A DNA stretch of 64,000 nt, from IMG/VR virus record IMGVR_UViG_3300020465_001196. One strand, written 5' to 3'. How positions within the stretch are numbered: the first letter of the stretch is position 1; the number at the start of each line of letters is the position of its first letter. This document shows, one piece after another, positions 1 through 64,000 of this stretch. Below the pieces are notes generated by a model, which had not been told where the DNA came from, ran no database searches, and saw only the letters and a list, made by a program, of their open reading frames with translations. The stretch is from a virus. Taxonomy: Duplodnaviria; Caudoviricetes. The position numbers and the translations under genes are program-made.

Positions 1-118
1 CAATCTTATGTACTACTTCAAGTTCATCTTCTTTCATTGGAATCTCCAAAACTTTTCCTGTTTCTTTAAAAAGCACTGGCTGATTTAATGTTCTTAATGT
101 GTATGTTAGTTTAGGCAT
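1..118 (-). CDS. Hypothetical protein, partial (runs off window start)
   Basis: ATG at 118 overlaps the TAA of the upstream ORF (TAATG); open frame MPKLTYTLRTLNQPVLFKETGK... to position 1. Confidence 0.6.
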   Translation of the reverse strand, partial: MPKLTYTLRTLNQPVLFKETGKVLEIPMKEDELEVVHKI

Positions 119-1182
119 TACTTAATACCTATTAACATATACCTCGTGTATTTTCCTAAGACTAGTTCACCTGTATAAAGATAGTTAGACATTGGTGCTA
201 TTGATTTAAAATCATCTACATCTTTTACACAATTAATATGCTCTGGCAAATCAAAATAATCATTTGATTGTAGTATGCAAAGTTTTCCATTAGGAATTCC
301 ATCCCACCAATTATTCCAATTTTCTATATGTTCACAAGATGTATTAATAATAGTTTTTGGTGAATCAAATAATTCTCTTTCTGTACCGTTGGATCTTAAG
401 GTTGTATATGTATGTTCTTTAAAATTAATTTTATGTATATCTTCTGTTGTTGCTTTAAATTGCCACTCATTCATTACCCAAGGTTTATTAATTGATTCAG
501 CAATTTGCCAACAAGTAGAATCAATATCAAAACTTCTTATTTTATCTAAATGTATTTTTTTAGATTCAAACAACATAGTTGCTAGTGTGCCATACCAACC
601 TGCACATAAAAATACTGTACCTAAATGCATACCAATTTTTTCAACTTCTGACACTAACCATTTTTTACTATGTAATTGTCCTCTTGCATAAGCATCTTTT
701 ACATTAAGTCTTGGAAAACTTTTAATTGTTTTTGGTAATGTAATTAATACTTCACTATCAACAAATAATTTTAATACTTCAAAACTTTCACCTTTGTTAA
801 TAATTGCTTTTCTAAGCATTTCCATTTTTGGATTATTTTCAATGTATTCTAGTACTCTAAATATCGAGTGTATATTTTTTTCAAGTACTGCTTTTCTAAA
901 TTCATCATAATGTTCACTATCTAGATTATCAATAATTCTAAAAACTGAATATAAATTTGATTCTATAATGGCTTTTCTAAATTCTTCAAACTTCTCAGGA
1001 TCCGCAGATATAGATTGTGCTAGTCTAAATATAGATGATAAATCTTCATCAATAACTGCACGTCTAAGATCTTTTAGTTCTTCTATATTGTCATACAATA
1101 ATTCAAATCTATCCAATAACTCGTGCGTCTCTAGATGAGATTTGGATTTTGTTGAACTGTTGTTCAAGCCAGCCAAAGTCAT
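118..1182 (-). CDS. Putative class I SAM-dependent methyltransferase-like protein with N-terminal helical repeats
   Basis: FLCAGWYGTLA glycine loop, IRSFDID acidic strand, IINTSCEH and LQSN; three to four RKA(I/V)xExNxxS(I/V)FR repeats at the N-terminus; start uncertain (74-nt overlap with upstream ORF). Confidence 0.5.
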   Translation of the reverse strand: MTLAGLNNSSTKSKSHLETHELLDRFELLYDNIEELKDLRRAVIDEDLSSIFRLAQSISADPEKFEEFRKAIIESNLYSVFRIIDNLDSEHYDEFRKAVLEKNIHSIFRVLEYIENNPKMEMLRKAIINKGESFEVLKLFVDSEVLITLPKTIKSFPRLNVKDAYARGQLHSKKWLVSEVEKIGMHLGTVFLCAGWYGTLATMLFESKKIHLDKIRSFDIDSTCWQIAESINKPWVMNEWQFKATTEDIHKINFKEHTYTTLRSNGTERELFDSPKTIINTSCEHIENWNNWWDGIPNGKLCILQSNDYFDLPEHINCVKDVDDFKSIAPMSNYLYTGELVLGKYTRYMLIGIK

Positions 1183-1840
1183 TTATCTTACTCAATGCCT
1201 CCATATTGTTTTTATTTGTTTCGCCATATTCTCTACCAGCAATAGCACCAGCAATTGCATATTCACCAAAGCCTCTATCATTACCAACACTACACCATAT
1301 ATTTAAACGTTGTTCTGTTTCATGATCTTTTTGTTTGTCAATTACTTTTGCCGCTAACTTTGTACATTCTCTAAATGCTGATTTAAAAGTATTAAAAGGA
1401 TCTGTGTTAAATGCTGTAACATTACTAATCGTTGGCATTGCCTTAAATGCTCCTTTTTCTCCAGGCTTATTTGATACTGATGTTGTAAAATCAATTCTCC
1501 ATTCATTTGCAGATCTACAAGTTTCAGTTGGAAATAGTTTAACTCCACCATAACCATATACTAAATCATTTATTGGATTACGGCATCGCCAAACGTGAGT
1601 ACAATGCTCATCCCATTTACTTGGCTTAAAACTAAAATCAAAATCTGGTTCTAGTATTGCATCTGCATCAACTACATAAAAACTTTTTGTATAGGCCAAT
1701 TCTGCACAACGTTTGTGTGCATTAAAAATTCCTTTTACACCTTTTACACGTCTAGCATAAGGAAACTTTTTTACAAGTGATTTCCAAGTTTTATCTGCAT
1801 AAGGCTCTTGGTAACTTAAATGAAATATATCTAGTGCCAT
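1109..1840 (-). CDS. Glycosyltransferase-like (GT-A fold) protein
   Basis: DIFHLSYQEP, GIFNAHKRCA, FYVVDADA (DxD) and YGYGGVKLF motifs typical of marine phage GT-like proteins. Confidence 0.6.
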   Translation of the reverse strand: MALDIFHLSYQEPYADKTWKSLVKKFPYARRVKGVKGIFNAHKRCAELAYTKSFYVVDADAILEPDFDFSFKPSKWDEHCTHVWRCRNPINDLVYGYGGVKLFPTETCRSANEWRIDFTTSVSNKPGEKGAFKAMPTISNVTAFNTDPFNTFKSAFRECTKLAAKVIDKQKDHETEQRLNIWCSVGNDRGFGEYAIAGAIAGREYGETNKNNMEALSKINDFGWLEQQFNKIQISSRDARVIG

Positions 1841-1846
1841 AATACT

Positions 1847-1875
1847 ATTATACTTGTTTTAATCAAAATAATCAA
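1847..1875 (-). promoter_or_regulatory. sigma70-type promoter TTGATT-17-TATAAT, leaderless geometry
   Basis: -35 at 1870-1875, -10 at 1847-1852, 6 nt before ATG at 1840. Confidence 0.7.
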
Positions 1876-2059
1876 GTGGAAATGAATAAAAACCTAATGT
1901 TTCTATGTCAGGATATCTTAATTTTATTAAAACATATTGCTTGTCAGTTACAGCAATAATATCATCTGCATGATTAGGTATGTATGTTCTTGGCAAATTT
2001 TTTTGGTTTGCTAATTCCGAATGCTTTTCGTGATCAAAATATCCAACTAATCTGTACAC
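1859..2059 (-). CDS. Hypothetical protein
   Basis: 66-aa ORF; GTG start overlaps the clpP TAG stop (TAGTG). Confidence 0.55.
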   Translation of the reverse strand: MYRLVGYFDHEKHSELANQKNLPRTYIPNHADDIIAVTDKQYVLIKLRYPDIETLGFYSFPLDYFD

Positions 2060-2640
2060 TATCGTTTTTCAACAATTTTGTCAATTAGGCCAAATTCTAA
2101 TGCTTGATCTGGATTCATATAATTATCACGTTCCATAGCATCTTCAATTGTTTTTAAATCTTTTCCACAATGTTTTACATACAATTCATTTAATCTTTTC
2201 TTTGTATCTAAAATATCTTTTGCATGAATTTCAATATCAGTTGCTTGTCCTTGGAAACCTGCTGATGGTTGGTGTATCATTATTTTTGAATTAGGTAATG
2301 ATATTCTTTTACCGGCTGTACCTGCCATTAATAATAACGATCCTGCACTTGCTGATAATCCAATACTTACTGTTGAAATATCTGGCTTAACATATTGCAT
2401 AGTATCATACATTGCCAACCCTGCTGTAACACTACCTCCTGGCGAGTTAATATACATATAGATATCCTTGTCTTTAGATTCTGATTCTAAAAACAATAAT
2501 TGGGCACATACTAAACTTGCTACTGTATCAGTAATTGGACCAGTTATAAAAATAATTCTTTCTTTTAATAAACGTGAAAAAATATCATAACTTCTTTCAC
2601 CTCTTGACGATTGTTCAACAACCATTGGTACTAGATTCAT
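2059..2640 (-). CDS. clpP: ATP-dependent Clp protease proteolytic subunit
   Basis: [40 protein letters not shown] (Ser), MIHQP (His), ERD (Asp); AAGGAG SD favours start at 2640 (or 2646) rather than 2667. Confidence 0.97.
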
Positions 2641-2650
2641 ATTCATCTCC

Positions 2651-4141
2651 TTAGACATTAAATTCAACTCCTTGTGCCAACGGCAAGTCTGTTGAGTAAT
2701 TTACAGTTACCGTGCTTCTACGCATATATTGTTTCCATGCGTCTGAACCACTTTCTCTTCCACCGCCTGTGTGTTTTTCTCCACCAAAGGCTCCGCCAAT
2801 TTCAGCCCCACTAGGACCAATATTAACATTTACAATACCACAGTCAGATCCATTTGCTCCAATAAACAATTCAGCTTCTTGTAAATCTTTTGTAAAGATA
2901 CAACTGCTTAAACCTTGTGGTACATTATTATTAATTGCTATTGCTTCTGCTAATTCATCATATGGTATAATGTAAAGCAAAGGTGCAAATGTTTCTGTTT
3001 TTGTAATTTCTTCTGCTTTAGATAATTCTACTATTGCAGGTTTAACATATACTCCTGGCATATCTAATCTTGATCCACCAGTTACTTCCCCTAGTTCTTC
3101 ACACTTATCTAATGTTGATTTCATACTTTCATATGATTGTTCACTAACTAAAGGACCTACAAGTACTCCTTCATCTAAAGGATTACCAACTGTAATTTTT
3201 GCATAATATTTTTTTAAATATTTTGCTAATTGTTCATATATTGATCTATGTACAATTACTCTACGTAAAGTAGTACATCTTTGTCCTGCTGTACCTACAG
3301 CACTAAACAATATGGCTCTTATCGCTAATTTCATATCTGCATTTGGTGTAACTATCATTGCATTGTTACCACCAAGTTCCATTAGCACTCTACCAAATCG
3401 TTCTGTAACATTTTTACCTAATGCTTGACCCATTGCTGTTGATCCTGTTAATGAAACTAAATTAATATGTTTGTCATTTGCAATCCATTCTGCAGGTTCA
3501 TTAGCACCAATAACTAATTCTAAAATATGTTCTGCTTGAGATATACCTGAACGTTCAACTGCTTTTTTAAATATTGTTTGACAAGCAAGTGATACAAGTG
3601 GTGTTTTAGGTGATGGTTTCCAAAGTGTTGCATTACCACATACTGTTGCAATAGCAAAGTTCCAACTCCATACTGCTACAGGAAAGTTAAATGCTGAAAC
3701 AACTCCTACCACCCCTAAAGGATTCCACATTTCTTGCATACGGTGACCAGGTCTTTCACTTGGCATTGTTAATCCGTATAACTGTCTTGATAATCCAACT
3801 GCAAAATCGCAAATGTCTATCATTTCTTGAACTTCACCTAAACCTTCTTGAAATATTTTACCATTTTCAATAGTAACTAATCTTCCAAGTTCGTTTTTGT
3901 ATTTACGAAGTTCTTCACCAAACAATCTAATAACTTCACCACGTTGTGGTGCAGGTATTGTTCTCCAGTCAATTTGTGCTTGTTTTAAATTAAGCACTTT
4001 TGCTTCATATTCTTGTCTAGTAGTATTTTTAACTTTGGCAATTTCATTAGCATCAATTGGAGATACTACTGATTCACCATTTAGTACATTGTATAGATTT
4101 TCATCTACACCAATTTCTTGTAATAGTTCTTTAATTGTCAT
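2651..4141 (-). CDS. Aldehyde dehydrogenase family 7 (aminoadipate-semialdehyde / piperideine-6-carboxylate dehydrogenase-like)
   Basis: [39 protein letters not shown] (Glu), GQRCTT (Cys), [16 protein letters not shown]. Confidence 0.92.
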
Positions 4142-4349
4142 ATTCGTTAAAATATTTTTTTAAAGCATTTAGATTATCTTCAGCATGGGCTATTTGTCCT
4201 AACAACTTATCCATTTCTTCTGTGTGTTGAGGATGTTCACCAATTGCAACTGATTTTTCAAAATAAATTGCTACTCTAACTCTTGCATCTTCAATGTCAG
4301 CAAGGTATTTTGATTCTAATGCTTTGTATAAACCTTTTGTAATATTCAT
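4131..4349 (-). CDS. Hypothetical protein
   Basis: 72-aa ORF with AAGGA SD; upstream TTGGCA-17-TATAAT (4393-4398 / 4370-4375). Confidence 0.65.
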   Translation of the reverse strand: MNITKGLYKALESKYLADIEDARVRVAIYFEKSVAIGEHPQHTEEMDKLLGQIAHAEDNLNALKKYFNEYDN

Positions 4350-4381
4350 TTTTTTAATCCTTATGTTTTATTATACTACAA

Positions 4382-4714
4382 TTATTCAAAAATGCCAAGC
4401 ACTAATTTGGCATCTTCACTCATCATTTCTGGACCAAAAGGTGGATCAAAAGTAGTTGTAATTTCACAACTTTCTACACCTTCTACTGATTCAGTCGCTG
4501 AACGTATGTCGGCCACAATTTGATCTGCGGCTGGACAAAATGCTGAAGTTAACGTATGTGTAACGTGAGCTTTAGGAAGCTCTTCTAAATCTATTCTATA
4601 TATTAATCCTAAATCATAAATGTTAACCGATATTTCTGGATCGTAAACTTCTTTTAAGTTTTTAACTATTTGATCAAATACTGCTAGTTTTGTTTTATCT
4701 AATTCTTCGCTCAT
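4382..4714 (-). CDS. DUF59 / SufT-like Fe-S cluster assembly protein
   Basis: LKEVYDPEISVNIYDLGLIY, TLTSAFCPAA, FDPPF; likely start MSEELD at 4714 after AAGGA. Confidence 0.88.
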   Translation of the reverse strand: MSEELDKTKLAVFDQIVKNLKEVYDPEISVNIYDLGLIYRIDLEELPKAHVTHTLTSAFCPAADQIVADIRSATESVEGVESCEITTTFDPPFGPEMMSEDAKLVLGIFE

Positions 4715-4715
4715 T

Positions 4716-5687
4716 TTATTCCTTAGGTAATTTAGCTTCAAATTCTCTTAAACGTTTGTAAACACTTGCCAGTTCTATGATAGTAGGCCATGCTTTTAAT
4801 AGATATTGCATTGAGCCTTCAACTCTTCCAAATGCTCTAATAATTTGTTGCATAACCCCAAGTGTTACTACACCTGCTACAATGGCTGGTGCTAAAAATA
4901 CATAAGCACTTAATACGTTTGCTTGTAAGTATGCCATACGTCCTACATTAAAATACAAATAACGCACATAACTTAAAAAGTGAATACTACGAACATCATC
5001 AAATAATTCATCAATTCTTTTTGGTCTTACATTACCATCATCTTCTGCAATAACTAATATTTTTCTATAGGCCGCTTCTTTCTTTTGTAAGTCATATTCT
5101 ACACCTACTAGTCTAAGTATCCATCCTAATCCTATTAAGAATGCAGTACCACCAAGTGTCCAAAGTAAAGCACCAGTAATTAAACCATATTGCCAATCTC
5201 CAAAAAAGAATATTGGTATACCAATTGATAATCCAAGTAGTATAGGAACAAATTGTACTAGTACCATTATTGACTCGATAAAACTTGTACCTAAGCCTTC
5301 CATAATTCTTGTAAACTTAATTGTGTCTTCTTGTACCCTTTGTGATGCACCTTCTATATTTCTTGCTTTATCATAAACTGAATGATACCATTCAACCATT
5401 GCTGTACGCCATCTAAATAAAAAGTGTGCTGTAAAAAAACTAATTGCAACATATAACGCAATATAAATTCCTGCTAGTGTTATAAACGAAAGCAAACTTG
5501 CAAAGTATTCTTGTAGTGTAATTGCATTTGGTGTAGCAAGTGCTTTTTGAATCATATCATAAAATACACCAAACCATTCATTTATTTTAACATCAATTTT
5601 TACTTGTACCCAAAGTGATCCTAAAATAATTGCTGAACCTAGCCAGGCCCATAGTAACCATTTTCTAGTGGTAAAAAATCTAAACAT
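4716..5687 (-). CDS. sbmA: SbmA/BacA-family peptide transporter
   Basis: INEWFGVFYDMIQKAL, FLFRWRTAM, IEGASQRVQEDT, YQKKEAAYRKILV-like segment, multiple TM helices. Confidence 0.85.
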   Translation of the reverse strand: MFRFFTTRKWLLWAWLGSAIILGSLWVQVKIDVKINEWFGVFYDMIQKALATPNAITLQEYFASLLSFITLAGIYIALYVAISFFTAHFLFRWRTAMVEWYHSVYDKARNIEGASQRVQEDTIKFTRIMEGLGTSFIESIMVLVQFVPILLGLSIGIPIFFFGDWQYGLITGALLWTLGGTAFLIGLGWILRLVGVEYDLQKKEAAYRKILVIAEDDGNVRPKRIDELFDDVRSIHFLSYVRYLYFNVGRMAYLQANVLSAYVFLAPAIVAGVVTLGVMQQIIRAFGRVEGSMQYLLKAWPTIIELASVYKRLREFEAKLPKE

Positions 5688-5702
5688 TTTTATTCCTTAT
5701 TA

Positions 5703-6020
5703 TTATTCTTTTTCAACTGTACAATTAAGCGGATGTCCTTGCGACCTTGCTTTTGCTGTAGTTTCAATTGCTTTTTGTTCTGCTATTTCAAATACATAAG
5801 TTCCGGCAACACCTTTGCCTTCTTCGTGAATTTTTAACATGACAGCTTCAGCTTGTTCTTTTGTTTTTCTAAAAATATCCATCAATACTTCTGTTACAAA
5901 GTCCATAGGTGTATAATCATCATTTAACAAAATAACATTATACTTACTAGGCTCATCTAATTCTGTACTAGTTGTTGTTTGTATATTTGCTGTTGCGTTT
6001 GCATTACCTTGTTCTGTCAT
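5703..6020 (-). CDS. clpS: ATP-dependent Clp protease adaptor (N-degron recognin)
   Basis: YNVILLNDDYTPMDFVTEVL, MLKIHEEGKGVAGTYVFEIAEQK, HPLNCTVE. Confidence 0.95.
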   Translation of the reverse strand: MTEQGNANATANIQTTTSTELDEPSKYNVILLNDDYTPMDFVTEVLMDIFRKTKEQAEAVMLKIHEEGKGVAGTYVFEIAEQKAIETTAKARSQGHPLNCTVEKE

Positions 6021-6029
6021 TTTAATCCT

Positions 6030-6596
6030 TTAATTTACATTTTTTTCAATTAGTACTGTATCTGGTAAAATGTACGGTACAAATTCTTGTCTATCTTCAC
6101 GATCATTACCTTGATGTGCTTGACCTCTTTCACCTTCATCTTTTGGTGCAAGAGTTATTGGAAAAGGTTGTCCTTTTCTTTGCTCATCTATTCTTTGTAA
6201 TTCTTCATGCATTTGTCTATTGTATTGTATAGTATAAACACGCGGTTGTCTACCATTAAATAGATCACTTAACTTATCTACCCAAGTTAAATTCTCTACA
6301 TTGGCCTCTCTAATAATTAACCATAGATAAATTGCTCCTGGATCACCACTTTTAATATTTGGTTCTTTAACGTGTTGGCCTATTAAAAAATATTTTTCAT
6401 GATTTGGATATGAATCATATGGATACCCATACATTGTTTTTAATCCAATCCAAGAACTTAAGATTGCTAATACAACTAATAAAGTCATTATTGCTTTCAT
6501 TCCCCATCTACTTCCAGATGAAGATATAAACGTCCATAGTACTGTTGCTCCTATAATCATTAAAAGTAGTACTAAAAATATATGTCCTTGTATCAT
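6030..6596 (-). CDS. Two-TM membrane protein, third gene of MotA/MotB-like module
   Basis: Two N-terminal hydrophobic helices then a soluble domain; 3-nt gap to upstream gene. Confidence 0.6.
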   Translation of the reverse strand: MIQGHIFLVLLLMIIGATVLWTFISSSGSRWGMKAIMTLLVVLAILSSWIGLKTMYGYPYDSYPNHEKYFLIGQHVKEPNIKSGDPGAIYLWLIIREANVENLTWVDKLSDLFNGRQPRVYTIQYNRQMHEELQRIDEQRKGQPFPITLAPKDEGERGQAHQGNDREDRQEFVPYILPDTVLIEKNVN

Positions 6597-6599
6597 AAA

Positions 6600-7310
6600 C
6601 TATGGTGCTCCAAAATATTGATTTTGCCCAGCCCCCAGGTTAGATGTTGGATTAATTCCATCATCTGTACCAGTATATGGATTACCTATCATTTGATATG
6701 GTAACTGATTTACATTTGAAACGTTTCCTTCTTCATCTACTGTAAATCTAACTGCTGTAATTTCTTGTCCTTTTTCTGTTAATGTAATTTCTCTAACTGT
6801 TACGATTCCATATGGATTTAATTTTTCTACTGTAATCGTTACAGGTATGTTAGGATAGTATTTACTCTTTCTTTTAACTTGTTTTTCTAATTTTTTATTA
6901 TATAAGTGAATATTAACAATATACTCTCCTGGTATAATTCCTCTAATTGTCATATGTTCTTCATTGTTATATACTTTAATTGGTTTACCATCTGCACCAA
7001 TAACTGTATCGTTTGAACCTCCAAGATCATCTCTATCTAAACTCATAAGCCCAACGTCTTTAGATTTAAATCCAGCAATATTTCCTAATGGATCTCTTAC
7101 CCAAAGATCTACATCATCTTCTGATTTTTTTGGCCATTTTAATGTAATAATAAATTCTGCGTTTAGCTCAACATTAGATTTTTTAGCAATTGGATTTATT
7201 AAAACAAATGCCATAACGAATAAAAATACAAAACCAACTAGTGTATTGAATAATAAATCTATGAAAGCAACTTGTGACCCGTAACTGCGATGGCGTCGTG
7301 ATGTAGACAT
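6600..7310 (-). CDS. MotB/ExbD-like single-TM protein with YfaP/DUF2135-like soluble domain
   Basis: AFIDLLFNTLVGFVFLF TM with Asp at the stator-conserved position; WP..DDVDLWVRDP, LDRDD, PGEYIVNIHLY. Confidence 0.65.
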   Translation of the reverse strand: MSTSRRHRSYGSQVAFIDLLFNTLVGFVFLFVMAFVLINPIAKKSNVELNAEFIITLKWPKKSEDDVDLWVRDPLGNIAGFKSKDVGLMSLDRDDLGGSNDTVIGADGKPIKVYNNEEHMTIRGIIPGEYIVNIHLYNKKLEKQVKRKSKYYPNIPVTITVEKLNPYGIVTVREITLTEKGQEITAVRFTVDEEGNVSNVNQLPYQMIGNPYTGTDDGINPTSNLGAGQNQYFGAP

Positions 7311-7313
7311 TGT

Positions 7314-7886
7314 TTAATCCTTTTGTTTTTCAACAACCTGTTCTATTAGGTTGGATGCTTGTCTTTGTCTATACCTCTCTAAGTCTTGATCTAATCTAAA
7401 ATACTGAAATTTTAATATTGTACTTGTAATTAATCCTGTCAACGTTGTATATAGTGCTGTCGACATACCAACTGCCATTCTTGCTAATGCGGCCTGAACT
7501 GAAGATACGTCAGCAATATTAATTCCGCTGAATGCTCCAGCTAACATTAATATAAATCCAGATACAGTTCCAATTAGACCTAATGTTAATAAAATATCTG
7601 ATGCAAACCAACCTGGTTCATGTCTTGTATCTAAATTATCTAATTTTTTTATATCACCATTTGCAAGTTGACTTAATTTCCAACTTTCATAACCACAATG
7701 AAACGTCATTGCATAAAAAATAGATAGTATAAAAAAAGATAATTTTGTTTTATCGTTTTGCCATAGTAACTCATGTACTTGAAAATTTATTAATAATGCT
7801 GTTGCGGCAAATAATAAACAAAAAAACCACCACCATTTTAAAAAAATTCCGTGTTTTTTTATTTTAGTTACGTTCATTGTTAACAA
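7314..7886 (-). CDS. MotA/TolQ/ExbB proton-channel family protein
   Basis: LTLGLIGTVSGF...GMSTALYTTLTGL signature, four TM helices. Confidence 0.85.
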   Translation of the reverse strand: MLTMNVTKIKKHGIFLKWWWFFCLLFAATALLINFQVHELLWQNDKTKLSFFILSIFYAMTFHCGYESWKLSQLANGDIKKLDNLDTRHEPGWFASDILLTLGLIGTVSGFILMLAGAFSGINIADVSSVQAALARMAVGMSTALYTTLTGLITSTILKFQYFRLDQDLERYRQRQASNLIEQVVEKQKD

Positions 7887-7933
7887 GCCCTTCTTGAAAG
7901 TGTTTTATAAAAGTATTTATCGTTATTCAAGAG

Positions 7934-7963
7934 AAACCCCGGAAAAGATAGTCCCGGGGTTTA
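7934..7963 (-). terminator. Hairpin terminator after dnaK
   Basis: AAACCCCGG (7934-7942) / CCGGGGTTT (7955-7963) 9-bp stem just downstream of the dnaK stop. Confidence 0.7.
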
Positions 7964-7976
7964 ACAGTACAGTTAA

Positions 7977-9860
7977 TTATTTTTTAACTTCTTCAAAGTC
8001 TGCATCAACAACATTATCGTTGTTTTTAGTATCATTAGAAGTATTTTCTGATGTTTGCTGTTGTTGGTCTTTATACACAGCCTCTCCTAATTTCATTGCA
8101 GATTCAGTTAAAGATTTTACTTTATCATTAATATCTTGATTATTTTCAGATTTTAATGCTTCTTTTAATGCAGTAAGATCATCTTCAACTTTCTTTTTAT
8201 CTTCAACAGATAGTTTGTCGCCGTGTTCTTTAAGAGTTTTTTCAGTAGAATGTACTAATGTATCTGCTTGATTTCTAGTTTCTACTGTTTCTCTTTTTTG
8301 TTTGTCAGCTTCTTTGTTGGCTTCAGCGTCTTTAACCATTTGTTCAATGTCAGCATCACTTAATCCACCTGATGCTTGTATTTGTATCTTCTGTTCTTTG
8401 CCAGTGCCTTTATCTTTTGCACTAACATTTACGATACCATTAGCATCAATATCAAATGTTACTTCAATTTGAGGTACACCTCTTGGTGCAGATGCAATAC
8501 CTACCAAGTCAAAGTTACCTAGTAACTTATTATCAGCGGCCATTTCACGTTCACCTTGCATTACTCTAATAGTAACTGCCGTTTGACCATCATCAGCAGT
8601 TGAGAATACTTGACTTTTCTTTGTTGGAATAGTTGTATTCTTCTCAATTAGCTTCGTGCATACACCTCCAAGTGTTTCAATACCAAGTGATAACGGTGTT
8701 ACATCTAAAAGTAACACATCTTTAACATCACCTTGTAATACACCACCTTGAATTGCGGCTCCAATTGCTACTACTTCATCTGGATTTACACTTTTATTTG
8801 GTTCTTTACCAAAAAAGTCTTGAACTGCTTTTTGAACCTTAGGCATTCTTGTCATACCACCTACAAGAATAACTTCACTAATGTCTCCAGCACTAAATCC
8901 TGAATCTTTTAGAGCTTGTTTACATGGTTGTAAACTTTTATCAACTAAATGATCAACCAATGCTTCAAATTTAGCTCTTGTTAATTTAAGATTTAAATGT
9001 TTTGGTCCAGATTTGTCAGCAGTAATAAATGGTAAACTAATATCTGTTTGTGTTGCAGATGATAATTCACATTTTGCCTTTTCTGCCGCCTCTCTTACAC
9101 GTTGAAGTGCAAGATTATCATTTTTTAGATCTACACCTGAGTCTTTTTTGAACTCTGCTAGTATATAATCTACTAATGCATTGTCAAAATCTTCACCACC
9201 CAATGATGTATCACCATTTGTTGACTTAACTTCAAATACTCCGTCACCTATTTCTAAAATAGAAATATCAAAAGTACCCCCACCTAAGTCATATACAGCA
9301 ACCGTACCAGTTTTTTTCTTATCTAACCCGTAAGCAAGTGCCGCCGCAGTTGGTTCATTCACAATTCTTTCAACTTCAAGTCCTGCAATTTTACCTGCAT
9401 CTTTAGTTGCTTGTCTTTGTGAATCGTTAAAGTACGCAGGAACAGTAATAACCGCTTTAGTTACTTCTTGTCCTAAATACTTTTCTGCTGTTTCTTTCAT
9501 TTTTTGAAGAACGAAAGCCGAAATTTGTGATGGTGAGTATTTTTCGTTGTTAGCTTCTACCCAAGCATCTCCATTTTCCGCCTTTACAATTTTAAATGGT
9601 GATGTCTGTATGTCTTTTTGTACAGAATCTCCATCAAATTTTCTTCCTATTAAACGTTTAGAAGCAAAAACCGTATTAGTAGGATTTGTAACAGCCTGTC
9701 TTTTTGCTGGTGTACCTACTAATTGTTCATCTCCAAACGATACTACAGATGGTGTTGTTCTAGTACCTTCTGCATTTTCTATAACTTTGGCTCCCTTACC
9801 TTCCATAATGGATACGCAAGAGTTTGTTGTACCTAAGTCAATACCAATTATTTTACTCAT
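7977..9860 (-). CDS. dnaK: Hsp70 chaperone DnaK
   Basis: [54 protein letters not shown]-terminal DADFEEV. Confidence 0.99.
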
Positions 9861-9888
9861 GGTTCTAATATATCTCCTTTCCTGTTAA

Positions 9889-10329
9889 TTACTTAATTTT
9901 GATAGTTCTTGGCTTTTTAGATTCTGGAATAATTCTTTCCAAAGAAACTTTAAGCAAACCATCTTTAAGTTCTGCACCTTTAACTTCAACATCATCTGAA
10001 ACAGTAAAAGATTTAGAAAACATTCTTTTTGAAATACCTCTATGAAGTACTGCATCGTTTTCTTGAACTTCTTCTGCTTTTTTGATTGATTTTACAGTTA
10101 AAACATTATTTTCGTATTCAACATCAATATCATCTTTGCTGAATCCTGCTAATGCTAATTCAATATCGTAGGTGTTTTCACCTGTCTTTACGATATTATA
10201 TGGTGGATAATTAACCTGTGGAATGTTCATAACGTCTCCGTCAAACATTCTTTCAAAGTGGTCAAATATATTATCGAACCCTACAGTTACTGGACGTAAC
10301 TGATTAAAAATAGATAGATTTCTAGTCAT
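9889..10329 (-). CDS. Small heat-shock protein Hsp20 (IbpA-like)
   Basis: YPPYNIVK, IELALAGF, LHRGISKRMFSKSF, LKDGLLKVSLERIIPE; start MTRNLS at 10329 after GGAGG. Confidence 0.95.
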   Translation of the reverse strand: MTRNLSIFNQLRPVTVGFDNIFDHFERMFDGDVMNIPQVNYPPYNIVKTGENTYDIELALAGFSKDDIDVEYENNVLTVKSIKKAEEVQENDAVLHRGISKRMFSKSFTVSDDVEVKGAELKDGLLKVSLERIIPESKKPRTIKIK

Positions 10330-10337
10330 TTTAACTC

Positions 10338-10397
10338 CTCCTTTAAGCAAGTTTATATTTTATATGTAGACCCTATCATAGCAATCTACACACATAT
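10338..10397 (-). promoter_or_regulatory. ROSE-like RNA thermometer in hsp20 leader
   Basis: mRNA CUUGCU-UAA-AGGAG (10351-10338) pairs the SD with a bulged G; upstream hairpin 10362-10397. Confidence 0.6.
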
Positions 10398-10425
10398 TTA
10401 TACAACTAATGTTGTACAATATATA

Positions 10426-10453
10426 ATATAAGCACTTTTTTTAAAAAGTCAAG
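10426..10453 (-). promoter_or_regulatory. Alphaproteobacterial RpoH-type heat-shock promoter CTTG-N17-CTTATAT
   Basis: CTTG at 10453-10450, CTTATAT at 10432-10426, upstream of hsp20-dnaK; also readable as a TTGACT sigma70 promoter. Confidence 0.5.
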
Positions 10454-10471
10454 AGCCAAAATAGGATTTTT

Positions 10472-11524
10472 TTAAATTTCTTGAAATTTATAGCTCTGTC
10501 TGGCCGCATTATCGCCACATTGTTTAAAACACGTAGGATTATAATAGTTTGATTGTTGGCCATTCCAACTTTCATGTAACAAACGACTATAATATTTGTG
10601 TCCTAGTATTTCGTTCCAACTATGATGTTTTAAACTATTCCAATCATCACCAAATTGGTCAATTAACATATGAAAGTATTCGTGTTGTTCAAAATTTTCA
10701 GTAGCAAACCAACAGCATGGCCAAACTTTATAATTCCAATCTATAAACACAGTTTTGTCATGATACATTTTACAAGAAATACTTTTACCTTCTTTTTGAG
10801 TAACTTCAAATTTATCATTATATTTTGTTACTCCTGCTGTTTCTGGATGTTGGAATTTATCAGTTGTTTTTACTTCAAACTCTTTAGTTACTATTTTGCC
10901 TTCTTCTTTGATTTTACTTTTACTAAACCAACTACGATTATTTCGTACGTTTTGTCTTAACACAAATTTAATATCTAATTGCTCTGCTAATTTTTTTGCA
11001 TTATCTATATCATCATAATTATGATCAAAAACTAGGTATTCCCATTTACAAAGTCCCTTTGCTGTTGCATAAGCCGTCATATTTTCAACAACTTTCTTCC
11101 AATTAACATTTACTCTATATAAATGATTTGTATCTTTATAACCATCTACAGAAAAAACTACTAATAGTCGTTGAGATTCATTACTCATTTTTCCCATTTC
11201 TGCAAATGTTTCTTTAGTGTTTGCTCCTGTGTTTGTGTGCATTTCAATCGAACCGCCATTATCTAAAATATATTTTGTAATAGTAACAATATTTTTATTC
11301 ATAAATGGATCATCAACTGTACCACCAAAAATAAATTCTTTATCTGCTATTAGTTCTTTTGGAAATATATTAGAAAATTCTTCCAATGACCATTCAGTTA
11401 TATTTTGTTTTAAAAATGGATGTGTATCACCATCAACTGTACGGATACACCCTGGACATCTTGCGTTACACTTATTTGTAATTTCGACATCGAACTTTGT
11501 TATGTTATTAATACTAAATGACAT
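10472..11524 (-). CDS. Radical SAM protein with C-terminal SPASM/twitch-like Cys domain (paralogue 1)
   Basis: CNARCPGC (CxxxCxxC), FGGTVDDP, FSVDG..NHLYRVNV.W, C-terminal ISC..VWPCCW..CFKQC. Confidence 0.9.
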   Translation of the reverse strand: MSFSINNITKFDVEITNKCNARCPGCIRTVDGDTHPFLKQNITEWSLEEFSNIFPKELIADKEFIFGGTVDDPFMNKNIVTITKYILDNGGSIEMHTNTGANTKETFAEMGKMSNESQRLLVVFSVDGYKDTNHLYRVNVNWKKVVENMTAYATAKGLCKWEYLVFDHNYDDIDNAKKLAEQLDIKFVLRQNVRNNRSWFSKSKIKEEGKIVTKEFEVKTTDKFQHPETAGVTKYNDKFEVTQKEGKSISCKMYHDKTVFIDWNYKVWPCCWFATENFEQHEYFHMLIDQFGDDWNSLKHHSWNEILGHKYYSRLLHESWNGQQSNYYNPTCFKQCGDNAARQSYKFQEI

Positions 11525-11528
11525 AGTA

Positions 11529-11762
11529 TCAATATTTATCGGATACTAATGATACTTCTTTTCCTGGTCCAGCTTTACTTGGTAAATCGCCAAATTCTTT
11601 AATATACAATTTAAGTACTTCTTTGTAAAAAATTGTTGAATCATGATTACATTTTTTATTAATTTCAGCCAGTCCATTATTTGTAGGTTCTAGATAACTT
11701 GCTAATACTTTTGCCGCTTCTGTTTGTAGTGTACGTAAATCTAATGTTTCTAAATCAATCAT
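11529..11762 (-). CDS. Hypothetical protein
   Basis: 77-aa ORF, closely packed in the operon. Confidence 0.55.
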   Translation of the reverse strand: MIDLETLDLRTLQTEAAKVLASYLEPTNNGLAEINKKCNHDSTIFYKEVLKLYIKEFGDLPSKAGPGKEVSLVSDKY

Positions 11763-11763
11763 A

Positions 11764-12042
11764 TTACTTACTCAGTTTATCTATTACACGATCGTTTTCT
11801 GATATTCGTGTTTGTACTATAAAACCTTTTGCACCATTATATGGATTTTGCATATAAGTTTCATTTACCCAATAGTATTTAAACAAAATTATATCACCAT
11901 TATCAAGTTTAACAGGATACCAAGCAAAACGTCTTTTCCATCTTGAATTCCATTTTGGTAAACTATTCATTGTGCGATGTCTCCAATTTCCTATATAGTT
12001 GACATCTATAATTTGTATTTTTCTTGATAGCCACTGTAACAA
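11764..12042 (-). CDS. Hypothetical protein
   Basis: 92-aa ORF with RFAWYPVKL motif seen in small phage proteins; start uncertain. Confidence 0.5.
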   Translation of the reverse strand: MLQWLSRKIQIIDVNYIGNWRHRTMNSLPKWNSRWKRRFAWYPVKLDNGDIILFKYYWVNETYMQNPYNGAKGFIVQTRISENDRVIDKLSK

Positions 12043-12062
12043 TTTTTTTCATACCTTTTTTC

Positions 12063-12139
12063 TGGCGGAGTGTAAGGGACTCGAACCCTCAACCTCCCGC
12101 GTGACAGGCGGGTGCTCTAACCAATTGAGCTAACACTCC
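12063..12139 (-). tRNA. tRNA-Asp(GTC)
   Basis: GGAGTGTTAGCTCAATTGGTTAGAGC...CCCGC-CTGTCAC-GCGGG...GGTTCGAGTCC...CTCCGCCA; encoded CCA. Confidence 0.97.
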
Positions 12140-12140
12140 A

Positions 12141-12216
12141 TGGTGGGTAGTAAAGGACTCGAACCTTTGACCCCCTCGGTGTAAACGAGGTGCTCTACCA
12201 ACTGAGCTAACCACCC
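12141..12216 (-). tRNA. tRNA-Val(TAC)
   Basis: GGGTGGTTAGCTCAGTTGGTAGAGC...CCTCG-TTTACAC-CGAGG...GGTTCGAGTCC...CCCACCA. Confidence 0.97.
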
Positions 12217-12217
12217 A

Positions 12218-12294
12218 TGGTAGGCGATATAAGACTCGAACTTATGACCTTTCCGTTATCAACGGAATGCTCTAACCAACTGAGCTAATCGCCT
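12218..12294 (-). tRNA. tRNA-Ile(GAT)
   Basis: AGGCGATTAGCTCAGTTGGTTAGAGC...TTCCG-TTGATAA-CGGAA...AGTTCGAGTCT...CGCCTACCA. Confidence 0.96.
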
Positions 12295-12664
12295 ATAGTT
12301 CAATCTCTGTTAAGCCACGTTCTCTATTTAAAAACTTATACTCTACTTTAACAGGATCAAATTGTTTAATTTCTTCAAATATAACATCTGTTGGAAGTTC
12401 GCCACAAGTGTAAACATCAAGTTGTAATAAACCTGGATCTGTTTCATCCCAACAATGTAATGCTATATGTGATGTTTCGATAATTACCAAACCAGTTAAA
12501 CCTCTGTTGCCTGGCATATCTAAATATGTTGTAATAGGTCCTTGGCATATTTGCATACCAATTTTTGACACTAATTCTGTTAACCAAGTGTGAGCCCACT
12601 TTTGATTAGTAGGTGGCTTTTTAACTTCAGCCCTTACGATTAGATGTTTGTGTTGTACTGTCAT
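12293..12664 (-). CDS. speD: S-adenosylmethionine decarboxylase proenzyme
   Basis: HKHLIV, GLTGLVIIETSHIALHCWDE (pyruvoyl-forming Ser in TSH), LDVYTCG. Confidence 0.88.
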   Translation of the reverse strand: MTVQHKHLIVRAEVKKPPTNQKWAHTWLTELVSKIGMQICQGPITTYLDMPGNRGLTGLVIIETSHIALHCWDETDPGLLQLDVYTCGELPTDVIFEEIKQFDPVKVEYKFLNRERGLTEIEL

Positions 12665-13379
12665 TTTTAAATACCGGTATTGGTTCCATTTTATGTAAAT
12701 TTGGTTTCCTTATCTTTTGATATTTATCGTAATATTCACTGTCTGGTCCATGTACCATTGCGTGTTCCATTTGCTCATATGACAGTCCATGTAGTTGATC
12801 TTTATCTGTTCTACCATCTTCCCACAAACCATCTGTAGGTTCAGCATCTATAATTTCTTGCAATACACCAAGATCTTTACCTAGTTGCCAAACTTCAGAT
12901 TTCATTAAATCTGCTATTGGAGAAATATCAACACCACCATCTCCATACTTTGTATAAAATCCTACTCCAAAATCTTCAACTTTATTTCCTGTGCCAACAA
13001 CAATACCTTTTTTAGCACTAGATATTTGATGTAGTGTAACCATTCTTAATCTTGATTTTGAATTTGCAAATGCCAGTTCACTACCATATTCATTAAATAG
13101 TTCTAACCAAAACTTATCGTAGACTTTATCTAAATCAATTATGTCGTGCTTTACATTATTAAACTTTTGTTCTAGCCATTCACCGTGTGCTATACTTAAA
13201 TCATGTTGTGATTCTATTTGTGCTATTGGCATTGAAATTGCATAAACAGGTAATTTTGTTTTTGCACATAAGGTACTTACTACTGCTGAATCTATTCCGC
13301 CTGATATTCCTACAACTAAAGACTTTCTATTATGAGCCAAGGCGTAGTCCTTGATCCACTTCGAAATCTTATCAATCAT
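12627..13379 (-). CDS. nadE: NH3-dependent NAD+ synthetase
   Basis: VVGISGGIDSAV, ANSKSRLRM, VVGTGNKVED..GFYTKYGDGGVDISPIADLMKSEV, PTDGLW; likely start at 13379. Confidence 0.95.
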   Translation of the reverse strand: MIDKISKWIKDYALAHNRKSLVVGISGGIDSAVVSTLCAKTKLPVYAISMPIAQIESQHDLSIAHGEWLEQKFNNVKHDIIDLDKVYDKFWLELFNEYGSELAFANSKSRLRMVTLHQISSAKKGIVVGTGNKVEDFGVGFYTKYGDGGVDISPIADLMKSEVWQLGKDLGVLQEIIDAEPTDGLWEDGRTDKDQLHGLSYEQMEHAMVHGPDSEYYDKYQKIRKPNLHKMEPIPVFKNDSTTQTSNRKG

Positions 13380-13383
13380 GATA

Positions 13384-13707
13384 CTAACGTCTGCTTCGTT
13401 TAGGAGGTAATCCAAGCTCTTCTAATTTTCTATCTCTTCGAGCTCTTCTTATCGCGGCTTTTTTCGCTACTCTTTTCTTTTCAGAAGGTTTAACGTAATA
13501 TTTTCTATCACGAAGTTCTTGCATTATTCCTTCTTTCATTAGCATTTTTTTAAGACGTCTAATTGCTTTTTCAACATTATTGTCTTGAACTGCTACTGCC
13601 ATTCCTGGAAGTTTTTCGTATCTTGGTTTCTTATCTTTCCATTTTGGCTTATCGCTTTGAAATTTGCCGATTTCAAATGTTTTTCTTGGTTTTGAGTTAT
13701 ACTTCAT
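13384..13707 (-). CDS. rpsU: Ribosomal protein bS21 with basic N-terminal extension
   Basis: VQDNNVEKAIRRLKKMLMKEGIMQELRDRKYYVKPSEKKR core preceded by about 35 extra residues. Confidence 0.9.
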   Translation of the reverse strand: MKYNSKPRKTFEIGKFQSDKPKWKDKKPRYEKLPGMAVAVQDNNVEKAIRRLKKMLMKEGIMQELRDRKYYVKPSEKKRVAKKAAIRRARRDRKLEELGLPPKRSRR

Positions 13708-13713
13708 ATTATT

Positions 13714-13741
13714 ATAATAACATCATTTAGATTATTGTCAA
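13714..13741 (-). promoter_or_regulatory. sigma70-type promoter TTGACA-16-TATTAT, leaderless geometry for rpsU
   Basis: -35 at 13736-13741, -10 at 13714-13719, 6 nt before ATG at 13707. Confidence 0.7.
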
Positions 13742-14292
13742 GCATTTTTTTTATCAATTGCTTTAGTAACTGTAGCAATAATTTTATTACCAAATTGTTT
13801 TGGAGGCGAATCAAACTTACCTTGATTTAATTGGCCAGAAATCATAAGTTTAAACTGATCTATAAATATTGGTCCGTTACCAATTTCTCTTCCTCTAAGT
13901 TTCATAACCATTTTAACTTTATCACCATCATCAATAAATTCTTGCACTTTTTTTAATTTAACATTTAGATCATGAACATCTGTTCCAGGACGTAATTGTA
14001 CTTCATGTAAATCAATACGATTTTCTCTTTCTTTTTTCTTTTTTTCTTTATCTGCTTTTTGTTTTTCGTAATTCCATTTACCAAAATCCATAACACGACA
14101 AACTGGTGGATCTGCCTTTTGAGCAATACAAATTAAATCTAGCCCTGCTTCTCTTGCCTTTTGCTGTGCTTCTTGATTCCTTACTATTCCTATAAAATCA
14201 CCATTTGGATCAATTAACCTAATAGTAGGAAAAGTGATTGCAGAATTTAATAAAACAGATGGTTTATTTTTTTTAAAAAATGGTTTTCTCAC
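13738..14292 (-). CDS. infC: Translation initiation factor IF-3
   Basis: IRLIDPNG..IGIV..EA..A..GLDLICI...PPVCRVMDFGKWNYE; HEVQLRPGTDVHDLNVK; GDKVK..LRGRE; GTG start. Confidence 0.93.
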   Translation of the reverse strand: MRKPFFKKNKPSVLLNSAITFPTIRLIDPNGDFIGIVRNQEAQQKAREAGLDLICIAQKADPPVCRVMDFGKWNYEKQKADKEKKKKERENRIDLHEVQLRPGTDVHDLNVKLKKVQEFIDDGDKVKMVMKLRGREIGNGPIFIDQFKLMISGQLNQGKFDSPPKQFGNKIIATVTKAIDKKNA

Positions 14293-15545
14293 TACGCCCC
14301 GTTCTTTTTATCTACTTCTTTATAAATCAACATAGGTGGTTTATTTTTAGTAATAAAAGTTTCATTTATAGCAATACGTTCTACACCTTGTTCTTTTAAC
14401 ATAGGTAATTCATATTGTAATTGCAATAGATGTTTTTCTAAAACTGATCTCAATCCCCTTGCACCAATATCTTTCTCTAATGCTAAATCACAAACAATGT
14501 CAACAGCATCTTCACTGAACTCTAATTCTATTCCATCTAGTTGGAACATTTTTTGAAATTGTTTTAGTATTGCACTTTTTGGTTTAACAAGTATATCTTT
14601 TAAATCTTGTTTTTGTAATTTATGACAAGCAACCACTACTGGCAATCTACCTACCATTTCTGGTATTAAACCAAATTTAACAATATCATCTGGTTCAACT
14701 TTTTCTAGTGATTGTTCAAACTCTTTTTCTGAAACTACAGAAGCACCAAATCCAATTGATGTATTCATGTTTAATCTTTTTCTTATAATGTCATCTAATC
14801 CAACAAACGCACCACCAACTACAAATAATATGTTTGTTGTGTCTACACTAATCATATCTTGTTGTGGGTGCTTTCTACCGCCTCCTGGTGGAACTCTAAC
14901 TACTGTTCCTTCAAGTAATTTCAATAATGCTTGTTGTACACCTTCTCCTGATACATCTCTTGTAATTGATGTATTTTCAGACTTACGTGATTTTTTATCT
15001 ATTTCATCTATATAAACTATACCTTTTTCTGCACGTTCAACATCAAAGTCACAACTTTGTAAAAGTCTTAAAATAATGTTTTCAACATCGTCACCTACAT
15101 ACCCTGATTCAGTTAATGTTGTTGCATCTGCTTGAGCAAAAGGCACATCTAAATAATCTGCTATTTTTTTAGCAAGTAATGTTTTACCACAACCACTTGG
15201 ACCAACTAGTAGTACATTTGATTTTTCTAACTCAACACCATCTACTACAGGATTTGCTAATCTTTTATAATGATTATATACTGCTACACTTAAAACTTTT
15301 TTTGCTTGTTCTTGTCCAATAACGTGTTCATCAAGATGTGCTTTTAATTCATCTGGTACTATTTTTTTTAATTCTTGTGAATCTTTTTCAATTGCTCTTA
15401 CTTCACTTTCTTCTAAAATTGAATGACACAAATCAATACATTCATTACAAATATATACTTTAGGCCCAGCAATTAATTTTTTTACTTTTTCTCTTGTTTT
15501 ACCACAAAATGAACAGGTAAATTGATCGTCTTTTTTCTTAACCAT
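14292..15545 (-). CDS. clpX: ATP-dependent Clp protease ATP-binding subunit
   Basis: CSFCGK...ICNECIDLC Zn domain, [35 protein letters not shown] loop, GARGLR; start MVKKK at 15545 (TAATG). Confidence 0.97.
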
Positions 15546-15820
15546 TATTTTTCTTTCTTTGTTGAGCAAAGAGATGAACATACCTCATCGCAATTGTTTT
15601 TATCATTCCAATGTTTTTCATTAAAATGTTCCGTAAATGCCTTATGTTTTAAAATTTTTTCTAAAGAATGTTTTTTTAAACTATTCCAATTTTCTTCTAA
15701 CTTACTCAAGTACTTACTTCTTTCTTCAGGAAATGCTTCCCTAGTTAACAAATAACAGCAAGGATAAACTTTGTTATCATAGTCAATAATAATACCTTTT
15801 GACTGACATTTAATTGCCAT
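15545..15820 (-). CDS. Stand-alone SPASM/twitch-like Cys domain (C-terminal part of split radical SAM)
   Basis: IKC...[12 protein letters not shown]...[15 protein letters not shown]...CDEVC matches the C-termini of the other three rSAM paralogues; start 15820 (ATG) or 15829 (TTG). Confidence 0.75.
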
Positions 15821-16505
15821 ATGATCCAACCCTTTCTACCAATGCTTCTTTGTTATATATATTAGCACACTTTTCTTCTAATTGCACTCTTAAAGTTAAA
15901 TCTTTAATTAAGTGATTGTAGTATGCTGATGTCCTATTGTTCATATGTGGAACAAATTCAATATTGTTTTCTTTAGATATTTTATAGGCCTCATCAAGTT
16001 GATCGTAATTAAAATCAAATACTAAAAAATTCCAAACTGTCATTTGATTACTATGTTTTGCATGAGTCATCATATTTTCCCATGCACGATCAAATTCAAC
16101 TCCAACTCTATATTTTGAGTTTGTTTCTTCATCTATTCCATCTATAGCAAATATTACTGAAACTTTATTTTTATATTTTTTTGCAATTTTTTCATACCAA
16201 TCTTTTGTACGTATTCCACCATTTGTATGTAATTGTACTCTATAATTATTTTCTACAGCATAATCAAGAAAGTCTTCAACTTGTGGATGCATAACTGGAT
16301 CACCATAATCTCCGCAAAAACTTATAACTTTATTAGGCTTGGTTTGATCTAATGCATTTTTATATTCGTCCAAAGGAAGATGTTGCAAAGGTAACCAGTC
16401 AATTTTTTCTAAAGTTTTTTTATTAGTTCTTGCACACAAAGGGCATTTAGCCTGGCAATATGTTGTTATAGAAAATTCTACGGTGTTTAATGATGTCCAA
16501 TCCAT
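15810..16505 (-). CDS. Radical SAM core domain (paralogue 2, lacks C-terminal domain)
   Basis: CQAKCPLC, FCGDYGDP, LHTNGG, FAIDG..NSKYRVGV.F. Confidence 0.85.
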   Translation of the reverse strand: MDWTSLNTVEFSITTYCQAKCPLCARTNKKTLEKIDWLPLQHLPLDEYKNALDQTKPNKVISFCGDYGDPVMHPQVEDFLDYAVENNYRVQLHTNGGIRTKDWYEKIAKKYKNKVSVIFAIDGIDEETNSKYRVGVEFDRAWENMMTHAKHSNQMTVWNFLVFDFNYDQLDEAYKISKENNIEFVPHMNNRTSAYYNHLIKDLTLRVQLEEKCANIYNKEALVERVGSYGN

Positions 16506-16843
16506 TATTTGTCACCCTCATCAACTTTACCAACATAGCCTTTTAGCCATCCGACCTTTTGATGAGTTTTAGTTTTCTTTATAGAATCGTTTTTCATAGT
16601 TTTATTAATAATAACACGATTTTGCTCTGTGTCAATCTTTTTTTCTACTTCTCTCATTTTGATTCTGGCCTCATCTTTGAATTTCATTTCAACTTCTGGT
16701 CTTGGATTAATTTTAACAGTTTCAACTGAAATTTCTTTTGGCCTAACAACTTCGTATTCTTCAACTGTTGAAATTGATGCTTTTTCGCTTACAATGTCTT
16801 GTGTTTTAATTTTATTATCGTCAACTAAATTAACATTAATCAC
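16505..16843 (-). CDS. Hypothetical protein
   Basis: 112-aa charged ORF; start uncertain. Confidence 0.5.
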   Translation of the reverse strand: MINVNLVDDNKIKTQDIVSEKASISTVEEYEVVRPKEISVETVKINPRPEVEMKFKDEARIKMREVEKKIDTEQNRVIINKTMKNDSIKKTKTHQKVGWLKGYVGKVDEGDK

Positions 16844-16854
16844 GTCGGACTTGG

Positions 16855-18249
16855 TTATCCTTTTTTTTTCTCAGTGCTGTCGTCAGTATCAATTTTGGCA
16901 GTTTCGTCTATGTTGATAACCAACTTTTCTGGTTTATCCTGCTCTAAACTTTTTTGATAATCTAACTGTTCTTGTAATTCTTTTTCTGCTTCAGATAATT
17001 TTTCACCAAATTCTTTTATTTCTTGTTCATGCCTTTTTTTTAGATCATTTATTTCTTGTTCATTATTATTTTCTTCAGGTTGTTTTTTTGGTGCTTCACC
17101 TGTGTATGCTTTTATTAATTCAGGATCATACTCATATTGTTTTTCAAATCCTCTTCCAAATCTTCTAATAAATGACATATTAGCCGCTACTAATAAACAT
17201 ACTGCTAGTGGATCAAATACAAATATAATTGTAATAATAACCCAACGTACTGCTTCTTCTAACAAATTTTTATCTGCTTCTTGACCGTATATAAATTCTG
17301 CAATATATTTCAATGGACCAACTTCTACTTCAAGTTTTTGCTGTTCCATTACAATAATAATTTTATCTTCATTTACTTGATTTAATGCATCTTGTTCTTT
17401 TTCAATGAATATTTCTAACTCATCAATTCTTACATCAATATTTTCTGTTTTAACGTTTGCTTCTGATCTTAAACCTGTAATTGTAGCATTAATATCTTCA
17501 ATTTGTGATGAATATTTTTCATCAACTTTTGTAAGATTTTCTTGTAATTTATTTTGTATTTCTACAATAATTCGCTGTGCCGCAGATGCTACTGCAAGTT
17601 CATTTGCTTTAGCTTCTGCTATTGCTGTATCTAACTTCTTCTTACTAAAAGAACCTTTAAATCTTTCTTGTGCCGCGGCAATATCTGCTTCTTTACGTTC
17701 TTTTGCTTGAGCAAGTCTATTATTTTGTATTTCAATATCTTTGTCTGCTTGAACTCTTAAAGTATTCTTTTCTTCTTTAATTCTTTCGTATAATACTGCT
17801 AGTTCTTCATTTTGCTTGTCAATTAAAATATCAACACGAACATTCTGTCCACTGTTAAGTCTTGCAATTTCATCTGACCATCTAGTAATTTTGTTTTCTG
17901 ATCTTATAATTTTTTCATTTATATTATCTAACTTAACTTGTTGAGTTGATCCTAATGATGATTGTTCAACGTGTGCTTTAGATAAAAATCCAAATATACC
18001 CATTGATGTAATAAGCATTAATACAACAACTGCTATTGATAGATACGTTTTAATTGCGAGACCTGCCGCCTTCCAGTTTTGATATAACCAAGAGGCTGTA
18101 ACTAATTTACCTACTTCAAGTACAGTACCCATAATCATAATAGGAATTGCGGCCGCGGCAAAAATAGCCGCCAACCCTGCAATTGAATAGTAAATTGCTA
18201 CCGCTGAAATACTTAATGCGGTCAATAATGTTAGTATTGCCATAAACAT
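16855..18249 (-). CDS. Membrane-anchored long coiled-coil protein
   Basis: Three N-terminal TM helices, about 220-aa coiled coil, EVGPLKYIA then FVFDPLAVCLL TM, acidic tail. Confidence 0.75.
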   Translation of the reverse strand: MFMAILTLLTALSISAVAIYYSIAGLAAIFAAAAIPIMIMGTVLEVGKLVTASWLYQNWKAAGLAIKTYLSIAVVVLMLITSMGIFGFLSKAHVEQSSLGSTQQVKLDNINEKIIRSENKITRWSDEIARLNSGQNVRVDILIDKQNEELAVLYERIKEEKNTLRVQADKDIEIQNNRLAQAKERKEADIAAAQERFKGSFSKKKLDTAIAEAKANELAVASAAQRIIVEIQNKLQENLTKVDEKYSSQIEDINATITGLRSEANVKTENIDVRIDELEIFIEKEQDALNQVNEDKIIIVMEQQKLEVEVGPLKYIAEFIYGQEADKNLLEEAVRWVIITIIFVFDPLAVCLLVAANMSFIRRFGRGFEKQYEYDPELIKAYTGEAPKKQPEENNNEQEINDLKKRHEQEIKEFGEKLSEAEKELQEQLDYQKSLEQDKPEKLVINIDETAKIDTDDSTEKKKG

Positions 18250-18269
18250 AGTATTATTTATGTTAAAAT

Positions 18270-18608
18270 TTAGGTAGTTTTAGGTTTATTATTAAACACC
18301 ATTGTGAGATATAATTCTTCATTACCTGTATTTGTAATATAATGTTCTTCTTTACCATCATATAAAATAACGTTTCCTGCGGAAATTTCAAAGGTGTTTT
18401 CTCCAATTGTCATTGTTCCGTTGCCTGAATGAATATAATATATTTCATCGTTGTTTGGATGTGAATGGCTAAAGGACTTTTTACCAGGTTGAATTTTTAT
18501 TCCGCCAACTGATATTGTTTCTAATGCATTAGTTTCAATTACAGAATAATCATCATTACTATCTGTTGTTTCGCCAATTATCTTATAATCTTTAAAAATA
18601 GTTTTCAT
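18270..18608 (-). CDS. Cupin-domain protein
   Basis: HSHPNNDEIYYIHSGNG..GNVILY...EEHYITNTG metal-binding cupin motifs. Confidence 0.85.
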   Translation of the reverse strand: MKTIFKDYKIIGETTDSNDDYSVIETNALETISVGGIKIQPGKKSFSHSHPNNDEIYYIHSGNGTMTIGENTFEISAGNVILYDGKEEHYITNTGNEELYLTMVFNNKPKTT

Positions 18609-19272
18609 TTTTTTCTTTCATTTCAAAGTTACTATAAAAATTTAAAAACCAATCCATAAATTCATCTGAATTATTTAAAAATGTTAGTTTTTTTCTATTA
18701 CTAAAAGAGTTTAGTTTTTCTGGTAATTTACCATTAACTTTTAAGTTTGGAATATCTTCAAACCATACTAATTTTTCAATATTTAAATTTTTTTGCTTTT
18801 TTTCTAACTCTTTTAGTCTTGATGCTAAATCATCAAACCATTCTTTTTTATACGTAAATTTTTCTTTTGCTTTTAACATATAATCAAACTTTAATTTAGA
18901 TTCATAATTAACCCATAGTTTAGTTGTAAATCCTAAACCATAACTTAAAAATTGTCCTAATACATCTTTTCTTTTTACAAGAATAACTGGCATTTTAAAT
19001 ATGTAATCAAAAATATGTTTGCTCATATCAGGTCCTGGATGTACTTTAAATATACTTGGTTGAGATAAATCATTTTTAATTCTTAATTTTGTTTCTTGAT
19101 CAATACCTTCTTTATCATGTATATCAGGCCATCCATCATAATGTGGTGAAAAGTGTGCAAATCCAAATTTTTCAGATAGTGGCTTATGCTTTGGATATTC
19201 ATTAGCATACCATTTAGTTATAAAGTTTGTTCCACATCTAGGATTTCCATAAATGATTTTGTGTGGTATCAT
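18592..19272 (-). CDS. Sulfotransferase-like (P-loop) protein
   Basis: YGNPRCGTNF 5'-PSB-like loop; ILVKRKDVLGQFLS 3'-PB-like motif. Confidence 0.6.
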   Translation of the reverse strand: MIPHKIIYGNPRCGTNFITKWYANEYPKHKPLSEKFGFAHFSPHYDGWPDIHDKEGIDQETKLRIKNDLSQPSIFKVHPGPDMSKHIFDYIFKMPVILVKRKDVLGQFLSYGLGFTTKLWVNYESKLKFDYMLKAKEKFTYKKEWFDDLASRLKELEKKQKNLNIEKLVWFEDIPNLKVNGKLPEKLNSFSNRKKLTFLNNSDEFMDWFLNFYSNFEMKEKNENYF

Positions 19273-19715
19273 TTTTCATAAATTGCAGAATTGGCCCCAT
19301 GCTCTGCACATTCAACTTTTACAACATAACATCTATTATCAGTTTTTTCTCTAATAAGTTTGTCTGCAAAGTTAAAGGCGTGTTCCGCAAATTTTTCTGT
19401 GCCAACACCATCCATGATAACAATACTTGCAAGATCCATTTCTTCAAGTTCTTTAAACTTATCTAAATGTGGATCCTTTGCGTCTAATACAAGTTTGTGA
19501 TCAAATGAATCTTCAAGCCATTTTTTTAAAGGCTTTAATCCACCAAAATCAACTGCCCAGTTTTTATTATCTAATTCATCACAACCAAATGTAAATGTAA
19601 ATGCTAGACTATATCCGTGTAGCAAGTGACAATGTGAATGATCTGCGTTGGGCTGTCTAAAAACTGCACTCAACCCAATATTGTGTCCATAGTGTTTTGT
19701 ACTATAATGTGCCAT
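19269..19715 (-). CDS. queD: 6-carboxytetrahydropterin synthase / PTPS family
   Basis: HSHCHLLHGY, WAVDFGGLK, FDHKLV, VECAEHGANSA. Confidence 0.85.
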   Translation of the reverse strand: MAHYSTKHYGHNIGLSAVFRQPNADHSHCHLLHGYSLAFTFTFGCDELDNKNWAVDFGGLKPLKKWLEDSFDHKLVLDAKDPHLDKFKELEEMDLASIVIMDGVGTEKFAEHAFNFADKLIREKTDNRCYVVKVECAEHGANSAIYEK

Positions 19716-19742
19716 ATGTTTCTCCTGTTTCTAACGGCAGAG

Positions 19743-19772
19743 TGTTTTGTGAGGGTTGACGTTGAGTCCTCA
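19743..19772 (-). promoter_or_regulatory. Candidate preQ1-I-like hairpin/pseudoknot in queD leader
   Basis: UGAGG-ACUCAACGUCAAC-CCUCA-CAAAACA between promoter and AGGAG SD; only partly matches the consensus. Confidence 0.35.
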
Positions 19773-19801
19773 TATGCAAAGTGCGTTGTATCATAATGTA
19801 T

Positions 19802-19830
19802 ATAATACACTCAACAACGCACCTTGTCAA
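19802..19830 (-). promoter_or_regulatory. sigma70-type promoter TTGACA-17-TATTAT for queD, bracketed by a 9-bp inverted repeat
   Basis: -35 at 19825-19830, -10 at 19802-19807; GTGCGTTGT (19781-19789) / ACAACGCAC (19814-19822). Confidence 0.75.
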
Positions 19831-19839
19831 GAAGATTAC

Positions 19840-20120
19840 TTATGTGGGTCAAAATCCTTTGTTATATTGGATTCTTTCCCTCTTAAGTAGTGTTTAGATG
19901 GTTCGTAGGATAACCATCTTTTGAACTTTTTCACCTGATCCGACTGGTCGGCTGGCTCTTTCAACGATCTTTGCTGTTTACTAAACACAGCATTGAGCAT
20001 TAAGATCCCGTCGCCCATGGATCTAAATATTTTTTCCATAGACTTATACTCCAATTATTAATTGGGATCGGCTTACCGTCTTTTGATGTAATCTGAGGCG
20101 TTGGGCTTACTACCATTTGT
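19840..20120. ncRNA. Candidate structured non-coding RNA (overlaps doubtful ORF 19836-20054)
   Basis: Six short inverted repeats in about 220 nt, GC content visibly above background, no recognisable protein motif. Confidence 0.35.
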
Positions 20121-20137
20121 ACTTATATTTTTTCTCT

Positions 20138-20158
20138 AAAAAGAAGCCTATAATAGGC
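20138..20158 (-). terminator. Possible terminator downstream of rplK
   Basis: Minus strand GCCTA-TTA-TAGGC followed by TTCTTTTT. Confidence 0.45.
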
Positions 20159-20271
20159 CAAATTTTAAATCCAAAATTGTCAAGACTATATTAATAGATT
20201 TATTCGAAAACAAATTATTTCAAAAATGCTGATATGCAAATAATACATAACAAAATTATTTTGCTATGCGT

Positions 20272-20694
20272 TTATTTTACAACTTCAATACTCATTGATC
20301 GACATGAACCTTCAACTTGCTTCATTGCTTGTTCTACTGTAAAAGCATTCATATCTACCATTTTCTTTTCAGCTATTTCTTTTACTTGAGCTTTGGTGAT
20401 TCGCTTTATTATCGAACGACCAGGTGTTCTTCCACCCTTTTTTAAACCAACGGCTTTAAGTATGAAATAAGAAACAGGAGGTTGTTTTAGCTCAAAGTCA
20501 AAGGACTTGTCCTTATATACCTTAATAGTAACTGGTATTGGACCTTCAAGAGATTTTGTTTTATCATTAAACTTCTTACAGAAGTCCATGATATTCACAC
20601 CTCTTTGTCCTAGAGCTGGTCCTACCGGTGGGGCAGGTTTGGCTTGTCCGGCTTGAATCTGTAACTTAATTAAGCCAACAACTTCTTTTGCCAT
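20272..20694 (-). CDS. rplK: 50S ribosomal protein uL11
   Basis: [60 protein letters not shown]; AGGAG SD. Confidence 0.97.
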
Positions 20695-20705
20695 AAGTCT
20701 CCTTT

Positions 20706-20975
20706 TTATTGTGCTGGTGTATTATCAGCAGGTGCTTCGTTAGATGCTTCTGCAGACGCTTCACCAGGTGTTTCTAATAACTTTAATCCAGTAGCAACCG
20801 GTTTGCCATTATGCTCTTTAACTTCGTACTCAAGAGCTTGACCTTGGTCTACTTTTGTAATGTTTGCTTCTTTAAAAGCAGTAACATGAACAAAAACATC
20901 TTTGCCACCATCATCTGGTACTATGAATCCAAAACCTTTTGCTCCATTATACCATTTTAGTTTACCTGTACTCAT
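20706..20975 (-). CDS. Cold-shock domain RNA chaperone
   Basis: [29 protein letters not shown] (RNP1/RNP2). Confidence 0.95.
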
Positions 20976-20985
20976 TTGGTCTCCT

Positions 20986-21243
20986 TTATGTCCTATTAAT
21001 ATTTATAGAGGATGACTCGCCTCTATTCTTGTTGTAATATACCTTGTAAGCACCACCAGTTGGTAGCAACTCACAGGATTTCAACTTTGGATTTGTATCA
21101 ACCCAATGTTGGAATTCTTCTTGCATTTTACCTTTGCCTGTAATAACTGTTACGTATTTCATATCTTTACTATCATCAATAAATTTTTTAAATTCTTCCC
21201 AAGCCTCGTGTATGTAATAACCATGTAAATCTAATATTGGCAT
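20986..21243 (-). CDS. Stand-alone Smr-domain endonuclease
   Basis: LDLHGYYIHEA, VTVITGKG, GGAYKV. Confidence 0.85.
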   Translation of the reverse strand: MPILDLHGYYIHEAWEEFKKFIDDSKDMKYVTVITGKGKMQEEFQHWVDTNPKLKSCELLPTGGAYKVYYNKNRGESSSININRT

Positions 21244-21246
21244 ACA

Positions 21247-23316
21247 CTATTTGTTTGCTCCTACTATTTCTTCTTGTACGTTACTTGGTACAATTTCATA
21301 ACTATTAAATTCCATGCTGTATGACGCTCTACCGCTTGTTAAAGAACGTAAATTACCAACATAACCAAACATAGATGCTAATGGAACTAGTGCATCTAAT
21401 ACTAAACCATTACCTCTTGGTTCTTGTCCTCTAATCTGTCCTCTACGTGAACTTAAATCACCTATTACATCTCCTAAATATTCTTCAGGTGTAATAACTT
21501 CTACTTTCATCATAGGTTCTAATAATACTGGGCCTGCTTGTTTTATGCCTTCCCTAAAAGCGGCTCTTGCCGCAATTTCAAATGCAATTGCTGATGAATC
21601 AACGTCGTGATATTTTCCATCTAGCAATGTTACTTTATAATCTACTGTTGGCCATCCTGCTAATACTCCTGAATAACCTTGTGTTTTAAATCCATCTTCT
21701 ACTGATGGTATAAATTCTTTTGGCACGTTACCACCTTTAATTTCATCTGTAAATGAATAACCATCACCACGTTCACCTGGTTCAATATTACAAACAATAT
21801 GTGCAAACTGTCCTGAACCACCTGATTGTTTTTTGTGTGTGTAAGTTACTTCATATGATTTTGTTATTGTTTCTCTATAAGCAACTTGTGGTTTACCAAT
21901 ATTAGCACCAACTTTAAATTCTCTTTTCATTCTGTCAACAATAATTTCTAAATGCAACTCACCCATTCCACTTAAAATTGTTTGACCTGTTTCTTGATCT
22001 GTTTTAACTCTTAAACTTGGATCTTCTTGTACAAACTTACCAAGTGCTTCTCCCATTTTTTCTTGGTCGTCTTTTGTTTTTGGTTCTACTGCAATATCAA
22101 TAACTGGTTCTGGGAATACCATACGTTCTAATACTACTTCACTATCTTGTGCAACTAGTGTATCACCAGTTGTAACATTTTTTAATCCTACAAATGCAAT
22201 AATGTCACCAGCTTGAATACTTTTTACTTCTTCTTTAGAGTCGGCGTGCATTTCATATATTCTACCAATACGTTCTTTTTCATCTCTTGTTGAGTTATAA
22301 AGTGTATCTCCTGAACTTGCTTTACCACTATATACTCTAGCAAATGTTAATGCACCATATTTGTCATTAATAATTTTAAATGCTAATGCACTAAATGGTA
22401 GTGATGGATCTGATTTAATTGGATCTTTTTGTTCACCGTTTTCATCTATAGACCATATTGCATCAACTTCAGTTGGTGCAGGCAGATAACTTACTACAGC
22501 ATCTAGTAATGGTTGTACACCTTTGTTTTTAAATGCACTTCCACAAAGTACTGGAACAAAGTCAAATGCAACTGTACCTTTTCTAATACAAGATTTAATT
22601 TGCTCTACTGTAGGTTCAGTTCCTTCTAAATATAATTCCATAATTGCTTCATCTTGTTCAACTACAGTATCAATTAATTCTGTTCTATACTTTTCAGCAT
22701 CAGCTTTCATATCTTCTGGAATTTCTTGTTCACTAAATGAAGCACCTAGTTGCTCACCGTCCCAAACTATTGCTTTCATAGTAACTAAATCTACAATACC
22801 TTTTAAATTAGATTCTGCTCCAATTGGTAATGTTAAGATAACCGGTGATGCTCCTAATCTTTCTTTGATCATATCAACACATCTTAAAAAGTCAGCCCCT
22901 GTTCTATCAAGTTTGTTTACAAAACAAAGTCTTGGAACTCTATATTGGTCTGCTAAACGCCAGTTTGTTTCTGATTGTGGTTCTACACCTGCTACACCAT
23001 CAAATACTACAACAGCACCATCAAGTACTCTTAATGATCTGTTTACTTCAATGTTAAAGTCAATGTGACCTGGTGTATCAATAATATTAATTCTGTGATC
23101 ATCCCAAAAAACTGTAGTTGCCGCGGATGTAATTGTTATACCACGTTCTTGTTCTTGTTCCATGTAATCCGTTGTCGCGGCCCCATCATGAACTTCACCA
23201 ATTTTATGTGATTTTCCTGTGTAATATAGTATCCGTTCTGTCGTTGTTGTTTTACCAGCATCAACGTGTGCTATAATACCTATATTTCTATATCTATTTA
23301 AATCTTTTATATTCAT
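21247..23316 (-). CDS. fusA: Elongation factor G
   Basis: [74 protein letters not shown]; full five-domain length. Confidence 0.99.
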
Positions 23317-23343
23317 TTGTATTAAGTATGTAGTTTACTCTAT

Positions 23344-23754
23344 TTATATTTTACCTTCTTTAATCAGCCTCTTACGATTGCTTAAATGCATTTTTTGTAT
23401 ATCATCTTTACTCTGTCCATTGTACACTACTGCATAGCCTTCGTCAACCATTTTCTGATTAATTGTGGTTTTATCATATATAAACTCTCCCAATATACGA
23501 CCAAACTTACCTGTTTTGTCTTTATGGGTTCTTAATACTGCTGATGATCCCACTGGATAGTGGGTTTTTAAATAATTTTTTGATAATATTCCAAATTTCT
23601 TTTCTTCTTTATCACGTGTTCTAGATTCTGGAGTATCTATTCCTAGTAATCTAACACGTTCTTTGTGCATCCATGTACCAAATCCTAGATCTACATCTAC
23701 GTCAACGGTATCACCATCCACTATTCTAAGTATTTTACATCTATATTCGTACAT
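23344..23754 (-). CDS. Thermonuclease (SNase-like)
   Basis: RIVDGDTVDV, RVRLLGIDTPESR, GKFGRILG, INQKMVDEGYA. Confidence 0.92.
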   Translation of the reverse strand: MYEYRCKILRIVDGDTVDVDVDLGFGTWMHKERVRLLGIDTPESRTRDKEEKKFGILSKNYLKTHYPVGSSAVLRTHKDKTGKFGRILGEFIYDKTTINQKMVDEGYAVVYNGQSKDDIQKMHLSNRKRLIKEGKI

Positions 23755-23761
23755 TTATTTT

Positions 23762-23944
23762 TTAATTAATTTGTGCTAACTGTTGGTTATTTTCAATATG
23801 TAATATTTTGTCTTTAATCCAAAGTTTTCTTTTTTTCATTACTGTGAGCTTAACTTCATCATCACCATTTGTTGTTAATTTTTCAATCGCAATGTGTAAT
23901 CTTGCGTGTTCGTCCTTTAGTTGTTCTAATTCACCATTTACCAT
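23762..23944 (-). CDS. YdcH/DUF465-like small coiled-coil protein
   Basis: LEQLKDEHARLHIAIE...MKKRKLWIKDKI. Confidence 0.75.
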   Translation of the reverse strand: MVNGELEQLKDEHARLHIAIEKLTTNGDDEVKLTVMKKRKLWIKDKILHIENNQQLAQIN

Positions 23945-23945
23945 T

Positions 23946-24197
23946 TTACTCGTCTCCTTTTTTATCTAATTCTACGTCTAAATGTTCAACTGTGTATTCA
24001 GAATCATCATCTTTAACTGTTGGAGTAACTATTATTTTAGCACCTTTACTTTCAGAAAGTTCAAAAACTAACGTTCCTTCAGATTCTTCGTTACCTAACA
24101 TTCCTTTATCATAAAGATATTGTGCAAATGCATCTACTACTTCTTGATATGTTAAATTAAAAGTTTTAGAATCGTTGTTATTGTTATTATCTGTCAT
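23946..24197 (-). CDS. Hypothetical protein
   Basis: 83-aa acidic ORF in operon context. Confidence 0.55.
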   Translation of the reverse strand: MTDNNNNNDSKTFNLTYQEVVDAFAQYLYDKGMLGNEESEGTLVFELSESKGAKIIVTPTVKDDDSEYTVEHLDVELDKKGDE

Positions 24198-24208
24198 TAT
24201 TTTGCCTG

Positions 24209-24700
24209 TTACAAGTATTTCCTAATATTTACTAACCTTACTAACATTTTTGTATCTTCCGTGCTGTATAAATCTTGCATTTTTTCAGCATGACGACATT
24301 GATCCATAAATTTTTTATACTCTGGATTTGTGTCTTCTGTTGTATTTAGCCATTCGTCTTTAAATTCACCAAATGATTGATCAATCCCCTCCCATGGTTC
24401 TGATCTTTTTACTCTTAAATCAACCCACCATGTGTATAGAATTCTAATTTCATCTAGTGCAGATTGATATGTTGGGTTTTTTTTATTTTGTGATTTTAAC
24501 CAATCAATACCATTTAGTCCATCTTCTTTACTTCTATATGTTGTATCTGTTGTCATTTTGTAAATTTGTGCAATTACACACTCAACATAGTCCACAAGTT
24601 GTATAAAATTGTTTTCTAATATGTTATCTCCAAACGTTTTTTTATCACTAGGATGTTTAGATGATGGGAATAACTCTTTTATTTTACTAATCAATGTCAT
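24209..24700 (-). CDS. Hypothetical protein (leaderless promoter TTGACT-17-TAATAT at 24735-24707)
   Basis: 163-aa ORF; -10 element lies 6 nt before ATG. Confidence 0.65.
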   Translation of the reverse strand: MTLISKIKELFPSSKHPSDKKTFGDNILENNFIQLVDYVECVIAQIYKMTTDTTYRSKEDGLNGIDWLKSQNKKNPTYQSALDEIRILYTWWVDLRVKRSEPWEGIDQSFGEFKDEWLNTTEDTNPEYKKFMDQCRHAEKMQDLYSTEDTKMLVRLVNIRKYL

Positions 24701-24735
24701 ACTATAATATTACTATATTTTTTAGTAAAAGTCAA

Positions 24736-25659
24736 TTAGTTGTCTTTTTTTACTAAAGTAAATTGCTCACTTATATTACCCTGAAATGAGTAATTGCCAT
24801 AATGATCTAAATCAACTGACGGATCCATCCAAATTTCTCCATCTATATCTTGCCAACGTCTGCAAAATGTATAATCTTCTGATAGATATCTTTTACTAAT
24901 TGGATCAATCATTGTGTCAAATAACGAATAAAAATACGGATTATATTTTGGATTTGTATTGAGATCGTTGTTGTATTTTAAATCAGAATATTTTTCTGTC
25001 ATTTTTTGAATACAAGATTTTTTAATCATCATAAATCCAGTTCCAGCATCTAGTACAGGAATAAGTCCTTCAACAATTGGTATCTCTTCTTGATCTCGAT
25101 GTTCACGTTTAATATTGATAACGTATTGAGCTTGATGCTTTGCTAGATTCCAAGCATCATCTGAACTGTATGTACTTGCCATTTGATGTACACCTGGCCA
25201 GTTAATTGATTTTTTAGGATATGCTCCTGTTACTACTTCTTTATCTCTGTGCATAAGTTTAATAACATCTTGAGGATTAAATCCAATGTCTGCATCAATA
25301 AACATAAGATGAGTATAAATTGGATTTTCTAAAAACATTGCTACCAAAGTATTACGAGCTCTAGTAACTAAACTTTCATTTGCAATTGTTGCCAATGTAA
25401 ATTGTAAATCGTGATGCTTAAAAAGAATTGATAATTGTGTCATTGCCTTTAAATATGGTTCACCAATCATACCACCATAACACGGTGTTGCTATAAACAC
25501 ATGGTTGTCTCTTAATTTTTTTAAATCAACATTTATTGTTTCTTGCATTTCAGGACGTAAAGGAACACCTGCTTTTTCTTTTTCTTTTTTTGCTTGACTT
25601 TCAAGTTCAGCTAATTTTTCAGCTTTTCTTTTTTCAAATGCTTCATCTTTTTTACTCAT
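24736..25659 (-). CDS. Glycosyltransferase-like (GT-A) protein
   Basis: VFIATPCYGG, ESLVTRARN, HLMFIDADI (DxD), GTGFMMI, YLSEDYTFC. Confidence 0.7.
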   Translation of the reverse strand: MSKKDEAFEKRKAEKLAELESQAKKEKEKAGVPLRPEMQETINVDLKKLRDNHVFIATPCYGGMIGEPYLKAMTQLSILFKHHDLQFTLATIANESLVTRARNTLVAMFLENPIYTHLMFIDADIGFNPQDVIKLMHRDKEVVTGAYPKKSINWPGVHQMASTYSSDDAWNLAKHQAQYVINIKREHRDQEEIPIVEGLIPVLDAGTGFMMIKKSCIQKMTEKYSDLKYNNDLNTNPKYNPYFYSLFDTMIDPISKRYLSEDYTFCRRWQDIDGEIWMDPSVDLDHYGNYSFQGNISEQFTLVKKDN

Positions 25660-26021
25660 TACTCATCTCCTGGTCCTGGTTTTTCAGATAACAATGATGT
25701 TTTATCTTCTTTATAAGTTTCAGGATCATATTCTTTATGTTCTGGCATTGCATCTTTCTTTTTTGTTATGTTTGGCCATTGTTTGCTATACATAGTATTT
25801 AGTTCTACCCATTTGTCAATTTCTTCTTTAGGAACAGATGTATCAGTATCTGCTCGAATGGCATCAACTGGACATTCTGGTTCGCAAACGCCACAGTCTA
25901 TACACTCATCAGGATTAATTGCTAAAAAATTTTCGCCTTCAAAGAAACAATCTACAGGACAAACTTCAACGCAATCTGTGTGCTTACACATTACACATTT
26001 GTCATTTACATAATACGTCAT
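25659..26021 (-). CDS. fdxA: 7Fe ferredoxin (FdxA family)
   Basis: [43 protein letters not shown]...WPNIT. Confidence 0.93.
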
Positions 26022-26064
26022 AATAAATAATACTATATTTTATGGTATTTAGTCAAGGATAATT

Positions 26065-26841
26065 ATGGGTATTTTAAATGATAAATCAATAGCATCTTTA
26101 AAAAACATTACTGATGCTGTTAATGACAGAGGAAATTATAAATGGTATGATTTGGATCGCGATCTTTCTAATGAACAAACTGATTGTATTTTAAATAGTA
26201 TTCAAAAAGCCCCATTTAAAGCATATCCTTTTTATGATCAAACAGATTTATTACAATTCCCACATTCAGTTAGTCATAGTGATTATTTAAAAATAGCACT
26301 AACTAATTCTGAACAAGGACAACTAATTAAACAATACATTTGGGCAAATATATCCATAACTGAAGACAATGATACATGGGTTTGGAGTAAAGAAGATCTT
26401 GAAATATATAAAAATTTTGTTAGTGAACAATATAAAGCAATATTTGATAATCCTACAGAACTTATAAAAAGAAATAATACGCAATTATTTGCTCCACTTG
26501 TTATACTATACTTTCAAAAAGAGTGTAATTCATATGACGATGGTCCTAGCTGTAGCAAAGGAGTTAATCTTGGTGTAATGGCTACGTCTGCATTATGGTG
26601 CGGTATGTCAATGGGATTACACAATACTTTTTGTGGATGTATAAATTATGCACAAGTTGATACAAAGATGTTTGATGAATTAAATCGATTATTAGGTATA
26701 TCTAATAACTTTAAACTTTCATTAATGTCATGCCATGGATACTCATATATTAAAAATAAAGTAAAGGCCAGTGCAACAATTAAAGAAAAAAGAGAACGAA
26801 GTCTTGGTCCAAGCATTCACACAAAAATTAAAAAATATTAA
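26065..26841 (+). CDS. Nitroreductase-like protein
   Basis: KWYD..D.S.EQ.D.IL..IQKAP N-terminus; NLGV.A...MSMGLHNTFCGC; one of very few plus-strand genes. Confidence 0.5.
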   Translation: MGILNDKSIASLKNITDAVNDRGNYKWYDLDRDLSNEQTDCILNSIQKAPFKAYPFYDQTDLLQFPHSVSHSDYLKIALTNSEQGQLIKQYIWANISITEDNDTWVWSKEDLEIYKNFVSEQYKAIFDNPTELIKRNNTQLFAPLVILYFQKECNSYDDGPSCSKGVNLGVMATSALWCGMSMGLHNTFCGCINYAQVDTKMFDELNRLLGISNNFKLSLMSCHGYSYIKNKVKASATIKEKRERSLGPSIHTKIKKY

Positions 26842-26851
26842 TTAATAATTA

Positions 26852-26941
26852 TGGCGGAGAGGGTGAGATTCGAACTCACGAAAGAGTTGCCCCTTTGCCG
26901 GTTTTCAAGACCGGTGCTTTCAACCGCTCAGCCACCTCTCC
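26852..26941 (-). tRNA. tRNA-Ser(TGA)
   Basis: GGAGAGGTGGCTGAGCGGTTGAAAGCA-CCGGT-CTTGAAA-ACCGG, long variable arm, GTTCGAATC, CTCTCCGCCA. Confidence 0.97.
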
Positions 26942-26954
26942 GTGTATTAGATTA

Positions 26955-27845
26955 CTACGTAAATTTCTTTATTGTTTGTAATAATCCAAAGCCTGCTATG
27001 CCGGCTGTAATTAAATGTTTTAAACAAGGATCACTCATTAATCCATCTAACAAGCCCGCGATTGCGGCATTAGTAATTCTTAGTACTGCACCTGCTAAAT
27101 TTTTTAAATCTTGTAAAATCATATTTGCTAACTGTGTGATAAAACCAATTATCCCAGATATTAAATTTAACAAACCAAGTGCTTGGCTAATAAATCCTAA
27201 AACTTTAGAAAGTATAGCACCACCTCTTGATATTGCACCAAACAAATCGTCAATAAATTTACAAGGTCCTGTGCCTACTTGAGCCGCGGCGCCTAGTGAT
27301 GTATTAAGTGCATTTAATCCTTGACCTATTGACAACATTTGTCCAACTGGTTTTGGCAATTGTCCACTTGGTAAATGAAATGATTTGTGCTTACCAATCA
27401 TACTGAATAAATTATTTTGTCCCCAATCGTTTTGTTCAACACCACTTTGTATATTTCCATGTCTATGGAAATCATTTAATATACCATTTACTTGTTGTAA
27501 TTGATCTACTTCGGCATCATTCATTGGTCGACCAAGTTCAGTAACAGTAGCTCTATTTGATGCATTTGGATTATCCCAACCATGTGGCATAGCATTCATA
27601 CCAACCCAACCAGTACCGTTACCATTATACAATTTATCTTTTATTGCCGCTTCAGTATCGTAGTTTGGATTTTTCCATGCTGTTTGTGTTTGTATTGAAT
27701 TGCCATATAAGTCTGTTGTATCTTTTAAATCAAAATATCCATTTTTTAAACTTTCTTTTGCAATTGATCCTAGACTTTGTGATACTGCTGTACCATCAAA
27801 ATTTGAAAATATACTCGACCCATCACCTGGTAAAATTGTTGACAT
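26955..27845 (-). CDS. Putative virion (baseplate/tail-associated) protein
   Basis: Directly downstream of PAAR gene; C-terminal amphipathic/hydrophobic helices; no diagnostic motif. Confidence 0.45.
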   Translation of the reverse strand: MSTILPGDGSSIFSNFDGTAVSQSLGSIAKESLKNGYFDLKDTTDLYGNSIQTQTAWKNPNYDTEAAIKDKLYNGNGTGWVGMNAMPHGWDNPNASNRATVTELGRPMNDAEVDQLQQVNGILNDFHRHGNIQSGVEQNDWGQNNLFSMIGKHKSFHLPSGQLPKPVGQMLSIGQGLNALNTSLGAAAQVGTGPCKFIDDLFGAISRGGAILSKVLGFISQALGLLNLISGIIGFITQLANMILQDLKNLAGAVLRITNAAIAGLLDGLMSDPCLKHLITAGIAGFGLLQTIKKFT

Positions 27846-27854
27846 AATTATTCC

Positions 27855-28145
27855 TTATCCATTTGCTATCACGTTTAATGACCCTGCATTTACTTTTATA
27901 CCACAACTGTATGAGTCACCAATTCTACCAACTTGTATATTGTTAGCAAACACATTTGGTGATCCTGTTGATAATTGAGTAACGTGTGGAACACACAGAA
28001 TATAACCATGAGGTGTGTTTGTATCACCTACTCTATGTACAGGTATATTATTTGCAAATACATTTGGTGATCCTGTCGCACATTGCCCTGCCGCACATGG
28101 CGGATGGTTTGTATCTGCATCACCTATTCTTGCTACTTGTGGCAT
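27855..28145 (-). CDS. PAAR-repeat spike tip protein (gp5.4-like)
   Basis: VARIGD..H...GSPNVFANNIPVHRVGD..H..GSPNVFAN..GRIGD..CG. Confidence 0.93.
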   Translation of the reverse strand: MPQVARIGDADTNHPPCAAGQCATGSPNVFANNIPVHRVGDTNTPHGYILCVPHVTQLSTGSPNVFANNIQVGRIGDSYSCGIKVNAGSLNVIANG

Positions 28146-28182
28146 ATCAATTATCCTTTATAGTAGTATTTATTTCTACAAA

Positions 28183-28491
28183 TTAAGTAATGATTGATTC
28201 TTTTGGTGGTTGTACTATATTAGATATACTTTGTGCGTATGCATCTTTAGCCTGCGAATTTGCTTTTCCTACAGTAATTATTGTATTTTTTTGGAATTCA
28301 AACTCACTTTCTTTATCAGCCATAATCATAAATTGTGTCATACCAACACCTTTTGCTGTCATTGCCAATGCTAAAGGTTTCTTTACACGATAAGAAGTAT
28401 CAGATTCATCAACAAATGTAGCGATAACTTCATCACTGCCTACTGTTCTAAATACTACAACATCATCTTTGTTTAGTTTTTGTTTTAACAT
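28183..28491 (-). CDS. Conserved phage hypothetical protein downstream of nrdB
   Basis: Beta-rich ORF; likely start MLKQK at 28491. Confidence 0.6.
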   Translation of the reverse strand: MLKQKLNKDDVVVFRTVGSDEVIATFVDESDTSYRVKKPLALAMTAKGVGMTQFMIMADKESEFEFQKNTIITVGKANSQAKDAYAQSISNIVQPPKESIIT

Positions 28492-28504
28492 TTTTTCTTT
28501 CTTA

Positions 28505-29602
28505 TTATAGTTTAAAGTCTTCAAAAGTTTTATCATCAACGTCTTGTTTTAATCCGCCAATAATATAACTTTCAACTTCTGTTTCTTGTGGTGCAACTTG
28601 CATTCCTGCACTTGATAACCAATGTTGCGTCCACGGTAGTGGGTTTTGCGAAGCAGGAATATCATAAATTGGATCAAAACCAATTGCTCTTAATCTTTTG
28701 TTTGCTGTCCATTCTACATAGTCACCTAATAGTTTTGAATTAAGACCAATAATAGATCCATCTTTCATTAAATGACTTGCCCATGCTTTTTCTTCATTGA
28801 CAGCTTCTTTATACATTTTAATTACATCATCTTTTGTTTCTTTAATAATTTTTAGCATTTGAGGATCATCACCTTTTTGCCAAGCCTTAATTACGTGAGT
28901 AGTTAAATTTAAATGTGTTGCTTCATCTCTAGCAATTAATGAAATAATTTTTGCTGAACCTTCCATAAGTTTAAGTTCACCAAATGCAAATGTACAAGCA
29001 AACGAAACGTAGAATCTTAATCCTTCTAATATGTTTACATTTACCATCGCAAGATAAAGTTTTTTCTTAACATCATATAAGTCGCCTTTACCTTTAACAA
29101 AATAATCTTGAGCCGCTTTTCCAAACGAATCATAATTTTTAGTAACTGATACAGCACGTTTTAAAATTTCTTCATCATTAACAATAGTATCAAATACTTC
29201 TGCAGGATCAGAATATACGTTCTTCATAATATGTGTGTATGAACGTGAATGAATTGTTTCAAAGAAATCCCAAGTAACAATGCATCCTTCTAATTCTGGA
29301 TTAGAAACATAAGGTAAAAACATTAAACTTGGTCCTCTACCTTGTACACTATCTAATAATGTTTGATATTTTAAGTTTGCTGTAAAAATATGTTTTTGTT
29401 CAGGCCTAAATGTTTGAAAGTCTGCTCTGTCTTTTTGCAAACTAACTTCTTCAGGTCTCCAAAAATATCCAAGCATTGTTTGATTAAGTTTATCAAATTG
29501 TGGATATTTAAATACATCATATCTTTGGACAGATTGATCTGCTCCAAAAAACATTGGCTCTTTTGTAAAATCTATGTCTTCTCTATTAAATACAGTTTTC
29601 AT
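28505..29602 (-). CDS. nrdB: Ribonucleotide reductase class Ia beta subunit
   Basis: FWRPEEV, QTLLDSVQGR, ETIHSRSY, LEGLRFYVSFAC, RDEATH; start MKTVF at 29602 with TTGACA-16-TATAAT 6 nt upstream. Confidence 0.97.
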   Translation of the reverse strand: MKTVFNREDIDFTKEPMFFGADQSVQRYDVFKYPQFDKLNQTMLGYFWRPEEVSLQKDRADFQTFRPEQKHIFTANLKYQTLLDSVQGRGPSLMFLPYVSNPELEGCIVTWDFFETIHSRSYTHIMKNVYSDPAEVFDTIVNDEEILKRAVSVTKNYDSFGKAAQDYFVKGKGDLYDVKKKLYLAMVNVNILEGLRFYVSFACTFAFGELKLMEGSAKIISLIARDEATHLNLTTHVIKAWQKGDDPQMLKIIKETKDDVIKMYKEAVNEEKAWASHLMKDGSIIGLNSKLLGDYVEWTANKRLRAIGFDPIYDIPASQNPLPWTQHWLSSAGMQVAPQETEVESYIIGGLKQDVDDKTFEDFKL

Positions 29603-29644
29603 AATTCTATTATACACTCTTTCGTTGCATTGTCAATACTTATC

Positions 29645-32005
29645 CTAAATTGAACAAGAGTCGCAGTATTCTTCGTATTCTTCATCAGACCCTTGAAACT
29701 CTTTCCTATCCATTGGTTGTTGCTTTAATGCTTCATCAATTGTTAATGCACTTTCATTATCTGTAATGTTTGGCTCTTCGCCTTTAAAATCATATGTGTT
29801 TTGATAATAACTTGTTTTCCAACCCATTTTATAAGTTGTTAAAAAATCTTTTGTTAGTACACTCATTGGTACTTCATTGTTATCAAAATGTGTTGGATTA
29901 TAACTCCAATTACCACTAATTGCTTGATCAAAATACTTCTGCATAACAGAAACTACATTAATATATCCTTCATTACTAGGCATATCCCATAGTAAAGTAT
30001 AATAATCTTTTAATGTTTTATATTGTGGAACAATTTGTTTTAATGGCCCTTTTTTGCTTTTTTTAACTGACAAATAATCTCTTGGTGGTTCAATTCCGTT
30101 AGTAGCATTACCTACTACTGATGAGCTTTCACTTGGCATTTGTGCTGACAATGTTGAGTGTCTCATACCATGCGTAGTTACTTCTTTACGTAATTTTTCC
30201 CAGTTTAATTTTAATTTACTACCAACGATTTCATCTACATCTTTTTTGTAAGTATCAATTGGAAGAATACCTTTTGAATATTTTGTTTTTTTAAAGTAAT
30301 CACAAGCACCTTTTTCTTTTGCAAGTTCAACACTTGCTTGTATTAATGCATACTGAAATGCTTCAGTTAATTCATTTACTACTTTCCAAGCCTGCTTATC
30401 ATTAAATTTAACTTTGTGTTTAGCCAAGTAGTGTGCTAAACCAATATATCCAATACCTAAACTTCTTCTTGCTTTTGTAGAAACTTCTGCGGCTTTAACT
30501 GGATAGCCTTGGTGCTCAATTATTTCATCTAATGCTCTTACTGCCAAGTCACATAAATGAGTTAGTTCTGTTACATCTTTTATTACTCCAACATTAATTG
30601 CTGATAAAATACAAAGTGCAATTTCACCACGACCATCAATGTGTTGTAATGGATCAGTTGGTAACGTAATTTCTTGACATAAATTAGACATATTAACTTT
30701 ATCTATAAATGAACTATGCTCATTTGCGTGATCCATATTCATAATATAGATACGTCCTGTTTCAGCACGTTCTTTTAATACATCACCAATAAGTGTTCTT
30801 GCTTGTATAGTTTTCTTTGGTATTGTTTCATCTTGTTCATATTTTTTATATAATGCATCAAATTTCTTTGTACCAAATGCTTCGTAAAGTCCTGGTACTT
30901 GATGTGGAGAAAATAAAGTAATGTCTCCACCTTTAATAAATCTTTCATAAAATATTTTTGACATTTGTATTGAATAATCAAGTTTACGTACTCTATTATC
31001 TTCTGTACCTTTATTATTTTTAAGTACAAGTATGTCTTCAATTTCTTGATGCCAAATAGGGAAATGCACAGTTGCACTACCTCCACGTACTCCGTTTTGT
31101 GTACAGCATCTTACAGTTGATTCAAACTTTTTAAGAAATGGGACAACTCCTGTGTGTGCTACTTCTCCACCCCTAATACGAGAATTAATTCCTCGTATTC
31201 TACCTGCATTAATACCTATGCCGGCTCGTTGTGCAATGTATCTACCAATTGCCATATCACTAGTAAAGATTGAATTTAAAGTATCATCAACATCAACTAA
31301 CACACAAGAAGCATATTGTCTTAATGGTGTACGTACTCCTGCCATTACTGGCGTAGGAATATTAATTTTAAAAGTAGAAATTGCATCATAATATCTTTTT
31401 ACATATGATAACCTTGTTTCTTTTGGATAGTTACAAAATAATGTTGCCGCAATTAGCATATACATATATTGTGGTGTTTCATATACATTACCTGAACTTC
31501 TATCTTGTACAAGATATTTGTCTGAAACTTGTCTTAAACCTGCGTATGTAAAGTTGTAATCTCTTTCATGTTTAATATATGAATCTAGTCTTTTAAATTC
31601 ATCATCGTTATACCATTTCATAATGTTTGGATCATACAAACCTTTTTCAACATTTCTACCAACTAAAAATTGCAATGGTACTTGATAGTTACCATCGATA
31701 TGTTTTCCAAAAACTTCTTTTCTAATTGTAAACAACAAAAGGCGTGCCGCAACATATTGATAGTTCGGTGCTTCAAGTGTAATTAAATCATTTGCTGATC
31801 TAATTAATATTTCTTGAATTTGTTTTGTTGTCATATTGTCTGAAAATTGTAGACCAGAATTCATTTCAACTAATGATGGTGATACTCCTGTAAGACCATT
31901 ACAAGCGGCTTCTGTCATTTTGTGTACTTTGTTAATGTCCAACGGTTCTTTTTGACCATTGCGTTTTACTATATAGATTTCTTTTTTATTATTTTGTGCG
32001 TTCAT
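29645..32005 (-). CDS. nrdA: Ribonucleotide reductase class Ia alpha subunit with ATP cone
   Basis: IVKRNG ATP cone, PTPVMAG, SCVL, SNLCQEI, MPSESSS, KTSYY, C-terminal CDSC; no intein. Confidence 0.98.
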   Translation of the reverse strand: MNAQNNKKEIYIVKRNGQKEPLDINKVHKMTEAACNGLTGVSPSLVEMNSGLQFSDNMTTKQIQEILIRSANDLITLEAPNYQYVAARLLLFTIRKEVFGKHIDGNYQVPLQFLVGRNVEKGLYDPNIMKWYNDDEFKRLDSYIKHERDYNFTYAGLRQVSDKYLVQDRSSGNVYETPQYMYMLIAATLFCNYPKETRLSYVKRYYDAISTFKINIPTPVMAGVRTPLRQYASCVLVDVDDTLNSIFTSDMAIGRYIAQRAGIGINAGRIRGINSRIRGGEVAHTGVVPFLKKFESTVRCCTQNGVRGGSATVHFPIWHQEIEDILVLKNNKGTEDNRVRKLDYSIQMSKIFYERFIKGGDITLFSPHQVPGLYEAFGTKKFDALYKKYEQDETIPKKTIQARTLIGDVLKERAETGRIYIMNMDHANEHSSFIDKVNMSNLCQEITLPTDPLQHIDGRGEIALCILSAINVGVIKDVTELTHLCDLAVRALDEIIEHQGYPVKAAEVSTKARRSLGIGYIGLAHYLAKHKVKFNDKQAWKVVNELTEAFQYALIQASVELAKEKGACDYFKKTKYSKGILPIDTYKKDVDEIVGSKLKLNWEKLRKEVTTHGMRHSTLSAQMPSESSSVVGNATNGIEPPRDYLSVKKSKKGPLKQIVPQYKTLKDYYTLLWDMPSNEGYINVVSVMQKYFDQAISGNWSYNPTHFDNNEVPMSVLTKDFLTTYKMGWKTSYYQNTYDFKGEEPNITDNESALTIDEALKQQPMDRKEFQGSDEEYEEYCDSCSI

Positions 32006-32127
32006 TCTTTTTCTTTGCCCGTTGTTTTAATACTTTTGTACAAATAATTATACAACTATTTGTAGGATAAAAGCAATAGTTAAATCACTTTTAACAGGAA
32101 AAATCTGTTAAAAAATACAACTGCCGG

Positions 32128-33399
32128 TTATTGTTGTAACCAACGTTCTATTTTATATGATAAGTTAGCAGAGTTTGATCCGTGGCTATTTGCCCACTTC
32201 CATCTTAAACTTCCACTGCTTATATCTGCCGCAAAGGACACAGCTGATGTGTCGTCAGTTTCAACGTGATTATCGCTGATTGTTGCCGCAGAACCATCTG
32301 TGGCAATCAAAATTGTTCCTACTCTAAATTCATTATTATATTTCAAACTATAATCAATTTTGTATACGTTTGCTTCTGATGTTTTGTAACTTAAAACTGT
32401 TCCGTTGCTATTTGCCGCTAGTGTTTCAGTTCTCATAAATGAAACATATTGATTAGTTTGATATTGTGGATAACTTGCTTCAGTATAAATTTGTATATTG
32501 TTTGCTACACGAGATACTTGGCCTCTTGTTTTATTAATAAATCTTGTTACGTTATATGCTTGTTGTGGCGTATCTAAATCAATTTTTAAATCAGAGTCAA
32601 TACTAATTGTTCTTACTGGAGAATGTATTGCTGAATTTTCTCCTAAGAAACTATATGTTGTTGGAACGTTAATTGTATTAATACAGTCATTTGTATTTGC
32701 TGTTTCTAATGCAGTTTTTTCAGCATTGGTTACAAACTGTACAAAACCAGTTCCTGTTGTAGCATCAATCCATACTTGATTGTTTGCTAAATCATTTGCT
32801 TGCCATTTGTTATAACTTGCTATTGATGTATCAGTTAATTCCCAACTTGCTCTTTTTCTTGTATGTTCAGTTGCCTGTGCTTCTGTCCATTTAACTACAC
32901 AAATTTTTGATCCTGCTTCTGGAGCCGTTACAAAATTAATTTGATAGTTACCACCTGGTTGTACTAAATTATATTCGTCGTGTGCTAACGTTGTTGGGTT
33001 ACCATTTGTATATTTTGTTACTACAAGATCTGATGATGTTAAACCTCCAGATGCTTTTGGATGTCCTGTTGGTAAAGAAACGTTTGCTGAACTTAATGCA
33101 TAAGAATTTACTTTAGTTCCGTCACCTGTAAATGTTTGTGTACCTGTTAAATTAAAAAATAATAAACCACTTTGGTTTGGTGACGTACCTTTTATAGTTA
33201 ATAAGTCATCACTAACAAGTTTTTGTGCATTTAAAAAAGGTGTAACTTGTACATCTGAATTTAATAAGTCCTGTGTACCAGCACCTATGTAAACTTCTCT
33301 CGTATCTGTTGCTAAACCAATTTCGCCATCAGCTAAAGGCTGAGGTAAATCTGCTCTTAAACCACGTCTATTTTTAATTCTAGTATATGTTGTTGCCAC
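32128..33399 (-). CDS. Virion structural protein with Mtd-N-like N-terminal domain
   Basis: RIKNRRGLRADLPQPLADGEIGLATDTREVYIG; beta-rich body; late-type motif at 33421-33428. Confidence 0.7.
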   Translation of the reverse strand: MATTYTRIKNRRGLRADLPQPLADGEIGLATDTREVYIGAGTQDLLNSDVQVTPFLNAQKLVSDDLLTIKGTSPNQSGLLFFNLTGTQTFTGDGTKVNSYALSSANVSLPTGHPKASGGLTSSDLVVTKYTNGNPTTLAHDEYNLVQPGGNYQINFVTAPEAGSKICVVKWTEAQATEHTRKRASWELTDTSIASYNKWQANDLANNQVWIDATTGTGFVQFVTNAEKTALETANTNDCINTINVPTTYSFLGENSAIHSPVRTISIDSDLKIDLDTPQQAYNVTRFINKTRGQVSRVANNIQIYTEASYPQYQTNQYVSFMRTETLAANSNGTVLSYKTSEANVYKIDYSLKYNNEFRVGTILIATDGSAATISDNHVETDDTSAVSFAADISSGSLRWKWANSHGSNSANLSYKIERWLQQ

Positions 33400-33419
33400 G
33401 TTAGTACTCCAATATAATA

Positions 33420-34121
33420 CTATTTATTCATTTTGTAATAAGTTTCAACCTTATCAAGCCACTCATTTGTAAATGATTTAAATTCTTCACCCTCTACAAC
33501 AAATTGCTGGTACTGATTATCGTGTGTAACCATAAAAATAACGCCTTTTTGTATGTTTGTGCCATATACTTCATTATGTGCTAATGCATAAGCCGCCGCC
33601 TGCATAAAATAATCATGAATCCACTCTTTTTTCTTAAATTTACGAGCAGTTTTAAAGTCCCCAATTGCCGGTTCACCTTCATGCACACATATTAAGTCTG
33701 CTGTACCACCATAAAGCCCTGGAAATACTAAAGGTGTTTCAATACCCCAAACTTCGTTAACATTTTGAAGTCCATCTTCAATTACAGTATCACTTAATAT
33801 TTTTGCTTGTACATATACTTGATTGGTGCCGGATGGGCGTTCTACACCTTCAATATAACACTCAAGATGTTTATGCATAATTGTACCTAAGTTAGCTGAC
33901 TCTGTAACTATACGTTGTGCTTCTGCGGCCCCTACTCGTTTTTTCCAAGCATTTAGAGCCGTCATATCTTTGGTTTTAGAAAGTATTGATGTTACTGACG
34001 GAACAGGATCTCCGTTAGCATTTACATAATATCGTTGCCCATCCAAATTTTTTCTTTTGAATTCTTCGTATTTAAATTTATTAATCAATAAAGATTTTGT
34101 TGGTGTTGCTATTTCATTCAT
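33420..34121 (-). CDS. PD-(D/E)XK exonuclease (Cas4/MGME1-like)
   Basis: PSVTSIL, GTIMHKHLE, YGGTADL, GDFKT, QAAAYA; leaderless promoter TTGACT-17-TATACT (34156-34128). Confidence 0.88.
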   Translation of the reverse strand: MNEIATPTKSLLINKFKYEEFKRKNLDGQRYYVNANGDPVPSVTSILSKTKDMTALNAWKKRVGAAEAQRIVTESANLGTIMHKHLECYIEGVERPSGTNQVYVQAKILSDTVIEDGLQNVNEVWGIETPLVFPGLYGGTADLICVHEGEPAIGDFKTARKFKKKEWIHDYFMQAAAYALAHNEVYGTNIQKGVIFMVTHDNQYQQFVVEGEEFKSFTNEWLDKVETYYKMNK

Positions 34122-34157
34122 TATATAAGTATAACAATTTTTTTATTTAAAGTCAAT

Positions 34158-34484
34158 TTATTTTATGCCAGACTTGGCCGCCTTAGATGCTAATTTAGAA
34201 ACTGTATTAGCCGTGTTATCTTGTTTATTAAATGTTGCGTCATTAGATGGAGTATCTAATTTTATTTCAGTTGAGTTTGCTGATTTTATTTTTCCATTTG
34301 ATGACAAATGTTTTATTAATGCATCTGTGCTTAATGCGTGGCCTAATGATTTTAGTTCACTTGTAAATCCAATTGTATCAATAGTATCAATATCATTAGC
34401 CATCATTGTAACAATAATTTCATTTATGTCAGAGTCTAACTTACTGACATATTTTGCTTGACCTAAAACTTCTTGGATTTTCAT
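34158..34484 (-). CDS. Hypothetical (probable head-associated) protein
   Basis: 108 aa; MKIQEVL N-terminus. Confidence 0.6.
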   Translation of the reverse strand: MKIQEVLGQAKYVSKLDSDINEIIVTMMANDIDTIDTIGFTSELKSLGHALSTDALIKHLSSNGKIKSANSTEIKLDTPSNDATFNKQDNTANTVSKLASKAAKSGIK

Positions 34485-34488
34485 TTGG

Positions 34489-35376
34489 TTAAGCCTTTTT
34501 GGCTCTACCTAGTGGCTCTTCTTCAGGACCGCTTGCCGCATCGTCGGCGCCAGTTAAATCATCTGTTGGTTCAAGTTCTACAGGTTCTTCAATGTCAGTA
34601 CCCATATCACCTAAATCAGAATCTGTTGCTGACATATCTGATGTTGCAGGAGCTTCGCCTGTTAATTTTAATACTTCGTTATTAACTGCTTCTTTAGAAG
34701 CTTTGATTGATGAAAGTAAAGTATCTAATTGTGAAGCAACTGCTGTATTAAATGATGCCGCTGACTCACCGCCAAACTGATAAGACATTTGGTCAACTAT
34801 TGCACCAAGCTCATCATTTTGTAATTTACCTAAATCTTCAATCATGTTTTGTAATTCGTCAACAATACTTTTTGCCGCAATTACTATTTCTGCTTTTTCA
34901 ACTTCTTGTTCTAAAAGTTGTTTAATTTCTACAAATTTTTCTTCCACTTTATCACCACCTTGTTTTTTAGCAATGGCTTTTTGTAAGCCTGCTGGTAATT
35001 TCTTTTGTTTGTCAGTTAATTCTTCGTTCTTTTTTTCTTCTTTATCTTTAACTGCTTTTTTCATTGGCTCTTTTTTATCACCATCTTTATCCATATCTAA
35101 AAAATCTGGTTTTGCTTTTGCTTCTTGTGTTTGAATCATATTTTCAACAGCTTCTTTTAATAATAAAGCCTGTACATATTTTGGATTTGAATTGTACGTA
35201 TTAAAAGGTAGAGTTGCTTCTAATTCTGCAATTTTTGTCTTTAATGATTTTTTAACATCATATAACTTTTTGATGTCTTGTGTGTCATACACTTTAAAAC
35301 CATACATGGTTTCTAAAGCTTCACTAATTTTAGCTACTTTGTCTTTTGCTGGTCTATTAAATTCTGATATGTTCAT
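34489..35376 (-). CDS. Acidic coiled-coil protein, probable prohead/core component
   Basis: KPDFLDMDKDGDKKEPMKKA insert, acidic tail; TATAAATA at 35399-35406. Confidence 0.55.
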   Translation of the reverse strand: MNISEFNRPAKDKVAKISEALETMYGFKVYDTQDIKKLYDVKKSLKTKIAELEATLPFNTYNSNPKYVQALLLKEAVENMIQTQEAKAKPDFLDMDKDGDKKEPMKKAVKDKEEKKNEELTDKQKKLPAGLQKAIAKKQGGDKVEEKFVEIKQLLEQEVEKAEIVIAAKSIVDELQNMIEDLGKLQNDELGAIVDQMSYQFGGESAASFNTAVASQLDTLLSSIKASKEAVNNEVLKLTGEAPATSDMSATDSDLGDMGTDIEEPVELEPTDDLTGADDAASGPEEEPLGRAKKA

Positions 35377-35419
35377 AATGTTTCTACCTTACTAACTATA
35401 TTTATACTTTTCTTTATTT

Positions 35420-36148
35420 TTAAGCCGTATTTTTTTTGAATAATTCAATAATTTTAGCCTTATATTCTAGGGCAAAATCACGATTTTTTTCAAATTCCTC
35501 TGTATTTTTTAATTGTCTTGCGTTATTACCTTCTTTTACAGCATCATAATAACGTCTTTTATATTGTGTAGCCTTATCTGAAAATATAGTATAATCTGAA
35601 TATATTTCATGTAATTCTACCATTCTTGGGTCTGTGCTTATTACATTATCATTTAGATACTTCACTAAACAAAACGCCATTTCGTATAGTTTTACGTCAA
35701 GTACTATATCTTTGTTATCTTTTAATCTAATAACATCGTAACTTTGACGTTTACCTGTGTAATTAATTTTAATTAAATACCCACCTATTTTAATACCTTG
35801 TGCTGTTCTAGTTGTTTGTAATGCTGTTTTAAAGTTAATTCTATTATCTAGTCCAACTTCTACTACTTCTTTTAGCACTGATTTATCTAGTTTATCTAAC
35901 TGATTTATAAGTTTTTTAATTGCATCTAGTTTTGGTTTTTTAGGTTTTGACACCTTTTGTTTAGCTTCTTTTATAACTCTTTCCCAAGCACTAAAAAAGT
36001 CTGATGCTATTGGATTGTCACCAGTCCATTTATCAAGTACTCTGTAGAAGTGTAAATGTGATTCTAAGTCACGAACAGTCATGCCTTCAGTTCTTTCACG
36101 AACTATTTCTAACTGCTCAAATCTATGTTTTCTTCTTTGTCTAAACAT
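35420..36148 (-). CDS. Hypothetical protein
   Basis: 242 aa; TTGCAA-17-TATAAT (36185-36157) 8 nt upstream of ATG. Confidence 0.65.
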   Translation of the reverse strand: MFRQRRKHRFEQLEIVRERTEGMTVRDLESHLHFYRVLDKWTGDNPIASDFFSAWERVIKEAKQKVSKPKKPKLDAIKKLINQLDKLDKSVLKEVVEVGLDNRINFKTALQTTRTAQGIKIGGYLIKINYTGKRQSYDVIRLKDNKDIVLDVKLYEMAFCLVKYLNDNVISTDPRMVELHEIYSDYTIFSDKATQYKRRYYDAVKEGNNARQLKNTEEFEKNRDFALEYKAKIIELFKKNTA

Positions 36149-36162
36149 TATAGTATATTATA

Positions 36163-36603
36163 CTACTTTTTTTTATTTTTTGCAACAATATCTGCAAATT
36201 GTACAATTTCAGCAGATTTATCAGCTATTTTATTAATAGCATCTTTAGTTTCATCATCAACTGCTGGTTCTGATTTTTCTTCAGGTTCTGTATTTGTATC
36301 ACCCATTCTATTACCAGCTGACGGATTATTTCCAGTTTTAGTTGCTCCTTTGCTACTATATTCCCCAAGTAATTTTTTAGTAACATCGTCTAATTGTGCA
36401 TACCCAACATCTAATAATATTTTTTTAGCACTTTCTGGATCTTCTTCATCAACTGCTTTTGCTAAATTCATATAGTCTTTAAGTCCTAGAGGCTCTGTAA
36501 GTGATTTAACTACACTTGTAGGCATATGAACTAACTTACTAATTTGATCAGTAAAATCTTTAGATTTTGTTAAACCGTTTATAATATCGTCTTTTAAGCT
36601 CAT
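36163..36603 (-). CDS. Hypothetical protein
   Basis: Likely start MSLKDD at 36603, 5 nt after GATAAATA. Confidence 0.6.
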   Translation of the reverse strand: MSLKDDIINGLTKSKDFTDQISKLVHMPTSVVKSLTEPLGLKDYMNLAKAVDEEDPESAKKILLDVGYAQLDDVTKKLLGEYSSKGATKTGNNPSAGNRMGDTNTEPEEKSEPAVDDETKDAINKIADKSAEIVQFADIVAKNKKK

Positions 36604-36607
36604 ATAA

Positions 36608-37765
36608 TTATTTATCATACATATTCTTATCAAATATATAATCCTTTTCGTATACATTTTCTTCTGGTTTAGTAAAAAACTGTCTTTCTACTTCTCTAAT
36701 ACTTCCACCTTTTCTACATTTTAACGCACATTTTGGAACTACATCATCAGTAGAAAAATTAGACCCATTTGAATTAAATGTCCCTGGCAACACTTTATTA
36801 TAATATTCATGCCCTAATATTTCTTCCCAAGAATAATTTAAAATACTATTCCAACCAACTCCATATTTTTTATCTAATTTTCTAATTTTTTCAAATGATA
36901 AAAATTCATATTTGTTAGCATCTTTTCCTATAATTTGAGGATTTCCTTGACCATTATAAAGATCTCCAAAATAACAACACGGCCAAAGTCTTCCATCAAA
37001 TCCTAAATATAACTTTCTGTCATGATAATATAAACATTTTATATCTACTAATTTTTGTACCGCTTCATCATTAAGTTCAAATTCTGTTTCTTTAACTTGA
37101 CTGTGTTGATATTCTTTAGATGTTTGTTTTATTTCAATTTCTTTTTTAACTACTTTTCCATTTTCTTTAACTTTAGCAACTGACTTATAACCTTCATGTG
37201 TATTTCTACTATTTCTTCTAACATTAAAATCAAAATTTAAACGTTCAGCTTCTAGTCTTGCGGCTTCAATTTCATGCTCATTGTGATCAAATGCAATGTA
37301 TTCCCAATTTCCCCATCCGCCACCATCTGCGTATGCTTTCATGTTTCTTAAAATTATATCAAAATTTGTATTAACTCTATATAAATGATTTGTTTCTCTA
37401 TGACCGTCTACACTAAAAGTAACCTTAACTCCAAGCTGTGCTAACTTTTTCCAAAACTCTGGTTTTTGTACTCCACCATTTGTGTCGATTGATACTCTTA
37501 ATGGTTTTGTTGAATTGATATATTCTATTATAGGAATTAAATTTTTATGCATTATAGCATCACCAAACACACCACAAAATTCAATACTTTTTTTATGTAA
37601 GGCTTCTGCTGGAACTCTTGCAATAAAATCTTCTACTGTTAAGTCTGCTACTGTTAATTGTGGATTTGTTTCACCATTTAATGTTCTTGAACATCCAGAA
37701 CATCTGGCATTACAATTTGATGTGATTTCAATTTCAATTCTATCGTAAGTATTGTATATTGTCAT
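36608..37765 (-). CDS. Radical SAM protein with SPASM/twitch-like domain (paralogue 3)
   Basis: CNARCSGC, FCGVFGD, DTNGG, FSVDGH..NHLYRVN, IKC..LWPCCY..CALKC. Confidence 0.9.
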   Translation of the reverse strand: MTIYNTYDRIEIEITSNCNARCSGCSRTLNGETNPQLTVADLTVEDFIARVPAEALHKKSIEFCGVFGDAIMHKNLIPIIEYINSTKPLRVSIDTNGGVQKPEFWKKLAQLGVKVTFSVDGHRETNHLYRVNTNFDIILRNMKAYADGGGWGNWEYIAFDHNEHEIEAARLEAERLNFDFNVRRNSRNTHEGYKSVAKVKENGKVVKKEIEIKQTSKEYQHSQVKETEFELNDEAVQKLVDIKCLYYHDRKLYLGFDGRLWPCCYFGDLYNGQGNPQIIGKDANKYEFLSFEKIRKLDKKYGVGWNSILNYSWEEILGHEYYNKVLPGTFNSNGSNFSTDDVVPKCALKCRKGGSIREVERQFFTKPEENVYEKDYIFDKNMYDK

Positions 37766-37776
37766 GACGTAATTAT

Positions 37777-38067
37777 TTAACGTCTAAGTGCCTTGTTCAT
37801 TTTTGCAACACGTCTAGACGCTGGATTAAACCTTTTTGTTCTTAATGCTTTTCTTACAATTCTTTGACCCATTCGTGCTCTTGTTTTTTTAAGAGTAAAT
37901 CTTTTTTTAATATCCAAAGGTGCACCGCATACACTAGGATTAGAAACAATACGTCCTTTTTTTCTACCAAAAGTACATCTGTATTTTTTAACTACCTTTG
38001 TACCTTTACGTCCAAATATCAAACGTGCTTCATCTATATCTTGACTATATACTTCTGCTATTTGCAT
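37777..38067 (-). CDS. Small, very basic protein, probable internal head protein
   Basis: MQIAEVYSQDIDE|AR then Lys/Arg-rich body. Confidence 0.55.
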   Translation of the reverse strand: MQIAEVYSQDIDEARLIFGRKGTKVVKKYRCTFGRKKGRIVSNPSVCGAPLDIKKRFTLKKTRARMGQRIVRKALRTKRFNPASRRVAKMNKALRR

Positions 38068-38068
38068 A

Positions 38069-38332
38069 TTAACCTGCCCTATACACAATTGTAAACAATG
38101 TTGTCAACAATGTAATAAACAATGTACCCATTGACCAAATAATAATTCTTTCAATTTTAGTAAATTGTCTTTCTGTATTTTCTTCCATTCTATCCATACG
38201 TATATCTACTTTATCAAAACGTTTTTGAATTTCAGTATGACGTTCATGAGAAACAACAACATGAGTTTCTAAATTATTAGCTTCTGCTCCAAATTGTCCT
38301 TCAGTAATTACTTTTGGTTGATTCTTTTCCAT
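38069..38332 (-). CDS. Coiled-coil plus C-terminal TM protein (XhlA/holin-like architecture)
   Basis: Heptad region followed by IIIWSMGTLFITLLTTLFTIV. Confidence 0.5.
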   Translation of the reverse strand: MEKNQPKVITEGQFGAEANNLETHVVVSHERHTEIQKRFDKVDIRMDRMEENTERQFTKIERIIIWSMGTLFITLLTTLFTIVYRAG

Positions 38333-38333
38333 A

Positions 38334-38738
38334 TTATAATGTCTCCGATTGTGTAAATTCTAAATTTTTAGAACCTGTTGTAGCAACTGCACCACCATTT
38401 AAAATTATACCATCAAATTGATCAATTAGTGCTTGTACTGAATTTCCATTTCTTGCAAATACATCTGGGTGTTCAACTGCAAATTTAAATATCCAACCTG
38501 CACCAGTTAATGATGGAGCACCGTTGGCATTTAAATCGCTAACTCCTACAGGATCATTTGAAATAATTACCTGAGAAAAACCTGCAATTAATTGTACCAT
38601 TGCGTCTAAATCTTTTTGTGTAGCATCAGTATAATCACCAGTCATAGTTATATCTGTTTTAGTATATAAAGTATAAAACTGTAAGTTATTACTAATAAAC
38701 TCTCCACCTCTAGCGGCACCATTAATTCGTACTGTCAT
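38334..38738 (-). CDS. Hypothetical (probable virion) protein
   Basis: 134 aa, Gly/Thr/Ala-rich, coupled to neighbours. Confidence 0.55.
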   Translation of the reverse strand: MTVRINGAARGGEFISNNLQFYTLYTKTDITMTGDYTDATQKDLDAMVQLIAGFSQVIISNDPVGVSDLNANGAPSLTGAGWIFKFAVEHPDVFARNGNSVQALIDQFDGIILNGGAVATTGSKNLEFTQSETL

Positions 38739-40732
38739 TATTTTTTGCCTCTGTCTGAAAAATTAAATTTTTTATCTGCGTAACTTGGTGTTCCACCTCT
38801 ACCAAGTTTGTAACCTAAATATGCACCTGCCAATGCCGCACCAACTGCCATTGCTTTTGATGTTTTAACTTTATCGCCATCAACGAAATCTCGTTCACGT
38901 GCCAGTTTTTGAACATATGATGTTAATGATGACTTAGGTGCATTTGCTCTAAAGTATGTTAGTAAACTAGAAACTAATGTTCTTTTTTCTCTTGTTTTTA
39001 AATTTTCCCAATCACCAGCTAAACGTTTCATAGAACGTAATTTACTATTTGAAATATATAAAGCACCTTGCAATCTCATTAGCATACGTTGTTCAGTGTT
39101 TGTATTTGCATTAGATGAAGCAATATGACTTAAAAATTCTCTAAATGGCATTATATCACTTTTTAATCTATCTACTAAAATTTTGCTGTTTCTTTCATCA
39201 GCAAATTGTATAATTGAACCTTTACCAAATAATGCGTGTAACATTACATATAAATCTGTACCGTTTGATCTAAAATAATCAAAGTTTCTATAACTTAAGG
39301 TTCTACCTGCATAAGTGCTTGCCACTGATGTGTATTTTGATTCTCTGTTCATTACTTGTAAAGCAATACAATGAGCAAAAATTAAATCAGCAAGTTCACG
39401 TGCTGAATACTTTGATACTCCATGTCTTGACTTAAACATTCTTGCTTCTGTAAGCAAACTATCAACAAAGTCTAGTTCTATACCTTCTTTTTTCATAAAA
39501 TTTTTCCTACTAAAATCTAATCTATCCACAACTTTTATTGCATTTCCTATATGGTCAACTGCAACAAATCCTTCTGGATCTCTTACTTTTAATTCATCTC
39601 CATTTTGTTCAAAACTATCAATTGCTTTAATATTTGATAATTTTCTGTATAATATGTCTTTTACACTACCTAATTTTAGCCAAATAGAGTAAAAAGCTAA
39701 CATATTATTCTTATTAGTATTTAAGTAATTTAAGCCAATTTGTAGGGCATTTAAACGGCGTTGTCCAGCAATACCATCACGTCCTGTTTTTAATTGTGCT
39801 ATTTTATCTTCTGCTCTTTTTTTGTAATCTTCAACAAATTGATTAAAAAACAATTCTGGATTTTGCTGTATAGAATTCTGTTTTATATTGTTATTCATAT
39901 TAGCCGCAATGTTTATTTTTAAATCATTACCTGCTTCTGACCCATCTAAGAACTCAAATGCATTTCCTACATTACCTAAATCTTTTTCTATATTAGCAAT
40001 AGCAGAATTAACTGCCGCTGATTCTTGTGCCGTCATAGTTGCCATACCAGAATAATCTTTTATGTATGCATCATCAAACCAAACATCTGCTGTAGGTGTT
40101 AAGTCTGATAAATCAATTCTAAATGATGCTGTCATATTTTCTAAACTATCGCCTTCATATGATGTATGAAAAACAATACCAACTTTTGCTCTATTAATTC
40201 TTTGTCCTATTTCTGAATTAGTAGGTACTGCATATATAATTTCGTTTGGTTGAAAAGTTGTATACGTTTCACCTTCATATGCTTTTTGTTGCAAATCACC
40301 ATCTGTAAACATTAAATCACCTTGTAGTACTCCTTTAATGTTTAACTTTTCTAAATGCTTAAATGCTAATCTTAATTTGCCACGTAAACCACTTTTATCT
40401 ATAGTTTCACCTTTTTGCATTGTATCTGCATGATTTACAGATATGTCTTTCATAGACTTATTTAATTTTGCATCTTTGTTAAAGACACCTTTTGTGCCAA
40501 TAAAAAACTTTCCATCTTTAGGATCTGTACCACAAATGATTGCAGGAGAACCATCCCACTTTGTAGTGATATTGAGCTTCTTCGAAGAATGCCCTTTTAC
40601 TATTTTTGCTAAACCTTTTAAAAAACCAATGGCTTGTACGGCGCCTTTTTTTCCACTAAAAAGACTTAAATCTTCTAAATGTGTTAAATGCGTATTAATA
40701 TTTTCATCAAGTTTAATGTCATTAATTTTCAT
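38738..40732 (-). CDS. Large protein with ligase-like covalent nucleotidyltransferase motifs plus C-terminal helical domain
   Basis: TTKWDGSPA (KxDG), LQGDLMF, PEGFVAV, IKVVDRLDFS; start MKINDI at 40732. Confidence 0.55.
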   Translation of the reverse strand: MKINDIKLDENINTHLTHLEDLSLFSGKKGAVQAIGFLKGLAKIVKGHSSKKLNITTKWDGSPAIICGTDPKDGKFFIGTKGVFNKDAKLNKSMKDISVNHADTMQKGETIDKSGLRGKLRLAFKHLEKLNIKGVLQGDLMFTDGDLQQKAYEGETYTTFQPNEIIYAVPTNSEIGQRINRAKVGIVFHTSYEGDSLENMTASFRIDLSDLTPTADVWFDDAYIKDYSGMATMTAQESAAVNSAIANIEKDLGNVGNAFEFLDGSEAGNDLKINIAANMNNNIKQNSIQQNPELFFNQFVEDYKKRAEDKIAQLKTGRDGIAGQRRLNALQIGLNYLNTNKNNMLAFYSIWLKLGSVKDILYRKLSNIKAIDSFEQNGDELKVRDPEGFVAVDHIGNAIKVVDRLDFSRKNFMKKEGIELDFVDSLLTEARMFKSRHGVSKYSARELADLIFAHCIALQVMNRESKYTSVASTYAGRTLSYRNFDYFRSNGTDLYVMLHALFGKGSIIQFADERNSKILVDRLKSDIMPFREFLSHIASSNANTNTEQRMLMRLQGALYISNSKLRSMKRLAGDWENLKTREKRTLVSSLLTYFRANAPKSSLTSYVQKLARERDFVDGDKVKTSKAMAVGAALAGAYLGYKLGRGGTPSYADKKFNFSDRGKK

Positions 40733-40982
40733 TTTTATTCTGTAAGACCCTTCTAATACCACGTTCAAACTTCGCAGGGTCACCGCTTTTAATACTATTA
40801 ACTAAACGTCTAGTTAATTCACCAGCAGTTTCTTGATCATATGATTCATGAAGCATATCTATAAGATTTATTGCTGAAGAAATAACGTGCCCGGCTCTTG
40901 ATTCAATCAGAGACTCTTTATGTGTTTGAGGTATAACTTGGCTTATTTCTTCAAGTATAGATCTAGTATTTCTTTTACTCAC
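40722..40982 (-). CDS. Conserved phage hypothetical protein
   Basis: 86 aa, AGGAG SD. Confidence 0.65.
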   Translation of the reverse strand: MSKRNTRSILEEISQVIPQTHKESLIESRAGHVISSAINLIDMLHESYDQETAGELTRRLVNSIKSGDPAKFERGIRRVLQNKNEN

Positions 40983-41044
40983 AATTAGGTCTCCTAAATT
41001 TTATACTATTATTTATTATAAAAAGAAGCCTATATAAGTGTGTA

Positions 41045-42475
41045 TTATAATTCTTCGGTGTCATCTAATGCTGTTCTCCTAGTTTTTAGCATACTACGTA
41101 GGTTTGCTACTTGTTCTACTTGCTGAACCACCTGTGCACCTTGATTTTCAGCTGGTTTTGGCTTAATTGTACTTGTTCTTTTCTTAATAGTACTTGCCAT
41201 ATTTGACGTTGTCATATTATCATCTTCAGCCATTTGTTCTTCAGTTAAATCTGTAATTCTTAAGGTATCTATATTAAATGCCAAGTTGATTTTAGTTCCA
41301 ACTCCGCCACTAGATCTTGTTTTCATTAATTGGATCATATATCTACCACGTTCACGCATAGCTCTGCTTGTTTGAATACCAATTACGTTATCTGCTGTTT
41401 GTACTTTACTTAAACCACCAGCAATATGCGAGTGATCAAATTCTGTAGATTCTACACTTGCCCTATTTAACTGTGATGCTGTTGCTAATACTATTTGATG
41501 TTCTACTGCTAAATTACGCAACTCTTCTGATACATATTTGTCTTTAATAAACAAATCACTTGGAGATACTCTTTTACTAATTGGCATCAACAAATCTAAA
41601 TAATCAACACAAATACAATCTGGTTTAGTACCTGTTTGTACTTCATATTCTTTTAAGTAACTACGTAAATCATTTACTGTTGCACCACTACTCATATATT
41701 TTAATTGGAACTTACCAGACTTTTGTCCTTGCATTCTAACCATTAAATCAATGTCATCAATTTTCTTAAATATTTCATTTGTTGCTACACCAGTTGACAT
41801 ACTATCAACTCTCATAGAACTTAATTCTTCACTTAATTCAAATGTAAAATAAATTATGTTCATTCCAACGTTTGCCCAATTCAGTGCAACATTTTGTAAG
41901 AATAAACTTTTACCTGCACCTGACTGTCCTGCAAAAATATTTAATTCGCCTTTGTTAAATCCACCATATAGTTTTTGATCTAATGCAGACCATCCTGTAC
42001 TTACTGTACCATTATTATCTTTAAGTGATAACAATCTTGCTTTTGGATCAACAAAATAATCTGTACCTAAATCTTTTGTAAGTCCAATTCTTACTGCGTG
42101 TTTAATTTTATCTTCTACTTGTCCATAATCACCTTTTTCTAATAAATCAGCTGATGATATAATTGCGTGTTCTAATGCTTTGTGTCTACAAAAAGTTTCA
42201 AACTCATCAAAAAACCAATTCTTATGTTGTTCATCTATTTCAACTTTTTTAAGTTCAACACTACAAGTTGCTTTTATTTGGTCTATTGTTGGAAGTGCAT
42301 TGTATTCTTCTGAATGCTCTAACATAAATTTAATTACGTTTGATAGTTTATGTGAAAAGTATTTTGGTTTGACTATATTTTTAACTCTTACAAATAACTC
42401 AGGATCTGTTGCACAAAACTCAATAAAAAGTTTTTGTAATTCTTCGTTATAATCTTTATAGTCAGTTACAGCCAT
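41045..42475 (-). CDS. Replicative DnaB-like helicase (T4 gp41-like)
   Basis: FAGQSGAGKSLFL, FELSEE, CVDYLDLL, TASQLNR, QLMKTRS. Confidence 0.95.
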   Translation of the reverse strand: MAVTDYKDYNEELQKLFIEFCATDPELFVRVKNIVKPKYFSHKLSNVIKFMLEHSEEYNALPTIDQIKATCSVELKKVEIDEQHKNWFFDEFETFCRHKALEHAIISSADLLEKGDYGQVEDKIKHAVRIGLTKDLGTDYFVDPKARLLSLKDNNGTVSTGWSALDQKLYGGFNKGELNIFAGQSGAGKSLFLQNVALNWANVGMNIIYFTFELSEELSSMRVDSMSTGVATNEIFKKIDDIDLMVRMQGQKSGKFQLKYMSSGATVNDLRSYLKEYEVQTGTKPDCICVDYLDLLMPISKRVSPSDLFIKDKYVSEELRNLAVEHQIVLATASQLNRASVESTEFDHSHIAGGLSKVQTADNVIGIQTSRAMRERGRYMIQLMKTRSSGGVGTKINLAFNIDTLRITDLTEEQMAEDDNMTTSNMASTIKKRTSTIKPKPAENQGAQVVQQVEQVANLRSMLKTRRTALDDTEEL

Positions 42476-42476
42476 T

Positions 42477-42641
42477 TTACCACTGTCCTTTTTTTAATTG
42501 CTCTTTTGTAACTCTATATGGAATTTTTTCAATTACTCCGCCTTTTGCATAAAATTTCTTCCACATATTTTTCTTTGTTTCTTCTTTTGCTTTTATATCA
42601 TCTGGCAAATCAGCAGTATAATCTCTTTTTATTTCTTTCAT
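42477..42641 (-). CDS. Small hypothetical protein missed by the ORF track (54 aa)
   Basis: MKEIKRDYTADLP...FYAKGGVIEKIPY...KGQW*; TTGTAA-17-TAATAT promoter 6 nt upstream. Confidence 0.65.
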   Translation of the reverse strand: MKEIKRDYTADLPDDIKAKEETKKNMWKKFYAKGGVIEKIPYRVTKEQLKKGQW

Positions 42642-42650
42642 AATTATATA

Positions 42651-43283
42651 TTACACACCTTCCTGTTGTTTTACAAGTCTTAAATATTTCCAACTATATG
42701 GAAATTCTTCATTACATAGTTGATCAATAGAATCTGCTATTGTTCTTGTTTCTTCTTGAGTATCTTCAGCACACCTTAATTCACATACTCTAGCAAATGC
42801 GTACAATGTTCCACTCCAATACCACTCTGTCATCATATTTTGTGGCAATACCATTCTTGCTAACTCGGGTGCAATTCCTTTGGCCAGCATATCATTGTAT
42901 GTTGTATTAGCATTTTTTATTGTATTAGCGATATCATATTCGATTGTTTCACTACTACTGCCTTGTTTTTTATCTTCAGCTCGTAATCTCCAACTTTTAG
43001 GCATATAGTATTCTGGTTCATAATCAACATAACGTCTACTAATTTCATTCCAACTTAAACCTACTTGGTGCTTTACTAACTGTCTAGCAACAAATATAGG
43101 TGCTTTAATTCTAAATTGTAAACTACAATGTGCAAATGGTGACCAATGATTGTGCTTTGCTAAAAATGAAATTAATTTTTCATCTGATGCTCCAAACACA
43201 TCTTTGCTTTTTCCAAAACTTACTCTTGCGGCATTCACCACAGTTAGGTCTGAACCCATTTTATCAATTAGTTGTACTTCCAT
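42651..43283 (-). CDS. thyX: Flavin-dependent thymidylate synthase
   Basis: HWSPFAH, IFVARQLVKHQVGLSWNEISRRY, ELARMVLP. Confidence 0.96.
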   Translation of the reverse strand: MEVQLIDKMGSDLTVVNAARVSFGKSKDVFGASDEKLISFLAKHNHWSPFAHCSLQFRIKAPIFVARQLVKHQVGLSWNEISRRYVDYEPEYYMPKSWRLRAEDKKQGSSSETIEYDIANTIKNANTTYNDMLAKGIAPELARMVLPQNMMTEWYWSGTLYAFARVCELRCAEDTQEETRTIADSIDQLCNEEFPYSWKYLRLVKQQEGV

Positions 43284-43456
43284 TATACGTCTACTCCAAC
43301 TCCAAATAATTTTAACATTTCTAATATAGTTCTATTTTCATATACCATTTCAAACAATTCTGTTACTGTAACTTGTAACTCTATAATTTGATATGCTAGA
43401 TAAAGATTTGATAAACCTAATACTAATAAAAAAATAATTAGTAATGTTTGGTTCAT
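43283..43456 (-). CDS. Small membrane protein missed by the ORF track (57 aa)
   Basis: MNQTLLIIFLLVLGLSNLYLAYQII...; AAGGA SD; TAATG coupling to thyX. Confidence 0.55.
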   Translation of the reverse strand: MNQTLLIIFLLVLGLSNLYLAYQIIELQVTVTELFEMVYENRTILEMLKLFGVGVDV

Positions 43457-43464
43457 AAAATCCT

Positions 43465-44076
43465 TTAATAAGTTTTAACAATTTTATCTGCTATACCGTA
43501 TCTTACTGCCTCTTTAGCACTTAACCATCTATCTTCAGGTGGTAGTAAAATATCTCTAACTTTCTTTTCATTTAAACCAGTACATTTCATATAATGATTA
43601 AGCATTCTTTCTGTACTTAATTCAAATTCTCTAACTCTTGCAAATAGTTCGTGTTCCTTACCACCTGATCCCCAACTGTATTGGTGTGATAGTATTGATG
43701 TATTTGGTGTAAGAACTCTACGACCTTTTGTACCTGCCATAAATGTTAATAGTCCACATGATGCAATCATACCAAGCCCTACAGTTTTTACAGGAATAGC
43801 AGATCCTTTCATTGTGTCAATTAATGCAAATGCTGAATGTACTTGCCCACCAGGTGAATTAATCACTAATGTTAACTGGTTTGGTCTTTGTGAGTTTGGC
43901 ATTAAATTTTTTTCAATAATTGTATTAATAACCGGTGTCGTTGTTTTTGCATCAAACCCGTCAGCAAAATACATAATACCTGCTTCCCACATCATCATAC
44001 CTGGTGCAAGTGGTTGTCCGGCAGGTCCTGGTCCTTTTGCTTTATCGTCTTTTTTCTTTCTATCTAAATCAGCCAT
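43465..44076 (-). CDS. Second, divergent ClpP-family serine protease
   Basis: VINSPGG, IASCG (Ser), LSHQ (His), PEDRWL (Asp), GIADKI. Confidence 0.88.
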   Translation of the reverse strand: MADLDRKKKDDKAKGPGPAGQPLAPGMMMWEAGIMYFADGFDAKTTTPVINTIIEKNLMPNSQRPNQLTLVINSPGGQVHSAFALIDTMKGSAIPVKTVGLGMIASCGLLTFMAGTKGRRVLTPNTSILSHQYSWGSGGKEHELFARVREFELSTERMLNHYMKCTGLNEKKVRDILLPPEDRWLSAKEAVRYGIADKIVKTY

Positions 44077-44089
44077 TATTATTTTTCTC

Positions 44090-45079
44090 CTATGCGATCT
44101 TTCTTAGTACGTTAATTTTTACTTTATTATTTACTCTGTTTTCAATGATGCTTTTTATAGTAAATAATTGGCCATAACTTTTAACAGCGTCAGCACAATC
44201 TTTTATACTTTCATGCCATGGTGGAAAACTTACTGCCCATCCATTTTCAACTGCTTGATCAATTAGTGTTGTACCTGCTCTATCTCTATCAGGACAAACT
44301 ATAATTTCACCTTCAAATTCATTTATAATATCTATTTGTTGTTGATTAAGTTTATTATGTAGTACTGCTAATCCATCTATACTTAATGCATCAAGCACAC
44401 CTTCTACAACAATTAAATATTTTCTTTTTTTACTTAACACATCTAAATTGTACATATAATTTGGTTGTGAGTTTGTAAAATATTTTGGCTTATCTGGATT
44501 ATTATCAATTATTCTTGATGTATAACCAACTGTGTTTCCATTGTAATAAAATGGTACAATAAACCTTCTATTTAAATCTAAATACGTATCATTACACCAA
44601 TAAAAATCATTATAATGATCAAGTCCCCTATCAATAATATGTTTGTATACCCAAACAGCATCATCTGGTGGATTATCATTTTTAATAATTTCAACTAACG
44701 GTTTAGAACCTTTTGGTAGTTGTACTTCGCGCCAACTAATTTTTGGTTTTGGTTTTTCTATTTCGTCTTTAAAATTTTCTTTTTCTCGTATTGCTAACAA
44801 CTGAAGTTTTTTAACTTCACTGTCTGGAAGACCAATGCCTCTCAAAAGACCTACTAACTTTTTACCAAATAATCTTCCTGGCTTATAGCTCGTACTAAAG
44901 CCACAATTAAAACAATGATATACCATTCCTTCAATAAATCTAAATCCACCTCTTGAACGTGTGTCTGGCCTTGCTTGGCCATTTGTTATACACATTGGAC
45001 AATTTACTGTTGTCCATCCACTTGGTGTCTTTTTTCTTTTACCACTTAAATGTGTTAGTATTGTATTTTGAAGATTCAT
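44090..45079 (-). CDS. DNA primase (gp61-like)
   Basis: CPMC...YHCFNCG Zn finger, VVEGVLDAL and PDRD TOPRIM motifs; leaderless promoter TTGACT-17-TAATAT (45114-45086). Confidence 0.92.
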   Translation of the reverse strand: MNLQNTILTHLSGKRKKTPSGWTTVNCPMCITNGQARPDTRSRGGFRFIEGMVYHCFNCGFSTSYKPGRLFGKKLVGLLRGIGLPDSEVKKLQLLAIREKENFKDEIEKPKPKISWREVQLPKGSKPLVEIIKNDNPPDDAVWVYKHIIDRGLDHYNDFYWCNDTYLDLNRRFIVPFYYNGNTVGYTSRIIDNNPDKPKYFTNSQPNYMYNLDVLSKKRKYLIVVEGVLDALSIDGLAVLHNKLNQQQIDIINEFEGEIIVCPDRDRAGTTLIDQAVENGWAVSFPPWHESIKDCADAVKSYGQLFTIKSIIENRVNNKVKINVLRKIA

Positions 45080-45114
45080 GCTTATATATTATAACAAAAC
45101 TAACAAAAAGTCAA

Positions 45115-46263
45115 TTAGATTGTGAAAGTATTATTACCAGCTTTTACATCACCTAGGCCACCAACATCAAGTTTAAATCTATTTTGACCTTCACCTGACA
45201 TAGCCTTGCCCATTTCTTTGCAAATTTCATATGGTGTTACTTTGTAATTTTCAGCATATTTTAATATTTTTAATGTTCTTGGATGTATAGTAGTTATTAA
45301 TTGGAATGATTCTGATTCATCTCTTGACTTTAATATTGTTCCTGCAGAACGAAATACTCCACCAACGTTGGCCAAACTATCAGGTATATATAATATATTT
45401 TTTTTAGTTAATTCTTCTACTGTTCTATCAGGATCAACTAAATCAATTTGATTATTTGCCGCTCCACAAATAATTTTACAATTCATATCTTTTACCATAC
45501 TTAATTTTATATCATTACCTAATGCACATGGAGAATATATATCAAGTTCTTCTTTGTGTAAATTATATGTTGGTACTACTTTAAACTTCCATTTACTAAA
45601 ATCTCTAAATTGTTTTATTTTTAATGGATCTATTTCAGAAAAAACTAATTCTGCTTTTTCTTCATTTAAATAATTTGCTAATTGAAAACCTACTTTACCT
45701 AATCCTTTAATACCAATCTTCAAACCTTCTAAAGAATCTGAACCAAATTTATGTTCTGCCGCGGCTTTCATTGCATGGTAAACACCATATGCTGTACACG
45801 AACTACCAACATCTGGATCTGAATATGTTGCTGTGTAATCAGTAAAGTTTCTTAAATTTTGTAGCATAGTATAATCAAAGCCAACATCTAATCCTGCATA
45901 GTAATCACCTTTAAGATAATTAATTGCTTCGCCAAGCCAGCCTATAATACGTTTTGGTTCTACTCCTAAATTACCTGTTTCTCTATGTAGTACACCTTCA
46001 ATAACTGCTTTGCCGCCGCCAAGTTGAATTCCTGCTACAGCACATTTTTCAGTCATTGCTTTTGATAAATTTAAAACATCACGTATTGGTGTTTTTGGAT
46101 CACGATATTTCCAAAATCTTACTCCACCAAAAGCCGGACCAACTTTAGTTGAATGAACAGCAATATAGCAACTAAAATTATCATCTGAATTTGTCGCGTG
46201 AATAATTCTTTCGAAATCATTTCTTTGGATTTCTTCAATTTTTAAAACTGGTCTTGAAACCAT
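45115..46263 (-). CDS. Leu/Phe/Val dehydrogenase family
   Basis: AVHSTKVGPAFGGVRF, LSKAMTEK, GGGKAVI, GLGKVG, PCALG, ICGAANNQ, ANVGGV. Confidence 0.9.
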   Translation of the reverse strand: MVSRPVLKIEEIQRNDFERIIHATNSDDNFSCYIAVHSTKVGPAFGGVRFWKYRDPKTPIRDVLNLSKAMTEKCAVAGIQLGGGKAVIEGVLHRETGNLGVEPKRIIGWLGEAINYLKGDYYAGLDVGFDYTMLQNLRNFTDYTATYSDPDVGSSCTAYGVYHAMKAAAEHKFGSDSLEGLKIGIKGLGKVGFQLANYLNEEKAELVFSEIDPLKIKQFRDFSKWKFKVVPTYNLHKEELDIYSPCALGNDIKLSMVKDMNCKIICGAANNQIDLVDPDRTVEELTKKNILYIPDSLANVGGVFRSAGTILKSRDESESFQLITTIHPRTLKILKYAENYKVTPYEICKEMGKAMSGEGQNRFKLDVGGLGDVKAGNNTFTI

Positions 46264-46265
46264 TA

Positions 46266-47057
46266 CTAATTCCTTAATAATACTTTAGTAAATGTTCCTG
46301 AGTTAGATGGATCTGGATCATATGCTGTTCTAACCCATTTTGCTTGACTTATAAATCTATAAGGTGCTAATGAATCTGAAGATGTTAATGATACTTCAGT
46401 TGTACCACTTGTTAATGGTATATCAAACCAATCATTATTATCATTACTCGCTGTATCTGTTAAACAACCTTGCATTTTAAACTTACCAACAAATGATGAT
46501 GTATAAACTGCAATAGTATGATTGCTTGAAGTTAAATTACGTTCAGATGCACCTGCTACTGCATTTGAATAATACCAAGTTCCATCATTAGTTCCTGGAT
46601 TCCATTCCATAGTCAAAGTTTCTGCTGGGTTTGGCATAACACCTTCAATAATTTCAACTGTTCCAACTGCGGCACGATTTAAATCTGTAAACACAATTTG
46701 TTGCTCACTATTATTATTTGTAGTGTATAAACTGTAATTATATAAGCCATCTGCTATATTATATAAATCAGCACTTGTTAAACTTAATGACGCTTGTCCT
46801 TTTGTTGCACTTGTTATTGTTAATGGTCTTGAAATTGACGTTTCTTTACTATTACTATCAATAATATTAATTGTTACAGTCATATTAGTTAAATCAACAG
46901 GAGCTCTATCGCTGTCTTTTAATTCAAACTTTACTGTATTATCAATACCTTGATACAATTTTATAGTTTTATCATACATAGTTACATTACCTTGATTTGC
47001 ACTTGTATTTACTATCACTGTGTGGGTATTATTATACACATATACACTTATTGACAT
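46266..47057 (-). CDS. Putative virion/baseplate protein (BppU-N-like beta sandwich)
   Basis: YQGIDNTVKFELKDSDRAPVDLTNMTV..GQASLSLT; CATAAATA upstream at 47087-47094. Confidence 0.55.
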   Translation of the reverse strand: MSISVYVYNNTHTVIVNTSANQGNVTMYDKTIKLYQGIDNTVKFELKDSDRAPVDLTNMTVTINIIDSNSKETSISRPLTITSATKGQASLSLTSADLYNIADGLYNYSLYTTNNNSEQQIVFTDLNRAAVGTVEIIEGVMPNPAETLTMEWNPGTNDGTWYYSNAVAGASERNLTSSNHTIAVYTSSFVGKFKMQGCLTDTASNDNNDWFDIPLTSGTTEVSLTSSDSLAPYRFISQAKWVRTAYDPDPSNSGTFTKVLLRN

Positions 47058-47129
47058 ATTACAAATCTTCCCTCAAATTATATGTATATTTATGTTGCTA
47101 AATAGAATTAAAGCAAGTATAATAGAGTG

Positions 47130-47501
47130 ATGGATTACAACGAACTTACAGACAAATTTCCCTTTTTATCATGTATAAAACATGGTACTACTGAATATGT
47201 TGGTATTATGCAAAATCAAGATGATTTTGTAACCAGTATGTATGTATATGATATTATAGATAATGAAGATCAAAAACGTGAATTTTTACGTTTAGGCGAT
47301 ACATGGTGGTGGGAATCAAATAGAGTAATACCTATCAATATATTTTTAGCAGGTGATTTTAGTAAGTTTCAAAATTGTTTAAAAACCTTTACGACAAAAG
47401 ATGTAAAATTAGTATTTGGTCCAGTTACTAGTTTAAACAATATTATTAGGAAACGTATTAAAAGACGTCAAATTCAATTAGTTAAAAAGACTGATAATTA
47501 A
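47130..47501 (+). CDS. Conserved phage hypothetical protein
   Basis: TWWWESNRVIPINIFL; TTGCTA-17-TATAAT (47095-47123) 6 nt before ATG at 47130. Confidence 0.7.
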   Translation: MDYNELTDKFPFLSCIKHGTTEYVGIMQNQDDFVTSMYVYDIIDNEDQKREFLRLGDTWWWESNRVIPINIFLAGDFSKFQNCLKTFTTKDVKLVFGPVTSLNNIIRKRIKRRQIQLVKKTDN

Positions 47502-48079
47502 ACAATAAGATTAGATAGTACATTTAATTGTACACATATTGCCAAAGCATAACCTACAGCATGACTTTTCTTAAAATAATAAGAATCATCTGTTGGTTTT
47601 TTCCAAACATTTTCGTTAATATTATTCCAACTTTCATTAAGTAAATGCCTTTTTGCTGGACGTATAATTGCCAATACTGCCGCTAATTCTTCAACTGATT
47701 TTGGCTTTAGTTTATTAATAATATCAAAATGATTATGTATATGAAACAATTGTTCTACTATTTCTTTATGTTTTAACAAACTCCAATCAGGTTCTTGATC
47801 AATTAACTCTTGCAAATGTTTTTCATTTTTAACTTTATCATATACACCAACATTAAGAATATCTAATTTAAAATAACCTCTATCTTCTGCTTCTTTATAA
47901 TCTATATTTGCAGAATTAGTAAACGGATGTGTTGGTATGTCTGTAAAGTAAACACCAGTATTATGTTTTTTAATTTCACCATTTTGTATAATACTAGCAG
48001 GTGTATGTTTTAATTTTTCTAATAAAACATCTCTGTCTTTTACATCAATATCAATATCTGTTTTTGCTATGTTTACCAT
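47498..48079 (-). CDS. Minimal C-family (DnaE/PolIII-alpha-like) polymerase core
   Basis: TDIDID, KHNTGV, FKLDILN, LAIIRP, YFKKSHAVGYA in DnaE order within 193 aa. Confidence 0.8.
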   Translation of the reverse strand: MVNIAKTDIDIDVKDRDVLLEKLKHTPASIIQNGEIKKHNTGVYFTDIPTHPFTNSANIDYKEAEDRGYFKLDILNVGVYDKVKNEKHLQELIDQEPDWSLLKHKEIVEQLFHIHNHFDIINKLKPKSVEELAAVLAIIRPAKRHLLNESWNNINENVWKKPTDDSYYFKKSHAVGYALAICVQLNVLSNLIV

Positions 48080-48492
48080 TGATTATGTTTTGGATCTTTC
48101 TGTTGTTTGGCTTTTTCATCGTCATTATCAATAGGTAAGTCTAATTGAAAACTGTCTGATGAAAGTGTTCCATGTCCTACACTACCCATTGTACCATCAT
48201 CATTTGTAAATGAATATGATACTCCAGGAGCCCAATTATCTAAATCATCTGTATCAAGATCTAAGCCTGTTCCTCTTGTTGCATTTTTAACTAATCTCAT
48301 TCTGTGATCTATTTCTTCCCATGTTTTTGACAAGTTGGTTGCTTCAGCTTGTTTTTTTATTACTTTATCTTTATGAACTAAATGAACTAATGTATTAAGT
48401 TCTTCCCATTTTTCTTTTACTGCTTGGTTATCACTTTCTTGTGCAATGTTTGCCACTATCTCTGGCGTTCCGTGTAGTTTTTCATCTGTCAT
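48073..48492 (-). CDS. Hypothetical protein
   Basis: 139-aa ORF, coupled to neighbours. Confidence 0.55.
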   Translation of the reverse strand: MTDEKLHGTPEIVANIAQESDNQAVKEKWEELNTLVHLVHKDKVIKKQAEATNLSKTWEEIDHRMRLVKNATRGTGLDLDTDDLDNWAPGVSYSFTNDDGTMGSVGHGTLSSDSFQLDLPIDNDDEKAKQQKDPKHNQW

Positions 48493-49163
48493 ATGCCTGC
48501 CTTTTCTAATACATTTTCTACAAACCTAACATCTTGACTTGCCATTTGAAATTTTGCAGTCCAAAAGTCTGGATCAATGTATTCATTTACTAATGCAACT
48601 TGCTCTGCATTAAGTGATTGTAATAGTTTAACACCACTTTTGGAATTATACAAGATCCAAGGTGAAATTTTTCCACATCTAATACAATGTACTGCTCTAT
48701 TTGGTGTTATATGTTCTAAAAATAAATGAAATGGTTTTCCAGTTTCATCTTCCCAACGTTTCATTATTAATATTCCACGTTCTATTGCGTTTCTGGCCTC
48801 TTCTTTTCTACTATGTACTTTTACATAAGTTTCATATACTGAATCCAAATGCCATTTATCAATATTAACTGTATTTTTTATCAAATAATTTACATAATCA
48901 GTTGGATCAATAACATTTACGTCAACAAGATACCTTCCAAATTTTGTAAATGCTGTATAATAACGACTTTTTGCAAAATCATCATACGTTCTTTCATTTA
49001 CTGCCTGTGTCATTGTCTGTTTATAAAAATGTTGATAGGCTCTAAATGCTAATTGCACAAATCTTTCATCTTTTTGTTGGTATCTTCTTTTTGGTTCACA
49101 CATATGAACTGCCAATGTTGATTCTCTTGTGAATTTTGCATTACAATACTTGCATTCAAACAT
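48489..49163 (-). CDS. Zn-finger-containing phage protein
   Basis: ECKYCNAKF..ESTLAVHMC N-terminal C2H-C finger. Confidence 0.65.
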   Translation of the reverse strand: MFECKYCNAKFTRESTLAVHMCEPKRRYQQKDERFVQLAFRAYQHFYKQTMTQAVNERTYDDFAKSRYYTAFTKFGRYLVDVNVIDPTDYVNYLIKNTVNIDKWHLDSVYETYVKVHSRKEEARNAIERGILIMKRWEDETGKPFHLFLEHITPNRAVHCIRCGKISPWILYNSKSGVKLLQSLNAEQVALVNEYIDPDFWTAKFQMASQDVRFVENVLEKAGI

Positions 49164-49642
49164 TATTTTTTACCAAGCTCTTTAATTTCTTTATCTGTCC
49201 AACCTTGTTGCTGTGCTAATTTTTTTAAACTTGTTGTATCATTAACTAATTTTAACACTTCAATTTCATCACGTTTTGCTATTGGGTAGCATTCTGTTAA
49301 TAATCTATCTATTGCAGTTTTTTTACCTTTGCCTTTTGGTGCTTTTACCCATGGATGAAACATTTTCTTTTTAATACCTACTAATGATAACAACTTCCAA
49401 AATAACATTGAATCACCTTCATGCTTTTGTGTTAATCCAAATTGTTTATTAGCAAAATCATTTACAGCCAAAATATAATGTTCTTTAAATGCTTTTTGTC
49501 CTTGCACATTACTTGCAAATCTCATTGCTGTATATGGTGAAAAAGTTTTCTTTTCTTCACTATCTAAAGTTCCATACCACTTAGAATTAGCCATATCAAT
49601 GTTATATAACATTTGATTTAGGTTAATTTTCTTATCTGACAT
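49163..49642 (-). CDS. Probable clamp-loader small subunit (gp62-like)
   Basis: FSPYTAMRFAS...KKMFHPWVK...ECYP pattern; replication cluster; start MSDKK at 49642 (TAATG). Confidence 0.55.
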   Translation of the reverse strand: MSDKKINLNQMLYNIDMANSKWYGTLDSEEKKTFSPYTAMRFASNVQGQKAFKEHYILAVNDFANKQFGLTQKHEGDSMLFWKLLSLVGIKKKMFHPWVKAPKGKGKKTAIDRLLTECYPIAKRDEIEVLKLVNDTTSLKKLAQQQGWTDKEIKELGKK

Positions 49643-50142
49643 TATAGCAAGTCTCCTACTTGAATTTGATCTGGTATTTGGTTTAATTCTTTTGCAAAAA
49701 ATACGCAACTTGGCTTATTTCCTGCTTTTACTGGCATTGTTAATACGTGACCATTCTTAAGTTTTGGAAAATACCATTTTACTTCTTGAAATACATTTAC
49801 TATTTTAACTTCTTTAAACTCGTGTGTATAGCCTGAAAATGGATTATGTACAAATGCTTCAAATCCTCTATCATTTAAACTTGTAAGTGGAACCATTTCA
49901 CAAATACCAAGCTCTTTTTCACCAACCATTATACTCCAATCCATTGGCATTTCAATTTGTTGTCCACCAATATCAAGAATTACTGCTGGTGCGTTAAATG
50001 ATTCTAAAAATATTAATGGAATATAAAAATAATCTAATGCTTTTGGATTTGTACAATCTAAAACACAGTATTGTAAGTCATCAACTTCATTTGGTACTGC
50101 ATTTAAATCATATGTTACGTTTTCAACTGTTAATATGTTCAT
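49642..50142 (-). CDS. Conserved phage hypothetical protein downstream of uvsW
   Basis: 166 aa, beta-rich, ATGA coupling. Confidence 0.65.
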   Translation of the reverse strand: MNILTVENVTYDLNAVPNEVDDLQYCVLDCTNPKALDYFYIPLIFLESFNAPAVILDIGGQQIEMPMDWSIMVGEKELGICEMVPLTSLNDRGFEAFVHNPFSGYTHEFKEVKIVNVFQEVKWYFPKLKNGHVLTMPVKAGNKPSCVFFAKELNQIPDQIQVGDLL

Positions 50143-51593
50143 ATTGTTGCCTTTTCTATTGTAAAAGGATAGTTTGCTTCTTTATAAAATTTCTTTCTAG
50201 TAGTCAAATGCCGTTTTGAAAATTTACACGTTGACGTTATATCCCATATTTCTACATGATCTTTATCTTCTGCTTTACGTATACCTCTACCTATTGATTG
50301 TATAACTCTTACAAAAGATTTTCCTGGTTCTAATAATACCAAATTAAATATTCTTGGTAAATTAATACCTACTGCCGCTACACCATAGGTAGCAATAATA
50401 ACTTTATGTTGTTCTGTTGCAATACTATCGTATTCTTCTTCTCTATCTTCCATTTTTGTTCTACCTTGAACAAAAACTGACCCTACTATTAGTTCTTCCA
50501 ACAATTGTCCAGACTTAATTCTATCAACAAGTATTAAAGTATTTCCTTCTGCTCTAATTTTATCAATTAAATCTGATATAAACTCTAATCTTTGTGGATT
50601 AGTTACTAAATGTGTTTGCTCATTTGCATAATTACTAAATGCTTGAGTATCTTGTGTCTGTATAATGTTTACATGGCATTGTGCAAGTACTCCTTTGTCT
50701 TGCAATTCACTTGCTGACAATTTATTAATAACTTCTCCTAGACTTGCTTGTAATGATGCCATCTCATAATCTTCTTTTGGAATAGTACCTGTAAGTCCCC
50801 AACGTATAGGAACGTTAGCAAATGGACCCGTTAATAGTGTTTTAAGCACGTCTGCTTTAGCCTGATGTACTTCATCTACCATAATGCATACCACGTCTTG
50901 CAAAAAGTCACCTATGTTTACTTCTGCTTCAAACTTTTTAGTTTTTTTAAACATAACATTAAGACTTTGCCAAGTACAAATTGTATGCTTTTTATCAAAC
51001 TCTTTTCGCTCACCATAATATACACCAACATCTAATCCAAGTGTTTTGTAATCACTTTCTGTTTGTGATACTAATGATTTATTTGGAACAATAACAATTG
51101 ACCTACCATATGGTTGAACCAATTGAGATAGTGTTGCTGTTATAAGTGTTTTACCTGCCCCAGTTGCAATTTCTTGCAAACATTGTGGTTGTTCTAAAAA
51201 TTTATTAATTGTTTCTACTTGATAATCTCTTAAAACAATTGGCTGTCCAGCCAGTGGATGTTTTGGTCCCCAAGTTTTATCAAAATGTAAACTTTCGTCA
51301 ATTAATTGAAACTGAAAATCATGTGGTGTTCTATTATCTTCAATATCAACTTCATAATCTTGTTCTTCAATAATTGGTAACACTTTATCAAGCAAATTTA
51401 AATATGTTCTTCCTCCAATATCACAAAAACGAATATTACCATCCCATCTACCTAACTTATATGCTGGTAAATGATATGCATATGGTAAAAAGTATTTTAG
51501 TTTATCAGAAATTTTACGTCTAGTAATAACATCCAGGCCTTCAAATCTGACATTCACTTCATCTTTAATAATTAATTTTGTAATCTTAGACAT
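50139..51593 (-). CDS. uvsW: SF2 DNA helicase UvsW-like
   Basis: EIATGAGKT, MVDEVH, GLTGT, QSIGRGIR; leaderless promoter TTGCAT-17-TATTAT (51628-51600). Confidence 0.92.
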   Translation of the reverse strand: MSKITKLIIKDEVNVRFEGLDVITRRKISDKLKYFLPYAYHLPAYKLGRWDGNIRFCDIGGRTYLNLLDKVLPIIEEQDYEVDIEDNRTPHDFQFQLIDESLHFDKTWGPKHPLAGQPIVLRDYQVETINKFLEQPQCLQEIATGAGKTLITATLSQLVQPYGRSIVIVPNKSLVSQTESDYKTLGLDVGVYYGERKEFDKKHTICTWQSLNVMFKKTKKFEAEVNIGDFLQDVVCIMVDEVHQAKADVLKTLLTGPFANVPIRWGLTGTIPKEDYEMASLQASLGEVINKLSASELQDKGVLAQCHVNIIQTQDTQAFSNYANEQTHLVTNPQRLEFISDLIDKIRAEGNTLILVDRIKSGQLLEELIVGSVFVQGRTKMEDREEEYDSIATEQHKVIIATYGVAAVGINLPRIFNLVLLEPGKSFVRVIQSIGRGIRKAEDKDHVEIWDITSTCKFSKRHLTTRKKFYKEANYPFTIEKATI

Positions 51594-51629
51594 ATCTATA
51601 TAATAACTTATTTGTTGTTGAAATGCAAC

Positions 51630-52244
51630 TTAATTTATAATCTGGCCTTTATTATCTACAGGTAAACCTTGATAATAGCCTTGCTTATGAATTAAAAGAA
51701 TAATTTGTTTTAATCTAGAAGTGTATTGTTCTCCAAGTTCTGACCAGGCAACTAAAAATTGTGCTAATATAGAAGCATTTGTATAACCGTATCTGTTTAA
51801 TTCTAAACTTCTCTGCTTTCTAAATTCTTCATATGCAGGATGATTATTTAAAATTTGAATATAATCAACTATACAAGTACAATATGTTTCATATTTTCGA
51901 ACTCCCCAATCAGCATTTGGCCTTTGCTTTGCTTTCATTTGAGGAATTAATGGATCCCATGTTCTAATTCCAAATAAATTATTTCCTTCAACTGCAAATC
52001 TACTTGTTCCCCATGCACTTTCATATGCCGCCATCGCAACAATTAAATCAAATGGTATTTGTTTTTCTAAAGGATACGTGTTTGGGTGTTCTGCATACAG
52101 CATCTTAACACATGAAAATATTTTTAGAACAAAATCTTCATTATTTTGTACTGTAAATGCATCAATCTGTTTAATATCATTACCACTTGTTGTTGTTGGT
52201 AATAATAACACTGAAATTATAAGCAATACTTTAATAAATCTCAT
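51630..52244 (-). CDS. Glucosaminidase-domain (Bax-like) peptidoglycan hydrolase with signal peptide
   Basis: AMAAYESAWGTSRFAVEGNNLFGIRTW, LNNHPAYEEFR; hydrophobic N-terminus. Confidence 0.85.
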   Translation of the reverse strand: MRFIKVLLIISVLLLPTTTSGNDIKQIDAFTVQNNEDFVLKIFSCVKMLYAEHPNTYPLEKQIPFDLIVAMAAYESAWGTSRFAVEGNNLFGIRTWDPLIPQMKAKQRPNADWGVRKYETYCTCIVDYIQILNNHPAYEEFRKQRSLELNRYGYTNASILAQFLVAWSELGEQYTSRLKQIILLIHKQGYYQGLPVDNKGQIIN

Positions 52245-52300
52245 AGTATACTATAGCATATTTATAAGTTTTGTCAATAGTTTTTAGCATAAATAAAAGT

Positions 52301-52513
52301 ATGAAACTTATTGATATTATCGGAGAATGGAAGGGGCCAGTTCCTAGTTCTGTATGCAGAAGTAACAAAAAATTGGGTGCTTCTGATGAATCTAGTTGTA
52401 AAGCACAAGGTCATCGTGCTAGAGAAACTGATAAAAAGTTCAAAGGTAAATCTTTAAGAGGTAAGAAAGTACGTTCAGTACACTATGGTGGTCCACTTAA
52501 AGACTACTCTTAA
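52301..52513 (+). CDS. Small basic protein
   Basis: MKLIDIIGE...; ATG 5 nt after CATAAATA (52288-52295). Confidence 0.6.
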   Translation: MKLIDIIGEWKGPVPSSVCRSNKKLGASDESSCKAQGHRARETDKKFKGKSLRGKKVRSVHYGGPLKDYS

Positions 52514-52712
52514 GTTTTTCAATTTCAGTATTCAATTCCATAATTCTATGATATAAAGAATACTTTTCTTTTACTTCTTCTTTTATTTGTCTTTTAAGGC
52601 CTTGTATAATATCTTCTTTGGCTAAAAGTGACCTACGCATTTGTTCCATAGGATCGTCTTCGTGATTTTTCCAACCACTATCTTGTGTTTTTACTGTAGA
52701 GTTCTGCGTCAT
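52497..52712 (-). CDS. Hypothetical coiled-coil protein
   Basis: 71 aa. Confidence 0.5.
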   Translation of the reverse strand: MTQNSTVKTQDSGWKNHEDDPMEQMRRSLLAKEDIIQGLKRQIKEEVKEKYSLYHRIMELNTEIEKLKSSL

Positions 52713-53154
52713 CTAATCCTGCTACCCTTAATTTAACAATGTTGTTGATTTGAAATTGCTTGGCATCAATTGCTTTTAACAAGCCAAGATACTTATTACG
52801 TACAAGAGCGAATTCATTAATAAGTTGACTCATAACAACAACTTCGTCTTCTCCATCAATATATTTTTCAGCATCTCTTGATGTTAAAGCTCGTTGATAT
52901 GCTTCTAAGAACTTTTTATAATGTCTTGCTCTTGTCTTACGTAATTCTATATTAAGATGTTCTAGTATTGCTTCAATTTCTTGCAATTGATTAAACCTAT
53001 GCTCAACTACACCAGGTATATGTGAAGCATTACGTTCGATGTTTCCTACTAACCCTGCTTCTACTCTAGCCTCGTCTAATTGTTTCATATAGTAATCAAT
53101 ACATTCAGGTAACTTACCTAAATCTTTTGAAACTAAACCATACCAGTTAATCAT
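52678..53154 (-). CDS. uvsY: Recombination mediator UvsY-like
   Basis: Helical; KYIDGEDEV, GLLKAIDAKQFQINNIVKLRVAG; adjacent to uvsX. Confidence 0.75.
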   Translation of the reverse strand: MINWYGLVSKDLGKLPECIDYYMKQLDEARVEAGLVGNIERNASHIPGVVEHRFNQLQEIEAILEHLNIELRKTRARHYKKFLEAYQRALTSRDAEKYIDGEDEVVVMSQLINEFALVRNKYLGLLKAIDAKQFQINNIVKLRVAGLDDAELYSKNTR

Positions 53155-53396
53155 TAATAATCCTCATTTTCATCTTCGCTATATGGATCATCTTCTTCCA
53201 TTTCTCCAAAGACTTCATTATATGCTTCATGTAAATGACTAGATGAAGAAAAAACTTCTCTCCAATCTTGTTCATCTGCCCCATACTCGTCAATAATATT
53301 GACATAGGCAACTGCCGCATCAAGTCTATCTTTTGCTGGAACATAATTTTTTAATTTATTCCATGCTTCAATTAGTACTTGAATTTCTTCTGTCAT
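53154..53396 (-). CDS. Hypothetical protein
   Basis: 80 aa acidic, TAATG coupling on both sides. Confidence 0.65.
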   Translation of the reverse strand: MTEEIQVLIEAWNKLKNYVPAKDRLDAAVAYVNIIDEYGADEQDWREVFSSSSHLHEAYNEVFGEMEEDDPYSEDENEDY

Positions 53397-54457
53397 TACG
53401 CCTCCGCCTCAGCAGGTTCTTGTGCTTCAACTTCATGTGCATTCCATTCAGCCATAACCATATCAAGAGTTTCACCTGTCCAATCTTTTCTATAGTGTTT
53501 ATGTTCTTTACCTAAACGGTCAACATACTTTAATCTATTGCCGTCTTTAACAAGTAAACCTTTTTTCTCACATAAATCAACAAGTCCACTATATGGATCC
53601 ATTCCTGATTCATATGGAATTTTAACTTGTACTGCTTCAAAAGGTTTTGCAAATCTAGTTTTCATAACCTTAACAGCAGATCTAATTCCAGTAACATTTG
53701 ATATTTTATTACCTGCTTCATCTTCTTTAAGTTTTAGTTTTTTCATTGCGATCACAATTGAACTTGCATATACAAATCCTTGTCCACCTGATATTTTATC
53801 ATCTGGATCAAACATATCTTGTGATGCGTATGTGTGGTTAGTTGCTACTAATCCAATGTTTAACTCTGCAAACATATTAACACAATTTCTTACAAGTGCT
53901 GTTAAGGCTTTAGGTTTTCTACCCATATCACCTTTCATATCACCCTTCATAAATTGATCTCTGTCTGTTGGTGTTAGTAACATACCTAATGAATCTATAA
54001 CAAACATAACTTTTGGTCTTTCACTTACATCTAAAGATCCATAGTCTGCTCTATATGTTGTTACAAAATCTGATATTGTTTTTGCTACATCATCAATCAT
54101 TGCAACATTAATACGCATTAACTTATCTGGTGATGTATCAACTTCCAATGCTTGTAGCCAACTTTCATCTAATGCATTTTCAGAATCAAATACAATACAA
54201 AATATTCCTTGCTTCTGTGCATTTTTAATAATATTACCAGATGCAATCAAACTCTTACCAGAACCTGATTCTCCTGCTAACATTGTTACTCTACCTAGTG
54301 GTATTCCTTTATTAAAATCTCCACTAATCAAATAGTTTAGACAGTAGTTTCCTGTGTCTACCCAATCAACTGGATCAGATTCAAAGCCAACAGAAATTCC
54401 ACCAATGCTTTTAGTTACTGACTTTCTAAACTTACTAACGTCAAATGGTCTTACCAT
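53396..54457 (-). CDS. uvsX: RecA-like recombinase UvsX
   Basis: LAGESGSGKS, FDSENAL, VIDSLG, TNHTY, SGGQG; start MVRPF at 54457 after AGGAG. Confidence 0.95.
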   Translation of the reverse strand: MVRPFDVSKFRKSVTKSIGGISVGFESDPVDWVDTGNYCLNYLISGDFNKGIPLGRVTMLAGESGSGKSLIASGNIIKNAQKQGIFCIVFDSENALDESWLQALEVDTSPDKLMRINVAMIDDVAKTISDFVTTYRADYGSLDVSERPKVMFVIDSLGMLLTPTDRDQFMKGDMKGDMGRKPKALTALVRNCVNMFAELNIGLVATNHTYASQDMFDPDDKISGGQGFVYASSIVIAMKKLKLKEDEAGNKISNVTGIRSAVKVMKTRFAKPFEAVQVKIPYESGMDPYSGLVDLCEKKGLLVKDGNRLKYVDRLGKEHKHYRKDWTGETLDMVMAEWNAHEVEAQEPAEAEA

Positions 54458-54474
54458 AAATTTCTCCTTGTTAA

Positions 54475-54502
54475 TATAGTGCATAGTTGCCTATGCACTA
54501 TA
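54475..54502 (-). promoter_or_regulatory. Perfect 12-bp hairpin with GCAA tetraloop between gp32 and uvsX
   Basis: TATAGTGCATAG (54475-54486) / CTATGCACTATA (54491-54502); no U-tract. Confidence 0.7.
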
Positions 54503-54511
54503 CATTTTGAT

Positions 54512-55525
54512 TTATTTGTTTTGTCTTGATCTAATCATTGCTAAAATATCTTCAGCTGATGCTTTAGAACCATCTGTTGCTGTTGCAGTTGCAGTTGCCA
54601 CTTCTGGCTGTGCCACTGGTGCAGTTGCAGTTTCAACAACTGGTGCCGCAGGTGCTACTGGAGCCACTGGTGCTGTTTCAACAACTGGTGCCGCTGGCGC
54701 CGTTGTTGTAGTTGTTGTACTTGTAGTTTTTGGTGATGATGCCATTCCATTTGGTCTATAATGTTGACCAAATCTACTTTCATCATATAATTCACCATCT
54801 ACAGATGCTTTAAACATTTCTGCGATAATTTTAACATCTTCCGCAGAAGGTTTCTTAGGAAGATAATCACCAAGATTGTATAATCCATTAGTGTTAACTG
54901 CTTGACGTTCACTATCTTGTAATGCTCTTTCTTTGAAAGACCAAGATGATGTTGAATAATCAGCATAACCACCTTTAGTTGTTTTAGTTAATTTAAACTC
55001 TCTACCTTTATCTAAATCAGTTGGAAGATCTTCCATTTCTGGATTCATCAATGCTGATCTAATAATGTTAAAGATAGACGGATTAATTACAAAACGTCTA
55101 ATTGGATTTTCTGGAGTTGTATCTTCATCTAATGGAGAGTTTACAACGAAACCTTGGAAAATGTAACTTCTTTTTTTCCAATATTTTCTACCCATATCTT
55201 CCAATTGTGGATCTTTAAACCATGGACGAATTTCACTTAATACTGGACATGGTTCTCCCCACATCTCCATACAAGGAACTTGTACAATAGTTGGTTTAGC
55301 TTCTGACTGACCTTTAATACCAGCAAATGGTAATTTGATCATTTGTCTTTCAACCCAAAAGAAAGTATTGTTTGGATCTTTGTCTGCTAAAAATCTTAGT
55401 GTTGCTGTTGTGCCTTCAGGAATATTCCAGAACGGATAAATTGCGTTGTCGCCTCCTGAACTATTTGGTGAACGTTTTACTTCTTGTTCTTGAAGTTTTG
55501 CTCTAATTTGTGCTAGTGTTGCCAT
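54512..55525 (-). CDS. Single-stranded DNA-binding protein (gp32-like)
   Basis: IYPFWN, LRFLADKD, CMEMWGEPCPV, YWKKRSY, GYADYSTS; A/T/P linker and conserved C-terminal helix. Confidence 0.9.
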   Translation of the reverse strand: MATLAQIRAKLQEQEVKRSPNSSGGDNAIYPFWNIPEGTTATLRFLADKDPNNTFFWVERQMIKLPFAGIKGQSEAKPTIVQVPCMEMWGEPCPVLSEIRPWFKDPQLEDMGRKYWKKRSYIFQGFVVNSPLDEDTTPENPIRRFVINPSIFNIIRSALMNPEMEDLPTDLDKGREFKLTKTTKGGYADYSTSSWSFKERALQDSERQAVNTNGLYNLGDYLPKKPSAEDVKIIAEMFKASVDGELYDESRFGQHYRPNGMASSPKTTSTTTTTTAPAAPVVETAPVAPVAPAAPVVETATAPVAQPEVATATATATDGSKASAEDILAMIRSRQNK

Positions 55526-55530
55526 AATGT

Positions 55531-55570
55531 TTTCTCCTATATTAGCCTATGTTAGCCTATGTTTGCCTAA
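55531..55570 (-). repeat. Four about 10-nt tandem units in the SSB leader
   Basis: TTAGGCAAAC ATAGGCTAAC ATAGGCTAAT ATAGGAGAAA, last unit contains the SD. Confidence 0.8.
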
Positions 55571-55602
55571 ATTAAATAATGTTCTATTTAACATTATCTA
55601 CT

Positions 55603-55631
55603 ATTATATTTATTCTTTTTGGTTTTGTCAA
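55603..55631 (-). promoter_or_regulatory. Perfect consensus sigma70 promoter TTGACA-17-TATAAT for SSB/uvsX operon
   Basis: -35 at 55626-55631, -10 at 55603-55608. Confidence 0.9.
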
Positions 55632-55642
55632 GTGGTTTTTTG

Positions 55643-55679
55643 AAGAAAAAGAACCATAGCTTTTGGCCTTAGGTTCTTT
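55643..55679 (-). terminator. Intrinsic terminator
   Basis: AAAGAACC / GGTTCTTT stem followed by a T-rich tail on the minus strand, after the 55695-57839 gene. Confidence 0.65.
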
Positions 55680-55694
55680 ATGGGAGGATGTATA

Positions 55695-57839
55695 TTAAAG
55701 ACCTGCTAGATCTTTAATTCTTTTAATATCTTCTGGAGTTTCTGTTTCTTCAGAAGTTTCATTTAAATTGAAACCGGCTTTATCTAAAGCGTCAACAGTA
55801 GCATCTCTATCTGCCATTGTATGAATAACTACGCCACCCTGTCTTGCTTCGTCTGGCTCGCATTGTGATTTGATTCCAGCTTTCATCAATGCAAGTTCAA
55901 TGTCACCACAATCTTTATCGCTTATGCCTCTATCTTGATCCCAATCACCATCTAATGATACTTGGTGTGCGTGTGCTTCTGATTGTCCTTCATGTCCACT
56001 TGCTTCTGTAGTGTCTTCAGTTTTTTCATTTGCTAGTTCGTCAGCAATAGCATTTAACCAACTTGGCTCTGATGGATGTCTGTCGCCATCTGATACATCA
56101 GCATAACCAATTCCGTCAGCTTCTTTTCTTAACATTGCAATAATTTCTTCTTTTGATTTTCCTGCGTATAAACTTTTAGGATCTTGAATATCACTCATTA
56201 CTGCATCTTTGTATTCTTCATAATCATGTAAATCTGCAAATCTTTCTGAATCTAAATCTGCTTGAGTCATTGGCTCTTCTTGCATACCTCTGTATGCTTT
56301 CCATTCTTTTGAAAACTTAACGTGTTGGTCACCACTAATTCCTAATGCACCTCTTTCGATGCCTTTAACTTGTTTTAACCATTTATCGTAACTTAATTGT
56401 CTGTTTACATCTTTACCAATGTAAGACATTACATTTTTAAATGCTCTATCTACTGAACCATCTTTTTTTACTGCTGGTTCACCTTCTGCAAATGAATCGT
56501 CTGTACCAAAATCTTTTACTGCTTCTTCTATTTCGTCAACTACATTTGGAACAGTTTCTTCATTTGGTGTAACATCTTTCATTTTTGACATAGCAATAAT
56601 TTGTTTTGCTAAATCCATTTCTTGTCTTGTTGGTCTTGGTTCATATTTGCTTCTATGCATATGACCAACTTTATCAGAAAGTCTTGAAAGGAAAACACTC
56701 ATTTCATCGTCTTTAATTTTGCCTGCCATGTCTGCTAGTTTAAAAGATATTGCACTTGCGTTATCTTTAAATGCACCAACTTGTTCTGGATCATAATCTG
56801 TTTTTGCAGGAGATAATAATTCAACTGGTTCACCTGATTGTAATTTTTGTGAAATTCTTTGCATCATTGCGTCTGTTGAATTGTCTTGCTCTGCTTTTGC
56901 TTCATCCATAATTGATTGTAATAATGGAAGTACGTCACTAATTTTTTCATCAAATTTAGTAACTGTAAATTTGTTTTTTAAATCTTCTAATGCTTCAATG
57001 CTGTAATCTGATGCTTCAGCTTTTTTATAACTTTCAACAAAATCTGTATAACCACCTGCTGTTGTTAATTTATGAATTTGTGATTTTACATTAATAATTT
57101 TGTTATCTACTAACGGTAAAATATCTGCCGCTTGTTCTTGTACTTGGCTAAAACGTCTTGCATATTTTGTAACTTCTTTTAATTTTGCTAATGTTCCTGA
57201 TAACTCAACAATTGCTTCACCTACTTCGTCATGTGGTTTACCACCTGCGTGTACGTGTCTTGCCATTGCTCTAGCACCATTTAAATGAATGTGTGGATAT
57301 TTAAATCTTTCACCTTCTGAAGTTTCAATAAAAATACCTTGAATATTTCTTGATCTAGCACCTCTGCTAGTTTCGTCAACTGCTTTATTGTGTCTTACGA
57401 TCACTTTTACACCCTCAAGTTTTTGTTCACTTGTTTTTGTTGACCCTTGTAACGGTGTATATCCTTCTGTTGTAACGTCTGCCATTTGTGTACCTTTATT
57501 CTGTTCAACCTTCCAAGCATAATTTTTTGGCTTTAATTCTTTACCAAACTGCCTATGGTCAAAATCAAGCATATAACCTTTTGCTAAATGCTTTATGTTA
57601 TTTATAATACTTTTTAAATTTGTAGCCACATTATCGTTAGTACCCTCGTGAAACTTAATTTCGCCAGTTTCATCGTCAATATTAACCATATAATTTGGGT
57701 TTTTTACATAAAAATAACGTGATTTTGATGGATCTACAGTTTCATCACCAGTAGTTGAGTCATACATTTTTACATCATGCCCACTACCTTTGATAACTTT
57801 AAAAACTTTATCTGAAACTATGTCAAAATTTACTGCCAT
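55695..57839 (-). CDS. Large acidic protein, probable virion/head component
   Basis: 714 aa near terminase; GATAAATA 5 nt before ATG; no catalytic motif recognised. Confidence 0.6.
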   Translation of the reverse strand: MAVNFDIVSDKVFKVIKGSGHDVKMYDSTTGDETVDPSKSRYFYVKNPNYMVNIDDETGEIKFHEGTNDNVATNLKSIINNIKHLAKGYMLDFDHRQFGKELKPKNYAWKVEQNKGTQMADVTTEGYTPLQGSTKTSEQKLEGVKVIVRHNKAVDETSRGARSRNIQGIFIETSEGERFKYPHIHLNGARAMARHVHAGGKPHDEVGEAIVELSGTLAKLKEVTKYARRFSQVQEQAADILPLVDNKIINVKSQIHKLTTAGGYTDFVESYKKAEASDYSIEALEDLKNKFTVTKFDEKISDVLPLLQSIMDEAKAEQDNSTDAMMQRISQKLQSGEPVELLSPAKTDYDPEQVGAFKDNASAISFKLADMAGKIKDDEMSVFLSRLSDKVGHMHRSKYEPRPTRQEMDLAKQIIAMSKMKDVTPNEETVPNVVDEIEEAVKDFGTDDSFAEGEPAVKKDGSVDRAFKNVMSYIGKDVNRQLSYDKWLKQVKGIERGALGISGDQHVKFSKEWKAYRGMQEEPMTQADLDSERFADLHDYEEYKDAVMSDIQDPKSLYAGKSKEEIIAMLRKEADGIGYADVSDGDRHPSEPSWLNAIADELANEKTEDTTEASGHEGQSEAHAHQVSLDGDWDQDRGISDKDCGDIELALMKAGIKSQCEPDEARQGGVVIHTMADRDATVDALDKAGFNLNETSEETETPEDIKRIKDLAGL

Positions 57840-57858
57840 ACTAATATTTATCCTTTAA

Positions 57859-58467
57859 TTACCAATATATTCTTCCCATGTGACTTACCCTATTAAACTG
57901 GGTATTTTGCTCAGGAACAGAGTGGTAACTTTTATTGGTATTTATATAAGCAAAAAATGTTCCAGGATAACAAGGAATTTGCTTTATTTTTTCCCATCCA
58001 TTTATATCATCATCCCATCCACCATGTAACCAAACACCACTTTGTGGATATTGATCAGTATCAGGCAAGTATAATTGCCAAGTTAAACAATTTCTATAAT
58101 CTGTGTTCATTTTTTTATTAGTGTTAGGAAGACAATGCATATCTGTATGTGCTGGTAAACTTGCTCCTTGTGTATGCCACGTATTTGTTTGAGTTGCTAG
58201 ATAGTTAATTGGTAATATATGTTCAAATTTTTCTACAATTACTTTACAAAAATTTTCACTATTAAAATATTCAAAGTTTTCTATGTTATGTGCAACTTTA
58301 ACAAAGCCTTTCATATCAGGATGTTCATCATGTTTCCAATCAAAATTACTTTGCAATTTTTTACTTAATGTAATTGCATTTTCAGTACTAATATAATTTT
58401 CAATTATAATATGATCCCATGGATCTTTTTCAACCTTTGTATTTTTTAACGTATCTAAACTAAACAT
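57859..58467 (-). CDS. 2OG-Fe(II) oxygenase-like protein
   Basis: PWDHIIIENY, LPAHTD (HxD), LTWQLYL, SYHSV, NRVS. Confidence 0.75.
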   Translation of the reverse strand: MFSLDTLKNTKVEKDPWDHIIIENYISTENAITLSKKLQSNFDWKHDEHPDMKGFVKVAHNIENFEYFNSENFCKVIVEKFEHILPINYLATQTNTWHTQGASLPAHTDMHCLPNTNKKMNTDYRNCLTWQLYLPDTDQYPQSGVWLHGGWDDDINGWEKIKQIPCYPGTFFAYINTNKSYHSVPEQNTQFNRVSHMGRIYW

Positions 58468-58469
58468 TT

Positions 58470-60071
58470 TTATCCAATCGATATTGGCATTGGGTCTCTA
58501 TAATCGTCATCATTATCATCAAGTGTTGCACCTAATGACTCTTCCATTGTTGCGTCATATCTTGTTAGGAAATCAGTCATACGTATTACTAATAATAATG
58601 CGGCTACTAAATCATCATGCTCACCTGATTTAGCAGAAAAACTATTTCCTTTAGCAACATAAACTTTTAATTCTCTTATTAATGGTTTAGATGATAATGT
58701 AATTCTATCTGTCTCTACCCATGCTTTTAATTTTGTACAAGCAGTAACTTTTGATTTGTTTGTTGTGTTATAACCTTTACGCACTTGTCTACGTTGTTGA
58801 CCACCTTTACGTGGTTCATGTAAAAAGAATCCAGGAAATTTATCTTCGCCCATTTCATCAATAGTTACGATTGCCGCTTCACCAAGTGTATTATTTTCTA
58901 CAGTCCAATATATTTCTGGATTAGGTGTACCTAGCTCACGTAACTGTTGATCTATTTCTTTTAGTATGCTATGCATTATTCTAACTTGTCCCTGGATTGG
59001 AGTTTTGTTATGTTGCCATTCTGCAACTTGTTTAAAATCTGGTAAACTAAAAACTTGTATTGCGGCAAAGTCGCCACCTGTACCTAAACAAGGATCTAAT
59101 CCTATAACATAAGTACTACCTTTTTTAATTTTATCATACCAACGTACTTGACCGTGTTTTACCATAGGCTGTGTACCTTGTAGTGTAATTAATTTTAATC
59201 CATCAATAAGTGTTTCATCAAATGCGATAAATTCACATTCATGCTCACGTCTAAATCTTTCTTCACCAATACGTTGTCTTTCTTCTTTAGCCCAAACTTC
59301 ATCACGTTCTGGATGTTGACTCCAGTGGACAAAAGTTGGTCTAAAACCATTAAGCCCTACTTCTGCTGGATTTCCATATTCGTCTTGTAACTTATTAGCA
59401 CCACGCCAAAGTTGTGCAAATAAATCATCATCATTATTTGGTGTAGATGTAATTACACATTTACCACCTGTTGACAATGTTGGAGATAATGAAGTCCAAA
59501 ATTCTTTTGCTTTGTTTTGTGGTTCAACGAACGCAAACTCATCCATATATATCATTGATATAGACATACCACGTCCTGTTGTTTCTGTGGTTGTTTGTGC
59601 TATAATTCTTGACCCATTATCAAAATCCATTGACCCTTTATTATAACTTGTTACTCCACACCTAATATAATCTGGACATTCTTCATATGCAAATCTTACA
59701 CGTTGCATAATATCTTGTGCACCTTGATATTTGTGTGCCGCAATTAATATTAATGTATCTGGATGAAACATTGCATACCATAATAGGTATCCTGCCGCAC
59801 AGGTTGTTTTACCTGTTTGCCTTGCACACATGGCAATACTAAATCTATAACCATTGTATGCTTCTAATAATTCTTCTTGAAAAGGATAAGGTTTAAATTT
59901 CATACGACCTTTTGTTGGATGTTGTATCCACATATACTTTTTCATCCAATACATATAACCATTTTCTAAATCAGCACAACTTTTTAATTCTCTTATTTGT
60001 TTTGCTGTATATTTGGTTTTGGCGTATGCCTTTTTGACAAGATTGCCTTCTAATACTTTACTACGTGCCAT
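58470..60071 (-). CDS. Terminase large subunit (gp17-like)
   Basis: ARQTGKTT Walker A, YMDEFAF Walker B, ITSTPN, IGLDP, GEHDDLV. Confidence 0.96.
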   Translation of the reverse strand: MARSKVLEGNLVKKAYAKTKYTAKQIRELKSCADLENGYMYWMKKYMWIQHPTKGRMKFKPYPFQEELLEAYNGYRFSIAMCARQTGKTTCAAGYLLWYAMFHPDTLILIAAHKYQGAQDIMQRVRFAYEECPDYIRCGVTSYNKGSMDFDNGSRIIAQTTTETTGRGMSISMIYMDEFAFVEPQNKAKEFWTSLSPTLSTGGKCVITSTPNNDDDLFAQLWRGANKLQDEYGNPAEVGLNGFRPTFVHWSQHPERDEVWAKEERQRIGEERFRREHECEFIAFDETLIDGLKLITLQGTQPMVKHGQVRWYDKIKKGSTYVIGLDPCLGTGGDFAAIQVFSLPDFKQVAEWQHNKTPIQGQVRIMHSILKEIDQQLRELGTPNPEIYWTVENNTLGEAAIVTIDEMGEDKFPGFFLHEPRKGGQQRRQVRKGYNTTNKSKVTACTKLKAWVETDRITLSSKPLIRELKVYVAKGNSFSAKSGEHDDLVAALLLVIRMTDFLTRYDATMEESLGATLDDNDDDYRDPMPISIG

Positions 60072-60100
60072 ACTTGTATTTATGCTAATTAAATGCGTAC

Positions 60101-60349
60101 TTAATGAATATTAAAAATATCATCTACAGGATTGAATTCAACTTGTTTATAATTTCCTGAATGTGCTAAAAATACTTCAGAAATTACAGCATCAATATTA
60201 TCATGCCAATGATTTAAAAATTTATGAGCTTTTCTAAATTCAGGTGGGATATCATCAAACTGCCACATGAATAGTTGTATGATGTTTTCATAATCTGGCA
60301 TCCAATAATATATTTTGAGCGTAGTTACTCTTTCAGGAAACAGTATCAT
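60101..60349 (-). CDS. Usg-family protein
   Basis: IYYWMPDY..IIQLFMWQFDDIPPEF...KFLNHW..NID. Confidence 0.8.
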   Translation of the reverse strand: MILFPERVTTLKIYYWMPDYENIIQLFMWQFDDIPPEFRKAHKFLNHWHDNIDAVISEVFLAHSGNYKQVEFNPVDDIFNIH

Positions 60350-60366
60350 AAAAATATTTAACTGTT

Positions 60367-60735
60367 TTATGAAATTAGTAATACAATTAGATAATATGTT
60401 AAGTAATGACCTGCTTGATCAATTGAAGATAAAAACCAATATCCTTTACTCGGTGCAACTATACCTAAACGTTTTTGTGTTGATGATTTACAAAAATCAA
60501 TATGCCAATGTGCTAGATAATCTACTATACCAAAAAAGAATGCCATTGGCCATGGAATAAAAAAACATAAAACAAAAAAAGTACCAATGCCATGTTCAGC
60601 ATAATGAAACTGTGCCGACAATGAAAGGTAATTTGATTTTCTTGTTTTAAAATGAATTAAACTTTGTAAGTAAAGATCAATAATACAATGTTTGAAAAGT
60701 AAAAAAAGAAAAATTGTGGCTCCTAGTGTAGCCAT
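60367..60735 (-). CDS. DUF3307-like membrane protein
   Basis: KHCIIDLYLQ, H..EH, HWHID, IDQAGH His/Asp motifs across TM helices. Confidence 0.75.
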   Translation of the reverse strand: MATLGATIFLFLLFKHCIIDLYLQSLIHFKTRKSNYLSLSAQFHYAEHGIGTFFVLCFFIPWPMAFFFGIVDYLAHWHIDFCKSSTQKRLGIVAPSKGYWFLSSIDQAGHYLTYYLIVLLIS

Positions 60736-60740
60736 AACAA

Positions 60741-61058
60741 TTATTCCGCTTTAAACTTTGTATACTCGCCTTGTAGCTCTGTAGCTTTCGCTTCAACTAC
60801 ATCTTCATCAATTGGATTATCACCTGATCTTGCAGGAACAAATCTTAACTTGCGTTGTGCTTTTTTAGATGGAGTTACAATATCAGTGTCAATAACTCTT
60901 GCATCTGAATGTTGCATTTCTGCTTCAGCTTCTTCATCTGTTGCTTCTTCATCTGTTGCTTCAACTGAGTTAGTTGGCATAATGATTAGCGTAGGCTTAA
61001 TACCAGCTAGTGTTAATAATCTTGATAAACCGTTATCTTCATTAATTTTGTCTGACAT
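60741..61058 (-). CDS. Hypothetical acidic protein
   Basis: LSRLLTLAGI motif; short 15-bp tandem repeat (EATDE). Confidence 0.55.
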   Translation of the reverse strand: MSDKINEDNGLSRLLTLAGIKPTLIIMPTNSVEATDEEATDEEAEAEMQHSDARVIDTDIVTPSKKAQRKLRFVPARSGDNPIDEDVVEAKATELQGEYTKFKAE

Positions 61059-61654
61059 TATTTTTTCCCTTTCGCAATGTAACTTGTAAGTTTAACTTTA
61101 GGTTTATCTGTTTCTTTGCTTTCAGTTAAACCTGTTACAACTTCAACGTTTGCACGTTCTTTACTTGCTTTTTCTAATTTAGCTAGAAAACTTTTTTTAG
61201 ACTCTTCGCTGTGTACCACATCTTTAATATCTGCTTCTTCTTTCTTATCATATGGTTGTCCCATAACTGGTGCATAATCTTCTGGTTTAGCTTTTGCTTT
61301 AGCAATTTCTCTTTCTTGTTCTTGATACAAAGGATCGCTATCTGATTGTACAACTACTGACTCATATGGTAAACCCATATAGTCTGATAAATGTCTTGAT
61401 ACTGTTTGGTATGACACAGGCATACTTGTTGTTACTTCAACAATTGTAACTTCTGTATTAGTTATGTTTGCTGGAAAATCTAGTGGATGTTCTTGCATAA
61501 TAGTTTTTTTAGGTGACGACATTTTTACAACATTGTATTTTGACAATGCTTGTTCCATTGCACTTAAATGGTCATCTTCTAGCACACCAGCTATTTTTAC
61601 TTTAAAAGTGTACTCTTTTACTGCTTCTGCAAGATAGTCTTTAAACGTTTTCAT
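61058..61654 (-). CDS. Probable head-targeted protein
   Basis: MKTFKDYLAE N-terminus resembling the T4 capsid-targeting sequence. Confidence 0.6.
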   Translation of the reverse strand: MKTFKDYLAEAVKEYTFKVKIAGVLEDDHLSAMEQALSKYNVVKMSSPKKTIMQEHPLDFPANITNTEVTIVEVTTSMPVSYQTVSRHLSDYMGLPYESVVVQSDSDPLYQEQEREIAKAKAKPEDYAPVMGQPYDKKEEADIKDVVHSEESKKSFLAKLEKASKERANVEVVTGLTESKETDKPKVKLTSYIAKGKK

Positions 61655-61673
61655 AATATAATATCCTATAGTT

Positions 61674-62294
61674 TTATTTATCTTTTTTATCGTTATCCGT
61701 ATTATCTTGAACTTTGTCTATAATTTGCTTTAAAAGTTGGTTTCTTTCACCAACAATATAGCCCTCTCCTTCAACAATATCTGCTGAATTTGAGTCATTT
61801 CCAGTCATTTGATCAATACGTTGTTTCTTTAACTGTAGCTCAACCATACGCAATTTTTTCTCTAATTTTGCATTTTTGGCTTCTACAGCATTTTTAAGCA
61901 TACTAGAAGCAACTTCAAATAATTTACCAGAATGACGTACTTCTACATTCATACCTAAATCCATTAAATCTTTATATGATTTCATTGCTTCTTGTGAATA
62001 TGTGTCCATATCTATATCTTCTGAATCTAAACCTGTTACTTGTGGTAATGCTCTATCAATTTTTTCTGCTGTTGATAGTGCTTTTATGATAGACTGTGGA
62101 TTGCTTTTGCTACTCTCTCCGCTTTCGCTTTCGCTTTGCTCACTAACTTCCTGCTGAACTTCTTCCTGTCCACTTTCAATTTTCTTTTCTTCTGCTTCGC
62201 TGATAGTTTTTTGCTCATTGGCTTTCTCCTTGGCTTTTTCAATTACCTCTTCCATTGGCGGTAAATCAAACTCTTTTTCTAATTTTTTTGTCAT
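61674..62294 (-). CDS. Probable terminase small subunit (gp16-like)
   Basis: LFEVASSMLK..AKL..coiled coil..YIVGERNQLLKQI pattern; near gp17 and gp4. Confidence 0.5.
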   Translation of the reverse strand: MTKKLEKEFDLPPMEEVIEKAKEKANEQKTISEAEEKKIESGQEEVQQEVSEQSESESGESSKSNPQSIIKALSTAEKIDRALPQVTGLDSEDIDMDTYSQEAMKSYKDLMDLGMNVEVRHSGKLFEVASSMLKNAVEAKNAKLEKKLRMVELQLKKQRIDQMTGNDSNSADIVEGEGYIVGERNQLLKQIIDKVQDNTDNDKKDK

Positions 62295-62325
62295 TTATAT
62301 ATCACCTATTAACTACGTATATTAT

Positions 62326-62763
62326 TTATCTACCTTTTGGCTTCATTTTATATATAGAATCTTCATTTAATATACGGAAACGTATTCCTTTACGTTTACT
62401 CCATTCTCCAGCCGCTTTCCATTTAGCTCTGTTTAACACAATGGTAGCTCTATCTCTTGCAGTTTTGGCCGCTTCTTGAATCGTTTGTGCTCTTGGTTTT
62501 ACTTCTATTAGTTCACTAAAACGTCTACCTTTTCTATTAAGATATGTTACTAAAAAGTCTGGAATATACACCGTATACTTTCCAGTAAATGGATTACGAT
62601 AAGGAATTTTTAATGGTTCACTAGACCATGCAATTATATTAGGATGTTCATCACAGAACTTCATAAAAGAAAATTCCCATCCTGATCTATACATTGGAGT
62701 TTTTGTTCCAACATATTTACTTGGATTTTTTAATGTATAATAACCTTTTTGAAACCTTGGCAT
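62326..62763 (-). CDS. Head-completion nuclease (gp4 / TnsA-like)
   Basis: YRSGWE, WSSE..IPY, YIPDF, IEVKP, N.AKWKAA. Confidence 0.9.
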   Translation of the reverse strand: MPRFQKGYYTLKNPSKYVGTKTPMYRSGWEFSFMKFCDEHPNIIAWSSEPLKIPYRNPFTGKYTVYIPDFLVTYLNRKGRRFSELIEVKPRAQTIQEAAKTARDRATIVLNRAKWKAAGEWSKRKGIRFRILNEDSIYKMKPKGR

Positions 62764-62844
62764 AACATTACTATTTAACCATTAACCCCTACTGTATCCT
62801 GCTTAAAATAGGATTAAAGACTATAAATTAAGCAATTTAATCAT

Positions 62845-64000
62845 TTATTTCTTTTGAGCCCAGAATTGTTTATCAACTGGAACATCTTTAGGAGTAGTTT
62901 GCTGTGCTCTCGAAAGAATATGTCCTTCTGGATCACTTCCAGCTTTTTCAATATCACTAGTATTAAAATTTGCACAACTATGAGTGCAAAAAGTTAAATT
63001 ATATCTATCTTTATTTGGCCTTAAAAGATAATCTAACTTTTTATATACTGATGACGACATAACCTCTTTAATTGTATTTGTTGCTGACACTCTAATTTTC
63101 TTTTCCCAATCTTTACCTAATTTTGATACCCAATCAGTTAAGTAATATTGTTGTTCATAATCTCTTTGTAAATAAAATTTTTTTTGAGATACAACTGATG
63201 TTCCAAATTGTTCTAAAAATTTATTCATATCACTACTCCAACAACATGGCCAAACAGTCCCATCGCTCATAACTTGTAGAGACTTAGATATTTGCCAAGG
63301 ACAAGAGTGTATTTTTCCTGTTGCTGTATTTTCTAGTTCACTAACATAATTTTTTAAACTAGATTCAGTACTCATTACTTTTTCATGAGTTTTGTCTATT
63401 TTAGTATTTTTATGTTTAGACACTTCTTTAGACTTTTCTTTATCTTTTAATGTTCCTTTTTTAGTTCGTGATGTAGATTCAGAAATAATTCTGTTTACAG
63501 TATCATTGCTACCACCATATGGTTGAGCTATTTCTAATCTATCAAATTTATAATCAAAAGCCATTTGCCTTGCTTCATCTTGTTGATCCTTATTATAATC
63601 AAAATCTAACATTCTCCAACCATGTTTATAAGGAGCAACTTCTTTTATCATTTTAAATCTTTTTTCAATTATACTCCATGATGCTCCACGTCTATATGTG
63701 TCGCACTTTTCTCTTAATCCATCTACGCCAACAACTAATTCTACTGTTGGAAGTTTTATTAATTTTAAAAATGTATCATCACTTCCACCACATAAATTTG
63801 TGTGTAAAGTTATCTTAACATTTGGTAATAGTTTTATTATTGTTGTTACTATATCATATAATTTTGGATGAGAAAAACAATCACCAATATCGCCATCAAA
63901 CTTAATACGTTTTAAATTTTTTAAATCTTTAAATATTGGTTCAATTAATTCTAATGGAATATGTTGTTGATGATCTAAAACTATTTGTTTTGGTAACAAT
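62845..64000 (-). CDS. Radical SAM protein with SPASM/twitch-like domain (paralogue 4), 5'-truncated by window end
   Basis: FDGDIGD..HP, LHTN, VGVDG..YRRGASW, HSC..VWPCCW..CTHSC; CxxxCxxC would lie beyond the window. Confidence 0.8.
   Translation of the reverse strand, partial: LLPKQIVLDHQQHIPLELIEPIFKDLKNLKRIKFDGDIGDCFSHPKLYDIVTTIIKLLPNVKITLHTNLCGGSDDTFLKLIKLPTVELVVGVDGLREKCDTYRRGASWSIIEKRFKMIKEVAPYKHGWRMLDFDYNKDQQDEARQMAFDYKFDRLEIAQPYGGSNDTVNRIISESTSRTKKGTLKDKEKSKEVSKHKNTKIDKTHEKVMSTESSLKNYVSELENTATGKIHSCPWQISKSLQVMSDGTVWPCCWSSDMNKFLEQFGTSVVSQKKFYLQRDYEQQYYLTDWVSKLGKDWEKKIRVSATNTIKEVMSSSVYKKLDYLLRPNKDRYNLTFCTHSCANFNTSDIEKAGSDPEGHILSRAQQTTPKDVPVDKQFWAQKK

Follow-up and report, generated by a model that had tools for sequence, protein, structure and literature searches.

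Promoters predicted to start transcription on the start codon in a clade of marine jumbo phages

Leaderless translation is usually regarded as rare and inefficient in Proteobacteria, and the commonly named phage cases, lambda cI for one, concern individual genes. In E. coli, IF3 works against leaderless initiation, and Shine-Dalgarno (SD) pairing is aided by bS21. Leaderless mRNAs have been described for lambda cI, expressed from PRM, and for transcripts of Mycobacterium and Caulobacter (PMC10491246, PMC4633059, PMC8459731), and a review remarks that phage transcripts are 'often leaderless' (PMC5312081). Phage-encoded bS21 is known from freshwater Bacteroidetes phages with large genomes, where it was proposed to bias initiation towards phage mRNAs (PMC9723584).

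The window analysed here, a stretch of 64,000 nucleotides, belongs to a marine jumbo phage with a genome of about 330 kb, whose kin are PA5oct, Atu_ph07 and Rak2-like phages. Like the known leaderless mRNAs, a set of its genes would have +1 at the A of the AUG, no SD and strictly an AUG start. Unlike the lambda cI type of case, the layout extends to about 20 of the 87 genes of the window, about a fifth, and 50-60 transcription units are estimated in the complete 328-kb relative G001, these starts being predicted rather than mapped. It further differs from the known cases in involving two promoter types, sigma70 and T4-late, both kept across a phage clade. The T4 late promoters (TATAAATA; gp55, gp33 and the sliding clamp) share with the window the core motif and a purine at the sixth position; in T4 and Syn9, however, the motif stands about 17-33 nt upstream of the ATG, in no case 11 nt or less from it, and the leader carries an SD, whereas about half of the late motifs in the window's clade lie 5 or 8 nt before it. 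The Bacteroidetes phages belong to another clade and host and carry bS21 in the structural module, and the text of that paper does not contain 'leaderless', 'promoter' or 'initiation factor' (PMC9723584). No paper describing this phage promoter layout was found in the literature.

The reading that we favour, with a probability of about 0.7, is that the marine clade has a leaderless design which is an adaptation to SAR11 hosts and works independently of IF3. At a third to half of the promoters in the phage and its clade, RNA polymerase would begin transcription at the A of the AUG that opens the first gene. The early promoters would be of the host sigma70 type (TTGACA, 16-18 nt, TAnnnT, then 5-6 nt), and the late ones of the T4 type (TAAATA, then 5 nt), recognised through a gp55-like phage sigma; a second class of late promoters, with 8 nt, would give a 3-nt leader. 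The first cistron would then be translated leaderless and without SD, ribosomes presumably binding the 5'-terminal AUG directly, while downstream cistrons and a second promoter-proximal set (dnaK, csp, rplK and the gene at 54512-55525) would keep strong SDs in leaders some 20-30 nt long. The design would have emerged within the marine clade as genes lost the leaders still present on their counterparts in cultured relatives.

The original prediction listed 16 sites of both promoter types, and all 16 read as described at their coordinates. The sigma70-type sites have a TTGACA-like -35 and a TATAAT-like -10 spaced by 16-18 bp and are regarded as predicted promoters; they lie on the minus strand unless indicated. 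Six nucleotides separate the -10 from the ATG in most of them. TTGATT-17-TATAAT (1841..1875) precedes ATG 1840 of a 243-aa gene with no assigned function (1109-1840) and is kept in the relatives G001 and G002. TTGACA-16-TATTAT (13708..13741) precedes ATG 13707 of bS21, itself called leaderless in the original prediction; this promoter is kept in G001 and lies 6-9 nt from the ATG in G002 depending on the -10 chosen, and the gene is SD-led in G003/G004. TTGACT-17-TAATAT (24701..24735) stands before ATG 24700 of a gene without assigned function (24209-24700), and TTGACA-16-TATAAT (29603..29636) before ATG 29602 of nrdB (28505-29602); the latter promoter is kept in G001 and G002, and nrdB is SD-led in G003/G004. 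TTGACT-17-TATACT (34122..34156) precedes ATG 34121 of a PD-(D/E)XK exonuclease-like gene (33420-34121), whose leaderless layout is also found in G003/G004, with 7 nt in PA5oct. TTGTAA-17-TAATAT (42642..42676) serves ATG 42641 of a 54-aa gene (42477-42641), and TTGACT-17-TAATAT (45080..45114) serves ATG 45079 of a Toprim primase (44090-45079); the geometry of the primase promoter is identical in all 34 relatives in which the 5' end is present, down to 38% identity. On the plus strand, TTGCTA-17-TATAAT (47095..47129) precedes ATG 47130 of the gene at 47130-47501 (phrog_11637). TTGCAT-17-TATTAT (51594..51628) precedes ATG 51593 of a UvsW-like helicase (50139-51593), whose promoter layout is kept in distant relatives and whose alignment with the homologues of PA5oct and BF begins at N-terminal residue 1.

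The distance is 5 nt at two sigma70-type sites. TTGACT-18-TATTAT (26022..26056) lies before ATG 26021 of a ferredoxin (25659-26021), whose N-terminus, MTYYV.., opens 7 residues ahead of the first cluster cysteine, as in FdxA-type ferredoxins. The other is found in a divergent region of 56 bp (52245..52300), where TTGACA-16-TATAGT on the minus strand is 5 nt from ATG 52244 of a glucosaminidase with a signal peptide and the late motif CATAAATA on the plus strand is 5 nt from ATG 52301. A further predicted promoter, TTGCAA-17-TATAAT (36149..36185, minus strand), had not been listed; it lies 8 nt from ATG 36148 of the gene at 35420-36148.

The late motif, NATAAATA, is likewise present 5 nt before the ATGs at 18249, 36603, 52301(+), 57839 and 60071. 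It corresponds to the T4-type late promoter core (TATAAATA-like at -10), from which a start about 6 nt downstream is predicted. On the minus strand, CATAAATA (18250..18262) precedes a 464-aa membrane protein at a distance of 5 nt in the window and in G001 and of 8 nt in G002; GATAAATA precedes both the gene at 36163-36603 (36604..36616) and a 714-aa virion structural protein (57840..57852); and CATAAATA (60072..60084) precedes the large terminase (58470-60071). Two minus-strand motifs come in addition to the earlier list: GTTAAATA (60350..60362; TAAATA-N5), 5 nt from ATG 60349 of the gene at 60101-60349, and GATAAATA (11525..11540; TAAATA-N8), 8 nt from ATG 11524 of a radical SAM gene, with a predicted leader of 3 nt. 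The TAAATA-N8 class is also found before the ATGs at 37765 and 62763, which were not listed either. All 11 N8 sites have a purine as the sixth nucleotide downstream of TAAATA, as do most leadered late promoters of the marine clade (38/46) and of PA5oct, BF and Atu_ph07 together (78/93). The purine in the leadered promoters indicates that +1 is placed independently of the ATG.

The promoter-to-ATG spacing had been expected to be enriched over shuffled controls, and this was borne out for both promoter types when 87 gene starts were compared with 2000 dinucleotide shuffles. TTGNNN-N16-18-TANNNT-N5-7 occurred at 12 of the 87 starts (shuffle mean 0.38, maximum 3) and TAAATA-N5 at 6 (mean 0.24, maximum 3). 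Offsets of the sigma70 type were 6 nt (n=10) or 5 nt (n=2), and those of the late type 5 nt (n=6) or 8 nt (n=3). Among the 61 minus-strand TTGAC words, scanned at offsets 20-49 for the start ATG of ORFs of 50 aa or more, ten had an ATG at 33-35 nt, seven of them at exactly 35, and almost none had one at other offsets in this range. By promoter geometry, +1 is predicted to fall on the A of the ATG. All 18 leaderless-type genes start with ATG, and a pyrimidine is found at -1 in 15 of them versus 30 of 69 other genes (p = 0.003). As originally stated, they have no SD, the median anti-SD duplex energy being +0.45 versus -4.9 kcal/mol for other genes. A scan of the leaderless-type genes for a downstream in-frame start with an SD revealed none, and the 5'-most ATG fits the ferredoxin N-terminus and one signal peptide.

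These motifs might conceivably not be working start sites, the genes being carried on read-through transcripts in which the AT-rich promoter-like stretch is an SD-independent, S1-type ribosome landing site. A metatranscriptome contig (X1 record 7, 56805-58158; an assembled contig) crosses the 57839 site, so that read-through transcripts, or library DNA, do exist. Several of the promoters are inside the upstream gene or only 4-14 nt from it, and the likely host starts translation mostly without SD, both of which would suit a landing site. Against this, the -35 and -10 hexamers are canonical and 16-18 nt apart, with an ATG spacing exact to the nucleotide, and a pyrimidine at -1 with a purine at +1 is a signature of transcription, not of translation. 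TAAATA with its position-6 purine is also found 20-30 nt upstream of SD-led genes, and in the metatranscriptome the primase operon is covered, whereas the stretch immediately before the primase promoter has zero depth. We therefore hold landing sites to be very improbable.

In the complete relative G001, the distances fall into two classes. Strong promoters number 15 at 6 nt and 28 within 4-9 nt, others form a second class at 17-48 nt, and the reversed sequence, used as a control, has zero such promoters; ATAAATA occurs 12-13 times at 5 nt before an ATG and 7-8 times at 8 nt. The claim of two initiation classes is borne out by these promoter-to-ATG distances, which are 5-8 nt without SD or about 17-48 nt with SD. 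The spacing persists in relatives with about 40% protein identity, although the promoter sequence itself has diverged. PA5oct, Serratia BF, Atu_ph07 and Phosso resemble the window in core genes, gene order, TTGAC/TATAAT early promoters and ATAAATA late motifs, and also carry a ClpX-bS21 or ClpX-IF3 cassette. They differ in that uvsW, primase and terminase have SD-bearing leaders; only the exonuclease and primase of PA5oct look leaderless-like. The same genes are leadered in BF and Atu_ph07, the late motifs of PA5oct, BF and Atu_ph07 lie 20-35 nt upstream, and spacing profiles gave no leaderless peak in PA5oct, Serratia BF, Atu_ph07, T4 or Syn9.

The layout could also be a by-product of genome packing, in which minimal intergenic space cost the genes their leaders and leaderless translation is merely tolerated, with no host or regulatory role. 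The intergenic gaps here span 4-56 nt and leave space for hardly anything besides the promoter, and the leaderless-type genes are mostly enzymes and low-copy proteins, the deepest-covered gene (54512-55525) and the chaperones being SD-led, as such a by-product would have it. Equally compact genomes (PA5oct, BF, Atu_ph07, T4 and Syn9) nonetheless retain leaders of 20-35 nt, deeply diverged genomes keep the spacing exact to the nucleotide, the second late class exceeds the first by precisely 3 nt with no continuum between them, and the unrelated phage HTVC008M has the late version. Packing by itself is accordingly an unlikely explanation.

The SD-led class was in part as originally described: strong SDs precede dnaK, hsp20, csp and rplK, but the RecA/UvsX-like gene (53396-54484) has a weak SD-like leader, and queD and gp32 were not located. 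Pfam agrees with the assignments of bS21, IF3, L11, CspA, DnaK, Hsp20, NrdB, UvsW-like helicase, Toprim primase and ferredoxin. Since the early and the late promoters each include leaderless-type and SD-led members, the pattern does not match a simple temporal switch.

The original prediction had also proposed that ribosomes may be switched or balanced between leaderless and SD-led phage mRNAs by two factors that the phage itself encodes, IF3 and a bS21 with an N-terminal extension. The bS21 gene (13384-13707, minus strand) encodes 107 aa with a Pfam Ribosomal_S21 match at residues 38-90 (65.5 bits, cut-off 27); its N-terminal extension is real and is longest in the window's subclade, where the leaderless-type promoter of bS21 is also found. 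The IF3 gene (13738..14292, minus strand) has a GTG start, is SD-led and lies directly behind clpX (14292-15581), and the clpX-infC-rpsU cassette, with IF3 and bS21 adjacent, occurs in every marine relative examined. This IF3 had been called divergent, but it is canonical in appearance: both domains score above cut-off (IF3_N 91.8 bits, IF3_C 62.6 bits), it aligns to E. coli IF3 residues 15-144 (E 7.5e-33) and it is 35% identical to SAR11 IF3. If it behaved as in E. coli, extra IF3 would oppose the phage's own leaderless genes. IF3, also encoded by Phosso, is present without a leaderless peak in Serratia BF and Atu_ph07; bS21 is present without the design in PA5oct and Atu_ph07 and is itself SD-led in G003/G004; and HTVC008M has the late layout with no IF3 and with a bS21 lacking the extension. 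A switch between the classes is thus unsupported and, with both kinds of genes in both the early and the late class, improbable. The leaderless design is independent of the phage IF3, and the phage-encoded translation genes of the jumbo clade (EF-G, IF3, bS21, L11) more probably serve together as a general-purpose set for raising translation capacity. Because bS21 is carried by every genome seen with the design, including HTVC008M and Mosig, some modulatory role for it stays conceivable.

The host of the window's phage is probably SAR11 (Pelagibacterales). The phage DnaK is 75-77% identical to Pelagibacteraceae proteins, a call resting on this single protein and on a small margin over other Alphaproteobacteria. 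An SD-like word precedes 20% of SAR11 genes versus 42-49% in the phages, and the sampled SAR11 genome, when profiled for leaderless spacing, gave no sharp peak of its own. PA5oct relies on host RNA polymerase, with TTGAC/TATAATA promoters (PMC7318152). A tblastn search with T4 gp55 gave a weak match to a gp55-like ORF in G001 (E 8e-5), outside the window, and a weaker one in PA5oct (E 0.004), and no match within the window itself.

The Pelagibacter phage HTVC008M, a known bS21-encoding pelagiphage, is T4-like (Kyanoviridae, 147-kb genome) and belongs to a lineage unrelated to the window. TAAATA-N5-ATG marks 12 of its genes, annotated late structural genes among them. It resembles the window in this motif, in G+C and in its bS21, with 59% identity over the core; it differs in having no sigma70-type leaderless peak. 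The OM43 phage Melnitz was equivocal, and the host link of the design concerns two to three SAR11 phages only. As the layout also occurs at late genes of this unrelated SAR11 phage, the leaderless design is most plausibly an adaptation to a host that is streamlined and SD-poor, together with close packing of the genome. A bolder and rather doubtful extension is that SAR11 phages of two unrelated lineages, the jumbo clade and the T4-like HTVC008M/Mosig, all with bS21, converged on leaderless mRNAs; the SD-poor host ribosome would be unusually good at 5'-AUG (70S-type) initiation, and phage bS21, with IF3, EF-G and L11 in the jumbo clade, would reshape a small ribosome pool, giving phage mRNAs of both classes the advantage over those of the host.

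Taken together, these features suggest that leaderless units, served by both host-type and phage-type promoters, make up a third to half of the transcription units in an entire phage clade whose hosts are probably the most abundant marine bacteria. If the start sites are confirmed, the start-codon and promoter annotation of these phages could be corrected, and they would offer a natural system for competition between leaderless and SD-led mRNAs. HTVC008M and Mosig grow on Pelagibacter HTCC1062, which opens the idea to culture work. If true, it would recast phage bS21, IF3, EF-G and L11 as a translation strategy in ribosome-poor hosts.

Re-reading of the window, which has a G+C content of 31-32% and carries nearly all genes on its minus strand, showed that every promoter site listed in the original prediction reads as described, and five more were found at 36148, 60349, 11524, 37765 and 62763. 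When distances from TTGAC to an ORF-opening ATG were collected, 10 among 61 words lay at 33-35 nt and almost none at other offsets. A sigma70-type -35/-10 pair at leaderless spacing, i.e. so close to the ATG that the mRNA is predicted to begin at the start codon, precedes 12 of the 87 gene starts, and the late core TAAATA lies 5 nt before the ATG (TAAATA-N5) at six of them. In 2000 dinucleotide shuffles the sigma70-type layout occurred 0.38 times on average (maximum 3), while the shuffle mean for TAAATA-N5 was 0.24, so the proposed spacing enrichment holds in the window for both promoter types. The sigma70 offset peaks at exactly 6 nt (10 sites). Late sites have their peak at precisely 5 nt, with 6 sites, and form another class of 3 sites at 8 nt. 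This rarer TAAATA-N8-ATG spacing, with a predicted 3-nt leader, is found at two radical SAM genes (10472-11524 and 36608-37765).

A further element is located at 19716-19830, where 7 nt after a consensus promoter (TTGACA-17-TATTAT) an ATG opens an ORF of merely 30 codons, which extends into the Shine-Dalgarno (SD) sequence and the start of the next gene (19715). The spacer of this promoter can pair with the earliest transcribed bases to form a hairpin. The element could represent either an upstream ORF that is leaderless or a leader with a regulatory function.

The layout is also present in the relatives. The complete IMG/VR genome G001 (328,149 bp, with terminal repeats), whose primase is 91% identical to that of the window, keeps 17 of the 18 leaderless sites. 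Its strong sigma70-type promoters stand before ORF starts 15 times at 6 nt and 28 times at 4-9 nt, and a second, broad group extends over 17-48 nt; the reversed-sequence control gave none. ATAAATA is found in G001 12-13 times at 5 nt and 7-8 times at 8 nt before ATG, with a third group at 18-27 nt that is accompanied by an SD. The TAAATA-N8 class of this genome counts 11 members, and spacings of 6 or 7 nt are nearly absent. The claim of two initiation classes is thus reflected in the G001 spacings, which split into 4-9 versus 17-48 nt for sigma70-type and 5 or 8 versus 18-27 nt for late promoters. The contrasting SD class was borne out for dnaK, hsp20, csp and rplK, and also includes the gene at 54512-55525, which has the deepest metatranscriptome coverage.

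IMG/VR also contains a deeper marine clade, whose primase is only ~40% identical to that of the window. The primase promoter, TTGACA-17-TAnnAT-6-ATG, is kept in all 34 relatives that have the primase 5' end, although its spacer sequence varies, and UvsW and the exonuclease likewise keep their promoter-ATG spacing in the distant clade. In G003 and G004, two fragments from relatives, TTGAC stands 35 nt before ATG four times each, and TAAATA-N5 occurs eight and five times, respectively. Taken together, these features indicate that the leaderless design, with its predicted start sites, is real, conserved across the clade and built on two promoter types.

All 18 leaderless genes start with ATG, whereas 15 of the 69 other genes start with GTG or TTG, and pairing with the anti-SD is absent in the 18 nt upstream of the leaderless genes (median +0.45 versus -4.9 kcal/mol). 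Internal SD-led starts were considered as the true starts of these genes and rejected, as none exists in frame within 45 codons downstream. The alignment of UvsW with its homologues runs from residue 1, and the N-terminus of the glucosaminidase is a signal peptide. The ferredoxin begins with MTYYV, its first cluster cysteine lying 7 residues on, a beginning typical of FdxA-type ferredoxins. As far as the sequences tell, the start codons of the leaderless genes are right.

In the usual geometry, transcription begins with the seventh nucleotide downstream of a -10 hexamer or the sixth downstream of a T4 late core. A pyrimidine stands just before the ATG in 15 of 18 leaderless genes, compared with 30 among the 69 remaining ones (p = 0.003). 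All 11 sites of the N8 late class in G001 have a purine as the sixth nucleotide downstream of TAAATA, and 10 of these 11 have a pyrimidine as the fifth. Leadered late promoters (15-40 nt from ATG) carry a purine at this sixth position in 38/46 cases in the marine clade and in 78/93 in PA5oct, Serratia phage BF and Atu_ph07, three cultured relatives. These data fit the usual geometry independently of the ATG. On both grounds, TAAATA-N5 should give a predicted 5'-terminal AUG and TAAATA-N8 a predicted 3-nt leader. The phage is present in marine RNA libraries (four metatranscriptome runs), in which assembled contigs are identical to the window. Contig depth just upstream of the primase promoter is zero and one contig runs across the 57839 site, but contigs cannot fix 5' ends.

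Outside the clade, no leaderless peak appears in the spacing profiles of PA5oct, BF and Atu_ph07, where late motifs stand 20-35 nt ahead of the ATG and the corresponding genes are SD-led; in PA5oct only the exonuclease and primase are leaderless-like. Unlike the window phage, with TAAATA at 5 or 8 nt, T4 and Syn9 keep every late motif more than 11 nt away from the ATG. Leaderless transcripts are absent from phiKZ, and leaders of AR9 measure 26-491 nt. HTVC008M (NC_020484), a cultured T4-like SAR11 phage of an unrelated lineage, resembles the window phage in having TAAATA-N5-ATG at 12 genes (e.g. 6280, 7562, 11972, 18943, 19456 and 49760), which include many late structural ones. All seven matches checked against the record annotation fell on annotated gene starts, including those for head closure, tail tube cap, DNA end protector and tape measure. 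The pattern was matched 11 times in Mosig (SAR11 host) versus 3 in the control, and 5 versus 3 times in Melnitz (OM43 host). No description of the HTVC008M layout was found in the literature searched, nor of the layout in general in that on PA5oct, phiKZ, AR9, bS21 phages, marine jumbo phages and pelagiphage transcriptomes.

The genes for IF3 and bS21, which had been proposed to switch ribosomes between the two mRNA classes, are both genuine. They belong to a conserved cassette (12293-15581) of clpX, infC, rpsU, NAD synthase and S-adenosylmethionine decarboxylase, and clpX-infC-rpsU is present in all marine relatives, the distant clade included; PA5oct also has ClpX followed by bS21. Identity to SAR11 proteins is 35% for IF3, 38% for bS21 and 77% for DnaK. 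Judged from their sequences, IF3 and bS21 are old phage genes. The phage IF3 aligns with E. coli IF3 over the N domain, linker and first part of the C domain, and with its core motifs conserved it was rejected, on sequence, as an unusual variant. Its start codon (13738) is GTG in the window, G001 and the other near relative G002, and ATG in the distant clade. In E. coli, the rare start codon of infC serves autoregulation.

IF3 is present in BF, Atu_ph07 and Phosso, of which BF and Atu_ph07, the two profiled for spacing, are without the design; HTVC008M, unlike the window phage, has the design without IF3. IF3 is therefore dispensable for the design and not confined to genomes that show it, and the proposed control by IF3 is not supported. 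The predicted bS21 extension does exist, reaching ~40 aa in the window's subclade from 0 aa in HTVC008M and SAR11, but its length does not track the design. Since PA5oct and Atu_ph07 have bS21 without the design, bS21 is not sufficient alone; it has never yet been seen to be dispensable, and it may play a role.

Other translation genes are also encoded. A full-length EF-G (689 aa, five of five Pfam domains; 20272-23316) adjoins CspA and ribosomal protein L11, and its locus has a TATAAATA motif upstream and a 24-nt leader without clear SD. EF-G and L11 are 65% and 63% identical to SAR11 proteins; their genes are in G001 and absent from PA5oct, BF, Atu_ph07 and HTVC008M. No ribosome-recycling factor to accompany EF-G and IF3 was found in five phage genomes. 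Four tRNA genes are located at 12063-12294 and 26852-26941 (Asp-GTC, Val-TAC and Ile-GAT in tandem, plus Ser-TGA). Leadered late motifs precede the genes of a PAAR-motif protein (27855-28145) and of a protein with the N-terminal domain of the major tropism determinant (Mtd_N; 32128-33399). G001 carries a gp55-like ORF, and no gp55 was found in the window. Transcription of PA5oct relies on host RNA polymerase, with TTGAC/TATAATA promoters (PMC7318152).

In its terminase, UvsW-like helicase and gene order, the window agrees with PA5oct, Atu_ph07, Phosso and the Rak2-like group, which are jumbo phages. DnaK (7977-9860) shares 75-77% identity with Pelagibacteraceae proteins and 71-74% with those of other Alphaproteobacteria, and bS21 has its nearest relatives in two pelagiphages, HTVC008M and Mosig. 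These two genes suggest that the host is probably SAR11, in which case the phage would be a jumbo (~330 kb) pelagiphage; no description of one was found in the literature searched.

An SD-like 4-mer is found in the ribosome-binding window of only 20% of genes in the SAR11 genome sample (background 8%), and the frequency of SD-like words in the phages probably infecting SAR11 is 42-49%. In 400 kb of SAR11 genome, the ATGs are preceded by no sharp TTGAC or -10 peak, only by a weak TATAAT bump at 5-9 nt. With a G+C content of 29%, words resembling a -10 are so frequent that they do not settle whether SAR11 has a leaderless signature. The leaderless design of the phage is probably an outcome of living in a host that is streamlined and poor in SDs.

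What the first reader, a model, noticed from the sequence alone, without database searches (positions are those of the whole stretch)
6030..7886. Three-gene MotA/MotB-like ion-motor module with a YfaP-like instead of OmpA-like periplasmic domain
Seen: a MotA/ExbB-family 4-TM gene, then a single-TM gene with the stator Asp (FIDLLF) fused to a DLW/LDRDD beta domain, then a 2-TM partner. The genes are 3 nt apart with their own GATAAATA motif at 7914. Established: MotAB, ExbBD, TolQR and ZorAB are 5:2 ion-driven rotary motors, and ZorAB acts in anti-phage defence. Inference: a phage-borne motor of unknown output, such as envelope remodelling, superinfection exclusion, energising uptake or lysis timing, or interference with host Tol/Ton/Zorya.
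Basis: partly seen in the sequence, partly recalled or inferred. Interest (0 to 1): 0.75.

Follow-up and report, generated by a model that had tools for sequence, protein, structure and literature searches.

The report
Phage-borne three-gene MotA-like membrane motor
A marine jumbo phage carries three tightly packed genes that look like a stripped-down proton-driven membrane motor of the flagellar-stator/Tol/Ton kind with two undescribed partner parts; the same trio is common in phages and in marine and soil Alphaproteobacteria, and I found no published study of it.

Summary
On the minus strand lie A (7877..7314, 187 aa; Pfam MotA_ExbB 34 bits, cut-off 22.9), B (7310..6600, 236 aa) and C (6596..6030, 188 aa), each 3 nt apart, behind a hairpin and a GATAAATA motif (7921..7914).

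B has one N-terminal membrane helix. Its Asp18 is kept in 136 of 137 diverse relatives. It also has a beta-sandwich that folds like TerD (Z 9.4-11.8) and is remotely related to E. coli YfaP/DUF2135 (hhalign 90%, E 1.7e-6). C has two membrane helices, a small alpha/beta domain with no known fold, and a disordered tail.

The trio is not phage-specific:
- 309 IMG/VR viral contigs encode a B relative, and 73 of the 80 loci fetched hold all three genes.
- It occurs in three types of Rhizobium phage.
- It occurs in chromosomes of SAR116, MarineAlpha6 and soil Alphaproteobacteria (53 of 401 sampled species).
- No neighbouring gene is conserved across lineages.
- All three genes are under purifying selection in phages (dN/dS 0.06-0.35).

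Best reading: a self-contained ion-driven 5:2-type motor of cellular origin with a periplasmic output, carried by phages as an auxiliary cassette. The 5:2 assembly could not be tested, and the output is unknown. This scan found the same cassette before on other DNA.

The parts
7934..7961 (-). GC-rich hairpin (CCCCGG..CCGGGG) plus T-run directly after the dnaK stop: terminator-like, separates dnaK from the trio
   Evidence: Read from the sequence. A hairpin also lies in the equivalent place in relatives L085-L087.
7914..7921 (-). GATAAATA, one mismatch from the T4 late-promoter consensus TATAAATA. It is part of a conserved block TTCTCTTGAA(TA)ACGATAAATA.
   Evidence: The block is conserved in L085, L086 and L087. 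NATAAATA lies within 130 nt upstream of gene A in 23 of 75 viral loci, against 3.4% of background windows. Promoter function is inferred, not shown.
7314..7877 (-). Gene A: minimal MotA/ExbB/TolQ-superfamily channel subunit, 187 aa. It probably has four TM helices and almost no cytoplasmic domain. Invariant residues include G100, G103, T104, G107, A141, L142, T144, T145 and G148.
   Evidence: Pfam PF01618, 34 bits. The family profile hits PomA, MotA, TolQ and ExbB chains in the PDB. hhalign against E. coli TolQ gives prob 70%, E 4e-5, pairing GTV and ALxxT with the TolQ T145 and T178 motifs. Alignments A6 and A8. dN/dS 0.06-0.09.
6600..7310 (-). Gene B: 236 aa with a basic N-terminus, one TM helix, a conserved LINPxAK linker, a beta-sandwich and a disordered tail
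   Evidence: No Pfam, NCBIfam or PHROG family. The family counts 2149 clusters at 50% identity. AF2 model pLDDT 75.5. dN/dS 0.17-0.20.
7197..7271 (-). B transmembrane helix (residues about 14-38) with Asp18 (codon 7259..7257)
   Evidence: Asp18 is kept in 136 of 137 diverse representatives. Hydropathy peak at residues 20-38. AF2 helix at 11-38.
6696..7163 (-). B beta-sandwich domain (residues about 50-205): TerD-like fold, remotely YfaP/DUF2135-like, probably periplasmic. Invariant W59, D66, D68, D94, G97 and E118.
   Evidence: VIA-align against TerD structures: 3ibz Z 11.8, 2qng 10.5, 2qz7 10.3, 2kxt 9.4; the next non-TerD small domain scores 6.7. Foldseek E 1e-4. hhalign against E. coli YfaP: prob 90%. 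Conservation counts.
6030..6596 (-). Gene C: 188 aa with two N-terminal TM helices, a G(W/Y)P motif, an alpha/beta domain (about 58-150) and a disordered charged tail ending in a conserved P..LPxK-like motif
   Evidence: Alignments A7 and A10. AF2 pLDDT 74. No family or fold match. It co-occurs with A and B in 73 of 80 viral loci and in the bacterial loci. dN/dS 0.24-0.35.

Best explanation
The three genes encode one self-contained inner-membrane machine of the MotA/ExbB/TolQ '5:2 motor' kind.

- A, a minimal and probably four-helix subunit without a cytoplasmic domain, would form the pentameric ring.
- The N-terminal helix of B, with its buried Asp18, would sit as a dimer in the ring's pore. 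It would take up and release protons (or Na+) against the conserved Thr residues of A, so that ion flow turns A relative to B.
- Because A has no cytoplasmic torque domain, the work must be delivered in the periplasm. It could go through B's membrane-proximal TerD/YfaP-like beta-sandwich, whose invariant acidic cluster suggests Ca2+ binding. It could also go through C, a two-helix protein with a periplasmic alpha/beta domain and a long flexible tail with a conserved end, which may play the TolA/TonB-like role.

The cassette is a cellular system of Alphaproteobacteria and some other bacteria. Phages of these hosts, including this marine jumbo phage, carry their own copy as an auxiliary cassette, here probably transcribed from a late-type promoter.

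Shown: family membership of A, conservation of the Asp and Thr residues, the fold of B, gene linkage, distribution and purifying selection.
Inferred: 5:2 stoichiometry, ion drive, topology, Ca2+ binding, the role of C and the benefit to the phage.
For: - A passes the Pfam MotA_ExbB cut-off. Its profile finds PomA, MotA, TolQ and ExbB in the PDB. It aligns to E. coli TolQ TM2-TM3 with the two channel Thr motifs matched and, more weakly, to ExbB.
- B's Asp18 is kept in 136 of 137 relatives. Its basic N-terminus and single helix give the N-in, C-out topology of MotB/ExbD/TolR.
- B's domain has a TerD fold at Z 9.4-11.8, well above the next non-TerD small domain. It is related to the secreted E. 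coli protein YfaP (signal peptide visible).
- The order A-B-C is kept in 73 of 80 viral loci, in Rhizobium phages, and in the bacterial chromosomes examined.
- No neighbour is conserved across lineages.
- The Ca. Levibacter chromosome has the trio in addition to two strong MotA_ExbB-family genes.
- dN/dS is 0.06-0.35 for all three genes between phage relatives.
- A published precedent exists for Asp-bearing 'transpore helices' fused to non-canonical periplasmic domains beside TolQ-like genes (PMC12204202).
Against: - B shows no significant sequence similarity to TolR, ExbD or MotB. The best local alignments do put Asp18 on MotB D32 and ExbD D25, but at prob 1-5%.
- Pfam, NCBIfam and PADLOC give B and C no family.
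- A scores far below the curated cut-offs of TolQ, MotP and ZorA models.
- Neither stoichiometry nor ion flow has been measured, and no structural model of the assembly was obtained.
- B's sandwich follows the membrane helix after only about 12 residues, so unlike MotB or TolR it cannot reach the cell wall by itself.
- Two of A's four presumed helices are only moderately hydrophobic.
Confidence: 0.6

Rival explanations
1. A gated ion channel rather than a motor. A and B form a proton or cation leak, opened by B's beta-sandwich or by C (for instance on a Ca2+ or envelope signal). The phage uses it to tune or collapse membrane potential, for example for lysis timing or to stop superinfecting phage DNA entry.
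For: - The Asp and Thr residues that define the ion path are conserved.
- A has no cytoplasmic output domain.
- A conserved LINPxAK segment follows B's helix where MotB has its plug; the plug role is an inference.
- A late-type promoter motif lies upstream.
Against: - The same trio is kept as a single chromosomal copy in free-living bacteria with small genomes, which does not fit a lysis or exclusion device.
- Known relatives with this Asp/Thr arrangement are energy transducers, not mere channels (established knowledge of MotAB, ExbBD and TolQR).
- C and the large conserved sandwich would be unexplained.
Confidence: 0.15
2. An interference device. The phage proteins mix with or block the host's own Tol, Ton, flagellar or Zorya motors as decoy subunits, to exclude other phages or disarm a defence.
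For: - A is homologous to TolQ/ExbB and weakly to ZorA models.
- Tol and Ton are known entry routes for phages and colicins (established knowledge; PMC10424213 appears in the list).
Against: - Phages always carry the complete trio, not a single subunit.
- Bacteria keep the trio alongside their own TolQ/ExbB-type genes.
- B and C share no detectable similarity with TolR, ExbD, MotB or TolA.
- Similarity to ZorA is confined to the shared channel helices, at 17-23 bits against cut-offs of 500.
Confidence: 0.07
3. The three genes are linked only by descent within a block of host-derived 'housekeeping' genes (hsp20, dnaK, clpS, clpP, suf) and have no joint function in the phage.
For: In marine phage relatives the trio sits among Hsp20, DnaK, ClpS, ClpP, NifU and S21 genes. 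This synteny could be inherited rather than functional.
Against: - The trio itself, without those neighbours, recurs in unrelated Rhizobium phages and in several bacterial lineages with different flanks.
- All three genes are under purifying selection.
- The genes are 3 nt apart or overlap in all lineages.
Confidence: 0.03

Closest known systems
TolQ-TolR-TolA and ExbB-ExbD-TonB (Tol and Ton inner-membrane energisers)
   Same: - Three membrane proteins are encoded in a row.
- The A subunit is homologous over the two channel helices, with the Thr motifs matched (hhalign to TolQ prob 70%, to ExbB 20%).
- The second protein has one N-terminal helix with a buried Asp.
- There is no cytoplasmic torque domain, so the output is periplasmic.
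   Different: - A probably has four helices and only about 25 cytoplasmic loop residues.
- B's periplasmic domain is a TerD/YfaP-like sandwich, not the TolR/ExbD fold, and B has no significant sequence similarity to TolR or ExbD.
- C has two helices, shows no similarity to TolA, and has no TonB-like C-terminal domain.
MotA-MotB / PomA-PomB flagellar stators
   Same: The best PDB sequence hits of the A profile are PomA and MotA (E 1.4e-3 and 2e-3). The four-helix topology is shared. B's Asp aligns with MotB D32 in the best, though insignificant, local alignment.
   Different: - A has no cytoplasmic FliG-facing domain.
- B has no OmpA-like peptidoglycan-binding domain.
- There is a third subunit.
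- No flagellar genes are nearby.
- hhalign of the A profile against E. coli MotA is insignificant.
TolQ-like pentamers with 'transpore helix'-vWA partners (predicted; Mol Biol Evol 2025, PMC12204202)
   Same: An Asp-bearing helix predicted to sit in a TolQ-like ring is fused directly to a non-canonical periplasmic domain. The function is unknown and the system is known only from genomics and structure prediction.
   Different: The output domain here is a TerD/DUF2135-like sandwich, not vWA. A separate 2-TM third protein is always present. The A subunit is much smaller. The cassette is abundant in phages.
ZorA-ZorB (Zorya anti-phage defence)
   Same: It belongs to the same MotA/ExbB superfamily. 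PADLOC ZorA models hit the A channel helices weakly (E 1e-5 to 1e-3).
   Different: There is no long ZorA cytoplasmic tail, no ZorC/D/E effectors, and no ZorB-type peptidoglycan-binding domain. The scores are far below the NCBIfam ZorA cut-off (17 against 500 bits). The carrier is a phage, not a defence island.
TerD (tellurite-resistance Ca2+-binding protein) and E. coli YfaP (DUF2135)
   Same: B residues about 50-205 superpose on TerD structures at Z 9.4-11.8 over 134-139 residues. They align to YfaP's SW..D.DL..P.G...Y core with hhalign prob 90%. The aligned YfaP core keeps the counterparts of D66 and D68 (D.DL).
   Different: - No Pfam TerD or DUF2135 hit.
- Sequence identity to TerD structures is 9-16%.
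- TerD proteins are soluble and cytoplasmic, and YfaP is a secreted stand-alone protein, whereas here the domain is tethered to a motor-type helix.
- Ca2+ binding is not tested.

Membership tests
MotA/ExbB/TolQ superfamily (Pfam PF01618), A subunit | Sequence match to the family model above its curated cut-off | tested here: met
   34 bits against a cut-off of 22.9, E 2.8e-8. Homologues in Rhizobium phages and Ca. Levibacter also pass.
MotA/ExbB/TolQ superfamily (Pfam PF01618), A subunit | Conserved Thr/Gly motifs on the last two helices that line the ion path (TolQ T145/T178 equivalents) | tested here: met
   G100, G103, T104, G107 and A141, L142, T144, T145, G148 are invariant in 29 sequences. 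hhalign pairs them with TolQ GTVWG and ALIATAIGL, and HMMER with PomA GTLVG and ALLTTLYG.
5:2 ion-driven motors (MotAB, ExbBD, TolQR, ZorAB) | Partner protein with a single N-terminal TM helix carrying a conserved acidic residue | tested here: met
   Asp18 is kept in 136 of 137 representatives. There is a single hydrophobic helix and a basic N-terminus.
5:2 ion-driven motors (MotAB, ExbBD, TolQR, ZorAB) | Pentamer of A around a dimer of B | not testable with these tools
   Seven chains exceed the six-chain limit of complex prediction. No structure of the assembly was obtained.
5:2 ion-driven motors (MotAB, ExbBD, TolQR, ZorAB) | Ion flow dependent on the TM Asp | not testable with these tools
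   Needs membrane-potential or growth assays with a D18N mutant.
MotB / ExbD / TolR families (B subunit) | Detectable homology to MotB, ExbD or TolR | tested here: not met
   No Pfam or NCBIfam hit. hhalign prob is 0.5% (TolR), 1% (ExbD) and 4.7% (MotB).
MotB / ExbD / TolR families (B subunit) | OmpA-like (MotB) or TolR/ExbD-type periplasmic domain | tested here: not met
   The modelled domain is a TerD-like beta-sandwich.
TerD family (Pfam PF02342) | Sequence match to the family; TerD fold | tested here: inconclusive
   No Pfam hit at E up to 10. The fold matches TerD structures at Z 9.4-11.8, rmsd 3.9-5.1 A, 134-139 residues. The model's pLDDT is 75.
DUF2135 / YfaP (Pfam PF09906) | Sequence match to the family | tested here: inconclusive
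   No Pfam hit. A profile of 137 B relatives against E. coli YfaP gives hhalign prob 90%, E 1.7e-6 over 77 columns.
TolA / TonB force transducers (C subunit) | Single N-terminal helix, extended linker, C-terminal globular domain; homology to TolA or TonB | tested here: not met
   C has two helices. hhalign against E. coli TolA gives prob 0.5%. There is no Pfam family. TonB itself was not compared.
Zorya (ZorAB) defence | ZorA with a long tail, ZorB, and effector genes | tested here: not met
   A is 187 aa. NCBIfam ZorA scores 17 bits against a cut-off of 500. PADLOC hits cover the channel helices only. No Zor effectors are in the neighbourhood.

The most novel reading that the evidence does not exclude
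This would be the first virus-encoded 5:2 rotary motor with a new kind of output. A minimal A ring turns a Ca2+-binding TerD-like rotor (B). Together with the tail-hook protein C, it does mechanical work on the host envelope for the phage's benefit, for example blocking entry of competing phages or preparing the envelope for release. The cellular copies would serve an unrecognised envelope function in abundant marine Alphaproteobacteria.
Probability: 0.2. Interest if true: 0.85.

Novelty: new variant of a known kind. Interest (0 to 1): 0.66.

Why it matters
Ion-driven 5:2 motors power flagella, nutrient import, outer-membrane maintenance, gliding and Zorya defence, and each newly understood member has revealed a new way of delivering energy to the envelope. 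This trio is a very common member: 2149 B-protein clusters at 50% identity, 309 IMG/VR viral contigs, and 13% of sampled alphaproteobacterial species.

- It has the smallest A subunit I have seen.
- Its partner domain is TerD/YfaP-like and of unknown role.
- Its third subunit belongs to no known family.
- It is repeatedly carried by phages, from 68-kb Rhizobium phages to jumbo marine phages of about 330 kb.

Cultured Rhizobium phages (P10VF, RHph_N3_13) and their hosts make it directly testable. Solving it would also give a first functional handle on E. coli YfaP/DUF2135.

Tried and rejected
- **Complex prediction (A + B residues 1-208 + C, row-matched alignments):** no verdict (score 0.04, mark 0.32). 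This is neither for nor against binding.
- **5:2 model:** could not be sent, because seven chains exceed the limit of six.
- **Family searches for B and C:** Pfam, NCBIfam, PHROGs and PADLOC gave nothing above noise. A marginal PPC hit (E 0.16) on one Rhizobium-phage B and weak hits to a subtilisin C-terminal domain (E 0.5) were not pursued.
- **Fold searches for C:** Foldseek PDB and VIA-align wide matched only the helical hairpin. The Atlas search returned only unnamed, mostly viral clusters.
- **hhalign:** B against TolR, ExbD and MotB, C against TolA, and A against MotA were all insignificant.
- **The search for related loci with the 137-row alignment:** failed for lack of a conserved stretch. 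It was repeated with A9.
- **Neighbourhood survey:** no partner gene is conserved across bacterial lineages. In marine phages ClpS, Hsp20, ClpP, S21 and NifU recur, but within related phages, so I do not count this as functional linkage.
- **RpoH-type promoter:** one could be read into CTTGAA-N17-TTATAAA, but the downstream half is not conserved in L085 or L087, so I dropped the idea.
- **Tree of B:** phage clades do not nest clearly in any bacterial clade. The base is a polytomy with long branches, so I make no claim about a donor.
- **Metatranscriptome contigs:** pieces of A, B, C and clpS occur at 99% identity or more in three studies. Contigs in RNA libraries do not prove transcription, and parts without cover mean nothing.
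- **Literature searches:** no description of this cassette and nothing on YfaP function. The library is partial.
Full report
**What is in the window**

The window is part of a large, low-GC (about 31%) phage genome. It encodes a large terminase, a DnaB-like helicase, ribonucleotide reductase, an EF-G-like protein and four tRNAs. Nearly all genes lie on the minus strand, and no cellular genome is held for it. A close relative of the locus (85% B identity) lies on a 328-kb IMG/VR viral contig.

The finding covers three minus-strand genes:
- A, listed from TTG 7886. ATG 7877 is more likely the start: it has an AAGAAGGG ribosome-binding site 10 nt upstream and gives the 187 aa of its closest relatives.
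- B, 7310..6600, 236 aa.
- C, 6596..6030, 188 aa.

The gaps are 3 nt each. Upstream, the dnaK stop is followed by a GC hairpin with a T-run (7961..7934) and then by GATAAATA (7921..7914). clpS starts 9 nt after C, followed by an SbmA/BacA gene and a DUF59 gene.

**Gene A**

- A passes the Pfam MotA_ExbB cut-off (34 against 22.9 bits). It falls far below the curated cut-offs for TolQ, MotP and ZorA. PADLOC ZorA models touch only its channel helices.
- A profile of 20 relatives finds PomA, MotA, TolQ and ExbB chains in the PDB (E 1.4e-3 to 0.4).
- hhalign against E. coli TolQ gives 70% probability (E 4e-5) over TolQ TM2-TM3. It pairs A's LGLIGTVSG with TolQ's GLFGTVWG and A's ALYTTLTGL with ALIATAIGL. 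These are the motifs that hold TolQ T145 and T178 (residue numbers from established knowledge). ExbB aligns likewise at 20%, and E. coli MotA does not.
- G100, G103, T104, G107, A141, L142, T144, T145 and G148 are invariant in 29 sequences.
- The protein has two strongly and two moderately hydrophobic segments, with only short loops between them. It therefore lacks the cytoplasmic domain that flagellar stators use to push the rotor.

**Gene B**

- B has a basic N-terminus (RRHR), a single helix (AF2 11-38) containing AFIDLLF, a conserved LINPxAK segment, a beta-sandwich (about 50-205) and a disordered tail.
- In 137 representatives drawn from 2149 clusters at 50% identity, Asp18 is present in 136. 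W59, D66, D68, D94, G97 and E118 are invariant.
- Pfam, NCBIfam and PHROGs give no family.
- The model's sandwich matches TerD structures: Foldseek E 1e-4; VIA-align Z 11.8, 10.5, 10.3 and 9.4 over 134-139 residues. The next non-TerD small domain scores 6.7.
- The B profile against E. coli YfaP (DUF2135) gives hhalign probability 90%, E 1.7e-6, over 77 columns that cover the SW..D.DL..P.G..Y core. With the shallower 20-row profile the probability was 37%.
- 'YfaP-like' is thus a defensible remote homology, and the fold class is TerD-like. YfaP has a signal peptide, which fits a periplasmic location for this domain.
- B is not detectably related to TolR, ExbD or MotB. The best local alignments do place Asp18 on MotB D32 and ExbD D25.

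**Gene C**

C has two N-terminal helices and a conserved G(W/Y)P motif. A small alpha/beta domain follows, then a low-confidence charged tail ending in a conserved P..LPxK-like motif. The positive charges sit in the loop between the helices, which suggests that both ends face the periplasm; this is an inference. No family or fold match was found, and there is no similarity to TolA.

**Distribution**

The trio is a unit.
- It occurs in the same order in three genome types of Rhizobium phage (68, 154-158 and 171 kb).
- It occurs in related marine phage contigs.
- 309 IMG/VR contigs encode a B relative. Of the 80 loci fetched, 73 have all three genes, and five of the remaining seven are cut by a contig end.

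It is also cellular.
- 69 species genomes matched: SAR116 single-cell genomes, the complete Ca. Levibacter chromosome, MarineAlpha6 and Pelagibacteraceae-labelled MAGs, soil Alphaproteobacteria, and single Desulfobacteraceae, Legionellales, Chloroflexota and betaproteobacterial MAGs.
- Where flanks exist, A and C accompany B.
- In Ca. Levibacter the trio sits between a TctABC transporter and ordinary metabolic genes. It is additional to two strong MotA_ExbB-family genes.
- In a sample of 401 alphaproteobacterial species, 53 have a B homologue, in two score tiers.
- No neighbouring gene is shared between bacterial lineages.
- In marine phages the trio sits among Hsp20, DnaK, ClpS, ClpP, NifU and S21 genes. 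These phages are related, so the linkage may be inherited.
- A tree of B does not resolve a bacterial donor.
- Between this phage and three relatives, dN/dS is 0.06-0.09 (A), 0.17-0.20 (B) and 0.24-0.35 (C).

**Expression signals**

The block TTCTCTTGAA(TA)ACGATAAATA is conserved upstream of A in three relatives. NATAAATA occurs within 130 nt upstream of A in 23 of 75 viral loci, against 3.4% of background windows. These loci are not independent. The motif resembles the T4-type late promoter TATAAATA (established knowledge). Pieces of A, B, C and clpS occur at 99% identity or more in marine metatranscriptome assemblies of three studies. This shows presence in RNA libraries, not transcription.

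**Mechanism**

The most economical reading is a 5:2-type ion-driven complex. An A pentamer surrounds a dimer of B helices, with Asp18 cycling against T104/T145. The output is periplasmic, because A has no cytoplasmic domain.

B's sandwich follows the helix after about 12 residues, so it must sit on top of the ring. Its invariant acidic residues and TerD-like fold suggest Ca2+ binding. C could be a peripheral, TolA/TonB-like transducer or a regulator.

A published prediction of Asp-bearing 'transpore helices' fused to vWA domains beside TolQ-like genes is the nearest conceptual precedent (PMC12204202). A survey of MotAB relatives does not mention this family (PMC12505986).

None of the assembly, ion flow, topology, Ca2+ binding or phage benefit is shown. 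The one complex prediction gave no verdict.

**Rivals**

I considered three rivals: a gated leak for membrane-potential control, a decoy for host Tol/Ton/Zorya, and mere inherited linkage. I rank them lower mainly for three reasons. Free-living bacteria keep the complete trio beside their own Tol/Ton genes. Phages always carry all three genes. All three genes are under purifying selection.

**Novelty and verdict**

I found no paper describing the cassette or a function for YfaP; the library is partial. Earlier follow-ups in this scan reached the same reading on other DNA.

- the quantified TerD fold match;
- a positive profile test of the YfaP link;
- the Asp count;
- the TolQ Thr-motif alignment;
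- the selection estimates;
- the phage and bacterial tallies for this marine lineage.

I class it as a new variant of a known kind: the 5:2 motor superfamily with a new partner domain and a new third subunit.

Noticed in passing
window 7914-7961 (minus strand); L085, L086, L087 upstream of gene A: After the dnaK terminator hairpin, the block TTCTCTTGAA(TA)ACGATAAATA is conserved in three relatives although the sequence downstream of it is not. It contains CTTGAA, an RpoH -35-like hexamer, next to the late-promoter-like ATAAATA.
   Followed up: partly
window 4716-5687 (minus strand); L010-L012: A full-length SbmA/BacA peptide-transporter gene (Pfam E 1.6e-132) lies two genes downstream of the trio, in the same order as in related phage contigs. 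It is another proton-driven inner-membrane protein carried by the phage.
   Followed up: no
L040, L041 versus L044: The trio and its flanks are nearly identical in MAGs labelled Cryomorphaceae (Bacteroidota) and Planktomarina (Rhodobacterales) and in the complete Ca. Levibacter chromosome. These are probably mis-binned SAR116-type contigs rather than transfers.
   Followed up: partly
L043, L045-L076 (SAR116 single-cell assemblies): In about 25 independent SAR116 single-cell assemblies the contig ends 50-150 nt upstream of gene A. This is a recurrent assembly break of unknown cause.
   Followed up: no
L007 8094-12597; L004 1-2627; window 4382-4741: suf iron-sulfur assembly genes sit beside the trio both in a marine alphaproteobacterial chromosome (SufBCD-SufS) and in a jumbo-phage contig (SufB-SufC-SufS). 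The window keeps a DUF59/SufT-like gene nearby. This may be a trace of block capture from a host.
   Followed up: no
search of 401 Alphaproteobacteria species: B homologues fall into two score tiers (222-327 bits and 57-125 bits), which points to a second, more distant subfamily in larger genomes that I did not examine.
   Followed up: no
L025-L037 (soil Alphaproteobacteria): In soil alphaproteobacterial loci, gene A's open frame is 244-294 aa with a cytoplasmic TM2-TM3 loop 60-70 residues longer. Two divergently oriented downstream genes (about 460 and 590 aa) are conserved within that group only.
   Followed up: no
window 5855-7888: Marine metatranscriptome assemblies from three studies contain pieces of clpS, C, B and A at 99-100% identity. 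They are present in RNA libraries, but transcription is not proven.
   Followed up: partly

Follow-up and report, generated by a model that had tools for sequence, protein, structure and literature searches.

The 64,000-nt stretch of DNA that we analysed (hereafter the window) comes from an uncultured marine jumbo phage and carries a well-documented family of radical SAM enzymes at four loci, all on the minus strand (Table 1). The proteins of loci 1 to 3 reached the gathering score of the Pfam Radical_SAM family PF04055 (29.6-42.6 bits against 29.5), with E-values of 9e-7 for locus 1, 5e-10 for the core gene of locus 2 and 9e-11 for locus 3; the locus 4 protein, whose N-terminus falls beyond the window end, was matched at 2e-3 (18.9 bits). 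The CxxxCxxC motif reads CNARCPGC, CQAKCPLC and CNARCSGC at loci 1, 2 and 3, respectively, and while this region of locus 4 lies outside the window, the counterpart in a syntenic relative (G001) carries CNLRCPGC. The motifs VDG..N..YR, [WY]PCC[WY] and a C-terminal CxxxC were found at all four loci, and pairwise identity among the proteins is 24-36%. These results confirm the preliminary description of four paralogous but highly diverged radical SAM loci: they are genuine diverged copies of a single enzyme family. Loci 1 and 3 group in one clade of the tree. More copies of the subfamily exist beyond the window, and in G001 the family profile was matched seven times. The best curated NCBIfam families for all four proteins were NF033640 (N_Twi_rSAM) and TIGR04317, a family of tungsten-cofactor oxidoreductase radical SAM maturases, but the proteins fall outside both, scoring 32-58 bits (32-43 bits with NF033640) against cutoffs of 170 and 380, respectively. 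A match to the 7-carboxy-7-deazaguanine synthase (QueE) model TIGR03963 was seen for locus 3 only and was discarded (25.6 bits, cutoff 260).

Table 1. Radical SAM loci and associated genes in the window
Feature	Coordinates	Strand	Description
Main operon genes	118-1840	-	Pair of genes (families c2 and c1) belonging to the main multi-radical-SAM operon; the operon continues beyond the window start
Locus 1	10472-11524	-	350-aa radical SAM enzyme with fused, probably twitch-like domain; clade Q
77-aa helical protein	11529-11762	-	Stop 4 nt ahead of the locus 1 start; conserved ~74-aa family
Locus 2, Cys-rich subunit	15545-15820	-	91-aa free-standing subunit (SPASM/twitch-type)
Locus 2, core subunit	15810-16505	-	231-aa radical SAM core of a two-gene enzyme
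Ferredoxin-like ORF	25659-26021	-	120 aa, 2x[4Fe-4S]-type
Locus 3	36608-37765	-	385-aa radical SAM/twitch enzyme; clade Q; divergence island
Locus 4	62845-64000	-	Radical SAM/SPASM-type enzyme; clade R; N-terminus beyond the window end

The region 15545-16505 had been described as one radical SAM locus, and although the enzyme assignment stood, the region is not a single gene. It holds two ORFs in different frames, the second of which begins at its own ATG at 15820, overlapping the stop of the first within ATGGCAATTAA, and reads down to 15545. Such a break could mean that some copies are decaying duplicates, locus 2 being an assembly error or a pseudogene broken by a frameshift, and loci 3 and 4 relaxed remnants, as their raised dN/dS values (0.44 and 0.65, respectively) might also suggest. 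However, both genes of locus 2 are under purifying selection (dN/dS 0.29 for the core and 0.15 for the Cys-rich subunit, at dS 0.6-0.9), the same overlap is present in G001, and all catalytic cysteines are retained in loci 3 and 4 and in their alleles. The 30 homologs of the core subunit were all 214-262 residues long, and core and subunit occurred as a pair in 63 of 68 evaluable IMG/VR loci (70 of 73 unique loci by clustering), none of the evaluable loci having a fused form. The overlaps and frames varied among the 63 split loci, yet in every one the two ORFs persist and begin at separate start codons. For locus 2 the decay reading is largely refuted, and as an account of the copies generally we consider it very unlikely. 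Locus 2 would instead encode a two-subunit enzyme, in which a core is joined by a separately translated, translationally coupled Cys-rich subunit.

The C-terminal auxiliary domain had been labelled SPASM-like. With the Pfam SPASM family (PF13186, gathering score 21.5), locus 4 scored 24.3 bits and the free subunit of locus 2 alone 26.6 bits; locus 1 was below threshold and locus 3 had no match. Only five cysteine columns are conserved, both in 24 fused homologs and in 65 free (split) subunits, in the pattern C-x15-18-[WYF]PCC ... C-x3-C (C251, C270, C271, C332 and C336 in locus 1); the WPCC motif that had been noticed earlier is real, but the first cysteine lies 15-18 residues ahead of the CC pair and not at the C-x9-12-WPCC spacing given for it. 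SPASM domains are defined by cysteines sufficient for two auxiliary clusters, AuxI and AuxII (PMC9012708), and the five conserved columns fall short of that number. Since five cysteines fully ligate only one extra cluster, a cluster number deduced from cysteine counts alone, the domain is best classed as SPASM/twitch-type and predicted to be twitch-like rather than full SPASM. [quoted passage not shown] Because the CxxxCxxC motif begins at residue 17-19 in loci 1 to 3, there is no space in these proteins for an N-terminal RRE domain, and none was found.

The locus 3 model matched many solved radical SAM structures in the PDB (Z 11-17), and its best matches (Z 15-17) were SuiB, BlsE, SkfB, MoaA, DesII, anSME, ChlB and BtrN, so that enzymes acting on sugars or nucleosides tied with peptide and protein maturases; the tie counts against assigning a sugar substrate by fold. 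With the twitch-domain enzymes of sugars or nucleosides, BlsE (7vob), BtrN (4m7t), DesII (8hzv), SpeY (7x0b) and MoaA (1tv7), the resemblance extends to the CxxxCxxC core, a short C-terminal Fe-S domain with a beta-hairpin, lack of an RRE and similar size, with fold scores of Z 17.0 for BlsE (272 aligned residues, rmsd 4.0), 16.4 for DesII, 16.3-16.6 for MoaA and 15.3 for BtrN. Identity to these enzymes is only 12-19%, however, the five-cysteine C...[WYF]PCC...CxxxC pattern differs from theirs, and one subfamily here encodes the auxiliary domain as a separate gene. The SPASM peptide and protein maturases, SuiB (5v1q), SkfB (6efn), anSME (4k37), ChlB (9gmc) and CteB (5why), gave fold scores as good (Z 15-17), and locus 4 and the free subunit of locus 2 exceed the Pfam SPASM threshold; in contrast to them, the phage enzymes have five conserved cysteines rather than a two-cluster set and no N-terminal RRE, and their loci have no evident leader/core-type precursor.

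The preliminary description saw no obvious precursor peptide adjacent to the four copies, which holds for a classical precursor but not for small genes in general, as the 77-aa ORF lies immediately upstream of locus 1. Locus 1 is 78% identical to its G001 ortholog (dN/dS 0.17), and the 77-aa protein has a dN/dS of 0.21. Its family alignment (31 sequences) has 65% mean column identity. Of 35 phage loci with the gene, about 28 have it directly next to, or overlapping, a radical SAM gene, and in contigs of other phages, again about 28, this neighbour belongs to a sister radical SAM clade within a long enzyme operon. The AF2 model (pLDDT 89) is a compact helical bundle with no beta-sheet, and the protein had no match in Pfam, PHROG, Atlas or PDB folds; an all-helical neighbour with no Pfam match is not the PqqD-like or RRE partner one might look for beside locus 1. 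No comparable partner from this family was found at loci 2, 3 or 4. The domain also occurs in fusions, behind a c2-family protein (P0166), behind a free twitch subunit, and before a ~290-residue domain of unknown type, and because it is fused to other proteins we suggest that it acts as an adaptor and not as a precursor peptide. Locus 1 and the 77-aa protein may together be a relocated piece of the main radical SAM operon.

That operon appears at the window start, where the c2 and c1 genes match families that in other phages precede the small protein and families rP and rQ. The typical order is c2, c2, c1, small protein, rP and rQ, followed by further radical SAM genes, and this order, in which one small protein heads a series of radical SAM genes, is also reminiscent of a RiPP cluster, an observation that speaks against sugar chemistry. 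Co-occurring families in other genomes are carbamoyltransferase, SDR, UDP-glucose dehydrogenase-like, Asp/Arg-hydroxylase-like and Asn-synthase-like proteins, joined in Bdellovibrionota by GT2; in other systems the targets of Asp/Arg-hydroxylase-like and Asn-synthase-like families are proteins or peptides, which likewise does not point to sugars. Cellular homologs came mostly from Bdellovibrionota and Myxococcota MAGs with similar gene sets, while matches in cultured phages were confined to Pelagibacter phage Mosig and Campylobacter CP220-type phages, and were weak (26-31% identity) and in the N-terminal core. We regard the four loci as products of lineage-specific amplification within one radical SAM clade of phages and predatory bacteria.

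Our best guess, held tentatively and at somewhat less than an even chance, is that the enzymes carry out radical tailoring of a (nucleotide-)sugar or glycan intermediate, a substrate we infer from gene company: a sugar target is favoured because carbamoyltransferase, UDP-glucose dehydrogenase-like, SDR and GT2 genes co-occur in the relatives. The N-terminal [4Fe-4S]/SAM core, a partial TIM barrel, would cleave SAM to a 5'-deoxyadenosyl radical, which would abstract hydrogen from a substrate C-H bond, with the auxiliary cluster serving as electron sink or substrate anchor; the product may be the same as that of the large operon ending at the window start. Such radical chemistry on sugars and nucleosides is performed by BtrN, SpeY, BlsE and DesII. 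The operon-level reasoning draws on other phages and might not apply to loci 2, 3 and 4, which belong to other clades or positions.

Alternatively, as the preliminary description proposed for virion proteins, the enzymes could mature proteins or peptides in the manner of anSME or of sactipeptide/ranthipeptide enzymes; the target would be the 77-aa protein or another phage protein, such as a virion or fibre protein. SPASM/twitch enzymes are often maturases, SuiB, SkfB, anSME and ChlB tie for top fold match, translational coupling links a conserved small gene with a radical SAM gene at about 28 loci, and the gene that precedes the main operon in other phages has homologs in cultured phages annotated as baseplate wedge/tail pin or virion structural protein. 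We nevertheless find this reading somewhat unlikely, since the RRE is lacking and the compact 77-aa protein shows conservation from end to end, lacks a distinct variable or Cys/Ser-rich tail, and also occurs in forms fused to enzymes, which is unusual for a substrate. Nor did the window contain a Cys-rich, Cys-repeat or other obvious substrate ORF, and the carbamoyltransferase, UDP-glucose dehydrogenase-like, SDR and GT2 company points to sugars.

A further argument for maturation of virion proteins, late expression, fails as well. The late-type motifs reported at 11533 and 37774 are GATAAATA and GTTAAATA rather than TATAAATA (one to two mismatches), and they lie 8 nt from the ATG inside upstream coding sequence, where they overlap the stop codons of the upstream ORFs. 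Eight exact TATAAATA sites were found, none of which precedes a radical SAM gene; on the minus strand, five starts of other genes, those of Hsp20 and EF-G included, have an exact site 15-45 nt ahead of them, a further site is ~100 nt upstream of a start, and another falls inside an ORF. The motifs at 11533 and 37774 are not T4 late promoters, and a misleading cue is thereby corrected. The proposal of a virion modification module also gains no support from the window, where the neighbours are replication, translation and chaperone genes (Hsp70, Hsp20, ClpX, IF3, S21, EF-G, RNR, ThyX, primase, UvsW/UvsX-like genes and terminase, with tRNA Asp/Val/Ile genes also among the surroundings of the four copies). 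Of its two suggested targets, glycans and virion proteins, the first is plausible from the gene company seen elsewhere, and modification of proteins is conceivable. Of the partners proposed for it, neither a sulfotransferase-like nor a 2OG-Fe(II) gene was found by Pfam among ~55 window ORFs, and the GT-like and MTase-like genes amounted to sub-threshold matches (Anp1, E-value 1e-3; MTase-like, 8e-4). No recognisable sugar enzyme adjoins any of the four copies in the window, and the replication, translation and chaperone setting is in itself an observation against sugar tailoring.

The same setting, with copies among RNR, ThyX, primase, tRNA Asp/Val/Ile, IF3, S21 and EF-G, raises the possibility of nucleic acid or nucleotide modification, either DNA hypermodification (possibly with sugar) or modification of tRNA or rRNA, for anti-restriction or translation tuning. 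The sharp divergence of loci 3 and 4 (below) would fit an arms-race trait, and the weak N-terminal matches to Mosig and CP220-type phages are the only relatives in cultured phages. Against this, no DNA- or RNA-binding domain was detected in the proteins, NCBIfam matches to QueE, TYW1 and MoaA were far under their cutoffs, no DpdA-type or base-exchange gene occurred among the ORFs scanned, and the usual home of the family is an operon beside structural genes. We regard it as distinctly improbable.

Loci 3 and 4 are islands of divergence. Nucleotide identity to relative L002 is 0.49-0.77 within the locus 3 gene and 0.82-0.97 in its flanks. At locus 4, nucleotide identity is 0.40-0.59 against 0.81-0.92 in the flank; the locus 4 protein is 37% identical to its G001 counterpart, whereas the adjoining TnsA-like gene is 88% identical. 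Only 4 of 76 anchored relatives carry a radical SAM gene at this site, which marks locus 4 as an insertion specific to its lineage. Because dN/dS ranged from 0.15 to 0.65 across the genes tested and the catalytic segments of the locus 3 alleles are 70-80% identical, the genes at all four loci appear to be functional. Loci 3 and 4 would be fast-turnover, insertion-type copies in which the catalytic motifs are kept while linkers and tails vary. A bolder view, which we think unlikely as a whole, is that they are allelic 'chemistry cassettes', swapped or diversified among close phages, that give a lineage-specific decoration of a surface glycan, virion protein or DNA and so decide host range or escape from defence, with the 74-aa helical domain a docking module holding radical SAM cores, transferases and free twitch subunits together in a single multi-enzyme assembly. 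Single copies behave like hypervariable cassettes within otherwise conserved core-genome regions, a signature seen in phage genes under host pressure. If the product is an allele-varying glycan or DNA decoration, it would bear on the host range of ocean phages and on new radical chemistry.

An abundance of radical SAM genes like that seen here is shared with other T4-like phages, namely marine viral genomes (Nishimura et al. 2017, PMC5332604), one environmental genome among them encoding 12 as well as genes for Fe-S assembly, and Campylobacter phage CP220. The papers on these genomes (PMC5332604 and that on CP220) list the genes without function, architecture or split form. The natural two-subunit enzyme, and the 74-aa partner domain fused to different pathway proteins, offer an experimental handle on the family. 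Radical SAM is among the most expanded families in large marine phages, and to our knowledge none of its members there has an assigned function. The window also encodes the ferredoxin-like ORF of Table 1, which has two CxxCxxCxxxCP-like motifs and 7.5% Cys and is a possible electron donor (reductant) for the radical SAM enzymes.

Comparison with Pfam and NCBIfam showed that the four loci noticed in the preliminary description as dispersed radical SAM/SPASM paralogs are genuine radical SAM genes with mutual identities of 24-36%, and that observation stands with corrections, among them that the locus 2 enzyme is encoded by two ORFs (see table). Identification as QueE or MoaA was rejected on the NCBIfam comparison. 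When 24 homologs were aligned, the invariant positions comprised the VDG..N..YR block, the three cysteines of the cluster motif, and a C-terminal P-C-C plus C-x3-C; an additional upstream cysteine was kept in at least 90% of sequences. In the split subfamily, 65 free-standing subunits preserved the same five cysteine columns, and five cysteines would fit a twitch-like C-terminal domain. An AF2 model of locus 3 (pLDDT 80) matched SuiB, BlsE, SkfB, MoaA, DesII, anSME, ChlB, and BtrN equally well (Z 15-17), making the fold class clear but leaving the substrate class not thereby fixed.

Matches in cultured phages were weak and confined to the N-terminus (26-31% identity; Pelagibacter phage Mosig and Campylobacter phages CP220 and F379). 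As many as 12 radical SAM genes per genome have been described in T4-like viruses from the sea, with no function assigned (Nishimura et al. 2017, PMC5332604). Elsewhere we found 376 profile matches to the family in 160 loci, usually several per locus, with cellular homologs concentrated in Bdellovibrionota and Myxococcota MAGs. Co-occurring genes encoded a carbamoyltransferase, an SDR, and proteins resembling UDP-glucose dehydrogenase, Asp/Arg hydroxylase, and Asn synthase; in Bdellovibrionota the family is accompanied by GT2 glycosyltransferases. Because CxxxCxxC begins already at residue 17-19, an N-terminal RRE domain is absent. Given this, the gene company, and the twitch-type domain, our best single guess, a tentative one, is that the enzymes use radical chemistry to tailor a sugar or glycan. 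In phages, the gene ahead of the operon that houses the family has homologs in cultured phages carrying the annotation baseplate wedge/tail pin or virion structural protein. That the enzymes instead modify protein we consider less likely, and that they act on nucleic acid less likely still. The window itself holds no feature that identifies a substrate. A Cys-repeat substrate protein was also considered and rejected, none being found among the window ORFs. A 2x[4Fe-4S] ferredoxin-like ORF could supply electrons to the radical SAM enzymes.

At locus 2 the core ORF terminates in TAA, and the ATG of the Cys-rich ORF lies 8 nt earlier in a different frame. This ATGnCnATTAA overlap is also present in G001, a complete 328,149-bp IMG/VR phage collinear with the window at ~70-99% nucleotide identity, and both halves are under purifying selection (dN/dS 0.29 for the core and 0.15 for the Cys-rich subunit, dS 0.6-0.9). 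The free subunit by itself exceeds the Pfam SPASM threshold. All 30 database homologs of the core (38-100% identity) were 214-262 residues long in a search that spanned 127-405 residues, wide enough to reveal fused forms; the sole longer protein was a distant one of 336 residues (24% identity). From 80 IMG/VR loci, 68 could be evaluated, and 63 of these had, downstream of the core ORF, a [WYF]PCC ORF that carried a start codon of its own; none of the 68 had a fused form. The two ORFs overlapped by -1 to -61 nt or were separated by a short gap, with frame offsets differing among loci. After clustering, the pair was found in 70 of 73 unique loci, at times in three tandem copies; in three IMG/VR loci (L198, L202, and L216) the triplicated pair is followed by another core ORF. 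On these comparisons the two-gene layout is evidently real and old. An error of assembly, recent decay to a pseudogene, and a programmed frameshift at a fixed site were excluded because the layout is shared and under selection, its overlaps and offsets vary among lineages, and both ORFs persist with their starts. A full-text literature search found no paper describing a split core plus Cys-rich subunit form.

Locus 1 is preceded by an ORF for a 77-residue protein that stops 4 nt ahead of it. Members of this small-protein family (~74 residues, mean column identity 65%) abut or overlap a radical SAM gene in ~28 of 35 phage loci, and in a tree of 259 radical SAM family members the usual downstream gene belongs to clade P, a group of 50 sequences with a support of 0.99. 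The G001 gene at 289,668, part of a multi-gene operon just past the window start, is placed in this group; loci 1 and 3 fall in clade Q, which normally follows clade P there. With c-numbers for the operon's other gene families and rP and rQ for the genes of the two clades, the recurrent order is c18 c15 c14 c11 c11 c28 c2 c2 c1, small protein, rP, rQ, more radical SAM genes, c4. Because of this order, the clade placement, and the c2 and c1 members at the window start, locus 1 and the small gene are best read as a probable relocated piece of the multi-radical-SAM operon.

The small protein is confidently predicted (AF2 model, pLDDT 89) to form a helical bundle. It had no match in Pfam, PHROG, Atlas, or cultured phages; Foldseek returned nothing at E ≤ 0.001, and the best hits in a VIA-wide search were death-domain-like bundles too weak to use (Z 4.8). 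When 1.84 billion representatives were searched with its profile, 63 clusters were recovered; most consisted of free-standing proteins 70-98 residues in length. The domain was also fused behind a c2-family protein (P0166, for which assignment as a c1 fusion was rejected), behind a free twitch subunit (P0195), and ahead of an uncharacterised ~290-residue domain (P0201-P0203), with the caveat that part of these fusions could be gene-calling artefacts. Neither the c1 protein nor P0203 gave a hit when searched by sequence against the PDB. The pattern of clusters and fusions points to a putative docking or adaptor domain rather than to a RiPP precursor. A 92-residue ORF separates the small-protein gene from the tRNA cluster; it has no counterpart in G001 (nucleotide identity across the stretch ~0.10), which marks an indel between closely related phages.

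Loci 3 and 4 are islands of divergence, with 57% and 37% protein identity to G001 against 83-97% for most flanking genes, and dN/dS of 0.44 and 0.65 against 0.08-0.32 in the flanks; loci 1 and 2 showed no comparable identity dip. Relative to contig L002, nucleotide identity at locus 3 falls to 0.49-0.77 exactly across the gene and is 0.82-0.97 on either side. Among its alleles, segments with catalytic motifs are 70-80% identical, and the inter-domain linker and tail drop to 13-30%. The very basic 103-residue ORF directly upstream, to which neither Pfam nor PHROG assigns a family, shares 97% identity with the G001 ortholog (dN/dS 0.08). At locus 4, nucleotide identity to G001 is 0.40-0.59 within the gene; next to it, in the TnsA-like gene that we used as an anchor to compare the site in 76 relatives, it is 0.81-0.92. 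Only the four closest carry a radical SAM gene there, as three alleles 37-55% identical to each other, and in the next relatives a flanking 146-residue gene directly adjoins the anchor. By this distribution locus 4 is a lineage-specific insertion that afterwards diverged fast or was exchanged. At least 450 IMG/VR stretches keep the TnsA-like gene, which encodes an endonuclease-fold protein; the gene thus appears core to these phages.

The loci had also been interpreted as a late-expressed system modifying virion proteins or glycans, a reading our analysis supports in part, late expression finding no support. The motifs before loci 1 and 3 (GATAAATA and GTTAAATA, each 8 nt from the ATG) are inexact and overlap the stop codons of the upstream ORFs, i.e., the 77-residue ORF and the highly conserved basic ORF, respectively, and none of the eight exact TATAAATA sites in the window precedes a radical SAM gene. 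Seven of the eight lie on the minus strand. Five of them are 15-45 nt upstream of starts; of the other two, one sits ~100 nt ahead of a start and the other within an ORF. The five are plausible true late promoters. The motif total (8 against ~15 expected by chance) is not above chance. Scans for sigma-70-like sites and terminators were at chance level overall; one strong sigma-70-like site, a consensus match only, lies ~100 nt upstream of locus 2.

Coordinates of features in the window
Feature	Position	Strand	Remarks
Locus 1	10472-11524	-	clade Q
Locus 2, core	15810-16505	-
Locus 2, Cys-rich subunit	15545-15820	-
Locus 3	36608-37765	-	clade Q
Locus 4	62845-64000	-	N-terminus cut by window end
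Small protein	11529-11762	-	77 aa
c2 member	1109-1840
c1 member	118-1182
92-aa ORF	11764-12042	-	weak phrog_7749 match
Basic 103-aa ORF	37777-38088	-
TnsA-like	62326-62763	-
Ferredoxin-like	25659-26021	-	120 aa; two ferredoxin-type Cys motifs
GATAAATA	11533
GTTAAATA	37774
TATAAATA	10395-10402	-	Hsp20
TATAAATA	21000-21007	-	small ORF
TATAAATA	23341-23348	-	EF-G
TATAAATA	35399-35406	-	MTase-like gene (start 35376)
TATAAATA	52259-52266	-	ORF starting 52244
Sigma-70-like site	16635-16608
EF-G homolog	21247-23316	-	all five EF-G Pfam domains
IF3	13738-14292	-
Ribosomal protein S21	13384-13707	-
SbmA/BacA family	4716-5687	-	E 1.6e-132
MotA/ExbB-like	7314-7886	-
PTPS/QueD-like	19269-19715	-
Aldehyde dehydrogenase	2651-4141	-	full-length
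Glu/Leu/Phe/Val-dehydrogenase-like	45115-46263	-

The window is AT-rich (GC 30-34%), with almost all genes on the minus strand, and a megablast of 10 kb of it against cultured phages gave no match. In predicted gene content it corresponds to the region of a T4-like jumbo phage that holds genes for replication, translation, and chaperones: Pfam matches included replication genes (primase-like, DnaB-like and UvsW-like helicases, RecA/UvsX-like recombinase), RNR and ThyX, the large terminase, Hsp70, Hsp20, ClpX, and ClpP, together with IF3, ribosomal protein S21, and EF-G; there are four tRNA genes. The EF-G homolog is full-length, and with IF3 and S21 it makes a large translation set by phage standards. 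Unusual phage cargo comprises an inner-membrane transporter homolog of the SbmA/BacA family and a MotA/ExbB-like proton-channel protein, and three further genes are metabolic (PTPS/QueD-like, aldehyde dehydrogenase, and Glu/Leu/Phe/Val-dehydrogenase-like).

Follow-up and report, generated by a model that had tools for sequence, protein, structure and literature searches.

Evidence for a conserved microprotein gene with an apparently folding-shaped mRNA between rplK and queD of a marine jumbo phage

Between rplK and queD of a marine T4-like jumbo phage, comparison of homologues points to a conserved gene for a basic microprotein of 67 amino acids (aa), the coding sequence of which appears to be shaped by RNA folding, up to paired amino acid changes. 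A sequence-only reading of the 64,000 nt stretch of DNA analyzed here (denoted the window) had proposed a novel structured non-coding RNA (ncRNA) at this site. The observations behind that proposal were confirmed and the interpretation is partly supported, in that RNA structure appears to be under selection, but the element is not non-coding. The false ncRNA call is thus removed, and two uncatalogued objects take its place, namely, a microprotein motif family and a folding-shaped mRNA. The motif family occurs in both podophages and myophages that infect the most abundant bacteria of the ocean and is carried by cultured pelagiphages, so that its function is testable.

The minus strand of the window encodes EF-G, a cold-shock protein, Smr, uL11 and QueD. 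Because the nearest named cellular match to this uL11 is Ca. Fonsibacter, we infer a SAR11-like host. Homologues of the element were gathered via uL11 relatives, DNA patterns and protein searches, yielding 49 full-length copies (35 distinct), all of which belong to one phage clade; the cluster to which the encoded protein belongs comprises over 128 members. The element is present in one copy per genome and, in the loci examined, follows rplK and precedes a queD-type gene. Genome-wide counts (gene ranking, promoter boxes, complementary targets) were made in a complete relative, G003 (328 kb, with terminal repeats), for which ARAGORN made 17 calls, including a permuted tmRNA at 94952–95270 (locus L561; tag ADENLALAA). 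Some lineages place extra micro-ORFs ahead of the microprotein gene: a cassette between rplK and this gene (L002:3549–3890, L216:6820–7200, L245:3697–4010, and L366:1620–1865) comprises an 18 aa MWPYT peptide, ORFs of 48–61 aa, and a 55 aa ORF that we take to be DUF3563-like. The cassette sits behind another late-promoter-like box and is absent from the window. Searches with the element against annotated phages (blastn and tblastn) gave chance matches only, as did, among the matches listed outside the clade, a search with a leader pattern against 185,579 genomes and IMG/VR; a leader covariance model found 0 matches outside the clade in the collected loci and 151 alphaproteobacterial genomes.

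The reading frame extends over 204 nt, from an ATG at 20039 behind a Shine-Dalgarno motif to a TAA at 19836 (Table 1). The sequence-only reading had listed a 72 aa ORF, the upstream TTG of which occurs in 2 of the 35 homologues, so that the ATG appears to be the true start; the ATG of a second, upstream 38 aa ORF is likewise found in just 2 of the 35. Of the 35 distinct homologues, 34 retain the start, frame and stop, with protein lengths of 59, 60, 62, 67, or 71 aa and every indel in-frame; the sole exception, L365, comes from a contig in which rplK, too, is frameshifted and in pieces. Relative to the window sequence, dN/dS is 0.11–0.27, indicating purifying selection, the variable columns are distributed 36/23/52 over the three codon positions, and serine codons switch from AGT to TCT or back. 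When pooled, pN/pS amounts to 0.30 in this frame vs. 1.1–1.9 in four alternative frames; a value of 0.36 was obtained, as expected, for the mirrored antisense frame, which contains stops. In L366, the middle third of the gene is replaced by unrelated AT-rich sequence, still in frame, and whereas the length of the leader varies freely, without frame constraint, the coding part stays in frame. Because the homologues retain the frame, with such dN/dS values and serine codon swaps, the non-coding half of the earlier claim fails. A pure structured RNA with an incidental ORF would account for a folding z score of about −3.7 and for a GC-rich region conserved at the nucleotide level, but in addition to the conserved frame, the protein motif is common to unrelated DNA and G003 has its own, separate tmRNA; this reading is scarcely credible and already largely refuted.

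Table 1. Features of the microprotein locus and its flanks, ordered 5' to 3' along the minus strand (positions in the window).
Feature	Positions	Strand	Remarks
Terminator-like hairpin and T-run, closing the upstream rplK-side transcript	20145–20159	−	Similar hairpin in relatives
T4-late-promoter-like box	20120–20127	−	TATAAGTA in the window, TATAAATA in some lineages
5' leader, about 75 nt, variable length	20040–20117	−	
Leader block A	20097–20106	−	9/10 columns invariant; predicted to pair with codons 9–11, or locally with block B
Variable-length leader hairpin	20077–20100	−	Constant C-A mismatch at base; GNRA-capped in one lineage
Leader block B	20071–20080	−	10/10 columns invariant
Shine-Dalgarno motif GGAG	20049–20052	−	Weakly paired with upstream UCCC
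Putative gene for 67 aa basic microprotein	19836–20039	−	N-terminal amphipathic helix and KRWLSYEPSKHY motif
Start-codon hairpin, pairing start codon with codons 7–8	20015–20041	−	Six pairs, 204/204 cells
Codons 9–11, GC-rich partner of leader block A	20008–20015	−	Predicted to close multiloop around Shine-Dalgarno motif and AUG
Internal 7 bp hairpin with invariant UCCUACG loop (19904–19910)	19897–19918	−	238/238 cells paired
C-terminal coding hairpin, containing the 19853–19873 stem	19846–19880	−	Compensatory in main lineage
sigma70 promoter of queD	19802–19830	−	11/12 consensus matches; separate from microprotein unit
Inverted repeat around queD −10 box	19781–19822	−	z −5.3; short U-run after it in most lineages
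preQ1-I-like H-type pseudoknot candidate, queD leader	19733–19772	−	Separate element

The six stems on which the ncRNA proposal was based are all present (19853–19873, 19896–19919, 19940–19951, 19972–19992, 20003–20024, and 20051–20065), and the partners of a proposed long-range GATC pairing were located at 19937 and 20065. A repeated 7-mer, at 20070 and 20104, is GTAAGCC on the minus strand, and the GC content is indeed above background (0.39 vs. 0.32 for the window). As had been noted, the element does not match tmRNA, RNase P, SRP, 6S RNA, or group I introns: with Rfam covariance models, at both thresholds, nothing reached the gathering score and only chance matches were found up to E 10, so that the RNA shape is uncatalogued, and ARAGORN found no tmRNA at the element. 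Two stems are nevertheless broken in many homologues that retain the protein frame, with CCAATT/AATTGG (20051–20065) intact in 4 of 34 and AGATCC/GGATCT (20003–20024) in 17 of 34; those at 19940–19951 and 19972–19992 hold in most sequences but fail in divergent ones. Likenesses to RNase P (P12, CR-I), group I intron P7, tmRNA, the L11-binding rRNA domain, and the fluoride, glutamine and c-di-GMP riboswitches were dropped, given the wrong order of elements, the lack of a model match and the coding nature of the region. A sensor of queuosine-read codons was rejected as well, since Y/H/D/N codons, counted by hand, are not abundant in the ORF and a separate promoter serves queD.

The region from 19830 to 20125 has folding z scores of −3.73 on the minus strand and −3.57 on the plus strand, with none of 200 dinucleotide shuffles as good, and a z of −3.5 or below was reached by 4 of 200 same-size segments of the 64 kb, placing the element in about the top 2%. 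Minus-strand segments of 282 nt starting at 8320, 54720, 31360, and 34560 fold as strongly or more strongly (z −4.2 to −5.3, 16 shuffles each). GC3s of the gene is 0.44 vs. 0.12 for the window, and the third-position GC of the G003 orthologue is the highest of 319 genes (0.43 vs. 0.12). Among columns with an invariant amino acid, the codon is also invariant in 10 of 23, compared with 10 of 71 in queD (p 0.006) and 10 of 87 in rplK (p 0.001) from the same genomes, in Fisher tests that treat columns as independent. TCC, which makes up 0.8% of the serine codons of the window, never varies at codon 44 and hardly varies at codon 7. Of five lineages in which the synonymous codons of the gene were permuted, three lost stability (z −3.3 to −3.9), with z −1.2 and −1.3 in the other two. 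For the whole transcript, z is merely −0.5 to −1.0 in L001, L251, and L363; the leader alone is no better than shuffles (z −0.13), and the 5' 114 nt have a z of −0.85.

An exhaustive helix search identified just two fully kept helices of more than 5 bp, the start-codon hairpin and the 19896–19919 hairpin minus its outer pair; for comparison, none of seven 6 bp hairpins in queD and none of six in rplK is fully kept. The start-codon hairpin survives amino acid changes in L362 and L363. In the internal hairpin, one pair occurs as U-A, U-G, and C-G, and the UCCUACG loop is invariant in 34 of 34 homologues, even at dS above 1.7. The hairpin itself follows in part from Arg-Trp and Pro-Ser codons, and a 5 bp version is found in unrelated family members, but these codons do not account for the invariance of the loop. 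A third helix, between the leader and the coding sequence, is present in both the MFE and centroid structures of the 5' 114 nt. In the resulting three-helix model, 612 of 612 cells are paired, vs. 29–52% when the model is slid along the alignment, a control that is biased in its favor because that very alignment served to select the model. Formal covariation is weak: a double change is seen in one pair, and the score is reached by 30 of 500 shuffles. The three-helix structure is accordingly consistent with the alignment, not proven. The AUG has an unpaired probability of 0.14 or less in 8 of 10 lineages tested and is less paired in L362 and L363. At the C-terminal end, the 19853–19873 stem is paired in 170 of 175 cells (7 pairs in 25 main-lineage sequences). 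Here, C-G is replaced by U-A through two synonymous substitutions, and in L002 there is a switch from G-U to C-G by which two amino acids are altered; other lineages form a different hairpin, from other sequence, at this site. A long-range 7 bp pairing of the leader loop with the stop region, present in the MFE structure, was discarded as not conserved (intact in 19 of 34). The structural half of the earlier claim holds because of the synonymous over-conservation, the three kept helices and these compensatory changes.

These observations also bear on the simplest alternative, an ordinary microprotein gene in which the hairpins merely stabilize the mRNA or arise as a side effect of the protein motif, with no regulation at the start site. 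We consider this unlikely: the weak covariation, the uneven folding excess across lineages and the contribution of Trp and Pro codons to the internal hairpin would all fit, but it would not account for the two leader blocks that do not vary, for an invariant codon as rare as TCC, or for a start-codon hairpin that is kept despite amino acid changes.

Upstream of the gene, a TATAA(G/A)TA box precedes the leader in all homologues aligned. In G003, the A form (TATAAATA) has 26 occurrences outside long ORFs and 3 within them, a distribution that points to a T4-type late promoter motif; the G variant, which is the form in the window, shows no such enrichment outside long ORFs in G003, and the window box is, judging by its position, presumably the promoter of the microprotein mRNA. 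Block A has two mutually exclusive predicted partners, block B locally (with the constant C-A mismatch) or codons 9–11. In L366 (1919–1960), an 18 nt unit of the leader hairpin is tandemly duplicated, which suggests that this hairpin is a modular element. Block B further shows a 7 bp complementarity to the 3' strand of the queD pseudoknot (19733–19740), which may be due to chance, as this strand is absent in L362 and L363. The inverted repeat at 19781–19822, in which a base pair varies between G-C, A-U, and G-U and which is kept even in L362 and L363, is a candidate for the 3' end of the microprotein mRNA and could be a terminator or a DNA operator; the distance from the box to this hairpin suggests an mRNA of about 340 nt. 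The pseudoknot candidate in the queD leader is kept in the clade and at least at 15 of 80 other phage queD loci, with no Rfam match. In L362 (490–537) and L363 (542–997), there is no pseudoknot leader, and the gene that follows seems to encode a QueD-type protein of another kind, extended at its N-terminus.

The two exclusive partners of block A, together with the start-codon hairpin, provide the layout of a folding-timed or factor-gated translation throttle. We lean, by a modest measure, toward a late-promoter mRNA the folding of which hides its own start site and throttles production of the microprotein. In this mechanism, the phage would transcribe the gene late, as an mRNA ending at the 19781–19822 hairpin. 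During RNA synthesis, block A would first pair locally, leaving a time window for ribosome loading; once codons 7–11 emerge, the start codon would become paired and block A would re-pair with codons 9–11, in a helix that closes a multiloop around the Shine-Dalgarno motif and the AUG, so that translation is throttled. A factor binding to the invariant block B could reopen the start site, and the downstream hairpins would stabilize the message.

The throttle leaves block B and the UCCUACG loop unexplained, so that two further readings have to be weighed. It is possible but rather doubtful that the element is a dual-function RNA of the phage, or carries a leader of a new class that senses a ligand or a protein, and that it controls, in a jumbo phage with SAR11-like hosts, an uncatalogued microprotein that mimics the host; if the leader or the loop did sense or act in trans, this would add a class of regulatory RNA in phages. 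Taken singly, an RNA that encodes the microprotein and also pairs in trans with host or phage mRNAs, via the anti-SD-like UCCUACG loop or block B, is distinctly unlikely. The invariance of the loop, the promoter-like box and 3' hairpin of the unit, and precedents of dual-function RNAs with a pairing region that overlaps the coding sequence (PMC12612679) argue for it; however, a crude complement search of G003 alone gave no convincing target, and the loop could pair in cis with codons 8–9, in a 4 bp helix kept in all sequences. A leader that is an uncatalogued riboswitch or protein-sensing aptamer, in which blocks A and B form a pocket with C-A mismatches and switch the leader-coding sequence helix, appears quite improbable. 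Invariant blocks that flank a variable hairpin, the exclusive pairings of block A, and the neighboring queD with its own riboswitch-like leader would suit such a switch, but riboswitches usually spread over genes and lineages, whereas this leader, without an Rfam match, is confined to one copy per genome, one gene context and one phage clade.

The predicted protein has a charge of +5 and an amphipathic N-terminal helix followed by KRWLSYEPSKHY. Contrary to the view that the ORFs here lack recognizable motifs, it contains the motif W-x-x-YEPSKHY, which recurs in microproteins of cultured Pelagibacter phages. YEPSKHY marks a wider set of proteins, 37–60 aa in length, that are encoded in marine sequences, among them other myophages and small phage contigs that carry DNA polymerase A. 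One of these proteins matches the Pelagibacter phages HTVC021P, 048P, 103P, and 104P (E 5e-11 to 1e-9); the HTVC021P homologue is gp56. In other phages the motif is encoded by unrelated DNA, and the family members lie inside gene arrays, without the leader. One match to the family, L547:2501–2599 (HTVC103P 7320–7418), does not coincide with the start of an annotated gene and could be a small gene missing from the annotation. The family is absent from the Pfam, PHROG, and NCBIfam catalogues searched, with no profile match to the 67 aa protein above threshold, and the PDB contains no significant match. A similarity to the TonB C-terminus was not significant (E 0.7–0.9), the AlphaFold model (pLDDT 59) was too poor for a fold search, an Atlas search gave no usable match, and literature searches for the protein motifs found nothing.

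These properties also bear on a type I toxin mRNA of the hok or AapA type with an antisense antitoxin. It would share a small ORF, a highly folded mRNA and a start site sequestered by intra-ORF sequence, as in aapA3 (PMC6733600), but the protein has no transmembrane helix (best 19-residue hydropathy 0.2–0.8, 1.6 in one lineage), no plus-strand sigma70 promoter was found over the region, and the family members elsewhere are the leaderless genes described above; a toxin is thus very improbable. The protein is probably a short-motif effector, with its basic amphipathic helix and YxPxxHY, that binds a host membrane or protein, and its motif was probably copied from one also carried by alphaproteobacteria. 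A related Y[RQ]PExHYMRGPG motif ends small ORFs in 6 of 401 alphaproteobacterial genomes, whereas a control pattern had 0 matches. These microproteins and those of the Pelagibacter phages share a basic N-terminal helix followed by a Y-x-P-x-x-H-Y-hydrophobic motif; they are uncharacterized hypothetical proteins of 37–60 aa without the leader of the 67 aa gene, and kinship with the alphaproteobacterial ones is suggested by the short motif alone.

With respect to known systems, the leader of the MS2 maturation protein gene provides a parallel for the proposed throttle: the several hairpins of this leader are closed off, over the ribosome binding site, by a long-range helix, which creates a kinetic translation window. 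The resemblance is in mechanism only, as MS2 is an RNA phage of unrelated sequence. In the Helicobacter aapA3 mRNA, the 5' UTR and intra-ORF sequence pair with the start region and thereby conceal it (PMC6733600); the phage element likewise has a small ORF in a folded mRNA with a predicted hidden start region, but it lacks a transmembrane peptide and a detected antisense promoter, and belongs to a late-type phage unit. Spot 42/SpfP and AzuCR pair in trans, for which the phage element is a candidate at most, but in these RNAs, as apparently in the phage element, overlapping constraints at the RNA and the protein level act on a single short transcript (PMC12612679).
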